Positions 1 to 64,000 of a stretch of 64,000 nt of DNA are shown here, piece by piece. Source of the stretch: Tubiluchus corallicola (lineage: Eukaryota > Animalia > Priapulida); the NCBI GenBank assembly GCA_030141605.1, contig JAQGDQ010000426.1, forward strand, positions 124,001 through 188,000. The letters run 5' to 3'. The notes below the pieces were generated by a model. It did not search any database and was not told the DNA's origin. It was given only the letters and a program-made list of their open reading frames with translations. Numbering within the stretch: position 1 is the stretch's first letter; each line of letters opens with the position of its first letter. Made by a program: the position numbers and the translations under genes.

Positions 1-676
1 GCGGCGTAAATAAATAAATAAATAAACTTATGCTAGCATCGCAACAGCATTGGAAGCAGGGTGCGAGTACGAAATTCCTCGGGTGAGAGGAATAACTGAG
101 CAGTACTGTGACATGGCGACCAAATTTAAATGATCAACCTAGTTATCAGCTGGATTCATGAAATTCAGTTGTGGCCACAGTTACAGTGTCTGCATGCGAC
201 ATTTGGGTATCCGTGGTCTCTGGGTATTTCATCTGAACCTGGATGAGATCCTTCTACTTATCGTTTATCAATTTGTTGACTGAGTTTGCGGCAATATTTT
301 CTAGTGTATTGTTAGTTTGTTTTCCCTGCAGCAGCAGATCAGAAAACTTCTGAATCGTTACAAAGTCGATCAGTTGCTTTGTCGTGTGTCAACGGAAATT
401 TATTCCGCAAATATTTTTCTGTGTGCGTATTTGTGCTAGGCCATGCGACACATCGATCGCCCGTATATTTAATAACCCTCGGGTTTCGTTTCAAAGAACT
501 TTGCTTTGAACAAGAATGCGGTGTTTGCATGCGACATTTGACAGGTTTCTTCAGAGAAAGAAATTCAAATCGAATGGATTATGCAGCAATCAGGCGTACG
601 TGCAGTTTGTGAAAATTGTATTTCATTCGTTTGAGAACTGAAAAGATTAATTGACTGCTTTTTTTGTTCATTATAG

Positions 677-781
677 GAACGGAAAACCATGACAGTAATG
701 TTGGAGTATATGCAGCTGACACTGAGTCATACACTACATTTAGTAAGCTGTTTGACCCCATCATTGACTGCTACCACAAAG
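677..781 (+). CDS. AK: Arginine kinase exon ([36 protein letters not shown])
   Basis: ttatag| acceptor and |gtacgt donor; guanidino-specificity region. Confidence 0.93.
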
Positions 782-3700
782 GTACGTAGACTAGCATGTA
801 ATCTATATAGCAAACATAAGATTGTATAACTATAACACTTTCATAAAGTCTTTATTTTTAACCACCAGCCCTGGGTTTCTTTTCTTCTGTTCTCTGTTTG
901 GACCGTTTCACATTTAACCACATTTTGACCTAACCAATACCTGGGCTGGATTCAAATAGAAGCATACTTATTGAATTAATACAACTGAGCCGAGCATAAA
1001 AGATGACGCAAATGTTTTATTAAACTATCATGAATTCGCAAATGCTGAGTCTTGAAAGCATTAATCGGTTCTAAATGCAATCAGTTGAATTTCTAAATGA
1101 TTCCAGGATTTTTCGAAAGTTGCATTGGTTAAGGGTACTTAGACGTTCCTTCTTACTAAAATTACATTTTTTTTTGCTTACTCGCTTGCGAAACGTATAA
1201 AGAGGTCTCTTTCGTCGTGATGTTGACGCTATTCTCGTTTACTGAATGATGAAAGTTGGTAATTCGTTTCAGACTTGTGTTGAAGGCTTAGATTGGGTAC
1301 AGTTTTTACCTGTTTGTCGATTAAGTCATAAGTTATTTATTTCACCTTACACATTTACAATAGTTTCATGTACAATATATAGTGAAAGGGCCTACAATGA
1401 ACATAATACAAATAAGTTTTTATTGTTTCTGCACAAGAAGTCTCACACACTGTTCACCTATATACAAACGTAAATGTGTTGCGGGTAATCAAAAAGCAGG
1501 GCTTTCTTGGTAGTAATACGTTTATCTGTAATATGGCAGCGAGAAGAATTAGTAGACCTATACTTCCCTGATGTTACGTTATAGTAGACTCATACATGGA
1601 CATCAATAAAACTTCATAGCATTAGCACACGGAGCAGTGTCTTACTGGTTCCAGAAACGTATAGATGGTAAAAGCATAGTAAAGTTTAACTCTTTCATAA
1701 TTCGGTTATTCGTCGCTACTTGCTGTTCTTCGACTGCTGGAAGCCACATGTTGAAGAGGCTGAAACAGCAAAGGCATCACTTCCAGGAAAAGGAGGAAGG
1801 AGGTTATATTTGCTCCTTTAAAATACACGCGATCTGTTCACCGGCTTCTTCAAGGTCGCGCGAGCCCCAGGCGTATGAGAAGCTAAAGTGTGCGCGGGAT
1901 ACAGTGTTTTGCTCGTCTAAATTTATTCTAATTTCCCGGTCATCCGAGCTTAGAATTTCGCTGCATCTCACTTTGAACAGCGTCACGTTTCTTAATTAAG
2001 AACTAATCGATCATCATTACAATAGTAAGTCAGCATCACTGGCTATGCTTTGTCCATGTTATTTAGGAAACAGTCTGTCGGTGATGTAGACTTCGTCGAC
2101 TAATCCTGCCTTTAAGACCCATAATTACTTATAGTAGCCTACGTGATTGGTAATTGGTGGCTTAATAGAACGTTATAGTAGGACTAGTATATAAATAAGC
2201 GTCTTAAACCAACTAATTGCAGTGGTGCAAATCAACGATTACATTTTAATTATATTACCAATTATTATAATTTAGTTTATTGTTAAATCGACTAAATCAT
2301 AAAATTTGATGTCAATTAAGTCCAATGGGATGTTGGTTGTAGAATGCAATGCAATATTCCAAACGAACTTACTATATCTACACAAATACAAATACGTAAT
2401 TATCTAATAGCATACATTTTTTTACATACTATCATACTGATAATAGTAAAGTATATTTAAAAACCTAAATTCACAAAAACTCACATGTATTCATTCATGA
2501 AATGTAATAATGACAATATTCGAATAATCCTACATATTTGCTATTGTCTCAAGCATTAATTTAGACAAGCAAAGGCCTCGAAAAAAATTTTGCGTATAAA
2601 TACACGTATAATCAAAAATGCGCGAACATCCTACCTAGTGTTCGTTTACTTACCTAACGCAAAGTCAGCAGCAGCAGCTTTTACTGAATTAAAGTTATAA
2701 GGTTATAGGCAGAGTATAATGGATGACGTCAGAACAATGGCTTTGCGTCAGCAGTTTTCCAAGCGAAAATTGCCAAAAATAGAACATCTAATTAACTCGT
2801 CGGTACTCATCTTGGTGGACGTACCCTAAAATATAGCGCACATCATCGTGTAGCCCTGTTTTTCGTCTTTCTAAAGAGCTATATATATTTTTTCGAGAGT
2901 CCCACCAAGCGCCGCCACCAAAACGTTTTTCCTGCAGGTTGTTTGACCAAAATTTCGACAAAATCCGGAGTTGGGAACGGGAAAACGCCCGTTGCGGGAA
3001 GCCGTGGCCCTCTCGCAAATTCTAAATACGCCTATGACACCCACCGCTGAACGGGCTATCTATCCATGGCCGGCACCGCCCCTGGCTGGTTCCAGTTCTT
3101 CAGAAATAAGAGGTATGAGTTTTAGATACCGAGCATATGTATAACACATTGTTCTCGCGGTTGAAAGTATTGTCGCTTGGATTTTATTTTTTTTGAAGCA
3201 TTTTTGATACTTTGCACATAAGAATTCTTGGACATGTCGCAGAGTAAACAATTGAGTTGGTTCGTTCGCTTGCTGACCTTGCATTGTAAATTTTCCCTTA
3301 CGTGGTTTACACTCTAACATTGCTCGATCTACCGCGGTATTGAATGATATGCATGGCTGGCTTCGTAACAGAGCCGCGCCTGATGCCGTGAATACGGTGC
3401 AATCGATTGTTATACGATAAACCCATGATCTCAATTTCAGAGCTTTAACTCTAGTTGTTTAAGGTTCATGCATTGCGAAGCATTTTACTTAGGACGTACT
3501 AAGGAGTCTATTTGCTGATTCGTTTCATTTCGTGTGTGTTGGCGTCATTAAAATGTTTCTTACCATTAAATCATATCGACCATTAATATGTGGAACAACT
3601 TACCACAGAACATTCGTGAAATTACATCCATTTCACAATTCAAACAAGAGCTCAAATCTCATTTAAGTTTTTCGTTGCGTAAGAAACATTTTTCATTTGG

Positions 3701-6700
3701 TAAACCTCCAATATCAGTGCATCATACGCGCATGAGAATCGGATTTTCTCAGCTAAACTATGACCTTTTCTCTAAAGGCTGTAAAGATAATAACGGTCAT
3801 CCAATATTGCCGAATTGTAACTGTGGAGTTCGATTTGAGTCTGTTGAACACTTTTTGTTGCACTGCCCATTGTATCAACAAACTAGGGTTGTTATGTTTG
3901 ATAAATTAAATGAAATACTTCTGCCCGAAAACCTTAATATAGCTGCCTTAGGAAATAATGATCTGTTGAAGTTGTTATTATTCGGATAAGATGAATTTAA
4001 CTATGTTGCTAACTGTAAAATATTCCAACGTATACATGACTTTATATTACGTACTAAACGCTTCCAGTAGTTTCTATCTGATGTGAAATGCATCAGTCTT
4101 AAATATTCGTACATTAATACTTTCTAACCGTCATTTTCTACTAATGTCTAATGTAATCATGTAGTAAAACTTGTCAGCTTGTGTAGTTATAGTCTATTCT
4201 TACTGTAAATGTTTTTGAAAATAGTGTATAAAGTCTGTTGCGGTGAGGATCCTAAATCATGTTGTACAAACTGTCTGATCCAATCCTAAAATTATGTTTA
4301 AACTAAACTAAAATGTTTCTTGAAGCTAATCACGCAAATGAAAATGTTGAATTCGAAGACTTGGAATCGCCCAAATCCACATGAAGTGGCTTTCTGTAAG
4401 GACGAAATAATAATTATGAGTTTATGACAGTTATGCAAGGCTATAAAAGAAACAACTGTTTGGGCGCCAAATGAAATCTTCGCGTTTACATAGAATTTCA
4501 GCGTTATCTGACAAATCCGTTGTCAGAATGGCACCAAGGTGCAGCACTTTGTCGGAAAAGACATCGGTGTTGTTGAGTTTACTGTGGGATGTAAGTTGTG
4601 GGGAACATTCTTATGAGAATAGAAAATTATACATTTGCTCTTTACTTCGTCACGACTTATGTTTACGAAATCGATATCATAATTTCTGGCATTCTCTTCA
4701 CAAATTTTTAACATGGCGGGGAGAACCCGCATAGCCAACAGACATAAATCGTCAGCATATACGAGCCTGCCACAGCACCAGTTACCCAACAAACGTCCAA
4801 TTTTAGAATCCCGCAATAGTCCATCTACGTGCACGCCAAATCAAATTGGGGACAAGACAACACCCTGTCTAACCCCAGAGCATTTTCGACACTTTTAGGC
4901 TAATAGACAGCAACTCGAATTACTGTCTTTTACCAAAACACGGTAGCGTTGGCACAAGTAAAAAAAAATCTAGATTTGGTATTATGCCACGATAAACATA
5001 TTTGCTGGTTGATTAATAGCATTATTAACCCAAAGCGTTTTTATCATTTCATAACAATTTTGACCTGTATTTCACATAAAATCTAAATGCAATTTTTAGT
5101 TTAATCAAGATTGACCTTATTTTGTTGCTCGCTAATTAAACTACATGTATATTTTTTCTCTGGGTTATATAGAAAATGCCATAATTTTAAAAATTACTAT
5201 TGTTTCCTGAATTAAACTGATAACATTAATGCCCACCAGTGTCTAAAAATCTTTTTAACTATATTCGGTAAAGGATAGCAGACTAGGTGACTTTATAGTC
5301 TTTTCGCTATCCTTTCTCTAGTTCTAGATCAATCTATATATTTTAACCATTCTTCAAAACTTATGAGAGATTCTTTTATTAATCATGTTTTATTGTAACA
5401 CTATAAAGAGATAAATAAATTGAAATTGAATTGAATTGGTTCGTATACATATTTAATGACAATTTATATTAGCAGGAAGATTTTTCTGAAGCAGAAGTAT
5501 TTTCTTATCCAGTTCATTTTAGTCTGAAGTGTCCATCCTTTTCTCCTTGTGCTGCTTTTTGTTACTTTTTATCAGCCAGTTTCTTTTTTTGTGAATGATT
5601 TTGCGTGACTGGACTGACTGCTGCTTTCACTTGTGCTAAATCACGACATGACAGATGACAATGCGTGTGAAAATCCACTGGGATTCAGACAGGAGCCATT
5701 TGACGTGAAGCCATTGGTGTATGGCGTGAGTAATCGATAAATCAAGTGTCGACGTAAAGCACTTCTAATAGAAATTATTTACTTTTCATCTCCCCACTGA
5801 GTGAGATCGTTCGAGACCAAACGCAAAATTTTCAGAATAATTGTGAATTATGCCTCGTCTAAGTCATTTAGGCTGAATTACTGAAATGTCACGGAATTCA
5901 GTGAAAAATTTAATTGGTTCATTACTGAGTCTAGCCAGTGGTATTGATACCGAAATTGATGCTGAAAATTCTCACTTAGAAAGTTAGTTCTGTAGGCTGA
6001 CACGCTCAAAGACTGTCGCTGATGATAATTTCTGCAGCAGGCAATCTCGTAAATACGTTCGCGTTTACGTAATTTTAGTTAATTTATAATTTATCAGAGA
6101 AACTGAGCTAGCATTAGCTGTAAATATTTAATTTATTATTCAATTTTGTTAAAATGGAGTTTTAATGCGTAGATATGCGACTTTTAAAAAGCGAAACGCC
6201 GTGAAAACTCCAGTGACAAAACTCGCTTTGCGAACAAGTAGTTGATAATTTGCAAGAAATAACTGGTTGGCTTTTGGTTACTGCAAACTGGTTGCCTGAA
6301 CAAAATGCGCTCTGCGCAATGTGTAGTATTTGTACAGGATTTAATGAAAAAATTTTAATTTTTATATTAAGATAACCCACAGTTCAGGTAACCCAAACAG
6401 GTTCTGTGCTCTACCGTAGCGGTTGTCATCATTTGATCTCCACTTTGTTATGCTTTTGGCTTTTATTCCTGTTTACATTACAAGTGAAAAGAGGACCCGT
6501 CCCGGTTTTTCTTTGTCCGCGCTGGGCTTAAATTCTGATTGATCGCACCTTATACAGTTACATGTATAAATTAGGTTTATTATATGATTAGGTTTATTAA
6601 TATTATTCTTAAATCGTTACTTGCAGTTTCTCATGCAGTCGCAATATATGGCCTCCAATCAATTATAATGCTATTTTAATATACCTCTATGTAAATTAAA

Positions 6701-9700
6701 CATACACTGTGGTCGTTTCTTCTCCTCTTTTCCTTCTTCCTATCCCTAATCTTACTATTTTTTTCCATTCCATCATTTCTTCTGACCCTAACCATTCTTT
6801 CGTTCACTCATTTGTGCCACCTTAACAAGCCAAGCTTTCAACGTGTCATACAGCAACTCTTTTATTTGGTTAATTTGACTTCATCAACGTTTTTTTTACT
6901 TATACTGTTTTTTTTTGTTTCAATAATATTGTATGTTGATGAATTGTATATGTATTGCTGGAGTGAAATAAATTTATTGATTGATTGATTGACTTGCTTG
7001 TCTTTTGACAGTAGACTATTAAGTTGAATAACCATGATGCATGGGCTAGTGGTGTATGATTCACACAGCTTAGGCTACAAAATACAGCGCAGTTCTACAG
7101 CATTAAGTTTCTGATCCTGGGGACTTGTCTGGGACAAATCCTGGGTTTTCTCAGAGCGGGATCGCTTATACAAATCCGAATTAAAAAAATGTATATCCCG
7201 TGTTTCATGAGTGCTTCGTTAGTAAAAATGGGTTTATTGATTGTTTGGTGGTCTTTCATTTATAAATCCTTCATAGTCATCAGCATAAGTCCTTCACTCG
7301 GTATCGAACATATAACCCTTACTGTCTAAAATTTTGTATTTTCCCAAATCGTAAATTGTACCGCCAATCCCCTATAAAATCGAAAATTATTCTCGGTATC
7401 GAAATTCGTTATATTCGGTATATAACGAGTATTACAATAGTTCAGTCTCGCTGCGTTTTGGTTTTGAGATATTGTTTTACTGCCTCACTTCCCAGAAATC
7501 ACTATAATTTTGCGTTCATGGGATTCATATGCAATAGTCGTCACTTTTCATCTTGGATTGTGCAAATATTTGTTCAGCGTTCAGTTTTTCTTTTTTTATG
7601 TAACTGTGCAAGTTTATTTTATCTGGGAAAGTTTTTACGACTGTTCACATCAAACGATGAATTATACACAACAGTTATAAAAATGTTCAGATATGACACT
7701 GGGCGTAGTGAAGTAGCTTCATTAACTTTTAGTGCATAAATAATTACTATAATATATTTTAGGTTTTCCACCAAGTGCTAAGCATCCAACACCAACATTT
7801 GGTACAGCAGATCAGATTGCCGGATTCAAAAAGCTTGACCCAGAGGGCAAATTTATAGTCTCCACAAGAGTACGAGTCGGCAGGAGCATCCAGGGTTTCC
7901 CTTTTAACACCTTGCTCCAAGCTGATGTAAGTCCAAGTTATAAAAAGACGAATTATTTAACTAAATTTGTGTAATTAATGCCAGAGAACCACTGGCATAT
8001 TGACTGAAAGTTTAATTACTGAATGTATCTACAAAAATGTGTTAAAACATCCATATATTTTGAAAAATACAAAGAAATTTTAATTTCAAAACTATATTTT
8101 AAACTATATATTCTACATGTATGCAAATTCACGATGCACGAGGACTTCACTTATAATGCATACAAATAGAAAAATCAGCATTTAATCTTCATCGTATTAT
8201 CGAGGTTGAAAATTTCTTATCTAATGAATCTATCACAGATGTTCAATCTCTGTTTTACATGCACTGGCTAACGATTATAATTAGCTGTATATATAAACTG
8301 TTGGTTTTCATTTGCTGTCTTCTGTCTATCGTAAGTCTTCACCCATAACCTGCTATAAATTCCATGCAAGGTGTTTTGAACGGCTTATAAGGTGCCTTAA
8401 TTAAAATTATTACTACTCTTCAATGATATAAAATTGAACACAGAAGATATCAACATATATACAAAAATTTACAAAAAACCATAACCTGAGAACAACATTT
8501 TCAAGGAACAGTCATTAACGATAATGTTTCCAGATTAACTCACGTTAAAAATTTGCAGCGAGTGATCTCAAAGAGATTACAGTCTTTCCAAAATATCATC
8601 AAAGTGTGGCAGGTTTAAATTTACACAACTGGCTGGCATATAAGCCGTATGGAAGGTTAAATCTTTGAATAATATTCTATATCCTATTACATTTTTTTAA
8701 TTGGTTACCTCAGCTAAGCAAGCAAAGGAGTTTAATAAACCTCTGAACAGTAGGTTCTCTACATTGTGTTTATATTGTATTGTTGCGATAGAAAACAAAA
8801 TCATATATTAGAAATGCAGATTGGGTCTTATAACTTTGTTGCTAGGATTATAAATGACCTAAACGTTTTTCTTCCTCAAAAAAGTTCATGCAATTTCGAC
8901 TAATTTCACTTTCCCAATTTCCGAACTGTGATATCTAGCAGGTTTAGTACAAAATATATTTGCATTTTATAATATTAAAGGGAAGGACTGTACATATGTA
9001 TAGGTGTGTCTGTCAAATACTTAAACTCGGAAGCGGTAGACGCAGTTAAGCAAGTAATTTTACTTGTATTAAGTGTTTTATAATAATGCTTCCCAGTTAT
9101 ACCAACGCGCGCTTTATTTTTGATTTTTACAAAAAAATCAAATTGAACAACCTTATCCAGTACCTTATCCAACGAAATAAGGACCTAGATGGTAACTATC
9201 TATAAACGGTCCTTTCTCAATTGCCTTTTGAAACTGTCAACTGATGAAGCACTGATGGTTGATGATGAAAGATGATTCCATTGTTGAACTACACGATGCC
9301 CAAAGTATGATCTGATGTGGTTCTAGCTGGTTGCACCAACTTTGGTGAAAAAACCCCGCTTTCATTATTATATTATAGAGAAAACTGGGAACTTTACAGT
9401 ATCTGATGTTAGCTCTAGCTGGTTGCACCAACTTTGGTGAAAAAACCCTGCTTTCATTATTATATTATAGAGAAAACTGGGAACTTTACAGTATCCGATG
9501 TTGGTTCTAGCTGGTTGCACCAACTTTGGTGAAAAAAAACCCGCTTTCATTATTATATTGTAAGGAAAACTGGGAACTTTACAGTATCCGATGTTGGTTC
9601 TAGCTGGTTGCACCAACTTTGGTGAAAAAAAACCCGCTTTCATTATTATATTGTAAGGAAAACTGGGAACTTTACAGTATCCGATGTTGGTTCTAGCTGG

Positions 9701-12700
9701 TTGCACCAACTTTGGTGAAAAAAACCCGCTTTCATTATTATATTATAGGGAAAACTGGGAACTTTACAGTTAAGTTCATTTTCTTATTTTTGTACCACAA
9801 AAGTATTCCCGATGTTAACGTGCTTGCGTAAGCTCACAGGGCTTGTTAACTACGATCATTAAGGAACTAAAGGATAATCAACTAGGGAGATCAATGAAAC
9901 CTATACTTACGCTAAGCTGAAGAAGTATGGCATTAATGACTGATATTGAACCAATTAGCCTCTAGAGATCTTGATTAGTATACACACTGGCAGCTGGGTT
10001 TTCTTTCACGGCTGTAGAATAGGTGTGTTACTTGTTACTATCGTATTAGGGTGACTCAAAATGCCTAACCTCCAAGCGTAGTAGCTTACACCCACACACA
10101 GCAATTAAAAATACCTTTCAAATTATGCAATCTATGACTCTTAAGACCAAAACAGAAAATATTAAGAAATAAAACCTGGGCTGGATTTCATTAATTAATA
10201 GAAGGCCAACGTGACATTACTGGAACAGCCAGGAAGTAAAAATGAATCTCTTGAGCACCAGAAACATTAGTTCTTTATTAGCGTAATCGTTGTATCTCAA
10301 CTTACACACGAGTGTGAAATCACTAGTTGAACTTCTATATTTTACTGACTCTGTGAGTTCAGAGTTTTCAGTTAAGTTTCGTGCGTATATACATTTCCTA
10401 GAAGTCCTACATGCAAATGGACAGAAAGTAAAGGTTAGTGTAATTTAATGTGGAACCATTAAATCATTTACTACGAAAGGAGAAAAATTAAGGTTTTCCT
10501 TCAGTTTCCTTATTGCTAATCCAACAGGTGATTGCTGTGTTCCATATTGTTACAGTTTTCATTTTTAATATGTCATATGCACCTAGCAAAGGCAATTTTT
10601 CCTTTCATGCCATTAGCACATTTTGTTTTGTAATTTCTTGCAATTAACCTTAATAATTTTACCGTGTTCTTTTGTGTCGTTATAGCAATACTCTGAAATG
10701 GAACGCAGACTGAAGGAGGCGTTTTCCAGTTTTGAGGGAGAACTGAAGGGCAACTACTACCCGCTGCAGGGCATGGACGACGCCACCCGCAAGAAGCTGA
10801 TTGAGGATCACTTCCTCTTCCAGGAATGTGACAGGTATTGGTAATAATCCACGCTGCGAGGTCATTATGTGGACGTCTAACCCTAGCCATTTAATGCAGG
10901 CTTTTATTTCCAGGTTCTAAACATGTGTATTGCAAAATTGCATTCGCAACCCATTGTCATCATGGTCATCGTCATCATCATTATCATCATCCTCATGACT
11001 TGCAGCCTTTGGCCACGTTTATTGCAAATAATTCACACACCGAACCTATTATATGTCGGGATACTGCAAAACAATATGGTTACTATTGCCGTCTTTGCAA
11101 AGCAGGATTGGAATTTTCTTCGCTCCACATTTTTCGTGTTGATATTGCTAGAGAGCTAGATTTAACTTCCACATGTGGTATCAATTAGTGATAGTGTATT
11201 TAGATTTTATTATAGATGCGAATTTACTTATATAATAATAAAATGTTCTGCCAAAATAAACATGTCAAATTTCCAGTTTATGTATTTGTCTGTGAGATTG
11301 TCAAAGTAACAAATGGCAGGTGCGGTGCTGTAGCTAGACTTGCCGTATAATATGGCATCCAGTTTAATTTCCTGCACATGTGCATTTGAGAAATTATTAC
11401 ACTTTACTGGCAAGGGAAAAGCCCGATCCTTAAAACGGGCTGCTTATATCTACTAGGCAAAGTGACCACTTCTTGTCTTATCATTTTCAGATTCCTCAAG
11501 AGCGCTGGTGGGTACAACCACTTCCCTACCGGCCGTGGTATCTTCCACAACCCGGACAAGACCTTCCTCATCTGGGTCAATGAGGAGGACCACCTTCGCA
11601 TCATCTCCATGCAGATGGGCGGAGATTTGGGCGAAGTCTATAGACGCCTGATCAATGTGAGTATTCCACGTTTTGGTTTTTTTCTAATGACATTAAATAT
11701 TTTAATGTGACGGGTGCACATGTGACTGGATTTAAATCGGTTGTCAGTATATCATGTATATAGTTCCAACAAATTTAACGTTTAATTTGAAATTTATTTC
11801 AGAATTTGCATCAGGGATGTTACCGAAATTAAATTTTCTGTTCAATTTGCCGATAATTGCACTTTTGGTTAAGTTTCGGTTTCGGTGATATTTATTAAGT
11901 TTTGTAGCTGAAATTTCTGATAATTTTCTTAAGCATTTTTTAGAAGTTTCATTAGTATTTATCCAATTTACCTTTTCCTTTTTCATGGATGTCAAAAAAT
12001 GCTGAATAATCTTGGCTAAAATAGTTCAAATTTTCATTTACATAACAGTTTGTGACGTGCTTTTCTTAACAATGCGGTATATCTTCAGTAATGACCTCTG
12101 TGAAGTTTTAGGGTCTCCAGGCCCAAACAACCAAAATAAGTTATGAAAGACAGGCAACAAGATATCTACGAAATGAAATATCTTTATTTTAATGAAGCAT
12201 TATGATCTTTAAACGTTAATCATTATGGATACTTGAATCCAAAAACATTGTAACACATTAATTTTTCTAATGTGAGCCACTCCATCAAACTCGAGGTTCT
12301 ATACTATAAAACATTTTTGTTTTTATCAATAATTTTGAATCACAGCAAATAAAAGCAGACAAACAAAAAACAAAATATTTTACTTATTTTAGATTTTTTT
12401 CAGTTTTAATACTAGTTGGTTTTGCAAAAACGTTTCTGTTTGGTTTCGTTTCGGTGTCCGTTTCTTATGTTTGATAAATTTCAGTTTGTAAATTCAGTTT
12501 CGGTAACATCCCTGATTTGCATACAAATGTTGAACTGCTAACTGTATTGTCAGTTTCAAATGTTAGAACCACTATTTTGCAATTGTTTCGGTCTCTTGTG
12601 GCTACGCTACACGTAAGATTTTCTTTTATTTCGATTGCATTTGGGCGAATGTAGTCAGAGGTGTATCAGTGCCCTTATTTTAACCTTTTTTTATCATTTA

Positions 12701-15298
12701 AACATTTGTGTTTTAAAATGTACAATGTACAATGTTCATAGACCATACAGGCTGATATTAAATTATTATTATTATGCCATATCAGTCAAATTGCATAGAT
12801 AGTGAATTGCTTATTGTTGCCAGAATCCATTTTAAGCACATTTGTATTTGCTTTAAAAATTAAAATAGAGCATTGCACTCTTTCTGCATATGAACAACTT
12901 ACAACTTTGGCCTAGTAAAGGTCTTAGAATGATTTATTCATCACACAGACTGCATTGCATTTTTATACAATTTCAAAAAAGTTGAAATGAAATTAGCAAA
13001 AAATTCCACAATAACAAAAAAAGGGATTTTTCAATCTGTCACAGTGGATCTGTAATCTATTCCAGAAAAATTGCATTGCTTTTGTGACTGTTTTTCTTTT
13101 TTCCTTCTTACCCGAAGATTGTCCACGGTGCGGATGTAAGTGTCATGTGTTCTTTGTCTTTGTTGTGAAGGATAGTTTGTTAATTGCATAGTATCTATTG
13201 TTGTCACTGAAAATCATTTCTGCATTATTAACAGATAAAGTCAGTTTAATACTATAATCTTCTTCTTCTTCCCAGCTTTTCCCTGTTCGGGGTCACCGTT
13301 GTGAATGAGTCTTCTCCACGCATTCCTGTTGTTGACCATCTCTTCATTTATGTTCTTCTCTCTAAGGTCTCCATTAATACATTCAATGCATCTCCGCTTG
13401 GGTCGTCCTCTTCTTCTATTTCCATCCATCTCAACATCCTCATCTCCACCACATCCATTTTCTTCTCTTCAGTCTTCTTTAGAGAAGCTGCTTCCAGCCC
13501 ATAGATTAGAGCGGGTCTGACCACTGCTTTGTGGACTTTACTTTTAAGTCTCACCGACTCATTCATAAAAGATTTTGGCACAGTTTTTACAGGCGGATGC
13601 CCTTCCTGACCCTAACACTCCCTATTTATCCGGGCTTGGGACCGGCACTGAGTTGGGTTGGCTTGCCCCCCTCCCCAGTGGCTAGGTTAGTTTAATACTA
13701 TAATATTATAATAAATATATATTAAAAGATAAAATCAGTTTTATACTATAATATTATAGTATATATATATATATAGGGGTGTAAGCTCCCAGCTAGGTCC
13801 ACCCGGACAACAATACATTTTGCTGCATTTTAAACCACTTTTCTCCCTTCTAGAAGCCATTTCCTCAAGAAAACTGACCAGTTTAGTACAGGTGTCATCT
13901 CACCTTTGACTCAAAATTACGTATGAATCATTCATATACACTATACATGTATATGATTTACATAACTTTCATCTGTTTTCTTGTGATATATTATTTTTAC
14001 AGATATAAGGCACCTTTAGGGTCTAACAAATCGTTCTAATGCTTGTAATTCAGAGAAAATATTAATTTGGTGTGTTGTAGCTGCTGCTGTGAAATGGAGG
14101 GCCCAGGCCCTTTGGGCCCACACCCTAAATCCACCAATGATATTATACATACTGTATATATACTATATAGTTATACAAGGTATCGTTCACAATAATTATA
14201 ATATTTTCCTTGGTTATAACAGGGTGTTAGCCACCTCGAGAAACATCCTCAGATCAAGTTCACGAAATCCGACCGTCTTGGATACTTGACCTTCTGCCCA
14301 ACCAATTTGGGCACCACCCTTCGTGCCTCTGTGCATATCAAGCTACCAAAGACCTTGGACACGCCGGAAATGAAAGCTATTGTGGAAAAGCACGACCTCC
14401 AAGTCAGAGGTACATTGATGTTTCGCTACTGTTATTTAGCGAATTATTTGTGTAATTTTTAGTGCAATAATTGACATACACAGTAACATAATTAGGTAAT
14501 GAAAGATGAAAGGAACGAAGGTTTACAATTCCCCACGCAATTTAAATTAACCTAACTCTAACCCTAACCCCATTCCTCATCCTAACCCCAACCCTAACCC
14601 CATTCCTCATCCTAGCCCTAACCCTAACCCCATTCCTCATCCTAACCCCAACCCTAACCCCATTTCTCATCCTAACCCTAACCCTAACCCCATCCTAACC
14701 CCAACCCTAACCCCATTCCTCATCCTCACCCTAATCTCCCTCACCAGCTAATTTCTTGTGTGTGGGAATTGTAAACTTTGGCCAACAAAAGATTGTTTTT
14801 TTTTAATTTAAACCATGTTTTTTTTCCATTAATTAGTTGTTTTTTTTTGCTTTGTGAATTTATAGTTAAACATGTCTGTGAAGTATGAAGTTTGTGGACA
14901 CAGCTTTGTTTTGCCTTATTTGATCTGCGTAGTTGGTTCTATTAGACTCGCCTATCAGCCAAAACTCATTCAGGCTCATTTTGTTTCTTGTAGACTAGAG
15001 GATTTCTGATTTCAAATTGTCCACGTGTGAATAGAAATCAGTTTATGCATTCACTGTGTGAAGCTGGCTTTAGCTGGTTAGACACCACCACAGATTTCAC
15101 CAACTGCTGATTTCAGTTTTGGCAAACATGTCTATTCATCGTCTTTCGTTTTCAGGCACCATGGGCGAACACACCGAGACAAAGGGAGGTCTGGTAGACG
15201 TGTCAAACAAGCGTCGTCTTGGTCTGACAGAGTACGATGCAGTCAAGGCTATGTATGACGGCATCAAAGCCCTGATCGCACTCGAAGAGAAGAAGTAA
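677..15298 (+). CDS. AK: Arginine kinase (ATP:guanido phosphotransferase), 5'-partial, six exons in window
   Basis: Hand-spliced GT-AG exons 677-781, 7763-7926, 10686-10834, 11491-11656, 14223-14409 and 15156-15298 join in frame. They give ..[95 protein letters not shown]. These include the NEEDH and CPTNLGT motifs plus the Asp/Tyr (ENHDS..GVY) and Arg (DR) typical of arginine kinases. Confidence 0.95.
3586..4310 (+). mobile_element. 3' fragment of a non-LTR retrotransposon (RT C-terminus plus 3'UTR)
   Basis: [43 protein letters not shown]; (AAACT)n tail; second copy at 59224-59712. Confidence 0.85.
4523..4890 (-). mobile_element. Decayed LINE reverse transcriptase fragment
   Basis: GVRQG.VLSP and YADDLCLLA motifs with frameshifts. 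Confidence 0.8.
5019..5437 (+). repeat. Dispersed repeat (probable LINE 3' end with (AATTG)n tail)
   Basis: Near-identical copy at ~29933-30346 and an inverted 3' part at ~61040-61187. Confidence 0.75.
7763..7926 (+). CDS. AK: Arginine kinase exon ([31 protein letters not shown])
   Basis: ttttag| acceptor and |gtaagt donor; STRVR.GRS motif. Confidence 0.94.
9319..9770. repeat. Minisatellite, ~93-bp unit x ~5
   Basis: Repeated GGTTCTAGCTGGTTGCACCAACTTTGGTG...GGGAACTTTACAGT. Confidence 0.92.
10686..10834 (+). CDS. AK: Arginine kinase exon ([21 protein letters not shown])
   Basis: tatag| acceptor and |gtattg donor; DHFLF motif. Confidence 0.94.
11491..11656 (+). CDS. AK: Arginine kinase exon ([27 protein letters not shown])
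   Basis: tttcag| acceptor and |gtgagt donor; NEEDH motif. Confidence 0.96.
11812..12514. mobile_element. hAT-type MITE in AK intron
   Basis: TIR CAGGGATGTTACCGAAA / TTTCGGTAACATCCCTG; exact 8-bp TSD ATTTGCAT. Confidence 0.9.
13259..13688 (-). mobile_element. Bipartite non-autonomous RTE element (RTE 5' head plus deleted 3' end)
   Basis: Head GCCGGTCCCAAGCCCGGATAAA..GGGCATCCGCCTGTAAAA fused to sequence near-identical to the 29350 LINE; (GAA)n tail; 16-bp TSD AGTTTAATACTATAAT. Confidence 0.9.
14223..14409 (+). CDS. AK: Arginine kinase exon ([35 protein letters not shown])
   Basis: aacag| acceptor and |gtacat donor; active-site Cys motif CPTNLGT. Confidence 0.96.
14519..14780. repeat. Telomere-like (CCCTAA-containing) 30-bp tandem array bracketed by inverted repeats
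   Basis: (CCTAACCCCAACCCTAACCCCATTCCTCAT)n between GTTTACAATTCCC and GGGAATTGTAAAC. Confidence 0.8.
15156..15298 (+). CDS. AK: Arginine kinase terminal exon ([26 protein letters not shown])
   Basis: tttcag| acceptor and TAA at 15296-15298; an AATAAA follows at 15704-15709. Confidence 0.95.
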
Positions 15299-18200
15299 AC
15301 GAACCCCGTGTTCAACGAACGTTTTTTGTTGCTTTTTACTCCCCGTACAATAATGGCGTCCAGAAATAATTGGCAAAAAACTAATTGCGTTGATAATTTT
15401 CTGTGAGCAAACCATACATAGTTTCAGACTCTAGTACTGACGTTTCTTAATGGTTTTAGTGCAATAATTTATTGTTTTTCTCTTTTATTCTCTGCATTAT
15501 TGTGGAAATTCGAAAACGCACAATTTCGAGCAGCAAATTAAATTTTAGCAAGAACATTCATTTTATACTATGCAATTATGGTTAAGATTCTCAGTTGTAT
15601 TGTGATTATTAGGAGGGAAATCATCTGTATTCTATTGTTACTCTTTTACCAATATAAGTTATCATTAATCCGTACTCCGGATGTGTTAGTGTGTATATAA
15701 GTCAATAAAATACATGACAGAGTGGAAGATACTTGTTTTCAGTGTTTCCACTGAAACCTACATAATTGTATTAAAATCCTCATACTGGACAATTAATGCT
15801 AAGGTAAAGAATCTATTAGACAATATGCCTACATGTATTTCCCTAATTTGACAGTATTGTTCTAACATTACATGTATTACAGGTGTAACACCTTGACACA
15901 GCTGCTAAAATGATTGACAATTGCAGTACAACATATTAAACACTAGCAACTGAGTTTTTTCTACATTTGTAAATTGCTACTTGTCGCATGCCAAAACAAA
16001 TTAGTAAATTTCAATTTTGAATTTCTTTGAGTTCTGAAGCGATGTAAAGCATTGGTTTCAAAAAGCATTGCTACAAGTGAACTTCTGTTAAAATAATTTG
16101 GTGCTTTTTGAATGCAATGTTTTTCGCTGATAATTAAACTAGAATTACAAAATATGTAATTCTGATCCGTGTGATTCTGACCGTGAAAACGTGCTATTTA
16201 AGAAAAATAAATTGGAAACAGAAAACAGAACAGAGACCCCAAACGACAATTTTCGCACTTTCTGCTTTTCCCATAATTACCAAGGTGGAGACTAATTAGC
16301 ATAATGTTCGTTTTAAACATGCATATCAGAGATTGATACTTTTTACAAGCAAATAATTAGTTACTTTCTAAGCTGACACTCAGCACTACACGACAGTGCC
16401 TGCTCAATGTGCAATCTTTGTGGTAAGACGGCAATTTAGATTTAGCACATTCCGTTATCACTCGTCTATACAGTAGTCAGTCTTAGCCCAAAATACTGCT
16501 GGTAGTGCGCTAACATCAATGCTTTTATGATAAAGCATGCTAATAAATTTGCATTAAGGAACTAAAACTGCATGCCCACTTGAATAACTGTAATTTGGCA
16601 ATATAATGTGCGCAGAAGAGTGAGGTATTCCGCTAACACAGAAATAGAAAACCTGCAGCACATGTTTATCGGTGCATAACACCGTGCTGCCATCTGGAGA
16701 ACGATTTATAGAACAAAGAGCAAAAATACGTTTTCACGAACAGACAAACTTCATCTGATTATAATCAGTTACTCATTTAAAAAAATAAATTGGGGGAATG
16801 TGTCCTCATTTAGACCCAACGTTCAAGCGTTTTACAAACTGACAAAAGTTTGACGACAGACGAGTTGAAGGAAATGTTTTATTTTCCCAACACAGATGGT
16901 GTACCCCCCACCCCCCAGAAAAAAATTCATCCCAAAACTGTAAAAATATGGAAATTAACAGGTGACAAGAGCCAAGAAAAGAAAAAAAAAATTGATGGAG
17001 TTGCAAATCGTCTCTTCTGTTTTACCACTTAAAGGCGGTCTACTTAGGCCTGCGTACATGTTAACGTCAGCTGTAACGGAACGTTATTGACGCTATATTA
17101 ACGTAATGTAATGTTATGATTTCTTGTAACCAGAAACTGAGTTTCGGGAAATTCTAATTAGCAATATAGTCCGAAAATTAAACGAGTTTGATGTGAATAA
17201 TTATGTATTCTTTCTCGGTCTGTCTGTGGTACTAACGGTATGAAGTTTAATTCACAGACCTATGGAACATTTGAAGAGCAAAATATGGTGCAGGTTACTG
17301 TATTTAGGGTTTTTTTTCATTACGACCGCCACTTTGATAATTTTCAAAATGTCGGAAAACAACATTACATTGCTCCAACATAAAGCGATACTAGACAACC
17401 ATGGATGCGATTTATTTCATTTTACGGCAGCAAAGGGTTTTCAGACACCAATATCCAACTTTTTTTACAAACAATATCAAGACTTAGTCTCTATTGATAT
17501 TTTGACAACTGAGATAAATTTTAAAAAAGGAATTTAAAACATATGCCACTCCAACTAATTAGAGACGGATATTGAAACGCCTTCTCACAGTAAGACTCAA
17601 AACAAACACTAAAGTAGACGAGTTCAAAAGACTTTAGGGCTAATCCTGTTAAAAGGAATTGCAAATCCCCGTTGGCTAAGATCGCCAGGTAGACACACAA
17701 TCCATTAACGTCACTTTATGCTGTTGACAGGGACTAAAAAAAATTATTTCGACAAAAAGCTAAACTCGTGTTAGAAAAGATGTGGAAAGTCCAGTTACGT
17801 AGAACTTAAATATGATTTTGTTGGGAAAAACTGATTTGGGAACGCTTTTAAATATTAAAAGGGGAGTACAGCAAATTTTAATACCTTTCATCACTTTTCA
17901 TACGTTTCAACTCACTGCAAGCAAAGAGAAACGGTTGACTATTATAGTGAATGAGTATGCGATCACATTATAACTTGCAAATTTTAATTCGTCTGTAATC
18001 TAATCTGTAATCTTTGCACGTGCATTAGCCAAGTATCCAACAAATAAACTATACCACATAATTATAACTGTAACTAATATAATAATGGCTGAGGAAAGAT
18101 AAGCATTTTATAAATTAGCGGTTATTGTACACTATGACACGCCTGCAAACAACACCGATCAACAAGGCCTGCTTATAAAAATTATCTTAGTTTTGACTTT

Positions 18201-19422
18201 ATTAAAAATTGTCTTCTCAAACGAGACATGGCAGTGGCGTCTGGCTAAAAATTATGAAGTATTGTCTTCTCAAACGAGGCATGGTAGTGGTGTCTGGCTA
18301 AAAATTATGAAGTCCCATCTTCTAAATAAAGCCGCAGAGGCTGGTGCAATGTACATCCTCGCATCTTCCGCTGCCCAACTCAGCAGAAGACAACCTAACA
18401 AATGCTTGTATCAGTTGTACGTTTGTTAGCGGCTCTCTTACTAGGTCAGAAACGCCTATAGAAGAAAATAGAATTCTTATACAGTTGAAAAGTTGAAGCA
18501 ACTGTTGCAGTCGCAGCTTACAATGATATTAGAGACAAAAGATGCGATCATACATCAAGTAGTAAGTGAGAAATTTGATCGCTTATAAATAATATAAATA
18601 AACTTGTGTTTTGCACACTATCAGTTTTTCTTTCATCATAACTATACAGTTTGGGTTTTATAGAGGGCTAACCGAAGCGTTCACGCTACGGCGTGAAACA
18701 CTGTAAATTATGCGATTGATATTCAATGCAAGATTTCAAAGTATCGTTTTCTAATTGTATGCCATCTTGTCATTTAAAATTTAGTTCTTACAGGTCAGAG
18801 TTTTATTTTTGCGACGGCCACTTTGACAGTTTATAAAATAGACAAACTTGGACAGGACTTATTTCATTTTAGAACTACGTACGTTTTGCAGCAAATGGTT
18901 TTCAGACACTAATATCCAGATTTTTTAACAACAACATTTAGTTTTTATTGATATTTCGACAAACGACTTAAACTTTAAAAGAGGAATTAAAACATATGCC
19001 ACTCCAACTAATTGCACCCTTTGCAAAATGTTGTGTCACCGTCAACGCCATACGTGAATCAAAGAGGACATATGCCCTCTCAAACAAGTTGCAGTCACCA
19101 TTTTGCTACGAAGACAAGTCTGGCGTTTTACTTTGGAATCTCTTTGTAAAGAAATCTTGGTTTTCAGTACACTTAAGATAAAACTTAACGAAAAGTGAAA
19201 CCTAAATGGAGTACACAAAAATTCTGCAAACAATGATCAGACAGAGAGGCTCGTACTTTTAAATTTTTTTGTATGAAGTTGTTCTCAATTAAGGCACTTA
19301 ATTCAGAGTGTGATGTAAAAAACATCTTAGCATCTTGCCCATGTGAATTTAAAGAAAAGATATACAACAACGCAACTAATGCTTACAATTGTTAATGTTT
19401 TAACACCTTCATTTTATCTATT

Positions 19423-22400
19423 TCACTTCGTTAAGCTGTCTTTTAATTTTGACAAAGTTTTTTGAATGTGGTCAAGTACGCCATCGCCATCGGCGTCTAA
19501 GTCATATCTGTCCGGTATACCATCTCCATCTTTATCCTGTTTGTGATCAGGTACACCGTCACCATCATGGTCATCATCTAAATGGTCCGGAATGCCATCC
19601 TTGTCCAAATCTTCATGCACATCTAAAATGCCATCATTGTCGTCATCATGATCATGAATATCTAGGATGCCATCACCATCTGTATCGCGATGAGCATCGG
19701 TTTTGCCATCACCATCTGCGTCCAAATCCCACCTATCTGGAATGCCATCTTTGTCTTTATCTTGTAAATGATCTAGTATGCCATCACCATCATGGTCTTT
19801 GTCAAGACTATCAGGTATTCCATCCTTGTCAGTGTCCTGGTGAACATCGAGAATACCGTCACCATCAGCATCTGCATCCCATCTATCTGGTATCCCATCT
19901 TTATCGGCATCTTGATGCATGTCCAAAATGCCGTCACCATCATAGTCACTGTCCAAATGATCTGGTATACCGTCGCCGTCAGTATCTTCTGCCTTATCTG
20001 GCTGGCCATCTCCATCATGGTCAAAATCATCATGTGTATCAATTATTCCATCTCCATCATGATCATGGTCCCATCGATCAGGAATGTTATCTCCATCAGC
20101 GTCTTTCAGAAAGTCTAGAATTCCATCACCATCATGATCAGCATCCAATGAGTCTGGAATACCATCAGAATCTTTATCTTGCAGTCTATCCAGTATTCCA
20201 TCTCCATCAGCATCTATATCCCAGCGGTCTGGGATTCCATCACGATCACTGTCCTTTAATCTGTCGGGTATGCCGTCACCATCATAATCTTCATCAACAT
20301 TGTCTGGTATTCCATCACTGTCATGATCTTCCAAATGATCAGGTATGCCATCGTTATCATCATCAGTATCTACACAATCCGGAATTCCGTCTTGATCAAA
20401 ATCTAATTTGTGATCATCACAGTATTTATCTCCATCACTATCATGGTCCCACCTATCTGGAATGCCATCATTGTCACGATCCTCATCTTTGTCTAATATG
20501 CCATTTCCATCTGCATCTGCATCTAAACTACTGATGATTCCATCATTATCGCGGTCTTGTATAGAATCAAGTATATAATCCCCATCTTTGTCAATATCCC
20601 ACCTGTCTGGAATGTTATCTCCATCTAAATCTTCTAACTTGTCTAAAATTCCATCACCATCATAATCAGGATCCATATAGTCTGGAATTTTGTCGCCATC
20701 TCTATCTGTTAATCTGTCCTGTTTTCCATCTTGGTTTGCATCATTGTCCCATCTATCAGGTATACCATCATTATCACCATCCTCATTATTGTCGGGAATG
20801 CCATCATTGTCAAAATCTGAATCTTTGTAATCAGGAATGGAATCATCATCTGTGTCCCAATCTTTGTCAGGTATACCATCACCATCTGCATCTCTATCCC
20901 ATCGATCAGGAATGTCATCTCCATCCATGTCCTCATCTTTATCTGGAATACCATTTCCATTAGCATCTTGATCTATACTATTAGGAATGCCATCCTGATC
21001 ATCATCTTGAAGGTAATCAGGAATTCCATCATTATCAGCATCTATATCCCATCGATCAGGAATACCATCTTTATCTAAGTCTTCAAGTAAATCTAAAATT
21101 CCGTTTCCATCCATATCTGGGTCATATTTATCTGGTATGCCATCTCTATCTGCATCTTCTGTATTATCAAGTTTGTTATCTCCATCATAATCACGGTCAC
21201 GTTTATCAGGAACACCATCATTGTCCATGTCATATTCATTATCAGGAACTCCATCGCCATTAACATCAATGTCCCATCGATCGGGAATTCCATCTTTATC
21301 TTTGTCTTCAAGTTTGTCAAGGATACCATTTCCATCAAAGTCGGCATCAAGCTTATCTGGAATACCATCCTTATCTAAATCCTGCAGATAATCTGGGATG
21401 CCATCCCCATCAGCATCTCTATCATATCTGTCAGGAATTCCGTCCCCATCACTATCTTCATTGAAGTCAATGATACCATCACCATCTGAATCGGAATCTT
21501 TGTAATCAGGTATACCATCTCGATCTCTGTCATGAAGTAAATCTTTCTTTCCATCACCATCTGCATCAGAATCCCATCTGTCTGGTATACCATCATTGTC
21601 TTTATCTTCTTGCCAATCAATAATTTTGTTGCCATCGTAGTCACTGTCCCACAAGTCTGGAATGCCATCATGGTCTGTATCTTCTATTAGATCAATAACA
21701 CCATCTCCATCAGCATCAGCATCGAGGCTATCAGGAATCCCATCACTATCCATGTCCTTGATTGTATCAGGAATTCCCTTTCCTGATGGGTCTACGTCCC
21801 AACGATCTGGTATGTTATCTTTGTCAGCATCCTCGTATTTGTCTATTTTTCCATTATTATCATAGTTAGCATCCATCCAGTCAGGTACACCATCTTCGTC
21901 AAAGTCCTGAAATTTGTCGAGAATATTGTCGTTATTTGCATCAATATCCCATCTATCAGGAATTTTGTCGTCATCAAAATCTAGTTGGCTATCAATAATT
22001 CCATCACCATCATAATCTGGATCAAGGTAGTCAGGAATACCATCTTTATCGAGGTCTTCAGCAGTATCTGGAATACCATCATTGTCATCATCAGGATCTT
22101 TACAGTCTGGTATACCATCTTTATCTGTATCTACATGACTGCAGTCATTAGTATCATGGTCCCAGCGATCTGGGATTCCATCTTTGTCGGAATCTTCTAA
22201 ATAATCTAGTATACCATTACCATCATAGTCAGGATCTAAGCTATCTGGTATGCCATCATTGTCTTTATCTTGTTTTCTGTCCATAATGCCATCACCGTCT
22301 GCATCCATGTCCCAACGATCAGGTGTTCCATCACCATCAGAATCTTTGTGTATATCTAATATACCATCTCCATCAAAGTCAGCATCTAAATGATCTGGAA

Positions 22401-23009
22401 TTGAGTCTTTATCTAGATCTTCTTTTCTGTCTGGTATTCCGTCACCATCTGAGTCATGATTTTCAGGCAAATCCCATATGCCATCTGCATTGTAGTCGTG
22501 ATCCCATCTGTCTGGAATTCCATCTTTGTCTTGATCTTCTAGATGATCAGCAATACCATCCCCATCAAAATCTGGATCAATTCTATCCGGAATTCCATCT
22601 TTATCATAATCTTGTTTCCAGTCATCAATGCCATCACCATCTGCATCATGGTCCCACCTGTCTGGAATTCCATCTCCGTCTGCATCTTCTAAATGATCAG
22701 GAATACCATTGCCATCATAGTCTGAATCAAGATGATCTGGAATACCGTCATTATCAGTGTCTTCTAGTCTATCAGGTATGCCATCACCATCAAGGTCGGA
22801 ATCGTGGTGTAAATCAAGTACTCCATCACCATCATGATCTAAATCCCATCGGTCAGGAATGCCATCATTGTCAGCATCCTCCTTATAATCGGGAATACCA
22901 TCACCATCGATATCATGATCGTGGATATCTAAAATACCATCTTTGTCTATATCATGATGCTTTTTATCTTCTACGTCATTGTAAGAGTATTGTGATGCAT
23001 CATTCAGTT
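19423..23009 (-). CDS. Repeat exon of the secreted DxDxDG protein
   Basis: Matches the 1208-aa ORF. The residues before E-L-N-D in that ORF (MLHLMIVFCSIIS) are intronic polypyrimidine tract. Confidence 0.93.
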
Positions 23010-24725
23010 CTGAAATAATAGAACAAAAAACAATCATTAGATGCAACATTAGAGGCTAGCCAAGACCCGGCAAAAGATTTTACTCATAAACGCCAATAAT
23101 GCGCAAGCATGCTACATAGTGTTCGTTTATTATCTACGCACTTAAAAATAATCTGTTAGATATTACCATTAACGCAAACCCAGCAGAATGGAATGACGTC
23201 AGAGCAATGCAAGCGTCAACGAGAATCGCCCGAAATGGAGCTTCCGAAAAACTCCTCTTGGCGAATGTTTCCCCAAAAGCGACTCACATAAACGTGTAGC
23301 CCTATCCCCCTCTTTCCAAATAGCTGCAGATCTTCCTCCCAGACCCCAATCAGGTGCCGCTGGGACGTTTTTTCTACAGTGTGTTCTTCTAAAAGTTCCA
23401 AAAAATCGGATAGATGTGTCGGGAAAAACGAGCGTTGAGAAAAGTCGTGGGTTTGAACTTGCCATCAAACTATTATGAGCACTATTATACCGCGTGAGAA
23501 ACAAGAGGTATAAATTTTCGCCCCTCCGTTCCTCCCGGTGTCCCGGATTCGAAAAATGAACCATCAACGAGGCGACATTTGATCGAGAATTTTCGTTTGT
23601 AATATAGAACACCGCAAATGATGCAATCATTAAAACTGTAGCCTCAAGTCTTGTATATAAAAAACGTGCCATACCACAGATATTAATATTATAGAAGATT
23701 TAGATGTAAAACCCAATTTTTTGTTTCGTTTTTTTTGGTGAAATGAAACACCCTTATTTTGGTAGAAAAAGAACTGTTGCTCAATGAACCTTAACAGCCT
23801 AATTTAAACGCTACAAGAACGTTTAGGAAAGACTAGTTGCAAGAAATCTTCGTTGTATAAATTCACGTAACTCAATCACACTTTTGACAATAATACCCGT
23901 TTATATTATTTATTTTTATTGTGTTTAATGCTTCACAAATTGACTAATGACTGGCAAAAAGATGTGATTAAAAGTTCATCTCAACCTGGAATCGACCACG
24001 CTCTGTTTGCAAGTCAAATCCTCTTTCTAATAACAATCAATTCGTTCAACGCTTTCAGCCACTGTAGCACAGTTTAAACAATAGTCTAACATGTAATACT
24101 ATTGTTTAAACTGTGACTGTAGTGTATAAGATAGCTTTATTTGTTAACAAACTGGACGCAAACGTCATCGGTTAATCGCTTAAATGAAAAAGACTGACTA
24201 TCACAGCGTGACATAATCAATGTGAAAAAAACGGAAGCGGAAATAATCCCTGTGTCGAATTAAGAAACCAGAAACCAAGATTTTAGTTTCGTGAAAAGAA
24301 CGGTTTTTACCAAGGCTGTTTTTACCGCGAAAGATCTTGAAGACTGCAGTAGCATGCATGGCAGACTATATTTATTTGTTATTTGTTTTATTCACTCTCC
24401 TCATATACACAAATTACAAAAAATACATATTTAATATAGAAATTTGGCATAAAGACTACACATTACTCAAAATAAATATCTAAATAGCATTTCAAAAATT
24501 TTGTGCATGACTAGAGAAAGGGAATGGTCTGCACAACGTAGGCCTACATAAACCTGTATAAACGTTGATCAGCAAATTCTAAAATGCATTCACACCTTTA
24601 TAGGTTAGTAAAATGAGTACCTCTCACTGATCTGTAAAATGAATATCATACTCACCTTGAGCAAATGTCAGATGAGCTGCATTCCAAAGAGCGGAAATGC
24701 ATAAAAAACAAAGCATTAACTTCAT
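19423..24725 (-). CDS. Secreted Asp-rich DxDxDG (thrombospondin type-3-like) repeat Ca2+-binding protein, two exons, ~1218 aa
   Basis: Exon 1 (24725-24656) encodes the signal-peptide-like MKLMLCFLCISALWNAAHLTFAQ and ends CAAG|gtgagt. Exon 2 (23009-19423) begins after tttcag| in compatible phase 1 (E-L-N-D..). It is an uninterrupted 3.6-kb ORF of ~90 DxDxDG(I/V)(P/L)D motifs ending ..QKTLSKLKDSLTK*. Confidence 0.9.
24656..24725 (-). CDS. Signal-peptide exon of the secreted DxDxDG repeat protein
   Basis: ATG AAG TTA ATG CTT TGT TTT TTA TGC ATT...GCT CAA G|gtgagt: basic N-terminus, hydrophobic core and a T-F-A/Q cleavage-like end. Confidence 0.82.
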
Positions 24726-24799
24726 TATATCACCAAAAACAACCGACTAGACGCGATACGTGGAAACGACAAAATGTGCAGAACACAAAATTCGCTTTC

Positions 24800-24840
24800 C
24801 AGTGCGTTTTTGGCGACAAAATGGATCCAGTATTTATCAG
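24800..24840 (-). promoter_or_regulatory. Possible core promoter (GATAAATA TATA-like element) of the secreted repeat gene
   Basis: Minus-strand GATAAATA at ~24838-24831, ~105 bp upstream of the ATG; positional inference only. Confidence 0.3.
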
Positions 24841-25448
24841 GTGTTTAAAACAGCAAAACACGCCTCTGGTCAAGCGGGGCCAGTCATTAGGAAAGTGTCG
24901 TCTTTAGCGTGTTGCCTAGGAAGGGAAGCATTATAAATTACCACCTCGAGCAATATCAAACTTGTTTCAGGCAGTCAGGCAGTTTTTGTCGAATGTTGAA
25001 AAAGTTTACTTCAAACATGCATTTCTTTACTTACCAATGTCATTGTCAGGGACATTTTCATGTTGCTTCTTAATTAATATAAGTCTGCGTGGAAATGTTT
25101 ATTTAATTGAGGTTATTAATTATAAATGTGACGCAGTTGGCAAATTTATAAGAGAATTCTGTCTTGAGATTTGTTGAGTAGAATAGGATTGTGGATGCGC
25201 CCATTCCAGGCAAAGAAACGGCAAAAATCAGTATGGAACTGTGCGATAGACCTGCAATTTATTAAAATAACAGATCACAAAAAGTGCTTAAGAATGTGTT
25301 AAAGATTGGTCAAGATTTCGGACTGCAACCACGCAGTCCAGTGTTTAAGAATAGCGGGTGCCAGGGCCAAGGCAAATAGCCTACATTCGTTATTTGGGTG
25401 TTGCCTCCTTGCCTGTACTGTTGTCTGTACAAGACGCTAATCAGCCAT

Positions 25449-25835
25449 TGTAAAGCAAAGTAAAGTAAAGTAAAGTAAAGTAGAAGTAGAAGTAGAAGTA
25501 GAAGTAGAAGTAGAAGTAGAAGTAGAAGTAGAAGCAGAAGTAGAAGTAGAAGTAGAAGTAGAAGTAGAAGTAGAAGTAGAAGTAGAAGTAGAAGTAGAAG
25601 TAGAAGTAGAAGTAGAAGTAGAAGTAAAGTAAAGTAAAGTAAAGTAAAGTAAAGTAAAGTAAAGTAAAGTAAAGTAAAGTAAAGTAAAGTAAAGTAAAGT
25701 AGAAGTAGAAGTAGAAGTAGAAGTAGAAGTAGAAGTAGAAGTAGAAGTAGAAGTAGAAGTAGAAGTAGAAGTAAAGTAAAGTAAAGTAAAGTAAAGTAAA
25801 GCAAACCAAAGTATAGAAAAGTAAAGTAAAGTAAA
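25449..25835. repeat. Compound microsatellite (GTAAA)n/(GTAGAA)n
   Basis: Directly visible. Confidence 0.97.
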
Positions 25836-27296
25836 CATTGGTGCCAATGTTGTCTGTTAAATGAACGACGGTAAAAAAATGTTGGCTTTGTCTTTGTCTT
25901 TTCGTTTGTTTTTATCGATAACTTTTTTATTTTTGATAACGCCCACTAGGTGACCTGGCATATTCGTCACGTGACTGGAAACATCCGGGCCAGTGGCAGA
26001 GGGCCAACGCTGCTTGTTTTTCGTGCGCCACCACGGAAGTGAATTTGGTGTCATATAATTCTTCAACCGGTTAAGACAATCTTTTTATTCTGATACAGCA
26101 AGCATCAATAGCAACTTCATTAACTTGAACGATAATGAAAAGTTAAAATTCGCAATGCGTGTGTGTGTGTGGGGGGGGGGGGGGGGATAGCGACTGCGTT
26201 ATAACCAAATTAGTCGCCCGTGACATTTTTAAGTGTTTTAAAAAAGGAGTTAAATAGTACTAGCATGGTAAACATTGATAACATTATTTATTATTTTTTC
26301 ATGATATGCTAACTGTATCTATATTAAAGTTACATAAATTTCTTGTTTGTTATGGGTATTTTTTTGGTTCTGTAGCTATAATGTAATAGCTCTGTTTCAT
26401 ACTTTTGTATTTTGTTGTTGTTTTGTTGTATGTATGTCATTGTAATGTAATATATGCCAATAATAAATTGTATAATTGTTGTAAGTGAACAGTAAGCAAC
26501 AATTACAATGCAAAAACTGGGAAGTGTTTTGTAAAGATTTTATTTGTTTTTGTAAAACAAATCAAATGTTTCCTAGTGTTGAAAGAGCGCACACGAGTTA
26601 CTTTTCATTTACAAAGCTTTTATTTACAGAAGCACAGCACCCTAAAATAGGTTTAAACGTTCGAAAAACTTAATGAGGTATTTACAGTTACTTCGTTAGA
26701 TTTTTCAATAATTCTCTATATAATTTTCTACAATTTCGTTAGTGCATGCCGCAGGTGGGCCAAGATGCTCTCGATCAAAAGCTTCTTATTAGATCACTCT
26801 AGCTGACAAAATTAGACCGATTAAATCTAATTTAAATCAGATTTTACAATGAACGGGTTTTTAATTATGGGCTTTCCTATATTAGATTTTAATCAATGTT
26901 ACTATAATCTGAAATCCATTCCATTTCTCAACATTTTGTGATTCTAAGTAAATGATATCAACGTACGTATAAGTAATTAAGCACAGAGGGTCAATATGAC
27001 ATGGTTAAGCTGTGAAAAACTTAGAAGCTCTACGTTTCTAGTTACATCTATAAAACAACAACAAACAATAACAAAAAGGCCTATTCATTTTCCTTTGTAT
27101 CACAGCATCCGTAAACGTGTGAAATACTATGTGTTTATTTAGCAACGTTACTAAGAATTAAAGTCAAAAATATTTATTTACAAAACATTCTTGATGGCTT
27201 AGATTAACAGCAAACAGTCTGTTTGCGACACCATATGTCCGCGACGAATGCAAGTAGAGTACCAATTTTCATGAATTTTTTTGGGGAAAAATGCAT

Positions 27297-27404
27297 GGCC
27301 CAGTTTTACAAAACCGTTACCAACTTAAATATGTCGTTATTAATAGTTAAGCTAACGTAACAGAGACGACGTAAACTCAGTGACGACTTTGTGAAACTAG
27401 CCCC
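27297..27404. mobile_element. Small MITE (Harbinger-like ends)
   Basis: Imperfect TIR GGCCCAGTTTTACAAAA / TTTGTGAAACTAGCCCC. Confidence 0.45.
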
Positions 27405-28511
27405 AGGTCTCAAATCTAAGACGTTTTAAAAATAATAACCTTGCTATCGATCTGAATGCATTGCAAAAAGGAGTTTTTATTCCCTGGTGCTGTACGTACT
27501 TTTGCTGTTACTAGGACACGTCGGATAAGACGAGCTAATGTCGTACACAGGCTAATATCGGACAATGAACTTCACGTTGTTAATAAAAACAAAGAAACAT
27601 TGACACCCCTTTTCCCCTTCTTTATTAATAAAGGAAAGGAAAAAGCGGTTCATTGTACTTTGTTATTTTTATTAAATCCTGAAGCTCATTGACCGACATT
27701 AGTCATTTCTGCCATGTACGTAATTATTATATTTCACGATTTCTTTGTATATAAACAAATTTTGCAATAACTGCGCTGCCACTTTAACATCAAATAGCAT
27801 TCATATCAAATATTAATATTTCTCAACGTTGTGTTATTGTTTTTTTTCGCAATTATGAGACAAATAAAGATGAACTTACTTTATTAGACCTAGGTGTTAT
27901 GTAAAAATAATTTCTTTACTAGAATACTAAAATAAGGCATCAGTATAGATCATCGAAACAATATGTGTTAAATGCGAAATGTATCAGTTTCTGCTTTTCG
28001 TTACGAGGCAAAAATTAAAATTTTTGTATAGCTTGATCAATCTTTAGAAACTTGTTAAAAGCCGTGTCATCAAACGCAGATAAAGCTGGACAATAAATTC
28101 TTCAGCCCAAAATCTTTTTCAAAAAAATGAAGGATTAAATTACTGTTTGAAGGAAAATTCCCTCTGTGACATGATTTATCTATAAATTATAATCGAAAAC
28201 GCTGACTGGCTGACCAGGCATATGTATCTGTCACGTGACTGTCACGAATACATCCGGGCTTATGTCACTGACAGACGGCTGATGCAACCTGCGCAGGAAA
28301 TTTTATGCGCCACCACCTCAAAGTTAATTTCGTGGCGCATCTTGTATTCTGTGGTCGGTTTTGTGGAATTTTTATTTTTAAAACTTTCAGAATCAAATTT
28401 ATATATGGCTGACGTTGAAAATTTCAACACGTAACTTTTGGTATCTCCCTGATTTTAGTTGTACACAGCAGAGTGGAGGGACGAATAAATTGAGCATTGG
28501 TGATTTGCCTA

Positions 28512-28662
28512 TTATAGAGGTGACAGGGCTTCGATTTGGGCTTCCGTTAGATCCGGATGCCAGAAATCTACTAACAAAACTAGCCGATAGGCGTCGCCAT
28601 CGTTCCACACTTCGTGATCGAATGAGTCGTCGAAGATTATCACTTTGCCCTCTTTCCATGCT
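28512..28662 (-). CDS. ASPH: ASPH terminal exon with second Fe-ligand His
   Basis: AWKEGKVIIFDDSFDHEVWNDGDAYRLVLLVDFWHPDLTEAQIEALSPL*; ttctag| acceptor; minus-strand AATAAA at 28376-28371. Confidence 0.96.
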
Positions 28663-31600
28663 CTAGAAATGAAAAAAGTGTGATACTATCTAGGATTACT
28701 TATATTTTTTATACAAAGACATTCAAGGCAGATCTTTCTTCGTAATTGTTGTCTTGCAAATGCTTTAAGTAATGCTTACAAATGCTTTAAGTAATGCTAA
28801 TCAAAAAATTTTATAATTTGAATCTGCAACACTCAACAAAATCTGCCAGTAGTAACAACAATCAACAATTTTTGTAACTGCATATTTTATTTGTGTAATT
28901 TAGCATCACTATGCCAAATGTTTTTTTCCATTTATATTCACTTACCAGACATTGTGTTTATGTAATCATACCAGCGTTCTTTAATTTTACATTTGCAGTT
29001 ACATAGTTACAAGTATAGTTACAGTTGTTCTAATTTCACTATAGAACGCATTTCTAATTTACTTTTTTACCTCATAAACTTAATATTTACAGTCATTTGC
29101 AAAAGTATCAGACCACCTCCAGAAATCCACCCCCGCATCACTTGTAGCTAATATGCCTCGCCGACTGCAAGCAGCCATTGATGCTCGTGGGGGGGGGACA
29201 CAACATACTGTAATATCTTCAACAGGACTCTTAAATACAGTAAGAATACGAATCTGAACATGTTGTGTTAATTTTTCTAAGATTAGACAACAATAATGTT
29301 TGTCTTATCAGTATATTGAGAATTATATTATTTACTATTATTGTCCAAGACAGTGAGACTTAAAGGTAAAGTTCACAAAGCAGTGGTCAGACCCGCCCTA
29401 ATCTATGGGCTGGAAGCTGCACCTCTAAAGAAGGCAGAAGAGAAGAAAATGGATGTGGCGGAGATGAGGATGTTGAGATGGATTGTGGGAGTAACAAGAA
29501 GGGATAAAATCAGGAATAGTAATATTAGAGGAACAGTGAAAGTAGTGGAAGCCTCGAAAAGTATACAAGAGGCAAGATTGCGATGGTATGGGCACCTGAA
29601 AAGAAGAGTTGGGGAGGATCACGTGGGAAGGGAGGTCATGGAAATGGAAGTGCTGGGAAATAGAAGAAGAGGACGACCCAAGCTGAGATGGTATGAATGT
29701 ATTAACGGAGACCTTAGAGAGAAGAACATAAATGAAAAGATGGTCAACAACAGGAATGCATGGAGAAGACTTATTCACAACGGCGACCCCGCATAGGGAA
29801 AAGCTGGAAAGAAGAAGAAGAAGAAGAAGAAGAAGAAGACTGTTATTGTCCAAGCCAGTAGATTTGTTCTTACTAGAAATAATGAAGTTGAACTCAAATG
29901 AAAATGTATTTAACTCCTGTTGTTGATTAATTGCATTATTAACCCAAAGTGTTTTTATCGTTTCATAACAATTTTGACCTGTATTTCACATAAAATCTAA
30001 ATGCTATTTTAGTTTAATCAAGATTGACCATATTTTGTTGCCCGCTAATTCAAGTACATGTATTTTCTTTACTCTGGATTATATAGCAAATGCCATAATT
30101 TTAAAATCATTAATGTTTCCTAAATTAAACTGATAACATTAATGCCCACCAGTGTCTAAAATCATTTCATCTATATTCGGTATAGGATAGCAGACTAAAT
30201 GACTTTATAGTCTTTTCGCTATCCTTTCTCTAGTTCTAGATCTATCTATTCATTTTAACCATTCTTCAAAACTTATTAGCAATTCTTTTATTAATCATGT
30301 TTTACCGTAGTGTTATAAAGACATAAATAAATTAAAATTGAATTGAAAAAATAAAGAATTTTATGTTTCCATAAAGTCACGTTTTCCTAATAAATGCCTT
30401 TTTCTCAGGGGTGGTGCGATACTTCTGCAAATGGCTTTATCAAATAAACAAGAAAATCACGTGACATTTAACATTTATACTGTTTCAGTTATACTTTCTC
30501 ACCTTGTTTCCTCTCCTACCCTCATTCTAGCTCCTCTAGGAACTTTTAGCCCCAAGTGTGCACGTATCCTAGTGTTTGTGGGACCCGTATGCGGCCAAAC
30601 GTGGGTGCCAGGTTGCATCAGTGAAAACGTGACCTATAAAATTATAATATAGTTATGAAATGACCTTGAAAAAATAATAATCGGCTGCCCATTTAACCTC
30701 ACATTAAAAATTGTTCATAACAGCGCCATTGCATGTACAATTTTGCATAATAAAAAATCGATTAAAATAAACACGAAAATAAAATAGTGTGACCTTGACC
30801 TTACCTGACCTCTCTTACAGTTCGCTGCTGCTTCAATCTCGTCGATTATTGCACACGTTTTGGATGCTCGTCTGCAGTTTTTATAAATTTTTTGGCCTGC
30901 AAAAACGTTCAAATACTAAAGGATCACGTTATAGTTATAATACTCCTAGTTCAAAAGCATATTATCGTTGTAAATAGGGCCGGATTATGACTTTTGAAAC
31001 CCCTAGGCTAATGAAATTGTAAGGGGCCCCTATGATGGAGCCACCCTCTAAGTTGCTCGCGCTCGACTCGAGTATTTTTTGCTTGTGATATATTTCAGCT
31101 AAATTTCCCATATTTCAAATAAAGGGCTTTAAAGAAGGGCCCTTATCTCAAATAGAGGGCCTCGAACAACCGCACTTCGTCTCAAATAAAAGACCTTAAA
31201 AGAGATCCTTTATCTCATATGAGAAGCCACTTTAAAATTGGATTTTCAGATTTCCTGGCATCCTTTTCTGAAATTGAAATTTTATTTTAAGTTATATGTT
31301 GTTGGCATCCTTCTGTCTCGGAAGACAATGGAGTGTGCGCCAAGAGAGTCAGTTATTGATCACATTGATGGAGCTGCAGCGTCGACGGAAGACAATGGAG
31401 TGTGCGCCCAGAGAGTCAGTTATTGATCACAGTGATGGAGCTACAGCGTCGACTGTGGCTGAGCAATGCGAATGTCTCCAGGGCGCACGCCTGGGCAAGG
31501 TGTATGGAGATCCTGAGTTGCCCAGACAACAGGAAGCCCTCTCTTCCTCCCTGGTGTAGTCCAAAGGAAAGCGGAGCGATACGTTTGGCACCAGGTTGGT

Positions 31601-34600
31601 TGCAGGAGCTGCCGGAGTCAGTGAGCGAAGGCATAAGTTATATAAATTATTCAATAATGCAAGGCATTGGCCTGCAAGCTTGAGGGGTCCTGGGCTGCAG
31701 CGTATAATAGCCTACAGAGTAATCCAGCCCTGATTCTAAGATTAATTAGTATTAATAGGCAACACTATTAATTTCCATGAATTAATTAAACTCTATGAAT
31801 TTGTTGCAAAACATTTATATTACCTTGTTTGAATAAATGAAACCTTTTCCAGTCGCCGTCGGTGTAACTAAGGCCCTCGTCTTTGTACATACCGCTGGAG
31901 GAGTCCATGTATTTTATTGCTTCGTCTCGTATAGTCTCCCAGTTGTTTTCTAGAAGCTAAAATGCACAAAAGATTGTCGGAAGAGCAAAACCCGATAACT
32001 GATCTAATAGTAAGTTTATTAATCCAATTAAAATGTGATTAATCGTGCGCGTGTCATCCTATCAACACAGCCTGTAAGTTAATGCAAAAATGAGCCAATC
32101 TGCTCAAGTGAAGAAGTCAATTGGTGCCTTGGTGGGTCATTTGGCTAGTCAGTCGGTCAGTCAGTTAGTCGGTGCGTTTAGCACATTAATTAAAGAGGTG
32201 CATTTCTGTTGACTGGTTGGTTTGAGTTTAAGGTTTTTTTACAATGCACATGTGTGAGTATAATATACACGTTATAATGAACACGTACAGTCATCTGATT
32301 GGTCAATGGACAATTGTACACGTACAGTCATCTGATTGGTCAATGGACAATTGTACACGTGTACAGTCATCTGATTGGTCAATGGACAATTGTACACGTG
32401 TACAGTCATCTGATTGGTCAATGGACAATTGTACACGTGTACAGTCATCTGATTTGTCAATGGACAATTGTACACGTGTACAGTCATCTGATTGCTCAAT
32501 GGACAATTGAATTCGTCAGTCAATTATTTTGTTGTATTTTAAAACCACAACGTTTGGCTATTAAAAAATACAGTAAAAACACACAGGTAACTAAGAGAAA
32601 ACGAGAATTATACTATCTTAATCACAAATTGCAGATGTGCAAATTTTATGCCAAAAATGTTGGTCAGATACAACATAACTAACCTCAATGGCTTTTACTT
32701 GTTTAAGTTCTTCTGGCGTCCACCAGGGTTTTGCGGTGAGACCTTCCACGTTGTAGATATTTGGGGATCTCTGCCACATAGATGGATACAAACCTTTTCT
32801 AGCTCCAGCCTTGTAAACTCGGTACGCCTGAAACAAACAAACATCATCATTTCAGTATATATTACATAGTTACATAGCACTTAAACCCTTCCATATATTA
32901 CATAGTTAGCACTTCAGCCCTTCCATATATTACATAGTTAGCACTTAAACCCTTCCATATATTACATAGTTAGCACTTAAACTGTTCCATATATTACATA
33001 GTTAGCACTTAAACCCTTCCATATACTACATAGTTAGCACTTAAACCCTTCCATGTATTACATAGTTAGCACTTAAACCCTTCCATATATTACATAGTTA
33101 GCACTTAAACTCTTCCATATATTACATAGTTAGCACTTAAACCCTTCCATATATTACATAGTTAGCACTTAAACCCTTCCATATATTACATAGTTAGCAC
33201 TTAAACTCTTCCATATATTACATAGTTAGCACTTAAACCCTTCCATATATTACATAGTTAGCACTTAAACCCTTCCATATATTACATAGATAGCACTTAA
33301 ACCCTTCCAAATATTGCATAGTTAGCACTTAAACCCTTCCATATATTACATAGTTAGCACTTAAACTCTTCCATATATTACATAGTTAGCACTTAAACCC
33401 TTCCATATATTACATAGTTAGCACTTAAACCTTTCCATATATTACATAGTTAGCACTTAAACTCTTCCATATATTATATTGTTATGTAGTCAGACATTAC
33501 ACAACACTTGAGTTAAAAAAGACAGCAGGTTGTTATAGGATTTACATGTCAAATGTAGACCTACGTTAAGTCAAATGTAGATTTAGGTAATTCAAATGTG
33601 TCTTGGTAGCTCAAATATAGTCTTAGGCAGTTCAAATGTGTTAACAATGGTTTTCAACAAATCTTAAGCGTTTTTTGGTAAGTCAAATGTAGACACATGT
33701 CAAGTCAAATGTCCTATGTCTACATTTGACTTACCTAAGTCACATTTGAACTTTCCTATGTCCACATTTGACGTGTAAAACCTATAGTGCCGTAAAAAAT
33801 AATAGTACAAAATTATTACCTTTAATAGACAACGTAATTACCTGCTTGGAATCACAACTGAACTATTACCACATCTATTCTCAATGCTTAGCTTTTGGTC
33901 ACTTCCCCCTAAACTCTCATTAGCGTTTCTGTTCTGGTATTTGACCCTACCTAATCAGTCTATAATGTGGCAATCTATTACAGCCCATAATAGTTTCTAT
34001 CCATCAGTTATAAATGTGACCCGTTGTTCTTGCCGTATTTTTGACAGCAAGCAACACCTGAATAAATGTCTTATTTAATATTGTTTTCACGTTTAATGTG
34101 GACCAATTCTTTAATTAACTAATGTGGATTTATTTAACGTTATTATTTTTGTTTTCAGTTCTTTTTGGATAATTTGTATCATTTATACTGTTTTTATTAC
34201 TATTTTTTCTTATTTGTTTTTGTTTTTGTTATCAGCGGCATCACCGTTAATTTTTTATTTACTAATCTATTTATAACAAAGGACAGGAGACTAGATGACC
34301 CTATGGTCCTTCCCTGCTCTGCTCCATGATTATAATTACTTATTATTTAAAAAACTTTTGATGTTAAACTAATTGGAGAAAATAAATGTTCTATGTCTAT
34401 ATGTCTATGTCTATGTCTGTTTCGAATGCAGGCAAGGATGCCTTTCTTACCTCATGTTTTTTACCATCTCTGTAATAAATGTCCGCTAGGTGGTAGAAGA
34501 ATTTTGCGTCTGATGCACCGACTTCTTCACACTTTATGCCTTGCTCTAGGTGTGGTACAGACTCTTGTGCCTTGTTGTACGTAGTTTTCAAAATGAAACC

Positions 34601-37600
34601 CATGTACGCATGCGCAAGACAATTTTCCGGATCTTTCTGAAGAACCTGGTTTAAAGACAGTTAAAAGAAGGCGGTCATTGTTTGGATTACACACTTTGGC
34701 AAATACATACACTAAGTGATGTTCATTAATCTTTTTGACATTTTGCATTTTATATTAATTATTTTTAACATTAATTCTTATCTGAGTATCGCCCTATTCT
34801 AAACTGTCAAAATGCATAAAACAAAACGTCGTAAAACCAAAAATAAGTTTCCCACAGGATAAAATTAAACAAATAAATAAGTAATTATTAACTAATAATA
34901 AGTAAATAAACAAAAATGCAAATATATGAAAAATATGAGCAACGCAGAACTTTAAACAATGTAGTACTGTACACTACATATGTGTTGGGCTATTACTAAA
35001 CTTTAACTAGAAATTCTATAAAAAAAAATCCCTCTGGGTTGAAAAACGCACAGTTAAGGTAGTCTCCTGATTCTAAAAACCATAACACTAAAAAGCAGCG
35101 TCATTTTGTAATTCAAATTTACCAAGCATTTTTGCTGCTGAAATGAAATCAATACTGTCTTTCTTCGTTGTTTTACAGTTCACAAAAATCTCAGTTTTTA
35201 ACACTTTGATTACCAAGTCAGAACGTTCAGATACAGTCAGCATGAAAAAGAGGGACTCCACAGACTCTGTGATACGGGAAAGGAAGCAAACAAAAGCAAG
35301 TTTACGTACGAATGAAATTACAGGGTTGTTTGATCTACAACAAATCGTTGAACATCAAATGGCAACAACAACTACTGTTCAAAATAAGATAGAACTGTTC
35401 CGAGACTGTCATAATCAGTAAGAGAGGTCAAAATGCCCCTGGGTCTCATTTTTTGTTTTCCATTCAGAAGCGCTGGTTCCTCGCGGACTTCATCAGATGA
35501 AATCAATTTAAAAGACGATTTACGTTATACAAGTTCAGCTGATAAACTTCCCGAGGCACGAAAGCTTATGAGGGAAAAATAAAGCATTTTTGAGACTCTG
35601 TTTTAGATATAAGCACGTGGTGCCTCCTTGTGTTTGTTTTTTTTTGCAAAATGAGGCTGTTGATCGACAGGTGAGCTAGGACTTGAATTAGGCCATTGGC
35701 CTCATTTTGGAGACAGGATAGGAAAGAAGTCATTTTTGTTCAGTATGTAGTATCGCTTCATGATAAAATTTATCAGTCGAGTTCTGTTTAGCAAGTTAGT
35801 AAGATGCGGCAAAGATGTAAGTTTGATTTCCTCATATTTCGTCATGTCATATTATTATTAATTATCGTTATACCAGTTACTTAATTTTGGATTAGCAGAA
35901 AGAATTTTTATTTGCTTCAGATAAAACGAAGTCGAGTCGCACATATTATGTTAGTCAGTCAGTCAGTCAGTCAGTCAGTCAAGTCTGTCATGATGTGATA
36001 GTGATTTCGGAATATGACGATAATTGGCCATTTTCCATTGTCATGATGACAATAAAAATCATGAATTACATCTAAAAGACTCGTATTTAGCGCATGTCGG
36101 GCACAGACCCTAAGGGCATTTTGATTCCTTTTGACATCTACCATTCGATATTCATATCGGCTATCTGTCGGCTGAATCTTTCATCCTTCGCATAGCCAAA
36201 GAATAAAAATCTTGTAGCAGTTCTAATTTTGCCATAAAACGTTCGACATTATAAACAATTTTCGTCGCTACTTGATTGGTTCACTTTTCCAAAATGAAAA
36301 CCCAGCACCAGTTTTTTTTGGTGCCTTTGCTACCTTCTCAAATATCTTTTCAGCTTCCATTGGCTTTCCGAAGTCGAGCAATCCTATCCCCTGCTCATTT
36401 CTCAGCTCCATGCTATTCGGATACCTTTCTACCAGGTCGTCCAAAACTCGCTTGGCTTTCTTTTGGAACCCTGACAACAGAAGAAATAAGCAAACCTAAT
36501 TACAAGATTCAATCAATGGTAAAACGCAAATTACTGTCAAGGATTTTAGATTATTTTATTACTTTAGTGTTTGTTAGTGTCTCTGAGAGGCATTTATGAC
36601 AACTTCAAAAGTCTCAGCTGAATTTTCATGAAACCACTGATCTTTATTTCTGCAATATTTAAAAATTAAAACAGAAAGGCAAAAGTGACTGACATTGGCT
36701 AATTTTATGAAAAGTTACATAGTTTAGTTAGATTGACAGTTATTTAGTCCATTCATAAATATCAGTGAATAAATCTAAATAAAAATTAATAGAAGTAAAC
36801 TTACATCGTTGCGGCATATATCTAATGAAATGTTTCGCTAGCTTGTACAAGACACATGTTCACTCATACTACATAACAGCATAATGAAAACATAACTAGG
36901 TCAATGCCCACACTTTAAACTTTCTAGCTAGATGGAGCCACCTTGGCTACAAAATTAAAATTTATTAAGTCAGGTTCACACTGGCCTTAATAGTGTTCAC
37001 TCATTCTTAACCCCCCCCATACTGTTTCTCTTTTCATTCATGTATGTATGTCTTGGCCTGGCTTCTTTTTGTCTGCTGACAGATCAAGTTACTTGGTCTG
37101 TTGGCAGTCTGTTCCTGTGTTGTTGCTTGTCTCAGTTAAACCATTTATTTGTCAAGAGTAGCAGAGTCATTATGTAAGTACATTTCTTGTTTCTCACTGT
37201 TATTTTATTATTAATTGCTTTGCTTCTTTTTTTAAGCTCAAATTAGTTTCTTATATTTTGTTGTGATTATTCTTACTTACGCAATAAAGCTACTCAAACA
37301 TGAATTCTTATTACGTATTGAGTAACATGACTCTTATTCTTACTTAAAAAAGCTACTCAAACACGAATTCTTATTACGTATTAAGTAACATGACTCTTAT
37401 TCTTACTTAAAAAAGCTACTCAAACACGAATTCTTATTACGTATTAAGTAACATGAAACTTATTCTTACTTAAAAAAGCTACTCAAACATGAATTCTTAT
37501 TACGTATTAAGTAACATGAAACTTATTCTTACTTAAAAAAGCTACTCAAACATGAATTCTTATTACGTATTAAGTAACATGAAACTTATTCTTACTTACG

Positions 37601-40600
37601 CAATAAAGCTACTCAAACATGAATTCTTATTACGTATTAAGTAACATGAAACTTATTCTTACTTAAAAAACTACTCAAACAGGAATTCTTATTACGTATT
37701 AAGTAACATGGAACTTATTTTTACTTAAAAAAGCTACTCAAACACGAATTCTTATTACGTATTAAGTAACATGAAACTTATTCTTACTTAAAAAAGCTAC
37801 TCAAACATGAATTCTTATTACGTATTAAGTAACATGAAACTTATACTTACTTACGCAATAAAGCTACTCAAACATGAATTCTTATTACGTATTAAGTAAC
37901 ATGAAACTTATTCTTACTTAAAAAAGCTACTCAAACACGAATTCTTTTTACGTATTGAGTAACATGAAACTTATTCTTATTAAAAAAGCTACTCAAACAC
38001 GAATTCTTGTTACGTATTGAGTAACATGAAACTTATTCTTACTCAAAAAAGCTACTCAAACATGAATTCTTATTACGTATTGAGTAACAGGAAACTTATT
38101 CTTACTTAAAAAAGCTACTCAATGAATATTTTGACTCTGGGCATCATGAAAGTAGTAATCTCCCCCAATTACGATGTTTGTAAACAACTGTAATGCTTAG
38201 AGATTATTGTTTGTCACTAGTTTTTCCAAATTCTACAATGAAATAAATAAACAAACTGGGAATTCGAACGAAATGGAAAAGCCTCAAGGGTTTTTGAATG
38301 TAGGACAACGTATATTTATTTCGGATGTTAGAGAGAAGTTTCCACTTACACTTATGTAAATACGGATCTGTTAGAAAACACACACGGAAATTACGAAAAC
38401 ATTCTTACCTTACTGTTGTCGTCTCAGTATCACTGGAAGAAAAATAAAATAATCGGTTACCTCTAAATCGGAGTGCCTCCACTTCCTTTATGCCTGCATA
38501 AATCACAAGAACCAGTGGGGCGTCAGGTATTTCTACAACGTGGCCAAACTCTGCTACAGCATCTTCCAATAATTTGTTGCTCTTTTTGAAATCTGCTAGT
38601 TCGTGAAGAACCAATCCTTTGCCGAAATGCGCTCTCGGACTCTTAGGATGCGATCGAAGAATCTCGTCATATTTGTCTTTGGCGGCGTGGTACATGCCCT
38701 GCGTTCATTAATTTACATTGTCACTCTTAAACAAGCAAATGTCCAGAGCACGCATTCGTAAATTTATCATATATGGTTATCATATACGGTTATTTTACAT
38801 ACGTAGAAGGGGACTTTAGGAAATGATTGCACTTCCAACTTCCTGTGTACTGAAGAAACCGAAAAGAATAGATAAAAATCTATTGCACTGTGAAAAAGAG
38901 TATTTAGTTTTACATAAAGGAGATTTATCATACCTAATGCCTGATAATACGCAGCACTGACCATGAATGGCCATGAATGTCCACGCGTTCATAATGGTTT
39001 CTCATCGAAAATGCCGCCATTTCTTCAACAAATTAACTGATTTTTTTTATTTTTAGCACTAAAATGTCGAAAGGATTTAAAAAACACGTTAAATAAAAAT
39101 CATTATAATGATTAGAATATTTTAAAAAATACATTAATATTTTAAGTATAGCTATCATTTCCTGATACCCCGTGTAATTTCTATTCCAACATTAGTGATT
39201 AAATGGTGTCAAACATATAAAATGCCTAAGTTGCCAAAATATGTGTTAACTCACAGTGTGAACAAAACCAGAACGCCATTAATTATGATCTCCGATTCCA
39301 AAATGCAGGTCCCAGATCTACAATCTCAGGACACCAAAAGACTTTATCTTAAACCTTGATATTGAATAGGTAATGCTGTAGGCAACTGGTGATTATGAAT
39401 GGCATTACAAAAGAAAAAATTGTTGGAAAACTGTGCGAGAAATGCTTGTCAAAGCTTTTTGATTACTGTGCCAGAAAGGCAAAGTTTGTTTTACCTTGTG
39501 CAATAAGTCATCTGCCATGTCAAGGTCTTTACGAATCTTGCTGTCATATTCATTTGTGATGTCTTTATTTCTGTACTTCAGCCGCTTGCCAACTCCCAAA
39601 TCTTGTTCCCTTTCAGCTGCTTCTCGTGCACTTACTAAGTTCAGGGCATCAAAATCTTCAGCTACTGTTGCATCACTGACAAAGCTATCAGATTCGTCTA
39701 CGTCGCTTTGACCACCTTTACGAGCGTAGCCATGAGGTTGTGCTTTTTGGAGTGAATCTAGTATGCCATCGCCGTCAGCATCATCATCCAGGTAATCAGG
39801 AATTCCATCACCATCTGTGTCAATCTGCTTCCAGTCTGGAATTCCATCGCCATCCTTGTCTTGCAGCTTATCTGGAATGCCGTCACCATTTGCATCATCG
39901 TCTAGATAATCTGGAATTCCATCGCGATCCGTATCAATTTGTTTCCAGTCTGGAATTCCGTCACCATCTTTGTCTTGTAGATGATCAGGTATGCCATCGT
40001 TATTGTCATCGTCATCAAGATAATCCGGAATTCCATCACCGTCGGTATCAATTTGTTTCCAGTCTGGAATTCCATCACCATCTTTGTCTTGCAGGTGATC
40101 AGGTATGCCATCATTGTTATCATCGTCATCCAAATAATCTGGAATTCCATCACCATCTGTATCTATCTGTTTCCAGTCTGGAATTCCATCACCATCTTTG
40201 TCTTGTAGGTGATCAGGTATGCCATCATTATTGTCGTCATCATCAAGATAATCTGGAATTCCATCACCATCTGTGTCGAGGTCTTTGTCTTCCTCAATAC
40301 TTGCAAGTTTTCTTTTTTTGAAACCACTTCCTTGTTTACTGTCTGGAATACCATCACCATCTGCATCATCATCCAAATAATCTGGAATTCCGTCCCCATC
40401 TGTATCGACTTGCTTCCAATCTGGAATTCCATCACCATCTTTGTCCTGTAAGTGATCTGGTATTCCATCATTATTATCATCATCATCTAAATAATCTGGA
40501 ATTCCATCACCATCTGTATCAATCTGTTTCCAGTCTGGAATTCCATCTCCATCTTTGTCCTGTAAATGATCTGGGATGCCATCATTGTTATCATCATCAT

Positions 40601-42624
40601 CTAGGTAATCTGGAATTCCATCTCCGTCAGTATCGATTTGTTTCCAGTCTGGAATTCCATCTCCATCTTTGTCCTGTAAATGATCTGGGATGCCATCATT
40701 GTTATCATCATCATCTAGGTAATCTGGAATTCCGTCTCCATCAGTATCAATCTGCTTCCAGTCTGGAATTCCATCTCCATCTTTGTCTTGTAAATGATCT
40801 GGGATGCCATCATTGTTATCATCATCATCTAGGTAATCTGGAATTCCGTCTCCATCAGTATCAATCTGCTTCCAGTCTGGAATTCCATCTCCATCTTTGT
40901 CTTGCAAGTGATCAGGTATGCCATCATTATTGTCATCATCATCTAGGTAATCAGGAATTCCATCACCATCTGTGTCAATCTGCTTCCAGTCTGGAATTCC
41001 ATCACCATCCTTGTCCTGCAACTTGTCTGGAATACCGTCACCATTTGCATCATCATCTAGGTAATCTGGGATTCCATCACCATCAGTGTCTATTTCTTGC
41101 CAGTCTGGAATTCCATCTCCATCTTTATCACCTTGTAGTCTATCTGGTATACCGTCGCCATCTGCATCATCATCAAGGTAGTCAGGAATACCATCACCAT
41201 CTGTATCAACCTGTTTCCAGTCTGGAATTCCATCACCATCTTTGTCTTGAAGATGATCAGGTATGCCATCATTGTTGTCGTCATCATCTAGATAATCTGG
41301 AATTCCATCACCGTCTGTATCAACTTGTTTCCAATCAGGAATTCCATCACCATCCTTATCCTGTAACTTGTCTGGAATACCATCTCCATTTGCATCATCA
41401 TCTAGGTAATCTGGGATCCCATCACCATCAGTGTCAATCTCCTGCCAGTCGGGAATTCCATCTCCATCTTTATCACCTTGTAGTCTATCTGGAATGCCAT
41501 CGCCATCTGCATCATCATCAAGATAATCAGGAATGCCATCCCCATCAGTATCAATCTGTTTCCAGTCTGGAATTCCATCACCATCTTTATCTTGTAAATG
41601 ATCTGGGATACCATCATTGTTGTCGTCGTCATCTAGGTAGTCCGGAATTCCGTCACCATCAGTATCGATTTGTTTCCAATCTGGAATTCCATCTCCATCT
41701 TTGTCCTGTAAATGATCTGGGATGCCATCATTGTTGTCGTCATCATCTAGGTAATCTGGAATTCCATCGCCATCAGTATCAATCTGTTTCCAGTCTGGAA
41801 TTCCATCTCCATCTTTGTCCTGCAGATGATCAGGTATGCCATCATTATTGTCATCGTCATCTAGGTAATCTGGTATTCCGTCCCCATCAGTATCGATTTG
41901 TTTCCAGTCTGGAATTCCATCTCCATCTTTGTCCTGTAAATGATCTGGGATGCCATCATTGTTATCATCATCATCAAGGTAATCAGGAATGCCATCACCA
42001 TCAGTATCGATTTGTTTCCAGTCTGGAATTCCATCTCCATCTTTGTCTTGCAAGTGATCAGGTATGCCGTCATTATTGTCATCATCGTCTAAGTAATCTG
42101 GAATTCCATCACCGTCTGTGTCAATCTGCTTCCAGTCTGGAATTCCGTCACCATCTTTGTCCTGCAACTTGTCTGGAATGCCATCACCATTTGCGTCATC
42201 ATCTAAGTAATCTGGTATACCATCTCCATCGGTGTCGATATCATGTAATGCTTCCTTGTCTAGTAATGTTTGGCCACCTTTTTCAACTTTTTGTTTTGAC
42301 GAATGTTCTAAAATAAAATGAGCACAATCAGTGCAAGAGGATATGCGCCCACATAATCCAATATAAGAACAAATGTAAAAAACTGTATCTCTATTTTTTT
42401 CAATTTCAATTACAACTTGAAAGACTTTATTAGATTGTGTTTGTAAGTGCTGCAGTGATTTTCTACAGGAAAAATATGGCATTAATCAGCAAAGGAAAAC
42501 CTGTTCATTTCTCACCTTGAACTGTTGCGTCTGTGTCTAAAACAAAGAAAAACACTCCACCGACCAGCAGTAGAAAGACAAAAAGTACACAAAATGTGAG
42601 TTTATTGGATCCTTTCCCTTCCAT
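28512..42624 (-). CDS. ASPH: Aspartyl/asparaginyl beta-hydroxylase (type II ER membrane 2OG/Fe(II) dioxygenase) with a giant DxDxDG-repeat luminal domain, 10 coding exons, ~1380 aa
   Basis: In-frame GT-AG exons: 42624-42516 (TM anchor), 42307-39495 (repeats), 38698-38461, 36470-36334, 34645-34451, 32827-32684, 31956-31824, 30896-30805, 30633-30503, 28662-28512. The TPR region (PKSPRAHFGKG, GFILK, FFYHLAD) and oxygenase motifs (WQRS..PWWT, LENNWETIRDE, GDW, PGTHVWPHTGPTN, FDDSFDHEVW, RL...VDFWHPDL) closely follow vertebrate ASPH. Confidence 0.95.
29350..29838 (+). mobile_element. 5'-truncated RTE-clade LINE in last ASPH intron
   Basis: ORF with RT C-terminal motifs ([44 protein letters not shown]); (GAA)n tail; ~16-bp TSD ACT(A/G)TTATTGTCCAAG. 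Confidence 0.92.
29933..30346 (+). repeat. Second copy of the 5019-5437 dispersed repeat
   Basis: Direct sequence match including the AATTG tail. Confidence 0.75.
30503..30633 (-). CDS. ASPH: ASPH oxygenase exon with first Fe-ligand His
   Basis: VTFSLMQPGTHVWPHTGPTNTRIRAHLGLKVPRGARMRVGEETR; ttatag| and |gtgaga. Confidence 0.96.
30805..30896 (-). CDS. ASPH: ASPH oxygenase exon
   Basis: GQKIYKNCRRASKTCAIIDEIEAAANCKRGQ; ttgcag| and |gtaagg. Confidence 0.93.
30975..31732. mobile_element. Probable hAT-type non-autonomous element in ASPH intron
   Basis: TIR TAGGGCCGGATTA / TAATCCAGCCCTG; degenerate TSD; GC-rich interior with a ~69-bp tandem duplication. Confidence 0.6.
31824..31956 (-). CDS. ASPH: ASPH oxygenase exon
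   Basis: LLENNWETIRDEAIKYMDSSSGMYKDEGLSYTDGDWKRFHLFKQG; ttttag| and |gtaata. Confidence 0.93.
32283..32508. repeat. Minisatellite, 39-bp unit x ~6
   Basis: GTACAGTCATCTGATTGGTCAATGGACAATTGTACACGT repeated. Confidence 0.95.
32684..32827 (-). CDS. ASPH: ASPH hinge exon
   Basis: AYRVYKAGARKGLYPSMWQRSPNIYNVEGLTAKPWWTPEELKQVKAIE; tttcag| and |gttagt. Confidence 0.94.
32857..33478. repeat. Minisatellite, 32-bp unit x ~19
   Basis: ATATATTACATAGTTAGCACTTAAACCCTTCC repeated. Confidence 0.96.
33538..33782. mobile_element. Foldback MITE with internal TCAAATGT subrepeats
   Basis: Ends GGATTTACATGTCAAATGT / ACATTTGACGTGTAAAACC, flanked by TATA on both sides. Confidence 0.7.
34451..34645 (-). CDS. ASPH: ASPH TPR exon
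   Basis: VLQKDPENCLAHAYMGFILK..ESVPHLEQGI..DAKFFYHLADIYYRDGKKHE; accag| and |gtaaga. Confidence 0.93.
36334..36470 (-). CDS. ASPH: ASPH TPR exon
   Basis: GFQKKAKRVLDDLVERYPNSMELRNEQGIGLLDFGKPMEAEKIFEK; gtcag| and |gtagca. Confidence 0.92.
37268..38121. repeat. Minisatellite, ~63-bp unit x ~13-14
   Basis: AAAGCTACTCAAACATGAATTCTTATTACGTATTAAGTAACATGAAACTTATTCTTACTTAAA repeated. Confidence 0.95.
38461..38698 (-). CDS. ASPH: ASPH TPR exon
   Basis: GMYHAAKDKYDEILRSHPKSPRAHFGKG..LRFRG; cgcag| and |gtaacc. Confidence 0.93.
39495..42307 (-). CDS. ASPH: ASPH exon 2: ~21-22 x 38-aa DxDxDG repeats plus start of TPR region
   Basis: ttttag|AA acceptor; repeat unit DTDGDGIPDYLDD-DDNNDGIPDHLQ-DKDGDGIPDWKQI. 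It ends ..NEYDSKIRKDLDMADDLLHK|gtaaaa, resembling ASPH NKFDKTIKAELDAAEKLRK. Confidence 0.92.
42516..42624 (-). CDS. ASPH: ASPH first coding exon, signal-anchor TM (MEGKGSNKLTFCVLFVFLLLVGGVFFFVLDTDATVQ)
   Basis: Short basic N-tail plus ~21 hydrophobic residues; donor CAAG|gtgaga. An acceptor at 42657/42656 implies an upstream non-coding exon. Confidence 0.85.
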
Positions 42625-42795
42625 TGTTAGCTGTGTTGAACCTCAGAAAAAACATTCTGCAATTAAAAAGTAGTACATCAGAACAGACCTTTGTAAGCAT
42701 GATTCTTGTACACGATTTTTTTTACAAAATAATGCATACAAGAGAAACATAGTAAAGAAAGTAACGACGCATAATCGTATGGAAATTCACAATTT

Positions 42796-43087
<292 letters not shown>

Positions 43088-45177
43088 CTAATGTTTCAAT
43101 TGCAACTCGCTAATGGTAGCTATATGTTTAGAAGGCTTAGAATCAATGATCTGCATTTATGATTTCATTCTGGCTTTTTAATCTGTATATCTGTATACTA
43201 TATACCTATTATATAGAAATACGGTAATGCAATTACATTGTAGATTCAGCTTTTGGTTCATAACCACAGTGAACAGAAGGAATGACAATGTAAAACCTCA
43301 AACAACACATCTTTTTGGTATGTTGTGGCTAACAGGTTGACCTTTCATCCTCACTAACTTTGGGGCCAAGGATTTTTTATCCAGGAGTCAAGGTAAAGGT
43401 CAAAAAATTGGGTCATCAACTGAAAATCATCAGACAGAGTGAATTTGAGCCTGAATTTGGGTTCTAGGCATTTTTTCTGATTAAAAATGCCTCTCCCATG
43501 AATTTTCGTCCAGTAGGTATCGAGTTATGAATTTTTGAAAATTTCAGGCAAACGCGAAAGAGCGTGAAAAGTTTAAATTTAAAATTGTCATAACTTTTGA
43601 ACTGGCGGTCCGATTGACCTGAAATTTTGAACATAAATTATTCTCATAGGACCCAATGACCCAGCGAAGTTTCATTAAAATCCGAGATGGTCGAGTGTAG
43701 ATGATCAAAAATTTGATGGAATTGATATGGAGTGACCCAACCACCAACCACGTCAGTTATTTCAAGCCAATGGCAGTAGTGCGTTTAGCAGCAAACTTTC
43801 TAGTTAGGCAGGCGAACAGACAGTCTTGTCATTATATTACTGGCCAAAATGGTCACGCTAAAGCACGCCAGCAAGAGACTAGACATTTTATTTTTACCTG
43901 GCAAAGTTAAAGCTATATTATTCATTGTTAGATTCATCAACATTTTGCCAATAAAATACATCTAAACTTGAACAATTTATGACAAAGTTTATAATGGACT
44001 TGCACTGATGAGACAAAGACGTTATCAAGGATAGTTGATTACTACCATTACCTTGTCTGACAATTCTTTGTGTGCTATTGCCACCCTGTATTAGTTTTAA
44101 GAAAATAGTTGCTTTTGCCACATTACTGCATAACTTAAAAGTTCCTATAGGGATTCCAAATATTTGTACTGAGCAAGGAACAAGTCAGGTTTCCATTTTC
44201 TAAACAGTGAAACAAATCACTTGATAGCTTGAGGCTCGAACGAATTTACATATTTACTGTAATTTGAGGAGAGTTCCTGGAAATACTTCTGAGGCAAATA
44301 CTTCTGCAACTCATCTTTGCAAGCCATGTAAATCATAATCAAATTCACATACTATTGATGTAAATATTTTAAAAAAATGTACGCCTCTTGTGCAAGTGAT
44401 TAAAAATAAATAAACTAAATCTTTACACTTTGCGGTGTGGTAGCAGCGCAACTATTACGACACGTGTGTATAGGAAACAAGGTTACCTACAGAGGGCAAA
44501 AGATATAACTTCATTTACATACAATTGCTGTTGCCTTTGGGTTTTGCGGTTGTTAACTAACGCTTAGACATTGTATTACAGTAACAACGCTGCATACAGA
44601 TCTTGTATTATCAGTAACAACGTATAAAATTTGTAAATAATTATTTAAACTTCCGCGCCGACAGTTAGGTGCAGCCATTTTGAGGGTTAATCGATGAGTA
44701 ACAAATTTAGTTAAATTCAGATTGCATAAAGTCCAAAAAAAGCAGAGTGTTCGTAGCGCACACGTCACTAACTAAGCAAACGAATAAGTTACTTTATATT
44801 GTCAATAAGGAATATAGCATGCTTTCTGGTCAGCCAGTGACGTTTTTTGGTGCACACAGGGATGGCGAGAGAGTAACGTTTTGCCAACAGGTTACCAAAT
44901 CATTAACAAATTTAAGTGAATTCAGATTGGATAATGTCGAAAAAACAATCAGAGCGTTCGTATCGCACACGTCACAAACTAAGCAAATGAATAAGTTACT
45001 TTATATTGTCAATATGAAAAATAACATGCTTTCTCGTGAGCCAGTGACGTTTCTGGTGTACACGGAAATGGCGAGAGAGTAACGTTTTGCCAACTGGTGC
45101 GACATCTTAAATTAATAAGAATTTTCTTTATCACTTACATAGTTTTTTCTAACTGTGCGTGGAAAGTACTATAGGGC

Positions 45178-45520
45178 TATACTTTAAAATTCTGTTTTCT
45201 TCTCCTTTAATCTTTATGTTGCAAATTATAGCCGACTGCTGTTTTTAGGACATACTTTAAAATTCTGTTTGCTTCTCCTTTAATTTTTATGCTGCAAATT
45301 ATAGCCGACTGCTGTTTTTAGGACATACTTTAAAATTCTGTTTTCTTCTCCTTTAATTTTTATGCTGCAAATTATAGCCAACTGTTGTTTTTAAGGCATA
45401 CTTTAAAATTCTGTTTTCTTCTCCTTTAATTTTTATGCTGCAAATTATAGCCAACTGCTGTTTTTAGGGCATACTTTAAAATTCTGTTTTCTTCTCCTTT
45501 AATCTTTATGTTGCAAAGTA
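45178..45520. repeat. Minisatellite, ~69-bp unit x ~5
   Basis: CATACTTTAAAATTCTGTTTTCTTCTCCTTTAA...ATAGCC.ACTGCTG repeated. Confidence 0.92.
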
Positions 45521-46458
45521 TTTATGAATCAGAGCACAGCAAAACAATTGTTGAATGGAAAAAGACTAAAAAAATTAACCATTCACAGCGTGAACTTAGA
45601 TGAAAAGAAGAGTTAATCTACAATTCACACTAGAAGTTATTCATTCTACATAACAAAGTACTGCCGAACTTTTCTATGCACATCTCCTGAACATCTCCTT
45701 GAAAGAAAAGTGAAGTATTTCGTAAGAAATGTTGCGAAAATAAGCAGACAATTCCGAGCTTTTGCTACTTATGGCAGGGTTACAATAACCTGCTTAGCTA
45801 TCAGTTCTTAAAGCACAAGAAAACCCCCCACTTACATAAAGCTTAAAAAATCCGTCTTGAAATTTTATACCACTAACATACTGCCTTTTTGCATATTAGG
45901 CTTTGCGTCGGCAATAACGCAGGATAAAACATGTAAATCTAAACTCCAGCGATGACCGTTAGACCAGCCATTTTGACGATATGTCATTTGAAACAAGTTA
46001 AAATCACATTGTGTGAAGTTTGAGAAAATAACCAGCGCATTTGTAGCGCACACGTCATTAAATAAATAAAATTTAAAATTACTGTATCTTGTCAATAAGA
46101 GTAAAAATACGTTTTTGGTTTGTGAGTGGTGCACCCTGGAGGGTGAGTCAGCGACATTTTACCAATTGGTGAAAACATTTTAGATAATTAATAATTTTTT
46201 CTAGTTACGTAAGTCTTTCAAGCAGGTAAGCGAAATACTAAGTTTGCATAGAAGGTTTTTTAAATGATAGTTTAACATTTACTTTTCTTCTTCTGATTTA
46301 CATTGGCATAGGTGACGTAATGGCGCGGTCGGAACAGTATTGCGGGAGATTTAAAATGAAAACAAATAAAAAATCCCTTTAACGCGAGTACCATATACGC
46401 AAAAATTGCTATAAAGTAATATAATTTTTATCGCGGTTTTTCTGAAGCCTACTAGGTA

Positions 46459-47429
46459 CCGTAAAACGGGGTGAGTTCGCCACCCGAGGGTGAGTTCGCC
46501 ACCCCTTACGTAAGGGCCATTGTAGGTTTGCTGTAACTATTGTTCAGTGTTTAATGAACAGATATCATGATCACCGTCATTATAAACAGTTTGCGACAGT
46601 TATCTTTTTTCAATTCGCTCTAGAAGTACTCCATTCTGCGCTACATATTATTTGTCTACTATTTCTTGCTACTTAACATGCCACGCACCTACACCCCTGT
46701 ACCGGGTCATAGATAACAATATTATACCCCAGAAGCTCTGGAAGCTGCCCTACATGCCGTCAAGAATACCAACAGGACAATCAGCGCAGCGGCGAGGCAA
46801 TTCGGAGTTCCAAGAAAGACCCTTTCTGACAAACTCTCAGGTAGTCATCCGCTGAAGACCGGAGGTCAGCCAGTGTTCTCCGCCGCCGAGGAGCACGAAA
46901 TCGCCAACACTCCAAGTGGCCGCTGAATGGGAGTTCCCAATGACTGCCATCGATCTCCGACTACTGATTAAGAGTGTTCTTGACGCGAAGGGAATCCGGG
47001 AACGACGATTCAAGGCAAACACCCCTGGAATAGACTTTGTCAAATCATTCGCCCGAAGGAACAATCTGGTTTTCAGAGCGGCTGGCAACATCAAGGGCGC
47101 CCGCGAAAAGATCAGTGCACAAGACGTTCAAGCCTTCCTTGCCAACGTAGAAGTTTCTATTTGAAAACTAAAACTAGACATTTTTCATAATTTTTTCATA
47201 GGGTGGCGAACTCACCCCCAACCAGCCAATCACAACCAGTTAACTTCAGCTGCCTAGAATGGCATTAAAGAGTGTAAAATCGTTAATGGCGAATTCACCC
47301 CACGATAGTGTTTCATTCGAAAGGCAATATAAAGCTTGAACTAAGAAAATTGGTTTGGTAATTCTCTTGCTATGGCAGGAAACGTAAAAAAATACCCCTA
47401 AAAAGTGGCGAACTCACCCCGTTTTACGG
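46459..47429 (+). mobile_element. Internally deleted pogo/Tigger-type (Tc1-mariner superfamily) DNA transposon
   Basis: Perfect TIRs CCGTAAAACGGGGTGAGTTCGCCAC with TA TSD and subterminal GGTGAGTTCGCCACC repeats. The disrupted ORF from 46678 (MPRTY..stop..YTPEALEAAL..ISAAARQFGVPRKTLSDKLSG..VFSAAEEHEI..frameshift..NTPGIDFVKSFARRN) is an HTH-psq plus CENP-B-type HTH; the DDE domain is absent. Confidence 0.92.
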
Positions 47430-47867
47430 TACCTCTTTTCGTGTCCTTTAAGTTAGTCTGCAAATTCTTGTTCATCGAAAGTCTGTTGTTACGTATTATT
47501 TACACTATTTATTCAGCCAGATAACAGGTTCAAGCATATCGTACATAAAATAAACACAAATTGTCCAGATGCCCAGTTAATAAAAAACAAACAGAAGTTC
47601 ATGATTATACATAATTAGAGCTGTTTATCATTACATATACTTTTATGGAAGAATGATTTTCTCAGGGCATCGTCACTCTCATTCCTATAGATGCCAACAG
47701 GTGGCTTAGAGTACTCCGTTTGCTACTCCAAATAAATCAAAATCGTAAATAATTACTGCTTCTCGTATTTACCCGGTGCAGAAGAGCCACTGGTCCCAGT
47801 TTTAGAACCGTAAAAACTGTTTCCCTAGTAACTACAGCAAAACCTGCATCAAAAAGAAACCTTTTAA

Positions 47868-48292
47868 CAGGGGCGTATTAACCAATAACCTGACTAGGCT
47901 ATAGCCTAGGGCGCCAAAGTTTGAGGAGCGTCACATTTTAGAAAAAAATCCTGTTCTCTTCGGAAAATGTGTATACTTTCATATTCATGTAAAGGGCGTA
48001 CTTTAGAATACACCACAGGCAATTACTGAGCGCAGCTTTATATGAGTGCCACATAACGAACAGGTGCAAGGTATTACACAACAAGCAGTTGCGCAGCATA
48101 CTTGAATATAAGTGTTACGCAAATACACGTAATTAATAATGATCTTGTAAAAATTAGCTTAATAGTGTTTCTAACACACCACAAGTAATTGTTTCACACG
48201 TTTATTACGTAAATAACCATAAATTCACAATAGAGATGAGCGGGACAGTACTACAGCAGCCTAGGGCGTCGTAAAGTTTTGATACGCCCCTG
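47868..48292. mobile_element. Probable hAT-type MITE
   Basis: TIR CAGGGGCGTAT / ATACGCCCCTG; TSD degenerate; left part duplicated with its flank at ~48842-49150. Confidence 0.65.
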
Positions 48293-50879
48293 CCTGTAAT
48301 CAGATTTCTCTCATCTCTAACAAAAATCAAATTGTTGTAAAGATTCTATCTGTCAGGATTGTATTCGCGTTCCTCCTTTCTAATTAGTTCAGACCCTTCT
48401 GTATTCCAGCTCATTTGTTGTGCCAATATTCATTGTTTGCTTCTTAGCTTAAGTGGTCCTCGTTGAGGAGCAAATTGAAAAGTAACTCTCATAATCATAC
48501 AAAGGTGGCTTTCTGTCTTTGTGTGCAAGTGTAATAACTACTGCACAACTGCTTTTTATGCTTCTGATGTGTAACTTAAGAACCTACATTTACACTACTG
48601 CACGTTACTGCACATGTAACATTATAGAGAAAAAATAAAAGCTCTCGAGAGAAATTCAGAAAATAATTATATACTGGAGTTTGTGTATCATGAAAACCAT
48701 GCACTGAATCTTTTCATTATGAATATATATGTGTTTTTTGCAGATGAATGAATGAAGTAGCACCAGAAACTCACAAGGGAGATTTTGTTGTTAAAATGTC
48801 AACTTGTGTACGGCAGGTAAAAATGCTGTTAGAAAGCTTGCAAAACTGTTTCCTTAGTAACTACAGCAAAACCTGCACCAAAAAGAAACCTCTAACAGGG
48901 GCGTATTAACCAATAGGAAAACTAGGTTATAGCCTAGGGCGCCAAAGTCTGAGAAGCGTCACATTTTAGAAAAAATCTTATTCTCTTTTGAAAATGTGTA
49001 TTCTTTTATATTCTTGTAAGGGACGCATTTTATAGCACACCACAGGCAGTTATTGAGCGCAGTTTTATATAAGTGCCACATAACGAACAGGCGTAAGGTA
49101 TTAAACAACAAGCAGTTGCGCATCATACTTGAATATAAGTGTTATGCAAGATTGCAATGCAAAATCATGCTACTTCCATATAAGAAATTAATAATCATTC
49201 TTTTTCTAAATGTTTTCATTTGTAAAAAAGTCTGTAATTGACATCCATTTTTCCCAAATTCTTGTCACTTATAATCAACAAGATTTTTATGCGATATTAA
49301 AAATTAGCAATAAATGCTGATTAAATGTTATGCTGTTTTTAACGAGAAATCCACCAACATCCTAACTGTTCTCACGAGAAAAATTGCAATTTATTATTAT
49401 TATTATTATTAAAAACACATATAAAGATTTAAATACTTGCTGTCTAGCGGGTCTACTAAATGATTGTACTTTCTACAAGTTCGATACTTTACCATATGTT
49501 CCGTGGTTGCAAGAATTCGTTGCTACAAGTTGTAAAGTTCTTAACGTGCCACTTTGAAGTTTGAAACATATTCCCAATATTGAATGATTTTAAAAGCATA
49601 CACATTTCTGACAATGTATTGGTTTCTCATCTCGAGAAGCTTATGTCTGTAGTAAAGATTGTGCACTTGACGTGGCAAATTTTGCGACGTCACTTTGCAA
49701 ACACTAGTTACGTAATAAATTTCGATCAGTGCACATCGCTGATTTTATTTCACTTACCTGGTTTAACTAGCGTTGCAACTGTTTCAAATGTATGACTAGA
49801 TATCTAAGTATTTAAAATTTAATACTTGACAGTCGAGTGTCACAGTTCACAGTCCATTGCCTTCTATTGTGTAACGTGTGACATTGAGGAATGGATCACG
49901 TGTAACGCAATGTGATATCCATCACTAATTAAAGGGCGAGACAGGTCATTTTAAAGAATGTCACAAAACAAATTCCACACAAAATTGCATAACTTTGCAC
50001 TACGCTTAACTGTTTCAAAAACTTATGTAACTAGAAAATAGAATGTTTGTAATTTAAAGTGATCGCGCTGGGTGATGTCAATGACTCACCTTCCCAGTGT
50101 GCACCGTTGGGACACCAAAAAACATATCATAGATTTTATTGACAAGATACAGTTAAGATACAGACAAGACACAGCCAAAAATTCAGAAAAGCGAAATTTT
50201 TATCTCTAGGTAAGTAAAGTGTTTTCTTTTACTTTAATTGTGTTTGGTAGCTTTCTCTCTGAAAAGACTTAATAGTTTCGACTTTAGGCCTCTGAGGAAG
50301 AGAAAATTCTCGTTTATAAAGTACAATTATGCAACACTCCGACCGACATTCTTATGGATGGCAGACCATGGAAGAATCCCAAGGAGCCCTTGGGTAGAGT
50401 CGAGGCACTTTACTTGTTTAATTCTTACTATCAAAATCTCTTAAACTACATCGTAATTTTACTTGCAAGCCTGCCAATTGTTTACCCTGGGATAATAAAA
50501 CCGCAAAGCTTTGTGGCCTCGTTTTAAAATTCTCAAATTTCCGCGATCCTGTCAAAATAAGTAGATTTTTCTGTTCGTCTCAAACATCCCGTTGGTCTAG
50601 GCGCTAATGCCTGTCAGCTCAAGTGTGCAATCATTTAGATTCGATGTTTGTGCAATTTTAGAAACACAGCCCGTTGAAATTAACAAGCGATCAACTTCGC
50701 GGGGAAATATTTTCGTTAAACAGCTTTTGAAATCGCCAAAAAAGTGATAAGTTAATAAAAGATTATCAAACATCGTGGATATTTACCTCAATGGGAAATT
50801 TTGTCGTATTATATGTCAGATGTTCCAGGTACCTCAATCGGAATAATAAAACTAAATAAAAAACAAATAAATTATGAAG

Positions 50880-51410
50880 AAACCAAACGAAATGAAACGA
50901 AACGAAACGAGTCGAATTGAATCGAATCGAATCGAAACGAAACGACACGAAATGATAAGAGTCGAATTGAAACGAAACAAAACAAAACGAAACGAGTCGA
51001 ATTGAATAGAAACGAAACGAAACGAAACGAAACGAAATGAAACGAAACGAAACGATTCGAACTAAATCAAAACAAAACGAAACGAAACGAAACGAAACGA
51101 AACGAAACGAAACGAAACGAAACGAAACGAAACGAAACGAAACGAAACGAAACGAAACGAAACGAAACGAAACGAAACGAAACAAAACAAAACAAAACAA
51201 AACAAAAACAAAACAAAACAAAACAAAACAAAACAAAACAAATAAAACAAAACAAAATAAAACTATTGGACCTATTGTGTTCTCAAACTATGCTGTGTTC
51301 TCAAACTATTGGAGCTATTGTGTTCTCAAACTATGCTGTGTTCTCAAACTATTGGACCTATTGGGTTCTCAAACTATTGGAGCTATTGTGTTCTCAAACT
51401 ATGCTGTGTT
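50880..51410. repeat. (GAAAC)n/(AAAAC)n microsatellite followed by a short TGTGTTCTCAAACTA tandem
   Basis: Directly visible. Confidence 0.95.
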
Positions 51411-53080
51411 CATCAAACGAATGTATATCGCCTCATGTTTTCAAACTGATATAAATTTAAGAATGAACCTCTCAGTCGTGCTAGTTTTACCTTGTAGAGA
51501 AGTTTTTGTAGTTTATTTTTAAGCAACCTATTGTTCTTACATAATCTGTTCGACCAACATAATATTTTTGTCAATAGAATGCCGTTATATTTGTCTGCAG
51601 AAATAAGTAATGTTCTTTTGACAATGGTAATTGCATCTTATTCAGTTGTTTTTATAGTGGGTTCGAGTGGGTGTTAATTTTAATACAGAAAAATCTCGAG
51701 TTCGTGGCTTACTGTTTTATTGACAATTCTGTATCCTAAAACAATTACGTTTATATAAAAAAATTGTAGAGAAAGTAAATATCAATTATATCACATTTTA
51801 TGCGCAGTATTCAGCCAATTCTATTACACTGTTTTTAATGTTTTAGGTTATTTCTACAGGCTCTAAGGCAGAATTCTAAATTTCATTTGGCAGACTGAAG
51901 GTTAAATTTAGATTAACGTAATTTAGACAAATTTTAGTGAGCAGTAATGGCAAACCGCTTCGGTGTGAACAGTATTCAGCCAATTCTGTTACATCTTTTT
52001 AATGTTTTAGGTTATTTCTACAGGCTCTCTAACGCAGCATTCTAAATTTCATTTGGTGGATTGAAGGTTAAATTTAGATTATAATCAAAATAAATATGTC
52101 CGCCTGTATGAGACCAAGCAATGCTGTTATTGAAACTGGATCGGCAAATCAATTAGCGACATCAGTATTGACAAGAAATCCTATCACCCTCACACAGGGC
52201 CTGACGTCTTTCTTATTAACAAATCACCAAGTAAAGAAACGAATTGTCTAATATCTCCGGTTTTTTTGTAACTTGTAACTTTTTGTAATTTGCAATTTCG
52301 TTAAAAACAGTCGATTTTCACAGAAGTAAATTACAATGGGAAACACGAGAAAAATACCGTCTTTATTCTCAGATATCTGTATTTAACCACCTATTCAACT
52401 ATGAAGAGTTGGAGAGTTCCATACATAAGCAGCCCTGGGAGAGATAGAAAATTACAAAACAGACTTGTGCTTGATAACCCTAATGTGATAAGAGTGGGAA
52501 ATACAAAAAAGCAAGAAAACTCAAAAAATTGTCCAGGAGTTCATTTTTAAGCCAAAAATCGTATTTATGTGCCTACATTCACATGTTGCTGTGTATTTTT
52601 CTCCTGGATTAAATAGCCTTTGGTGTGATGACGTCACTACGCGATGTTTACGAATCTATGTAATTAGCGGTAGTTATTAACAAACTTTTTTGCGTGTCGC
52701 ACATGTTAGATGTCTTCATATTTTGACGTAAATTCTGCTCAGCATCTCACACGTCTTACCAACAGCAGGCTATCAGCATTCCTTCTACTGAGGAAGCCAT
52801 GCTCTGTACAGCAGCAACTCTTGGGATTCCCGAGTATATAAGCCCTGGTGAACGATATATGGGCTATTATTTATACACACATGCTGACTGAAATAGAGGT
52901 GTTGGTGCTACGACATTTACTGTTTAAACAGTTTCGTAACTCTAGTTTAAAATATTGACCAGGCACTGGCTCTGAAACTCCTCAGCACATTTTATTCAGA
53001 TGCAATAAAGTAGATAATACAAAATGAATGCGTTTCATAGAAATAGCTGATGCTAATTATGCACGTAATATTATGATTCA

Positions 53081-53590
<510 letters not shown>

Positions 53591-53975
53591 ACTCAGTAAA
53601 GTAGATAATACAAAAAGAATGCGTTTCATAGAAATAGCTGATGCCAATTATGCAAGTAATGTTATGCTTCAATCTGATAAATGGCTTTTACTAGCCTGAT
53701 CAGAGATAGTTTTATACTAAATAATTGTTAATCTAGACCCGCTCAAGTATACAAAAATAAATTATGCATGTGTATAAAGTTAATTCATGTGTATATAATA
53801 CTTGTGAAACATTTGAAATTAAATGCAATTTAAGTATAATATGTTATTCGTGGTATATAATGTGAAACTGGAAATATTTAAAAGATTTGTCATATGAAAA
53901 TGTAAATTGCTGATCTGAGCCTGCAAAAAGAGGCACCTTTTTGTATATACGTTCATTACTTGAATAAAGATTTAC

Positions 53976-53977
53976 AC

Positions 53978-54032
<55 letters not shown>

Positions 54033-54033
54033 T

Positions 54034-54065
<32 letters not shown>
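53976..54065. repeat. (ATT)n microsatellite
   Basis: Directly visible. Confidence 0.95.
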
Positions 54066-55810
54066 AGCTCTGAAGCAATATACTTGCTTTCTTTTTAAGT
54101 TGTTTAAGCCTGGTTAATTGGGACTAATTTCGTTAAATCCCCAGGCTAATAATGTTGTAGTATTTATATGCCTCCTTACAATACTCAAATACTCCTTAAT
54201 TGGAATATTTTTCCAATCAAAAGCGCTAAATATGCTTTTTATCTGACACGATACATTTTGATTTTTATGGTTTGACGATTCCCCTTGAGGTCACACGAAG
54301 TTTACCATGTTTAAGTAACTTTTAGATTTAATGTTTCAGCTGTTTCAAATGTGATAAACTCGTCTTTATAAATAAATGGAGAATGATCGTGGAAACAGTC
54401 AACTTGCATTTTTAGAAAAATGTTAAAAAGTCGATGATCTTGAAATTAAAATGGTTTTACAGCTAGAAGTGGCTAAAATTTACATTTGATTGGATCGATA
54501 TTTCAAAAGCTCGACCTGTAAAAACTTCAAATATATGACATCAAATTACTAATTACAAAATTAATGTTTCCTTTGATTCAAAGTCATCTTTTACGACAGG
54601 CTTACGTGTACAACGTCCAAGGTAATGATAAAGTCAACCATCGCCAACACCATCATCTGAAAACTAAAATAAAGGAAGTTCCGTACCATGTAAGTAAGTG
54701 AGTATCTTTATTTATCACCTTTTTACAAGAAAAACACAGAGCATGAAACGATAGCATGATACAAAGTGACAAGATTGTCAAGTGAATTATTTATCTGAGT
54801 TAATGATATTCAAGTGATTGGTGAAAGGGTGGCGAAAAACTAAAAGTTACCAAAGTCAACCACCCTGGCTTTGTGATGACAAGCTCAGCTATATGGAGCA
54901 CAGGATATTAACGAATGCAGACTGGAAGACATTTTTACTTCACTGCTGTATTCAAATCAGCATAGAAACTTACAGAAACAGCTGTCAAAAGTAACGAATT
55001 GTTGAGTATTGCAACGTTCTTAACCTTCAATACTTATGGTTTCACGTTATGTAATAACCAATTCAATAATTTCTCTGGATTTAATGCGGCGTCATTCTAC
55101 AGCTGCAGTCGACATGCACTCATTCCCTGTGACTCTATGGTACAGTTCTAAAAGGATACATTCCTGACTCAAGTTACCCAAAAAGCATTTTTTCAAGTCC
55201 CAATTTATCCAGATTAACTCGACGAAAACTTAAAGCAGAATTCAGTTTAAACGAGAACAATTTAACACAATTTTCTCCAGGTCTGGAGCGTTTTTGTGAA
55301 CAGTTGTAAATGTTAACTATGTAGTAATTGAGTAAATGCGTTAGTAGCAATAGCAAATGCCACAGTTCGATCTGCAAAAGCGTAGCGGCAACAGAGAAAG
55401 TGCTTAGCAGCAGCAGTAGTAGTAGTAGTAGTAGAAGAACTAGTAGTATAGTAGTAGTAGTAGCAGTAGTAGTAGTATAGTAGTAGTAGTAGCAGTAGTA
55501 GCTGCAGCACCAGTAATGTAGTTAGTAATAAAAATGTTAAAACCAGCCTAAAATATCATATTTATTCTAAAATTTTCAAGAGTTTCCGAGAAACATTTCG
55601 GGTATTCATATATCCACCATCAGTCAACAAAGACGAAAACAGAAACAAATAGAGTCAAAAATACACAGAAACAGCCAAAAATCAAACCTTAACTTTTGAC
55701 AACGTTTAACTGATTCTGTGTATTTTGGCTGATAGTTAGGTACGTGTGCACTCGAAACGAATCTCGGAAACACTTTGAAAGTTTTTAGATTAAATATGAT
55801 GGCTAGAAAC

Positions 55811-55862
55811 AGTGGTAGTGGTAGTGGTAGTGGTAGTGGTAGTGGTAGTGGTAGTGGTAGTG

Positions 55863-55959
<97 letters not shown>

Positions 55960-55960
55960 C

Positions 55961-56015
<55 letters not shown>
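55811..56015. repeat. (GGTAGT)n/(AGT)n microsatellite
   Basis: Directly visible; a shorter (AGT)n tract lies at ~55409-55500. Confidence 0.95.
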
Positions 56016-56741
56016 ATAGCTGCAGAAACATCGTAGCTAAATTTATTTGTATGTTATATGCTCACACTACACCACATTGCGATGATATCGTATACATATT
56101 TATAAAAAAGATATAAAAGTTTTGCATAGCAAGGACTCGGAGATAGGTGCGTTTAAACAGCGTCAAAAATTGTTTACGAAATACGAATGTATCACGGCGA
56201 ACACTCTTCAACTTTATGATTAACTATAGAAAATGTGCAAAATTGGTTACCAAACTTTTGCATGAATTTTTTGCGGTATAAAACCAATGTTTGCATCAAA
56301 CTCCGCTCTATTAAAATGCAAAAAATTTCTTTAATATTACATTATAAATATTACCGAAATTTTATCATCTAACTGTAACGTTATTATTATTATAATTCTA
56401 TTATTATAAGTAAAATTAACATTGACCATCAAGCTTTATACGTGAACGTGATACTCAAAAGCATTTCTTCTGTGAAGCCTTACGAAAGATGAATCATTGA
56501 AATCTTGAAGACGGTTGCAACCTCGTCAATATATCTGTTACCTAAAGTTGGTAAATCCGTTTCCTCTGTAAGCTTCCTCCCTCTCTTCACTGGGACCGAA
56601 AACAAATATTATTTCTGGCAAGTTTCGGTAATGAACTGATTCAACAGGCGTCAATCAAGCCTATCCTTCAGTAAATCACCCAGAATCACAAGCTTTAATT
56701 AGAGAGGTCTTATTAAACCTTGCAATTTGTCCAGTTGTACC

Positions 56742-56988
56742 CAGGGCCTATTTCAGCCTAGGCGAGGCCCGGGGAAGTGGGGCGTGTGAGGCCCCATCGG
56801 GGGGGGGGGGCGCTACCATGGTTGGCGCCCAGAAAATTTTTGAACTGCTAGAACGCCGGAGAAGCATTTTCGAAGAGAAAATATGGAGTTATACAGTTGT
56901 TAAAGGAAAGAACAATTGAAAGAAAAACTGCTTTATTCTCAAGACCAGTCCTTAATACTTGTCAATACTGGCAAACGGCATGCGTGCG

Positions 56989-57068
<80 letters not shown>

Positions 57069-57175
57069 GCAGTATGTTCGCATAAAGCAAAAAAATGTTA
57101 CCTTGGCGCGAGGCCCCCCTGGAGGGTGAGGCCCCGGGGAAGTATCCCACTCCCCCCCCCTTGAAATAGGCCCTG
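56742..57175 (+). mobile_element. hAT-type MITE (family copy 1, with internal (GA)n)
   Basis: TIR CAGGGCCTATTTCA / TGAAATAGGCCCTG; exact 8-bp TSD GTTGTACC. Confidence 0.92.
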
Positions 57176-57927
57176 GTTGTACCATGAAAAACCTGCGTCA
57201 GATCACCATAAATAATATGGCGTTGCAAGGTTATGTACGATTCAAAAAGGGAAATGCTGCTATTAAAAAGTTATTACATTAAATTCCTAGCTATGCTACT
57301 ACTACCCGGACCACCCTCAGCATACCAAGTACCACCACCCCCACTACGTTCCCCGTTCTCCAGAAATAAGGAATATAAGTTTTGCAAAAAAAAAAACACT
57401 CAGCAAGGCTGTTTTTGGAGGTTTTTCGACCTTGTTTCTCTCGGTGAGCCCGAGAAATAAACCATCAACTGGACGACACCAGATGGAGATCTCCATTTGC
57501 TGTACGGATTGCCAAAAAGGGTGATGTGATTGGATCTATAGCCCGGAATTTTATAAACCCTTATTCGCTGAAATTAAAATATCAGATTATGCTGTATAAT
57601 TAGATAAATTTTGTTGTACGACAACTAAGTTGAGCTGCAGCATCCATTTGGGGCTTTTTAGTTTTAATTATTGTCATAAAGATGAAAGTGTAAAATAACC
57701 TGGAGAAAATACTTCACTGACGTATGCTGCTAAGTTACCAAATGGAAAATTTTGTAGTTATCTTTTCATCGAGTTAATTTTGTTCTGCTGCATTGTTAAT
57801 TGTTGTTTTTGTTGTTTTTTTGTCACTTGTCAATTGTACTACAATTGTCAACTTGCTGAGCAAATTTTCAGGGCATTATAATCGCAAAACGAACAATAAA
57901 AGGTATGTGATTATCTACATACATGTA

Positions 57928-58086
57928 ACCTAGCCACTGGGGGGGGGGGGCAAGCCAGCCCAACTCAGTGCCGGTCCCAAGCCCGGATAAATAGGGAGGG
58001 TTAGGGTCAGGAAGGGCATCCGCCTGTAAAAACTGCGCCAAAACCTTCTATAAATGAGTCGGTGAAGCTGGGAAGAAGAAGAAGAA
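57928..58086 (+). mobile_element. Minimal (~160 bp) RTE-derived SINE-like element
   Basis: Same head as the 13259-13688 element joined directly to AAGCTGGG(GAA)n; ~19-bp TSD GATTATCTACATACATGTA. Confidence 0.88.
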
Positions 58087-58493
58087 GATTATCTACATAC
58101 ATGTATAACTTAAAGAATTTCATTAATTGTAGGTCGTTTTCGTTTAAACATCTTTTATATCCGTGCAGCACATGTTTGTAATCTACTCTATCGTATAAAA
58201 ACGTCAGTTGCGATCTTCGACCTTTTAGAGCAGCAATAAAAATCTTTATCTGTTTCACGCTAGGATTAACACATCTGATTCTGCAAGCAGCTAATAATGT
58301 GGTTGTAGGTAGAATTAGAATTAGAATTAGTTTATTCTCCGTAATGATTTTACATAACATAAGTAGGCAACGATAATTATATAATTAACGAAATTAAAAT
58401 TTAACTACAAATAAAAAAATCATATACAGGGGGCAAATTTCTTTACCGAATCAACAAAAATATCGCGTTTTAATGTAGGGGCACACTAGTTCT

Positions 58494-58880
58494 TCACTCA
58501 TACGTCTTAACACATCTCCAACAATATTTCATTAATGACGTTAAATTTGGAGAGTGCATAAGGTTACAAATGCTAGAAAAGTTCAACTCAGAATGTTCAG
58601 TTCGTAAATCTTCTGTCACCGGACATCTCAATAAGACGTGGGCTTCTGTTTGAACTTCTTCCCCACAAGTACATAATCTGTCTTCTCTCGGTATTCTGGA
58701 CCAACGTCCGGTTTCTACCATGAGATTATGCGATGACGTCCTAAGTCTGGTAAATTCAATTCTTTGGTAGTCCGGGATTTCAGATTCAATATCATTATAG
58801 ACTTTATGAGTAACATTAGGTACATTCTCCCTAATCAAGCCAAAACCGGGATAAACATAGCCACTTTTTCCAAAATGCAA
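58494..58880 (-). mobile_element. LINE ORF2 C-terminal fragment (RTE-X/CR1-like, CCHC-type end)
   Basis: FTRLRTSSHNLMVETGRW..REDRLCTCG..EAHVLLRCP. Confidence 0.82.
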
Positions 58881-59223
58881 GTCTTCTTTGTGAATTTTTT
58901 ATCCGACCTTCATTAAGTCATTTGATGTGAATCACAGATTACATGTAGAAACAGAATTTCAAATCAACGCTCGAGAACAGCGTAACAAAGTTTCGCCGTA
59001 TCTACACCATAGCTGCAGAACTTGCTGGTTTCCCCCCACCTTCCCGAGGTACAGTAGTTCGTACAAGTTCCAAAAATAGTTGACATTTTCTTTGCTTTTC
59101 CTTTCGACTACAACTTGAGCCATTTCGTTATATTTCCACTAATTCTTTTTCTGAATAGTGATGACTGTACGAAATGCGTTTACTAACTTACTCAATTACG
59201 TCATTGAAGATCAAAAGGTAATC

Positions 59224-59712
59224 AAGTTGTTATTATTCGGAGAAGATGAATTTAACTACGTTGCTAACTGTAAAATATTTCAATGCATACATGACTTTAC
59301 ATTACGTACTAAACGCTTCTAGTAGTTTCTATCTGATATGAAATGCATCAGTCTTAAATAATCGTACATTAATATTTTCTAACTGTCATTTTCTGCTAAT
59401 GTCTAATGTAATCTTGTAGTAATACTTGTCAGCTTGTGTAGTTATAGTCAATTCTTACTGTAAATGTTACTAATGTCTAATGTAATCTTGTAGTAAAACT
59501 TGTCAGCTTGTGTAGCTATAGTCTATTCTTACTGTAAATGTTACTAATGTCTAATGTAATCTTGTAGTAAAACTTGTCAGCTTGTGTAGCTATAGTCTAT
59601 TCTTACTGTAAATGCTCTTGTAAATAGTGTATAAAGTCTGTTGTGGTGAGGATCCTAAATCATGTTGTTCAAACTGTCTGATCTAATCCTGTAATAAATC
59701 ATGTTTAAACTA
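59224..59712 (+). mobile_element. Second 3' fragment of the same LINE, with an internal ~76-bp triplication
   Basis: High identity to 3970-4310; reads GGA GAA where copy 1 has GGA TAA. Confidence 0.85.
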
Positions 59713-60585
59713 AGGTGTTCAAGTGGAATTCTCGATTTAATGATAAAACATGGCGGCACATCGGTCGACCTCTTGGAAAGCAAAGGAATTGCAGTAAAAT
59801 TTTCAGTACTTTAATTAATCAAGGACGAATTCGCGAATATAAAACAACACAAAGAACTAAACGTGTTACAGTTTTAACCTAGAAATATAAAATCGCAATA
59901 AACACTCAAACAATCCAAGTACAATAAGTGAAATATTTCTGTAATATTTTTGCTGTTAGCAGAAGTTAAATATTCATCTTAAATGCCTGGAAGAAATATC
60001 TCCATGACCTTGCTCACTGCAAAATATCACACTCCCAACCACCATTGCAAGTCTATTCCAGCTACCGACTAGCCTTATTGCTTTAAGGCATCTGTCAGGC
60101 TTAAAGTCACCAAAGTTGGTATCATCACTCTTTGTAGATTTGCGTCATTCAAATAGCCTAGTCTGACTTATTGAAATGAGAAAGTTGGCGAATGAAAATC
60201 AATTTTAGTTTTAGAGTGAAAGACTAACAAATTTGCTAACAGTTCGTTTTACTTTCGACTTGTTCTAATTGGGAAAGGTAGTAAATTTAACTATTCTATT
60301 CTGCACTGTTATTAGTGACTGAAGTACATTATAATGCTTGGTTAACTACCATGATAGCATACAATAAGCTAAGACATAGTAGATCATTTTCAAAATCGTT
60401 GTGCATATATGATTTAAGTTTGCTTTTATCGTTTTTATCGTTATATCTGTATGCATTTTATGAAGTAATGGAAAATTATTTAAAAAAAATCGCAATTTAC
60501 TTTGTTTCCTATTTCTTTTAAATCTAGTTAGTGGACCAACTTTAATTATGTAATGTATTAGCGAAAAATCAACTATTTTTAATAG

Positions 60586-60685
60586 GTCGGTGCTTCGTTA
60601 TTTGCTAGCAATGTAAGCAGTGGTCATTTCGTTGGTCAAGCTGAATCTGGTGCAGCTGGAGGCATTGGTGTGGCTGCTTTACTTA
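60586..60685 (+). pseudogene. Orphan, degenerate exon of an SLC5 (sodium:solute/glucose symporter) gene
   Basis: After an aatag| acceptor it reads [31 protein letters not shown], matching the SGLT-family motif (I/V)[26 protein letters not shown]. Similarity is then lost (no FEWN) and no neighbouring SLC5 exons were found. Confidence 0.7.
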
Positions 60686-61968
60686 AACCTGATGATAAAG
60701 ATGGACAAGTGCAAACAAAATTCAGGTGTGATCTAAGTTGATATTTTTTGAAATGCTGTAGTTGTTATAATTAAGTATAAGTATTGGGTGTCCAATTCGA
60801 CAGTGGATATAATAAAGAAGGCAATTAGAAAGGGGTATTCGTTAATTGGTGTTTAATTATGAGCTCTTAATATACATGCTAACAGTCTTTCGTGATCGCT
60901 ATACGTCTTCATAAGTTAATAAAGAATATATGTTATGTCTTGACCCAGTACTTGCAAATGTACTTGCAATTTTCAATTCAATTCAATTCAATTTTAATTT
61001 GCCTGTTTACACGTTTTGTTTGTGTACAATTCGTTGCAATTTTCAATTCAATTCAATTCAATTTTAATTTATTTATCTCTCTATAATGCTACAATAAAAC
61101 ATGATTAATAAAAGAATCGCTAATAAGTTTTGAAAAATGGTTAAAATGTATAGATAGATCTAGAACTAGAGAAAGGATAGCGAAAAGCAACTCCTCCTTA
61201 CATTACATGAATTGAAATGCATGTACGTATTTCCTTTAATTGCAGCAAATAAAATTTTTTAGTACTTTAGTACTTGCAAAACCACTTCTTCCTTTAATGC
61301 ATGAGCTGATATCTAGTTGAATCCTCTTTAACCGTTGACTTTATGAAGAACTTCTGAAGGTAAATTGCTAAGACATCACCATAGGTAGAACACAGGTGAG
61401 TTTATTTATACAAATCAGTAACAACACATGCTTATTCAATGATCTCTGACAGCCAACTGACCAGGTAAGTTTTCTATGAAGCAAGGAAGCCAGCAATTCA
61501 ATGAAAGGTAAATGTTATGCATACTCTATAGTTCAAGGATGAAAGTTTAGACTGTATATAAAGAAATAGACCTATTTTACAGCTGAAATTTCTTGTGTGG
61601 GATTTTTAATGTTTTAACCAGAGAATGTAATAATATGACATAAAAAATAAAAAATAATGACATATGACATAATAAATAAAAAATAATAACATATGACATA
61701 ATAAATAAAAATTAATGTCAAGAAATCGTGAGCGTCACGACAGACTTGAGTAATGGAAATTTGCTTTCGAGCTTCGCAATTAACTACACAGACGGTATGT
61801 GTGTGTTTGCTAGGATTATAACCGAGGCATGCACGAACCAGAATAGCACTGTAAATACGATCACGTGACCTGCAAGTCGGTATCTAATTACAAGAAGCCA
61901 TTAAGTCACGGCGTGCAGTGTCAGTGAAAAAAAGTCGAATTAATTTACTGAATTAAGTAAGCACTTAC

Positions 61969-62145
61969 CACATAGCAGATAAGTTAAAACGGAAGAGCAT
62001 AATAGTTATCCTAATTCTAGTTGCGTAATGATGGACCGGCGACCGCACGATTTCCGGGCACCAAACACTCGACTGTTTCGGATTTCGACGGTAAATAGAG
62101 GCGCTGTAGGCTTCTGGAACTGCGCAGTACCAGCGCCTCTAAAAC
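61969..62145 (-). promoter_or_regulatory. Candidate CpG-rich promoter and non-coding first exon (possibly of ASPH)
   Basis: Strong minus-strand donor TG|GTAAGT at 61969/61968; CpG-rich; CCGGAA and TGCGCA motifs; inverted repeat 62096-62141. Confidence 0.35.
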
Positions 62146-63242
62146 TAGAAGAGGTGGTCTCCTTTTCATGCAGCATTTCTGGGTTGCTAGCTTTGCTGTA
62201 GGATGTTAATTATGGAACAGTTGTCGAGCAAACATCTTATCATCTGACACAATGATGCTAGAGCCCAATAGTAGGGATGGGTATTTAGTGGGAGTATTTT
62301 TCTCTGGTTTTGCTAGTGAAACCCTGTGAATGCGTCCATCACTGATCTTGTGTTGATCGCATATCCAAGCATCGGCACCTTGGCTGTGCTCTGGCCATAA
62401 CTAATCAACTGGGCTGAATGAAGCCAGATGTGGTCGTCAATACTACAAGAGATCAGTAAAATCACTTACTAGTACGAAGCCATTGCTTTTAGCACGCAAT
62501 AAATCTTTGTGAAATTTATGATGACAGAAAAATCGTCAGCAATTACTTTACCTATGCTACTCCACCTGATTTTAATTGATTATATAGTAGTAGTAGTAGT
62601 AGTATAGTTTATCGAATTTCAAATGCATAGTTGTTCTCCATAATATTAGACTGTGCAGAAACTGCTGTGTTAGTTTCTGACGTCATATGACGTAAAGCCC
62701 ATTTTCGTGACGTCATGCGTTTAAGCAGTAACACTTATGCAAACGTGCTTGACGTGCAAGGGAAGACGCCTGTTATTGCACAAACTGTGGTTAGTTTCTG
62801 ACGTAAGCAATAGCTGTGTTCGGTTGCCCTTGGTTAACTTTCTAAGCTAATTATTCAAATGTAAGAAACAATTACCAACTTTTATAGGCAAGAAAACGTA
62901 CATTTTGGACAGTAAATTAAAATGAGATTGAGTCTAAACAATCATTCGATTTTCCTTTAAGTGACGCGCTTGTAGTCGAGTGAAAGCTATGCTGTATTTT
63001 TCTATAATATTCTCTGGTAAGTTTGGGGTTTTCAAGTCCGAGTTGAATTCCTTGTAAACAATACGTTTGGTAGAATTAGTGTTCAAAACTCTTTCCCTTG
63101 GTAAGTTGCGTTGCTGTGCACAGTATACTTTCTCATTGACCGCTGATAAGTTTCTCAAGCATTTTGCTAAGTCACTATTACACTGACTCGCTAAAGATAT
63201 AGGTGCTAGCTTTTAGATACTAAAAGCCGACTGACATATTGG

Positions 63243-63613
63243 CAGGGCCTATTTCAAGGGGGGGAAGTGGGGATACTTCCCCGGGGCCTCACCCTCCAGG
63301 GGGTCCTCGCGCCAAGGTAACATTTTTTTTACTTTATGCGAACATACTGCCGCCTCTCTCCCTCTCTCTTGCCGCACGCGCGCCGTTTGCCAGTATTGAC
63401 AAGTATTAAGGACTGGTCTTGCGAATAAAGCAGTTTTTCTTTCAATTGTTCTTTCCTTTAACAACAGTAACTCCATATTTTCTCTTCAAAAATGCTTCTC
63501 CGACGTTCTAGCAGTTCAAAAATTTTCTGGGCGCCAACCACGGTAGCGCCCGCCCCCGGCGCTTCCACTCCCCCCCCCATGATGGGGCCTCGCCTAGGCT
63601 GAAATAGGCGCTG
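63243..63613 (-). mobile_element. hAT-type MITE (family copy 2, inverted)
   Basis: Reverse-complement homolog of 56742-57175; 8-bp TSD CATATTGG. Confidence 0.92.
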
Positions 63614-64000
63614 CATATTGGTGGCTAGAACAGTTAGGTAGTATATATGCAGAGTAAGAAACACTCTGGGTACTACATTGCAAAATATATGAAGACCTAT
63701 TAAAGGTCCATAAATGAAATGTCAACGGATAGAAAATAGGTCACGAAGTATAATGTTAGTTGCAGGGAAAGTAGAAACCTGATTAGAGACTGGGGCATTC
63801 CCTTTATCCAAATTTGGAGAGTGCCGCATTATCCGCAATACAATGCCAGAGTCTGTACCACGACCAGGGGGTGATGTTCTAACAGTTCAACGCCTGTACT
63901 TTGATACCTGTAGATTCGCCACCACTAGCAGTGCCATTCACTAGGTGCAGATGGCTTCGTGTTCTTGCTGTGAACGTTTTTATTTGCCAGACTTTCTGCT

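Follow-up and report, generated by a model that had tools for sequence, protein, structure and literature searches.

How does the acidic region of a hydroxylase come to consist of a long array of calcium-type loops, and why does a second, non-catalytic gene beside it encode an array of the same kind? The question is raised by a stretch of 64 000 nucleotides from the priapulid Tubiluchus corallicola (contig JAQGDQ010000426.1, positions 124 001 to 188 000), which is referred to here as the window. On its minus strand an ASPH gene is followed downstream, on the same strand, by a two-exon gene that we term gene B, the distance from the ASPH stop codon to the start of gene B being ∼3.8 kb. A neighbouring gene in the window encodes arginine kinase. 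The initial annotation of this DNA proposed that the two array genes form a tandem pair, gene B having been born from the first two exons of ASPH. Both genes are present as described, with the correction that eight further ASPH exons, extending to 28512, lie inside the interval that was annotated.

The ASPH gene is modelled as 10 exons running from 42624 to 28512 on the minus strand and encoding 1380 aa. All the introns of this and the gene B model are of the GT-AG type, and each reading frame is free of internal stop codons and ends with a single terminal stop. The ASPH features are as follows.

42516..42624, minus strand: exon 1, coding part; an 8-residue N-terminus, a 21-residue hydrophobic stretch and a phase-1 donor; RNA joint 42307/42516.
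39495..42307, minus strand: exon 2 (2813 nt); a 21-aa leader, the 64-loop DxDxDG array and an acidic linker up to the TPR region.
About 42242-39745, minus strand: the array (residues 59-891), within exon 2; RNA pieces and joint 38697/39494.
38461..38698, minus strand: exon 3, TPR region; matches human ASPH 359-419 with E 1.3e-7; RNA joint.
36334..36470, minus strand: exon 4, TPR region; gene model with a weak TPR match.
34451..34645, minus strand: exon 5, TPR region; gene model and an RNA contig.
32684..32827, minus strand: exon 6, hinge between TPR region and oxygenase; RNA joints on either side.
31824..31956, minus strand: exon 7, start of the oxygenase domain; PF05118 with E 1.2e-4; RNA joint.
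30805..30896, minus strand: exon 8; placed by frame and splice sites alone.
30503..30633, minus strand: exon 9; residues aligned to human S668, H679, R688 and H690.
28512..28662, minus strand: exon 10 with the stop codon; residues aligned to human D721, H725 and R735; RNA contig 28376-28633.

An in-frame TGA is located at 42645, upstream of the ATG. The upper edge of RNA cover lies near 42652 (an estimate from bin depth), and since the RNA reaches past the in-frame stop, 42624 is the likely start. The hydrophobic stretch of exon 1 (hydropathy 3.08 over 19 residues) is predicted to be a type II membrane anchor. It is the single N-terminal anchor indicated by hydropathy, and is followed by a region that is acidic in composition; we infer a luminal topology for this region by transfer from mammalian ASPH. 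A TPR region precedes the oxygenase, and PF05118 is matched by exons 7, 9 and 10. Alignment to human ASPH structures reveals His at positions 679, 690 and 725, Arg at 688 and 735, Ser at 668 and Asp at 721. Thus both Fe-binding histidines (H679 and H725) and the 2-oxoglutarate-binding R688, H690 and R735 are present; these five are named as the metal and 2-oxoglutarate ligands (PMC12816917). Judged by its conserved catalytic residues, the enzyme looks intact. The region before the TPR is of unusual composition, with 315 Asp and 13 Glu in 946 aa, and the Glu-rich luminal domain of the mammalian type is absent from it. A homolog search with exon 3 gave no matches among 144 candidates, and nothing was retrieved at E 10 when the PDB was searched with exon 1 or with the end of exon 2.

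Is this gene expressed as modelled? An RNA run of 13.2 million letters (X2) was classed as RNA by an arginine kinase contig that is both spliced and polyadenylated. The ASPH pieces of this run diverge from the window by some 6-11%, and the run therefore derives from a diverged population or close relative. Contigs bridge introns 1, 2, 5 and 6, that is at least four of the nine among the joints listed, and they cover several parts of the array, the whole of which is spanned by none. The ASPH array is thus transcribed, and splicing joins it to the anchor exon on one side and the TPR exon on the other, as the initial annotation had modelled the repeat exon. A frame artefact or bacterial contamination was rejected in view of the spliceosomal introns with RNA joints. 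There is no gene B contig in X2, where the matches are cross-hits of the ASPH repeats; this has no bearing on the expression of gene B. A search of sequencing runs listed none with RNA for gene B.

Gene B comprises two exons on the minus strand encoding 1218 aa, of which 34% are Asp; the splice 24656/23009 is a model based on the sequence.

24656..24725, minus strand: exon 1; a short hydrophobic core and a phase-1 donor.
19423..23009, minus strand: exon 2 (3587 nt); about 91 loops of DxDxDG type, with alternating 13/12 spacing.

Exon 1 is predicted to be a cleavable signal peptide, with small residues at -3/-1 before Gln23 when examined by eye. Exon 2 contains four Cys in two pairs, and a predicted C-terminal helix. 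The first exons of both genes (42624-42516 and 24725-24656) end TCAAG/GTGAG, and splice in phase 1 to ag/AAC at 42307 and 23009, respectively, just as had been noted.

Loops matching D.[DN].[DN]G..D number 64 in ASPH and 76 in gene B, whereas 200 shuffles of each gave 2.3-2.4 on average and never more than 7, and the giant DxDxDG exons that had been described are thus confirmed. With a looser pattern 91-92 loops are found in B over 1165 aa, while exact copies of the DxDxDGxxDxxD motif number 22 in ASPH and 36 in B. A six-frame reading of the whole window shows DxDxDG loops nowhere but in these two arrays. The 64 loops of ASPH occupy 833 aa with a 38-aa period (13+12+13), and contain only 9 distinct 12-mers; the B array has a period of 25/50 aa, and its loops are nearly all distinct. 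The leaders and ends of the arrays are alike as originally described, but the higher-order periods differ. DADGDG terminates both arrays, and is the commonest hexamer of B (11 of 91 loops, compared with 3.5% in 204 other array proteins).

The DNA of the 38-aa units of ASPH is 85% identical, compared with 61% for the 25-aa units of B. Among the 18 ASPH units there are 2045 silent codon differences to 230 replacements. Taken with the 85% identity, this silent excess shows that the ASPH array has been homogenized while under constraint, and the lower identity shows that the B array is old. Comparison of gene B with contigs from a second set (X1, which may be the source sample) gave 10 silent differences among 17, against an expectation of 19-27% (p 0.0003-0.005), where the 17 are the best-supported subset of allele differences, beyond which a further 163 rows lie. 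Since these differences are mostly silent, gene B looks functional. Both arrays are under purifying selection. They have likely evolved apart, the ASPH array being homogenized continually and that of B being old and diverged.

What fold might such repeats adopt? The T3 motif of thrombospondin is DxDxDGxxDxxD (PMC10702128), and the Pfam TSP_3 profile gives 63.5 bits for ASPH and 58.6 bits for B against a cut-off of 25, although no single stretch passes alone. TSP_3 was the only family found by a Pfam scan of the two repeat exons, with no calsequestrin or thioredoxin-fold domain. Matches of the arrays to PDB sequences were to COMP and a bacterial TSP3 protein alone. A model built from an alignment for 100 aa of B (pLDDT 77, pTM 0.44) contains no helix of four or more residues; a single-sequence fold, at pLDDT 51, was uninformative. 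The matches of the B model to known folds are weak, both with Foldseek (COMP, E 5e-4, TM 0.25, rmsd 11.8) and in a VIA comparison (Z 3.2, rmsd 11.6), and are headed by COMP and thrombospondins. By analogy, both arrays are likely to fold on calcium into thrombospondin-like wires. An EF-hand identity was rejected; the loops abut, leaving no room for the helices, the array model is free of helix, and the Pfam EF-hand match has E >1.

The likeness to the TSP3 repeats of thrombospondins (PF02412; COMP 3fby; thrombospondin 1ux6, 1yo8 and 2rhp) lies in the DxDxDGxxDxxD motif and 13-residue spacing. Unlike those proteins, the window arrays have no repeat cysteines and no EGF or lectin domains, and run for 50-61 loops without interruption. 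The DxCD cysteine motif and NxxQxDxDxDG, patterns based in part on the COMP alignment, do not occur in ASPH or B; DxxQx variants occur 20 times in ASPH.

The uninterrupted grammar also distinguishes these arrays from those of other proteins. At a spacing of 12-14 the unbroken runs are of 50 loops in ASPH and 61 in B, whereas the longest run is 5 among 204 other array proteins (most of them bacterial to judge by name or domain, and many unnamed) and 4 among 79 loci drawn from collections of genomes and metagenomes. Units with 12-residue spacing end in Q or E in 18/18 cases in ASPH, 32/41 in B and 17/17 in three flatworm proteins. Such spacings are scarce in the 204 other proteins, at 219 among 8559 loops, and end mostly in T, V, A or S. 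This points to either an animal family, or convergence on a single structural solution. The bacterial TSP3-like arrays (PF18884/PF02412, of T9SS and OmpA surface proteins; PDB 5wtl) share the loop core and are low in Cys, with up to about 50% identity to the window arrays. However, their loops occur mostly as pairs with spacers, in runs of no more than 5 with the 12-residue Q/E unit being rare, whereas the window arrays are continuous. Recent transfer from a bacterium was rejected, as no close donor stood among the matches listed and the spacing differs.

Among the matches listed (the best 120 of 5857 and 120 of 4761) at least three carry animal names, two being from tapeworms and one from a fluke. 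Further members came from cluster look-ups, namely a protein of Hymenolepis, a fragment and another fluke isoform.

Hymenolepis VUZ40289.1, Rodentolepis VDO07929.1 and Spirometra KAL7064494.1: uncharacterised flatworm array proteins, full-length and stand-alone, with signal-peptide-like starts.
Calicophoron CAL8077034.1: fluke array protein; a signal peptide and GRP94-type HSP90, then the array; automatic gene model.

The array of the fluke model and the Hymenolepis protein share 56% identity across 814 alignment columns. As modelled the fluke protein is a second link of the module to an ER-type protein, and may be two merged genes. The flatworm proteins resemble gene B in the signal-peptide-like start, and the window arrays in the GIPD core, the 13-12-13 spacing and 12-residue units ending in Q or E. 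They differ from ASPH and B in that their 30-43 loops are grouped into blocks of no more than 9, with regular Cys and with flanks rich in Lys/Pro, and they have no ASPH domains. The ASPH and B arrays likely belong to an unnamed animal family that also occurs in tapeworms and flukes.

An array-bearing ASPH (PF05118) was not present among the best 120 of 5857 and 120 of 4761 matches, these being length-limited searches crowded by bacterial repeats. The 102-aa end of ASPH exon 2 had one match in 1.84 billion representatives, to the repeat part only, and one metagenome locus that was also repeat-only. The ESM Atlas gave leads <0.9 only, and none of 60 pattern matches in viral contigs was confirmed. 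Our reading of the open-access literature, supplements aside, brought up neither an array-bearing ASPH nor the flatworm array family. The parts are known, while the architecture, the uninterrupted grammar and the pairing of ASPH with B appear to be undescribed.

Are the two arrays related by descent? When the units were ranked against 210 comparators, ASPH came first for B by two measures and 4th when only the five variable loop positions were counted. In the opposite direction B was placed 3rd to 13th for ASPH, and 25th at the variable positions. From the ranks of 25 and 4 at the variable positions it follows that some bacterial loops are equally close, and for both arrays the flatworm units come below 97 of 210 there. 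Moreover, such motifs are argued to arise readily in acidic sequence (PMC3123361). Considering the unit ranks together with the adjacency and the like two-exon layout, we regard common ancestry of the arrays as probable. The initial annotation went further in deriving B from ASPH exons 1 and 2, and here the support is partial. Kinship of the arrays is probable given the rank of 1/210, but nothing outside them aligns; this is so for the N-termini (p=0.14) and for intron 1 (p=0.79), and when exon 1 together with its upstream DNA was compared between the genes, a single patch of 26 bases emerged, with p=0.02 in one of several such comparisons. The similarity of splice sites and array ends that had been offered as evidence is present, but carries less weight than had been implied, the splice match being close to consensus. 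CAAG/GT is found at 4/9 ASPH donors, and the exon-9 donor is the same as that of exon 1 across CAAG/GTGAGA. The last units of ASPH and B are best matched as 13-mers (rank 1/91), but only second best as 12-mers.

The direction of descent could run either way, and the probabilities expressed here for origin form a set separate from those for function below. That a single DxDxDG loop of an ancestral ASPH expanded, with a copy of exons 1 and 2 becoming gene B, is a tentative reading. It accords with the single loop carried by mammalian ASPH in the region of the array, with the terminal and common DADGDG hexamer, with the matched terminal 13-mers, and with the common strand, ∼3.8 kb separation and phase-1 layout. 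Yet duplication of exons 1 and 2 in place would be expected to leave the short copy upstream of ASPH, and B lies downstream. No remnants of ASPH exons 3-10 were found downstream of B, the similarity is confined to the arrays, the units of B are far more diverged than those of ASPH, and the grammar is common to the stand-alone arrays of flatworms. These last proteins suggest the converse, since the existence of stand-alone arrays with signal peptides means that B may belong to an older family that was the donor of the array to ASPH. ASPH would have captured the array of its neighbour, by exon copying or gene conversion, and amplified a three-loop unit. We find this quite plausible, while falling short of an even chance. 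Besides the 13/12 grammar of the flatworm family, it has in its favour that the ASPH unit DDNNDGIPDHLQ is nearly identical to the flatworm unit DMNDDGIPDHLQ, that the older-looking array is that of B, and that the fluke model suggests a module able to join ER-type genes. Against it, the array shares one exon with the ASPH linker to the TPR, at the place where ASPH's own loop sits, and the flatworm units have the low rank noted above for both arrays. An independent origin of the two arrays takes up what probability remains.

Turning to function, we favour a reading by analogy, to which we assign an even chance, that the ASPH array and gene B constitute an anchored plus soluble high-capacity calcium buffer in the ER and secretory pathway. 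The ASPH array would sit between the predicted membrane anchor and the TPR-hydroxylase part. Extrapolating from thrombospondin and COMP, the arrays would bind calcium via Asp at loop positions 1, 3, 5 and 9, and Asp, Glu or Gln at position 12. Because thrombospondin motifs form binuclear calcium sites (PMC3123361), each chain could plausibly load some 100 ions in order of magnitude, at one or two per loop. Capacity would equate to loop number, the ASPH wire being anchored and the B wire soluble. Since the ASPH array takes over from both the single DADGDG loop and the gamma-carboxylated Glu-rich domain of mammalian ASPH, calcium capacity would be achieved by repeat number and not by vitamin K chemistry.

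The absence of KDEL or HDEL from gene B makes default secretion as probable as retention in the ER, and for this reason the main rival is that B is exported, as an acidic protein of the extracellular matrix, mucus or mineralization that is functionally unconnected with ASPH and has only a common history with it. We consider this possible. Gene B has a predicted cleavable signal peptide and its 34% Asp, the known TSP3 proteins are extracellular (COMP, thrombospondins and bacterial surface proteins), and the flatworm relatives also have signal-peptide-like N-termini and no terminal KDEL. However, the module is also carried by ASPH, in what is predicted to be its ER-luminal part, and by GRP94 in one gene model; N-glycosylation sequons, RGD and matrix-binding domains are all absent from gene B; and calsequestrin is retained without KDEL. 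Another view is that the ASPH array is a calcium-stiffened spacer or calcium-dependent switch that holds the hydroxylase off the membrane, buffering being incidental. Bacterial TSP3 arrays lie between anchors and head domains in a manner comparable to the ASPH array between anchor and TPR, and the luminal EF-hand of junctate is described as a calcium sensor (PMC7796502). But B is nearly all array with the head domain missing, and allele differences cluster in the ASPH repeat units, which suggests that the exact length of the array is loosely held. We think this unlikely. The proposal that ASPH hydroxylates Asp or Asn of B as an enzyme-substrate pair fares worse. The genes are adjacent, the proteins would share a compartment during biosynthesis, Asp and Asn are plentiful, and potential non-EGF substrates of ASPH have been noted (PMC9293771). 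The enzyme prefers a 10-residue disulfide ring C-X-D/N-X4-F/Y-X-C (PMC9293771), and gene B has no match to this consensus; its Cys pairs are 13 and 15 apart, and a partial match is without the second Cys. Lacking the ring, B is a very improbable substrate.

The favoured calcium buffer could be extended to an invertebrate substitute for calsequestrin. A Cys-poor wire family would be free in the lumen, or bolted independently onto ASPH and GRP94, and the ASPH and B wires would co-condense on calcium as a store, replacing calsequestrin and the Glu-rich domain. This we regard as rather doubtful. In any case the locus bears on calcium buffering in the invertebrate ER/SR and on what the acidic region of ASPH, which is poorly conserved, is for. 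In place of that region the present enzyme, which looks catalytically intact, has calcium-type loops that can be counted, with a soluble counterpart encoded alongside; this would allow a direct test of the idea that the conserved job of the region is calcium capacity, provided by gamma-carboxylation in mammals and repeat expansion here. The locus also draws attention to a repeat family of animals, as yet unnamed, that tapeworms and flukes possess, and such a genetically encoded calcium sponge may serve as a reagent.

How does this arrangement compare with known systems? One account of mammalian ASPH places it in the ER as a type II protein, its parts being a luminal EF-hand, a gamma-carboxylated Glu-rich domain and a hydroxylase (10.1101/2022.05.13.491370). 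The rat peptide given in that source, LGVYDADGDGDFDVDDAK, has a single DADGDG loop and fits the DxDxDGxxDxxD skeleton; the same source reports 39 Glu in the Glu-rich domain of mouse ASPH, and such domains in several invertebrate homologues (10.1101/2022.05.13.491370). Junctate, humbug and junctin are described as calcium-handling products of the ASPH locus (PMC1764734, PMC7796502). The mammalian protein, with its relatives junctate, humbug/ERGP and junctin, thus resembles window ASPH in its anchor, acidic luminal loop region, TPR and 2-oxoglutarate oxygenase. It differs in that window ASPH has 64 loops in place of one, ∼8 residues N-terminal to the anchor, and almost no Glu, leaving little scope for gamma-carboxylation. 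The non-catalytic partner also differs. Junctate and humbug are products of a non-catalytic transcript of the ASPH gene that keep the anchor, and are thus splice forms, whereas B is encoded by exons of its own, outside the ASPH gene, and begins with a predicted cleavable signal peptide. Calsequestrin is built of thioredoxin folds, and has no sequence or Pfam relation to the window arrays. With junctin and triadin it may be considered a functional analogue only, where a soluble acidic buffer is paired with an anchored product of the ASPH locus, as we propose for gene B and ASPH.

Past the exon-2 donor of the ASPH gene the reading frame stays open for 29 more codons until a stop (window 39494-39405, minus strand), and an AATAAA lies 3′ of this read-through stop within intron 2 (window 39051, minus strand). 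Read from the sequence, these elements define a possible candidate isoform carrying the anchor and array but non-catalytic, and so resembling humbug, a non-catalytic product of the mammalian ASPH locus. The array itself is divided into 50 and 14 loops by a basic insert containing KKRK, with a 30-residue spacing (about 40285-40345, minus strand). Contigs of sequencing run X1, which may be the source sample, differ from the window in a cluster within the last ASPH units (39839-39891), and contain DxDxDG-coding letters that match neither the ASPH array nor that of gene B, the neighbouring predicted secreted protein. Additional array genes, contaminants or polymorphism in repeat order are alternative explanations. 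The two cysteine pairs of gene B (residues 313/326 and 887/902) both fall at breaks in the regular loop spacing, and are possible disulfide hinges.

Upstream of ASPH two consensus donors may belong to untranslated exons of the gene; one of them is overlapped by an inverted similarity (46081-46248 versus 50153-49986; 71% over 173 bases). The surroundings contain the following features:

50089 and 49758, minus strand, consensus donor sites
29320-29820, 13258-13689 and 57926-58065, retrotransposon fragment copies, 93-94% alike, of the reverse-transcriptase C-terminal type
32270-32510, 32860-33480, 37270-38120, 25450-25830, 42800-43085, 50880-51260 and 53085-53590, minisatellites (ASPH introns) and long microsatellites (around genes), identified by eye
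678-15727, plus strand, arginine kinase gene, convergent with gene B
near 678-781, 7764-7927, 10686-10834, 11491-11656, 14223-14409 and 15157-15299, plus strand, arginine kinase exons

The retrotransposon fragment, presumably RTE, has very high depth in X1. Three arginine kinase introns are spliced in a single contig of X2, an RNA-like run, ending in poly(A) at 15727.

Related arrays occur in flatworms. Two gene models of the fluke Calicophoron daubneyi (CAL8077034.1 and CAL8077031.1; P0185/P0212) combine the flatworm DxDxDG array with a signal peptide and an HSP90 of the GRP94 type, and are either true fusions or merged genes. Between the two parts RRLL occurs twice (801 and 835), and these motifs could be processing sites. 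The uncharacterised tapeworm proteins P0086, P0112 and P0124 each have about 30 DxDxDGIPD loops with regular cysteines and Lys/Pro-rich flanks, an unnamed family that merits separate study.

Follow-up and report, generated by a model that had tools for sequence, protein, structure and literature searches.

An ASPH gene of the priapulid Tubiluchus corallicola with 64 thrombospondin-type loops in its stalk, a predicted luminal Ca2+ store

In Tubiluchus corallicola, an ASPH gene carries in its stalk, between a hydrophobic N-terminal segment and the TPR and oxygenase parts of the enzyme, 64 thrombospondin (TSP)-type loops. We give a probability of about 0.6 to the reading that this stalk, likely obtained by fusion with a copy of a neighbouring gene, is a high-capacity Ca2+ store, predicted to lie in the lumen of the ER or secretory pathway. 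The gene is on the minus strand of the window, i.e. the whole 64,000-nt stretch of DNA analysed here (assembly GCA_030141605.1, contig JAQGDQ010000426.1, positions 124,001 to 188,000 of the forward strand), and all coordinates refer to that stretch.

Gene structure and transcript joints

The ASPH gene comprises ten exons separated by GT-AG introns, which together form one ORF of 1,380 aa with a single terminal stop. Several exon joints are found in contigs of X2, one small sequencing run whose origin from RNA is likely but a guess:

42516..42624, minus strand: coding exon 1, with the ATG, a 10-aa tail, a hydrophobic segment (aa 11-29) and a phase-1 donor; joint 42307/42516 in X2
39495..42307, minus strand: exon 2 (2,813 nt), with a leader of ~24 aa, the loop array, a linker and the first conserved ASPH helix; X2 joints at both ends
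38461..38698, minus strand: exon 3 (TPR); joint 38697/39494 in X2
36334..36470, minus strand: exon 4 (TPR)
34451..34645, minus strand: exon 5 (TPR; His493 to Tyr, Arg526 to Lys); X2 joint
32684..32827, minus strand: exon 6 (hinge); X2 joints
31824..31956, minus strand: exon 7 (start of the oxygenase, acidic loop; Gln627 to Arg); joint 31956/32684 in X2
30805..30896, minus strand: exon 8
30503..30633, minus strand: exon 9 (His679, Ser668, Arg686, Arg688 and His690 kept; Lys666 to Thr)
28512..28662, minus strand: exon 10 (Asp721, His725 and Arg735 kept; stop)
26530..28511, minus strand: likely 3' UTR of ~2 kb and of predicted extent, with AATAAA at 26624 and 26544; X2 contigs 26544-27242 and 28072-28633

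Exon 1 probably starts at 42656, and an in-frame stop lies 5' of the ATG. An earlier note on this DNA had placed a 2,813-nt exon in frame between the TM exon and the TPR/oxygenase exons, and the ten-exon ORF bears this out. Indeed, exon 2 is flanked by AG (acceptor) and GT (donor), runs from phase 1 to phase 0, and shares one frame with the hydrophobic exon (42624-42516) and the eight TPR/oxygenase exons; its two remaining frames hold 24 and 167 stops.

The splice joints expected on either side of this exon (42516/42307 and 39495/38698) are both present in the likely RNA run: in X2 contigs 42516 is spliced to 42307 and 39494 to 38697, at canonical ends, and the two contigs extend into the loop array. 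These contigs are ~92% identical to the window (~8% diverged), with 27 differing letters out of 329 at the 3' end of exon 2. The possibility that transcripts skip exon 2, or never join it to the TPR exons, is thus countered by the joints themselves, and no skipping joint occurs among the six listed for X2 alone. Read-through into intron 2 would append 29 aa before reaching a stop, and an AATAAA is present at 39051; no X2 contig supports a short junctate-like transcript ending in this intron.

The loop array

Most of exon 2 is taken up by a tandem array with a single break:

39746..42236, minus strand: cysteine-free array of 64 loops (D-x-D/N-x-D-G-I-P-D, aa 61-891), arranged as a 13+12+13 triplet
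40278..40331, minus strand: the sole basic interruption of the array, which leaves runs of 50 and 14 loops

The earlier estimates of ~60-65 DxDxDG loops and ~21-22 copies of a 13+12+13-aa unit can now be made exact, at 64 loops (22 of type A, 22 of type B and 20 of type C) and 22 unit starts. Eighteen of these units are exactly 38 aa long, two have 39 aa, one is an interrupted unit of 43 aa and the last is a terminal A+B pair; spacing between loops is 13 aa in 44 cases, 12 aa in 18 and 30 aa in one. Asp at loop positions 1, 5 and 9 with Gly at position 6 is found in 64/64 loops, as is the motif DxDxDGxxD, and 42/64 have a Tyr or Trp five residues past Asp5. Over its 833 aa the array contains 298 Asp and 4 Glu. 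The repeat had been described as free of cysteine, which holds for the whole of exon 2 (no Cys at all); the description of the exon as repeat holds for the array, and not for the ~24 aa ahead of it or the ~83 aa behind it, which end in ~30 aa alignable with other ASPHs.

All 18 exact units are distinct in DNA, with pairwise differences of 4-28 out of 114 nt. Among them pS is 0.66 and pN 0.028 (153 non-independent pairs from 18 units), and the resulting pN/pS of 0.04 indicates that the array did not arise through mis-assembly. Judged from these substitutions, the array is strongly conserved, under a constraint that appears to exceed the needs of a plain spacer.

Relatives of the array

By sequence the loops are of TSP type 3: Pfam TSP_3 (PF02412) scores 63.5 bits on the array against a cut-off of 25, and a search with a profile of the arrays picks up COMP (E 2e-11) and TSP-1/2. 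Thrombospondin type 3 repeats (PF02412; COMP 3fby, TSP-2 1yo8/2rhp, TSP-1 1ux6) have the same DxDxDGxxD loop and a 13+12 doublet, and excerpts of PMC3123361 describe the thrombospondin Dx[DN]xDG site as binuclear. Structural comparison yields local likeness: the top three Foldseek matches are thrombospondins, as a local match only (E 2e-4 to 4e-3, TMq 0.23-0.26, rmsd 12-13), and the array model aligns with thrombospondin over 105 residues (Z 2.4, rmsd 10.9). The aligned model, built without Ca2+, has a pLDDT of 78 and a pTM of 0.36, and a single-sequence model a pLDDT of 45; single-sequence searches of the PDB with the array gave no significant match. Unlike thrombospondin and COMP, however, the window array has no Cys, no linkers and no lectin-like C-terminal domain, and runs through 50 consecutive loops before TPR and oxygenase follow. 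Since exon 2 lacks Cys and TPR comes after the array, we call it TSP3-like rather than a thrombospondin signature domain.

In a protein search with the array, the best 120 of 6,359 matches were all of microbial type. Microbial TSP3-like arrays (PF18884; T9SS and OmpA surface proteins; 5wtl, 9n2d chain D) have the same loop in many copies, up to 42 in those best 120 of 6,359; however, their loops are separated by linkers, at most three being contiguous (six with looser spacing), and PF05118 is present in 0/120 best matches. Bacterial contamination or recent horizontal transfer was considered as a source of the array and rejected, because the gene has spliceosomal introns and its loop contiguity is unlike that of all 120 best microbial matches.

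Similar arrays were also met in metagenomes. Seven loci (L003-L006, L008, L010 and L012) hold intron-split genes whose loop arrays are cysteine-free and linker-free, with runs of 6-21 loops; these arrays are 69-72% identical to that of the window ASPH (alignment A2), and loops A and B recur exactly in some loci. They differ from the window gene in having many exons, a 13+13+16 period and a terminal exon ending in RQEL-stop (L004, L006). This KDEL-like end occurs in both of the loci in which a terminal exon was found, out of eight scanned, and suggests an ER-luminal role for such arrays, although these loci were retrieved with seeds from the window array and may be unrelated to ASPH. The DNA available for the metagenome array loci contains no ASPH exon, guessed ORFs of their array genes had no counterpart in the protein collection (0/10), and the exact degenerate DNA pattern of the window array had no match in metagenome contigs. 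The ESM Atlas gave weak TSP3-type leads only (at most 0.78 and 0.86).

The enzyme part

The oxygenase part has human AspH as its top PDB match, and PF05118 (Asp_Arg_Hydrox) is above cut-off on exons 9 and 10 (60.1 and 57.6 bits). The TPR exons 3 and 5 match residues 359-419 and 481-541 of human AspH (E 1e-7 and 8e-9, respectively); single TPR exons score under the Pfam TPR cut-offs, and a homologue search with TPR exon 3 as query had no match. The two-His iron site (His679, His725) and the 2-oxoglutarate ligands Arg735, Ser668, His690 and Arg688, whose roles are given in excerpts of PMC6817910, are all present, and Arg686, Gln664, Asp616, Glu617, Trp625 and Asp721 are kept as well. From these residues we infer that the product is still an Fe(II)/2-oxoglutarate hydroxylase.

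The substrate pocket is altered. Lys666 and Gln627, which according to the same excerpts hold the carboxylate of the substrate Asp (PMC6817910), are replaced by Thr and Arg. Among 161 close homologues these positions are occupied by Lys in 155 and Gln in 147; neither replacement is found there (0/161 each), nor the pair in 238 (0/238). Conserved columns are broken at 30/146 positions, versus up to 57 in other divergent ASPHs. In a FastTree analysis of 83 rows, from which most fish isoforms and fragments were excluded, the window ASPH has a long branch (0.82 versus a median of 0.32) and falls in no supported clade.

Comparison with other ASPHs and junctate

Human AspH (5jqy, 9fvu; PF05118) and invertebrate orthologues share with the window ASPH the hydrophobic segment, stalk, TPR, oxygenase and the active-site residues listed above as kept, the best orthologue being that of Liolophura sinensis (XP_064596923.1, 49% over 434 aa). 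The window ASPH differs from them in its 64-loop stalk, in its putative cytosolic tail of 10 aa (32-90 aa in 41 other ASPHs) and in the changes Lys666 to Thr, Gln627 to Arg, His493 to Tyr and Arg526 to Lys. A DxDxDG loop is present in the stalk of 0/294 homologues, including 65 full-length cluster representatives; 20/150 representatives were identified by name, with no annelid, brachiopod, nemertean, phoronid or bryozoan among them. The architecture, proposed as novel unless common among invertebrate ASPHs, is thus without parallel in these 294. Stalks of the 65 representatives measure 101-995 aa and are commonly acidic or repetitive in invertebrates; a crinoid and a whelk carry Lys/Glu/Pro repeats there, arthropods acidic low-complexity sequence. 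We found no description of an ASPH with TSP3-like repeats in the largely open-access literature covered.

A Ca2+-binding segment at this position is, however, known from mammals. Junctate has a high-capacity segment binding 21 mol Ca2+/mol with a Kd of 217 uM, according to excerpts of PMC1868564, and junctate and ERGP, which the mammalian ASPH locus yields as truncated products, would share with the window gene an acidic high-capacity segment at the same gene position, here predicted. Theirs is described as an EF-hand and a Glu-rich, gamma-carboxylated low-complexity domain (excerpts of PMC1868564 and bioRxiv 10.1101/2022.05.13.491370); the window array is Asp-rich and periodic, and exceeds the luminal fragment 85-310 of ERGP ~4x in length. 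The earlier suggestion that a hydroxylase coupled to a large Ca2+ buffer or spacer is new can therefore be narrowed: novelty lies in the loop material and, we add, in its likely origin, as a stalk acting as buffer or spacer has precedents in junctate and in the long acidic stalks that are common.

A neighbouring loop-array gene and the origin of the stalk

A second, sequence-predicted gene lies downstream of ASPH, under 4 kb from its stop codon:

24656..24725, minus strand: neighbour exon 1, predicted signal peptide with a phase-1 donor
19423..23009, minus strand: neighbour exon 2, ~85 DxDxDG loops spaced 13+12 and followed by a stop; likely a paralogue of the ASPH 5' half

Its product of 1,218 aa (34% Asp) is almost nothing but loops. 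The splice joint and the first 300 nt of the large exon are uncovered in the small run X2, which has no bearing on expression. Both genes have a Q^E phase-1 junction; in both, HDID is confined to the array start, and LQK/IQK occurs a single time, at the array end. The last ASPH loop scores best against the last of the neighbour's 85 loops, and reciprocally. Linker-free runs reach 50 and 20 loops in ASPH and neighbour, versus at most three (six with looser spacing) in the best 120 microbial matches. DNA similarity between the two genes is weak, that of exon 1 being equalled by 33/300 shuffles and that of the 5' flank of exon 2 by 2/300. Excerpts of PMC3123361 also state that the motif can arise de novo in Asp-rich regions.

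Given the same Q^E phase-1 intron and the matching first and last loops, the window ASPH is likely a chimera, its array likely coming from a copy of the adjacent loop-array gene, with a duplication that may have run in either direction. A gene made of a signal exon and an array exon would have been duplicated in tandem and fused in frame 5' of the ancestral pre-TPR coding sequence; one triplet may then have expanded and been homogenised under purifying selection.

A luminal store and its alternatives

Exons 1 and 2 being joined in a single frame to the TPR/oxygenase exons, the hydrophobic segment would direct all that lies beyond residue 30 into the lumen and probably anchor it. Each D1-D/N3-D5-G6-D9 loop may bind one or two Ca2+, as the TSP3 motif suggests, so that a chain could take up ~64-128 ions, versus 21 for junctate. 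The loaded chain would stiffen, and relax once the store empties; the hydroxylase would remain at its far end. The window gene would thereby resemble mammalian junctate/ASPH, where one gene provides both an enzyme and a luminal Ca2+ buffer, though it is made of other material. The 19-aa hydrophobic segment (mean hydropathy 3.08) fits an anchor and a signal peptide alike, and could be a cleaved signal peptide. The 1,380-aa product lacks a KDEL-like C-terminal end and its tail is short; ER retention is thus only predicted. We also considered whether the array keeps EGF substrates unfolded by lowering free Ca2+, and rejected this because a buffer at equilibrium leaves free Ca2+ unlowered, though Ca2+ inhibits some substrates.

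The stalk might instead act as a spacer only, stiffened by permanently bound Ca2+ so as to hold the TPR/oxygenase head off the membrane, without buffering. The ASPH stalk is indeed a labile slot with unrelated fillers across the 65 representatives, and according to excerpts of PMC3123361 the Ca2+ bound by the motif commonly has a structural and not a regulatory role; however, the mammalian segment is a measured buffer in those of PMC1868564, and 64 sites in near-invariant units go beyond what a spacer needs, which leaves this account unlikely. That ASPH was wrongly joined to a repeat gene in the assembly, or that the expansion is unexpressed, is scarcely credible: no single X2 contig spans the entire exon 2, but the 18 units differ almost solely at silent sites, all introns are GT-AG with the frame intact, and both junctions recur in X2 contigs that are themselves diverged from the window.

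Distinctly unlikely is a role in mineral handling outside the cell or at its surface, in which exon 1 is cleaved and array and enzyme are exported with the neighbour product to become part of a matrix, granule or skeleton rich in Ca. The 10-aa tail, the missing KDEL-like end and a neighbour product that appears secreted fit such export, as does a Thr-x-Ala site after the hydrophobic segment, presumably a candidate cleavage site under the -3/-1 rule. Against it, the hydrophobicity of the segment suits an anchor, ASPH requires Fe(II) and 2-oxoglutarate and normally works in the ER lumen (excerpts of PMC6817910), and we found no literature link between such arrays and shell matrix. A re-targeted enzyme, whose altered pocket hydroxylates Asp in the DxDxDG loops of ASPH itself or of the neighbour product instead of EGF domains and thereby tunes their Ca2+ affinity, is very improbable. 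The two replacements at carboxylate-binding positions (PMC6817910, in excerpts), the changes at His493 and Arg526 and the long branch speak for it, and the Tyr or Trp of 42/64 loops has the spacing of Asp103/Tyr108 in an EGF substrate (same excerpts). Yet human ASPH requires a covalently closed 10-residue ring and rejects a linear peptide, and the array has no Cys; Arg627 could simply make up for the charge removed by the change at 666; other divergent ASPHs depart from just as many conserved columns; and a Tyr at the matching position is present in only 8/84 neighbour loops. We regard as a long shot, finally, the wider proposal that animals possess an undescribed family of Ca2+ stores of the ER and secretory pathway made of DxDxDG loops without cysteines or linkers (secreted, RQEL-retained or fused), in which the rewired pocket of the window ASPH would edit, or be gated by, its own loop chain instead of EGF domains.

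Implications

Under the preferred reading of a luminal Ca2+ store, the function of the ASPH stalk, known from mammals only and there as a disordered Glu-rich buffer, would be served by 64 near-identical sites filling the same slot. As these sites are countable, capacity, affinity and any coupling between Ca2+ load and hydroxylase activity could be measured by trimming the number of units, and the two pocket changes offer a natural variant for asking what else ASPH can hydroxylate. The locus preserves a likely gene-fusion event together with a donor-type gene close by. It also hints at a family of loop arrays in animals that is still to be studied; some of these end in an ER-retrieval-like tail, and they may be invertebrate stand-ins for calsequestrin-type stores.

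Gene structure and loop array

The gene encoding aspartyl/asparaginyl β-hydroxylase (ASPH) comprises 10 exons on the minus strand, and all of its introns are GT-AG, which gives one 1,380-aa frame whose sole stop is terminal.

ASPH exons 1-5: 42624-42516, 42307-39495, 38698-38461, 36470-36334, 34645-34451, minus strand
ASPH exons 6-10: 32827-32684, 31956-31824, 30896-30805, 30633-30503, 28662-28512, minus strand
ASPH loop array, inside exon 2: 42236-39746, minus strand

The earlier note had described about 60-65 DxDxDG loops in a 38-aa triplet repeat (13+12+13 aa), in frame between the transmembrane (TM) exon and the TPR/oxygenase exons. Indeed, 64 loops of the form D-x-D/N-x-D-G-I-P-D were counted within exon 2 (2,813 nt, the second coding exon) with the reading frame intact, spaced by 13 aa (44 times), 12 aa (18 times) and once by 30 aa. 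The 22 A, 22 B and 20 C loops (the three types of the triplet) agree with the roughly 21-22 copies proposed, and both array and exon are cysteine-free, as claimed. Exon 2 is, however, no self-contained cassette: the array is followed by a linker and then by some 30 residues alignable to other ASPHs just N-terminal to the TPR domain, so that exon 2 unites the array with ancestral ASPH sequence.

The ATG lies at 42624, with an acceptor upstream at 42656 and an in-frame stop between them. The 5' contig of X2, a small sequencing run under the species label that is presumed to be RNA, covers an estimated 137 nt or so of exon 1, up to approximately 42652 (judged from a depth table), consistent with this acceptor. 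A short out-of-frame upstream ORF (42602-42655, minus strand) overlaps the start; use of a further possible acceptor, at 42641, could lengthen the N-terminus of a different isoform. Reading on from exon 2 into intron 2 would add 29 codons before a stop (39405-39494, minus strand), and an AATAAA follows at 39051; such read-through might yield a truncated isoform that lacks the enzyme.

Splicing and constraint

All 18 exact 38-aa units are distinct in DNA; protein-identical units differ on average at 12.5 of 38 codons, with pS 0.66 and pN 0.028 across 153 non-independent pairs. X2 contigs (approx. 92% identity to the window at the 3' end of exon 2) splice 42516/42307 and 39494/38697 with canonical ends, each of both contigs extending into the array, so that both joints proposed for checking (42516/42307 and 39495/38698) are present; two further downstream junctions are also joined. 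Exon 2 skipping was absent from the six joints listed for X2 alone, a run in which no single contig spans the exon. These distinct, mostly silently differing units and the X2 joints indicate that the array is neither chance nor an assembly artefact, and an artefactual architecture is accordingly extremely improbable.

Likeness to thrombospondin and rarity

The array scores 63.5 bits against Pfam TSP_3 (cut-off 25), and a profile of arrays matches COMP (E 2e-11), a bacterial OmpA protein, BamM and TSP-1/2. For a structure model from a 14-row alignment (pLDDT 78, pTM 0.36), the best Foldseek matches were TSP-2 and TSP-1 with low TM-scores, and VIA-align returned TSP-2 alone (Z 2.4), suggesting that the modelled likeness is local. 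The array is TSP3-like, but without the cysteines or the lectin-like partner domain of thrombospondin. As the thrombospondin loop motif is binuclear for Ca2+ (PMC3123361), a full load of 64 loops would amount to about 64-128 Ca2+.

The strict loop occurs in none of 294 ASPH-like proteins, including fragments and many fish isoforms, and in none of the 65 of 150 best representatives (50% identity) that combine TPR and oxygenase with an N-terminal part of 100 residues or more; two of these have looser matches, 3 in one and 5 in the other, within Asp-rich low-complexity sequence. The combination of TSP3-like repeats with Asp_Arg_Hydrox, held to be novel unless common in invertebrates, therefore keeps its novelty in this set. 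The species identified by name were molluscs, arthropods, echinoderms, amphioxus, a sponge and vertebrates; the 20 of 150 representatives looked up included no annelid, brachiopod, nemertean, phoronid or bryozoan. N-terminal parts of the 65 span 101-995 aa, and the stalks of a crinoid and a whelk ASPH (P0250, P0247) contain tandem repeats of Lys/Glu/Pro type unrelated to the loops, a slot thus filled repeatedly. A long, often acidic stalk is therefore ordinary; a DxDxDG loop array is not. A search with the array gave 6,359 matches, of which the best 120 were microbial-type TSP3 proteins, PF05118 occurring in 0/120. Such an ASPH is undescribed in the literature searched, subscription papers and supplements aside.

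Enzyme part

Exons 9 and 10 exceed the PF05118 cut-off, and human AspH is the best PDB match of exons 3, 5, 7, 9 and 10, each searched alone. All ligands of iron (His679, His725) and of 2-oxoglutarate (Arg735, Ser668, His690, Arg688) are retained (human numbering; roles from PMC6817910). Two residues contacting the substrate Asp carboxylate (PMC6817910) are changed: Lys666 to Thr (homologues: Lys 155/161, Thr 0/161) and Gln627 to Arg (Gln 147/161, Arg 0/161). At a looser cut-off the pair occurs in 0/238 homologues, each single change being seen once. K666A disturbs substrate positioning in simulations (PMC10915816), and the new Arg627 may make up for the lost lysine. In the TPR pocket, His493 is Tyr (as in 12/160 homologues) and Arg526 is Lys (17/161). 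Overall, 30 of 146 conserved columns are changed (up to 57 in certain homologues); the protein forms a long branch in no supported clade, and its closest named homologues are molluscan (46-49% identity).

Neighbouring gene and other loop arrays

Within 4 kb of the ASPH stop, a free-standing loop-array gene begins downstream, also on the minus strand.

Neighbour exon 1, predicted signal peptide: 24725-24656, minus strand
Neighbour exon 2, single large array exon: 23009-19423, minus strand

Its 1,218-aa product (34% Asp, approx. 85 loops) has six cysteines, four of them as two short pairs within the array; no named relative was found. In each gene, a phase-1 intron (Gln^Glu context) follows a short hydrophobic exon, the leader is some 20 aa long, HDID is confined to the array start and LQK/IQK appears once, directly at the array end; their last loops are reciprocal best scores (out of 85 in the neighbour). 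The longest linker-free runs are 50 loops (ASPH) and 20 (neighbour), against at most 3 (6 with looser spacing) in the best 120 microbial matches. In two of three registers the best 38-aa window gives the neighbour 26-27 identities, against a microbial maximum of 23; in the remaining register, 10 microbial proteins match or beat it. DNA similarity is weak (reached by 33/300 and 2/300 shuffles). The 5' half of ASPH and the neighbour likely share a common origin. The neighbour's more varied loops and the short ASPH tail (10 aa before the hydrophobic segment versus 32-90 in 41 other ASPHs) favour a neighbour-type gene as donor; alternatively, the neighbour would be a freed half of the ASPH gene, resembling junctate, a truncated product of the mammalian ASPH locus.

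Scanning metagenome contigs with seeds from the ASPH array, which biases similarity upward, yielded 12 loci. In L003-L006, L008, L010 and L012, GT-AG introns interrupt arrays that lack both cysteines and linkers and repeat with a 13+13+16 period; an additional short intron-split array is L002, and four others look microbial. No ASPH exon occurs in their recovered contig DNA. In L004 (~3877-3940) and L006 (~2600-2655), the array is followed by a short terminal poly-Gln/Lys exon ending in RQEL-stop, which we take to fit the ER-retrieval pattern [KRHQSA][DENQ]EL. Such arrays are candidates for an unnamed ER-luminal Ca2+ store family, and the loci suggest a wider animal family of loop arrays. A peptide from an earthworm hydrolysate that contains a loop of this kind was attributed to an Owenia gene model (PMC11547318).

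Other features of the window

A multi-exon phosphagen kinase gene, presumably arginine kinase-like by its motifs, occupies 7762-15299 (plus strand); an exon near 11492-11657 matches PF00217, and a CCTAAC telomere-like interstitial repeat lies in an intron (14551-14734). Intronic minisatellites occur at 37267-38122 (63 nt), 32857-33484 (32 nt), 32285-32509 (39 nt) and 9310-9770 (93 nt). ORF fragments at 29320-29796, 3570-3989, 58494-58898 and 46856-47164 are, we assume from motifs, retrotransposon/transposase remnants.

Interpretation

The mammalian segment at the array's position comprises an EF-hand and a Glu-rich domain (bioRxiv 10.1101/2022.05.13.491370). We favour, at a probability of about 0.6, a replacement of the ASPH stalk by a far larger, periodic chain, predicted to bind Ca2+, from a paralogous array gene, buffer and hydroxylase staying within one protein; the array would then face the ER lumen, joined to a presumably active enzyme. 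The sequence evidence bears directly on gene structure, splicing at both ends of exon 2, constraint on the array, the rarity of the architecture, the catalytic residues and the boundaries shared with the neighbour, while topology, ER location, Ca2+ binding, enzyme activity and the direction of the fusion are predictions. A purely structural spacer appears unlikely, and a secreted, mineral-handling protein somewhat more so. Re-targeting of the enzyme to the DxDxDG loops might be read from a Tyr/Trp five residues after Asp5 in 42/64 loops, the spacing of the EGF substrate; human AspH, however, requires a closed ring and refuses a linear 10-mer, and we consider this quite improbable.

Under stalk replacement, the functional logic is already known from junctate, which binds 21 Ca2+ with a Kd of 217 uM and increases the amount of Ca2+ that the store can release (PMC1868564). 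The T. corallicola ASPH stands out for the scale of its array, for a probably chimeric origin and for the changes in its substrate pocket.
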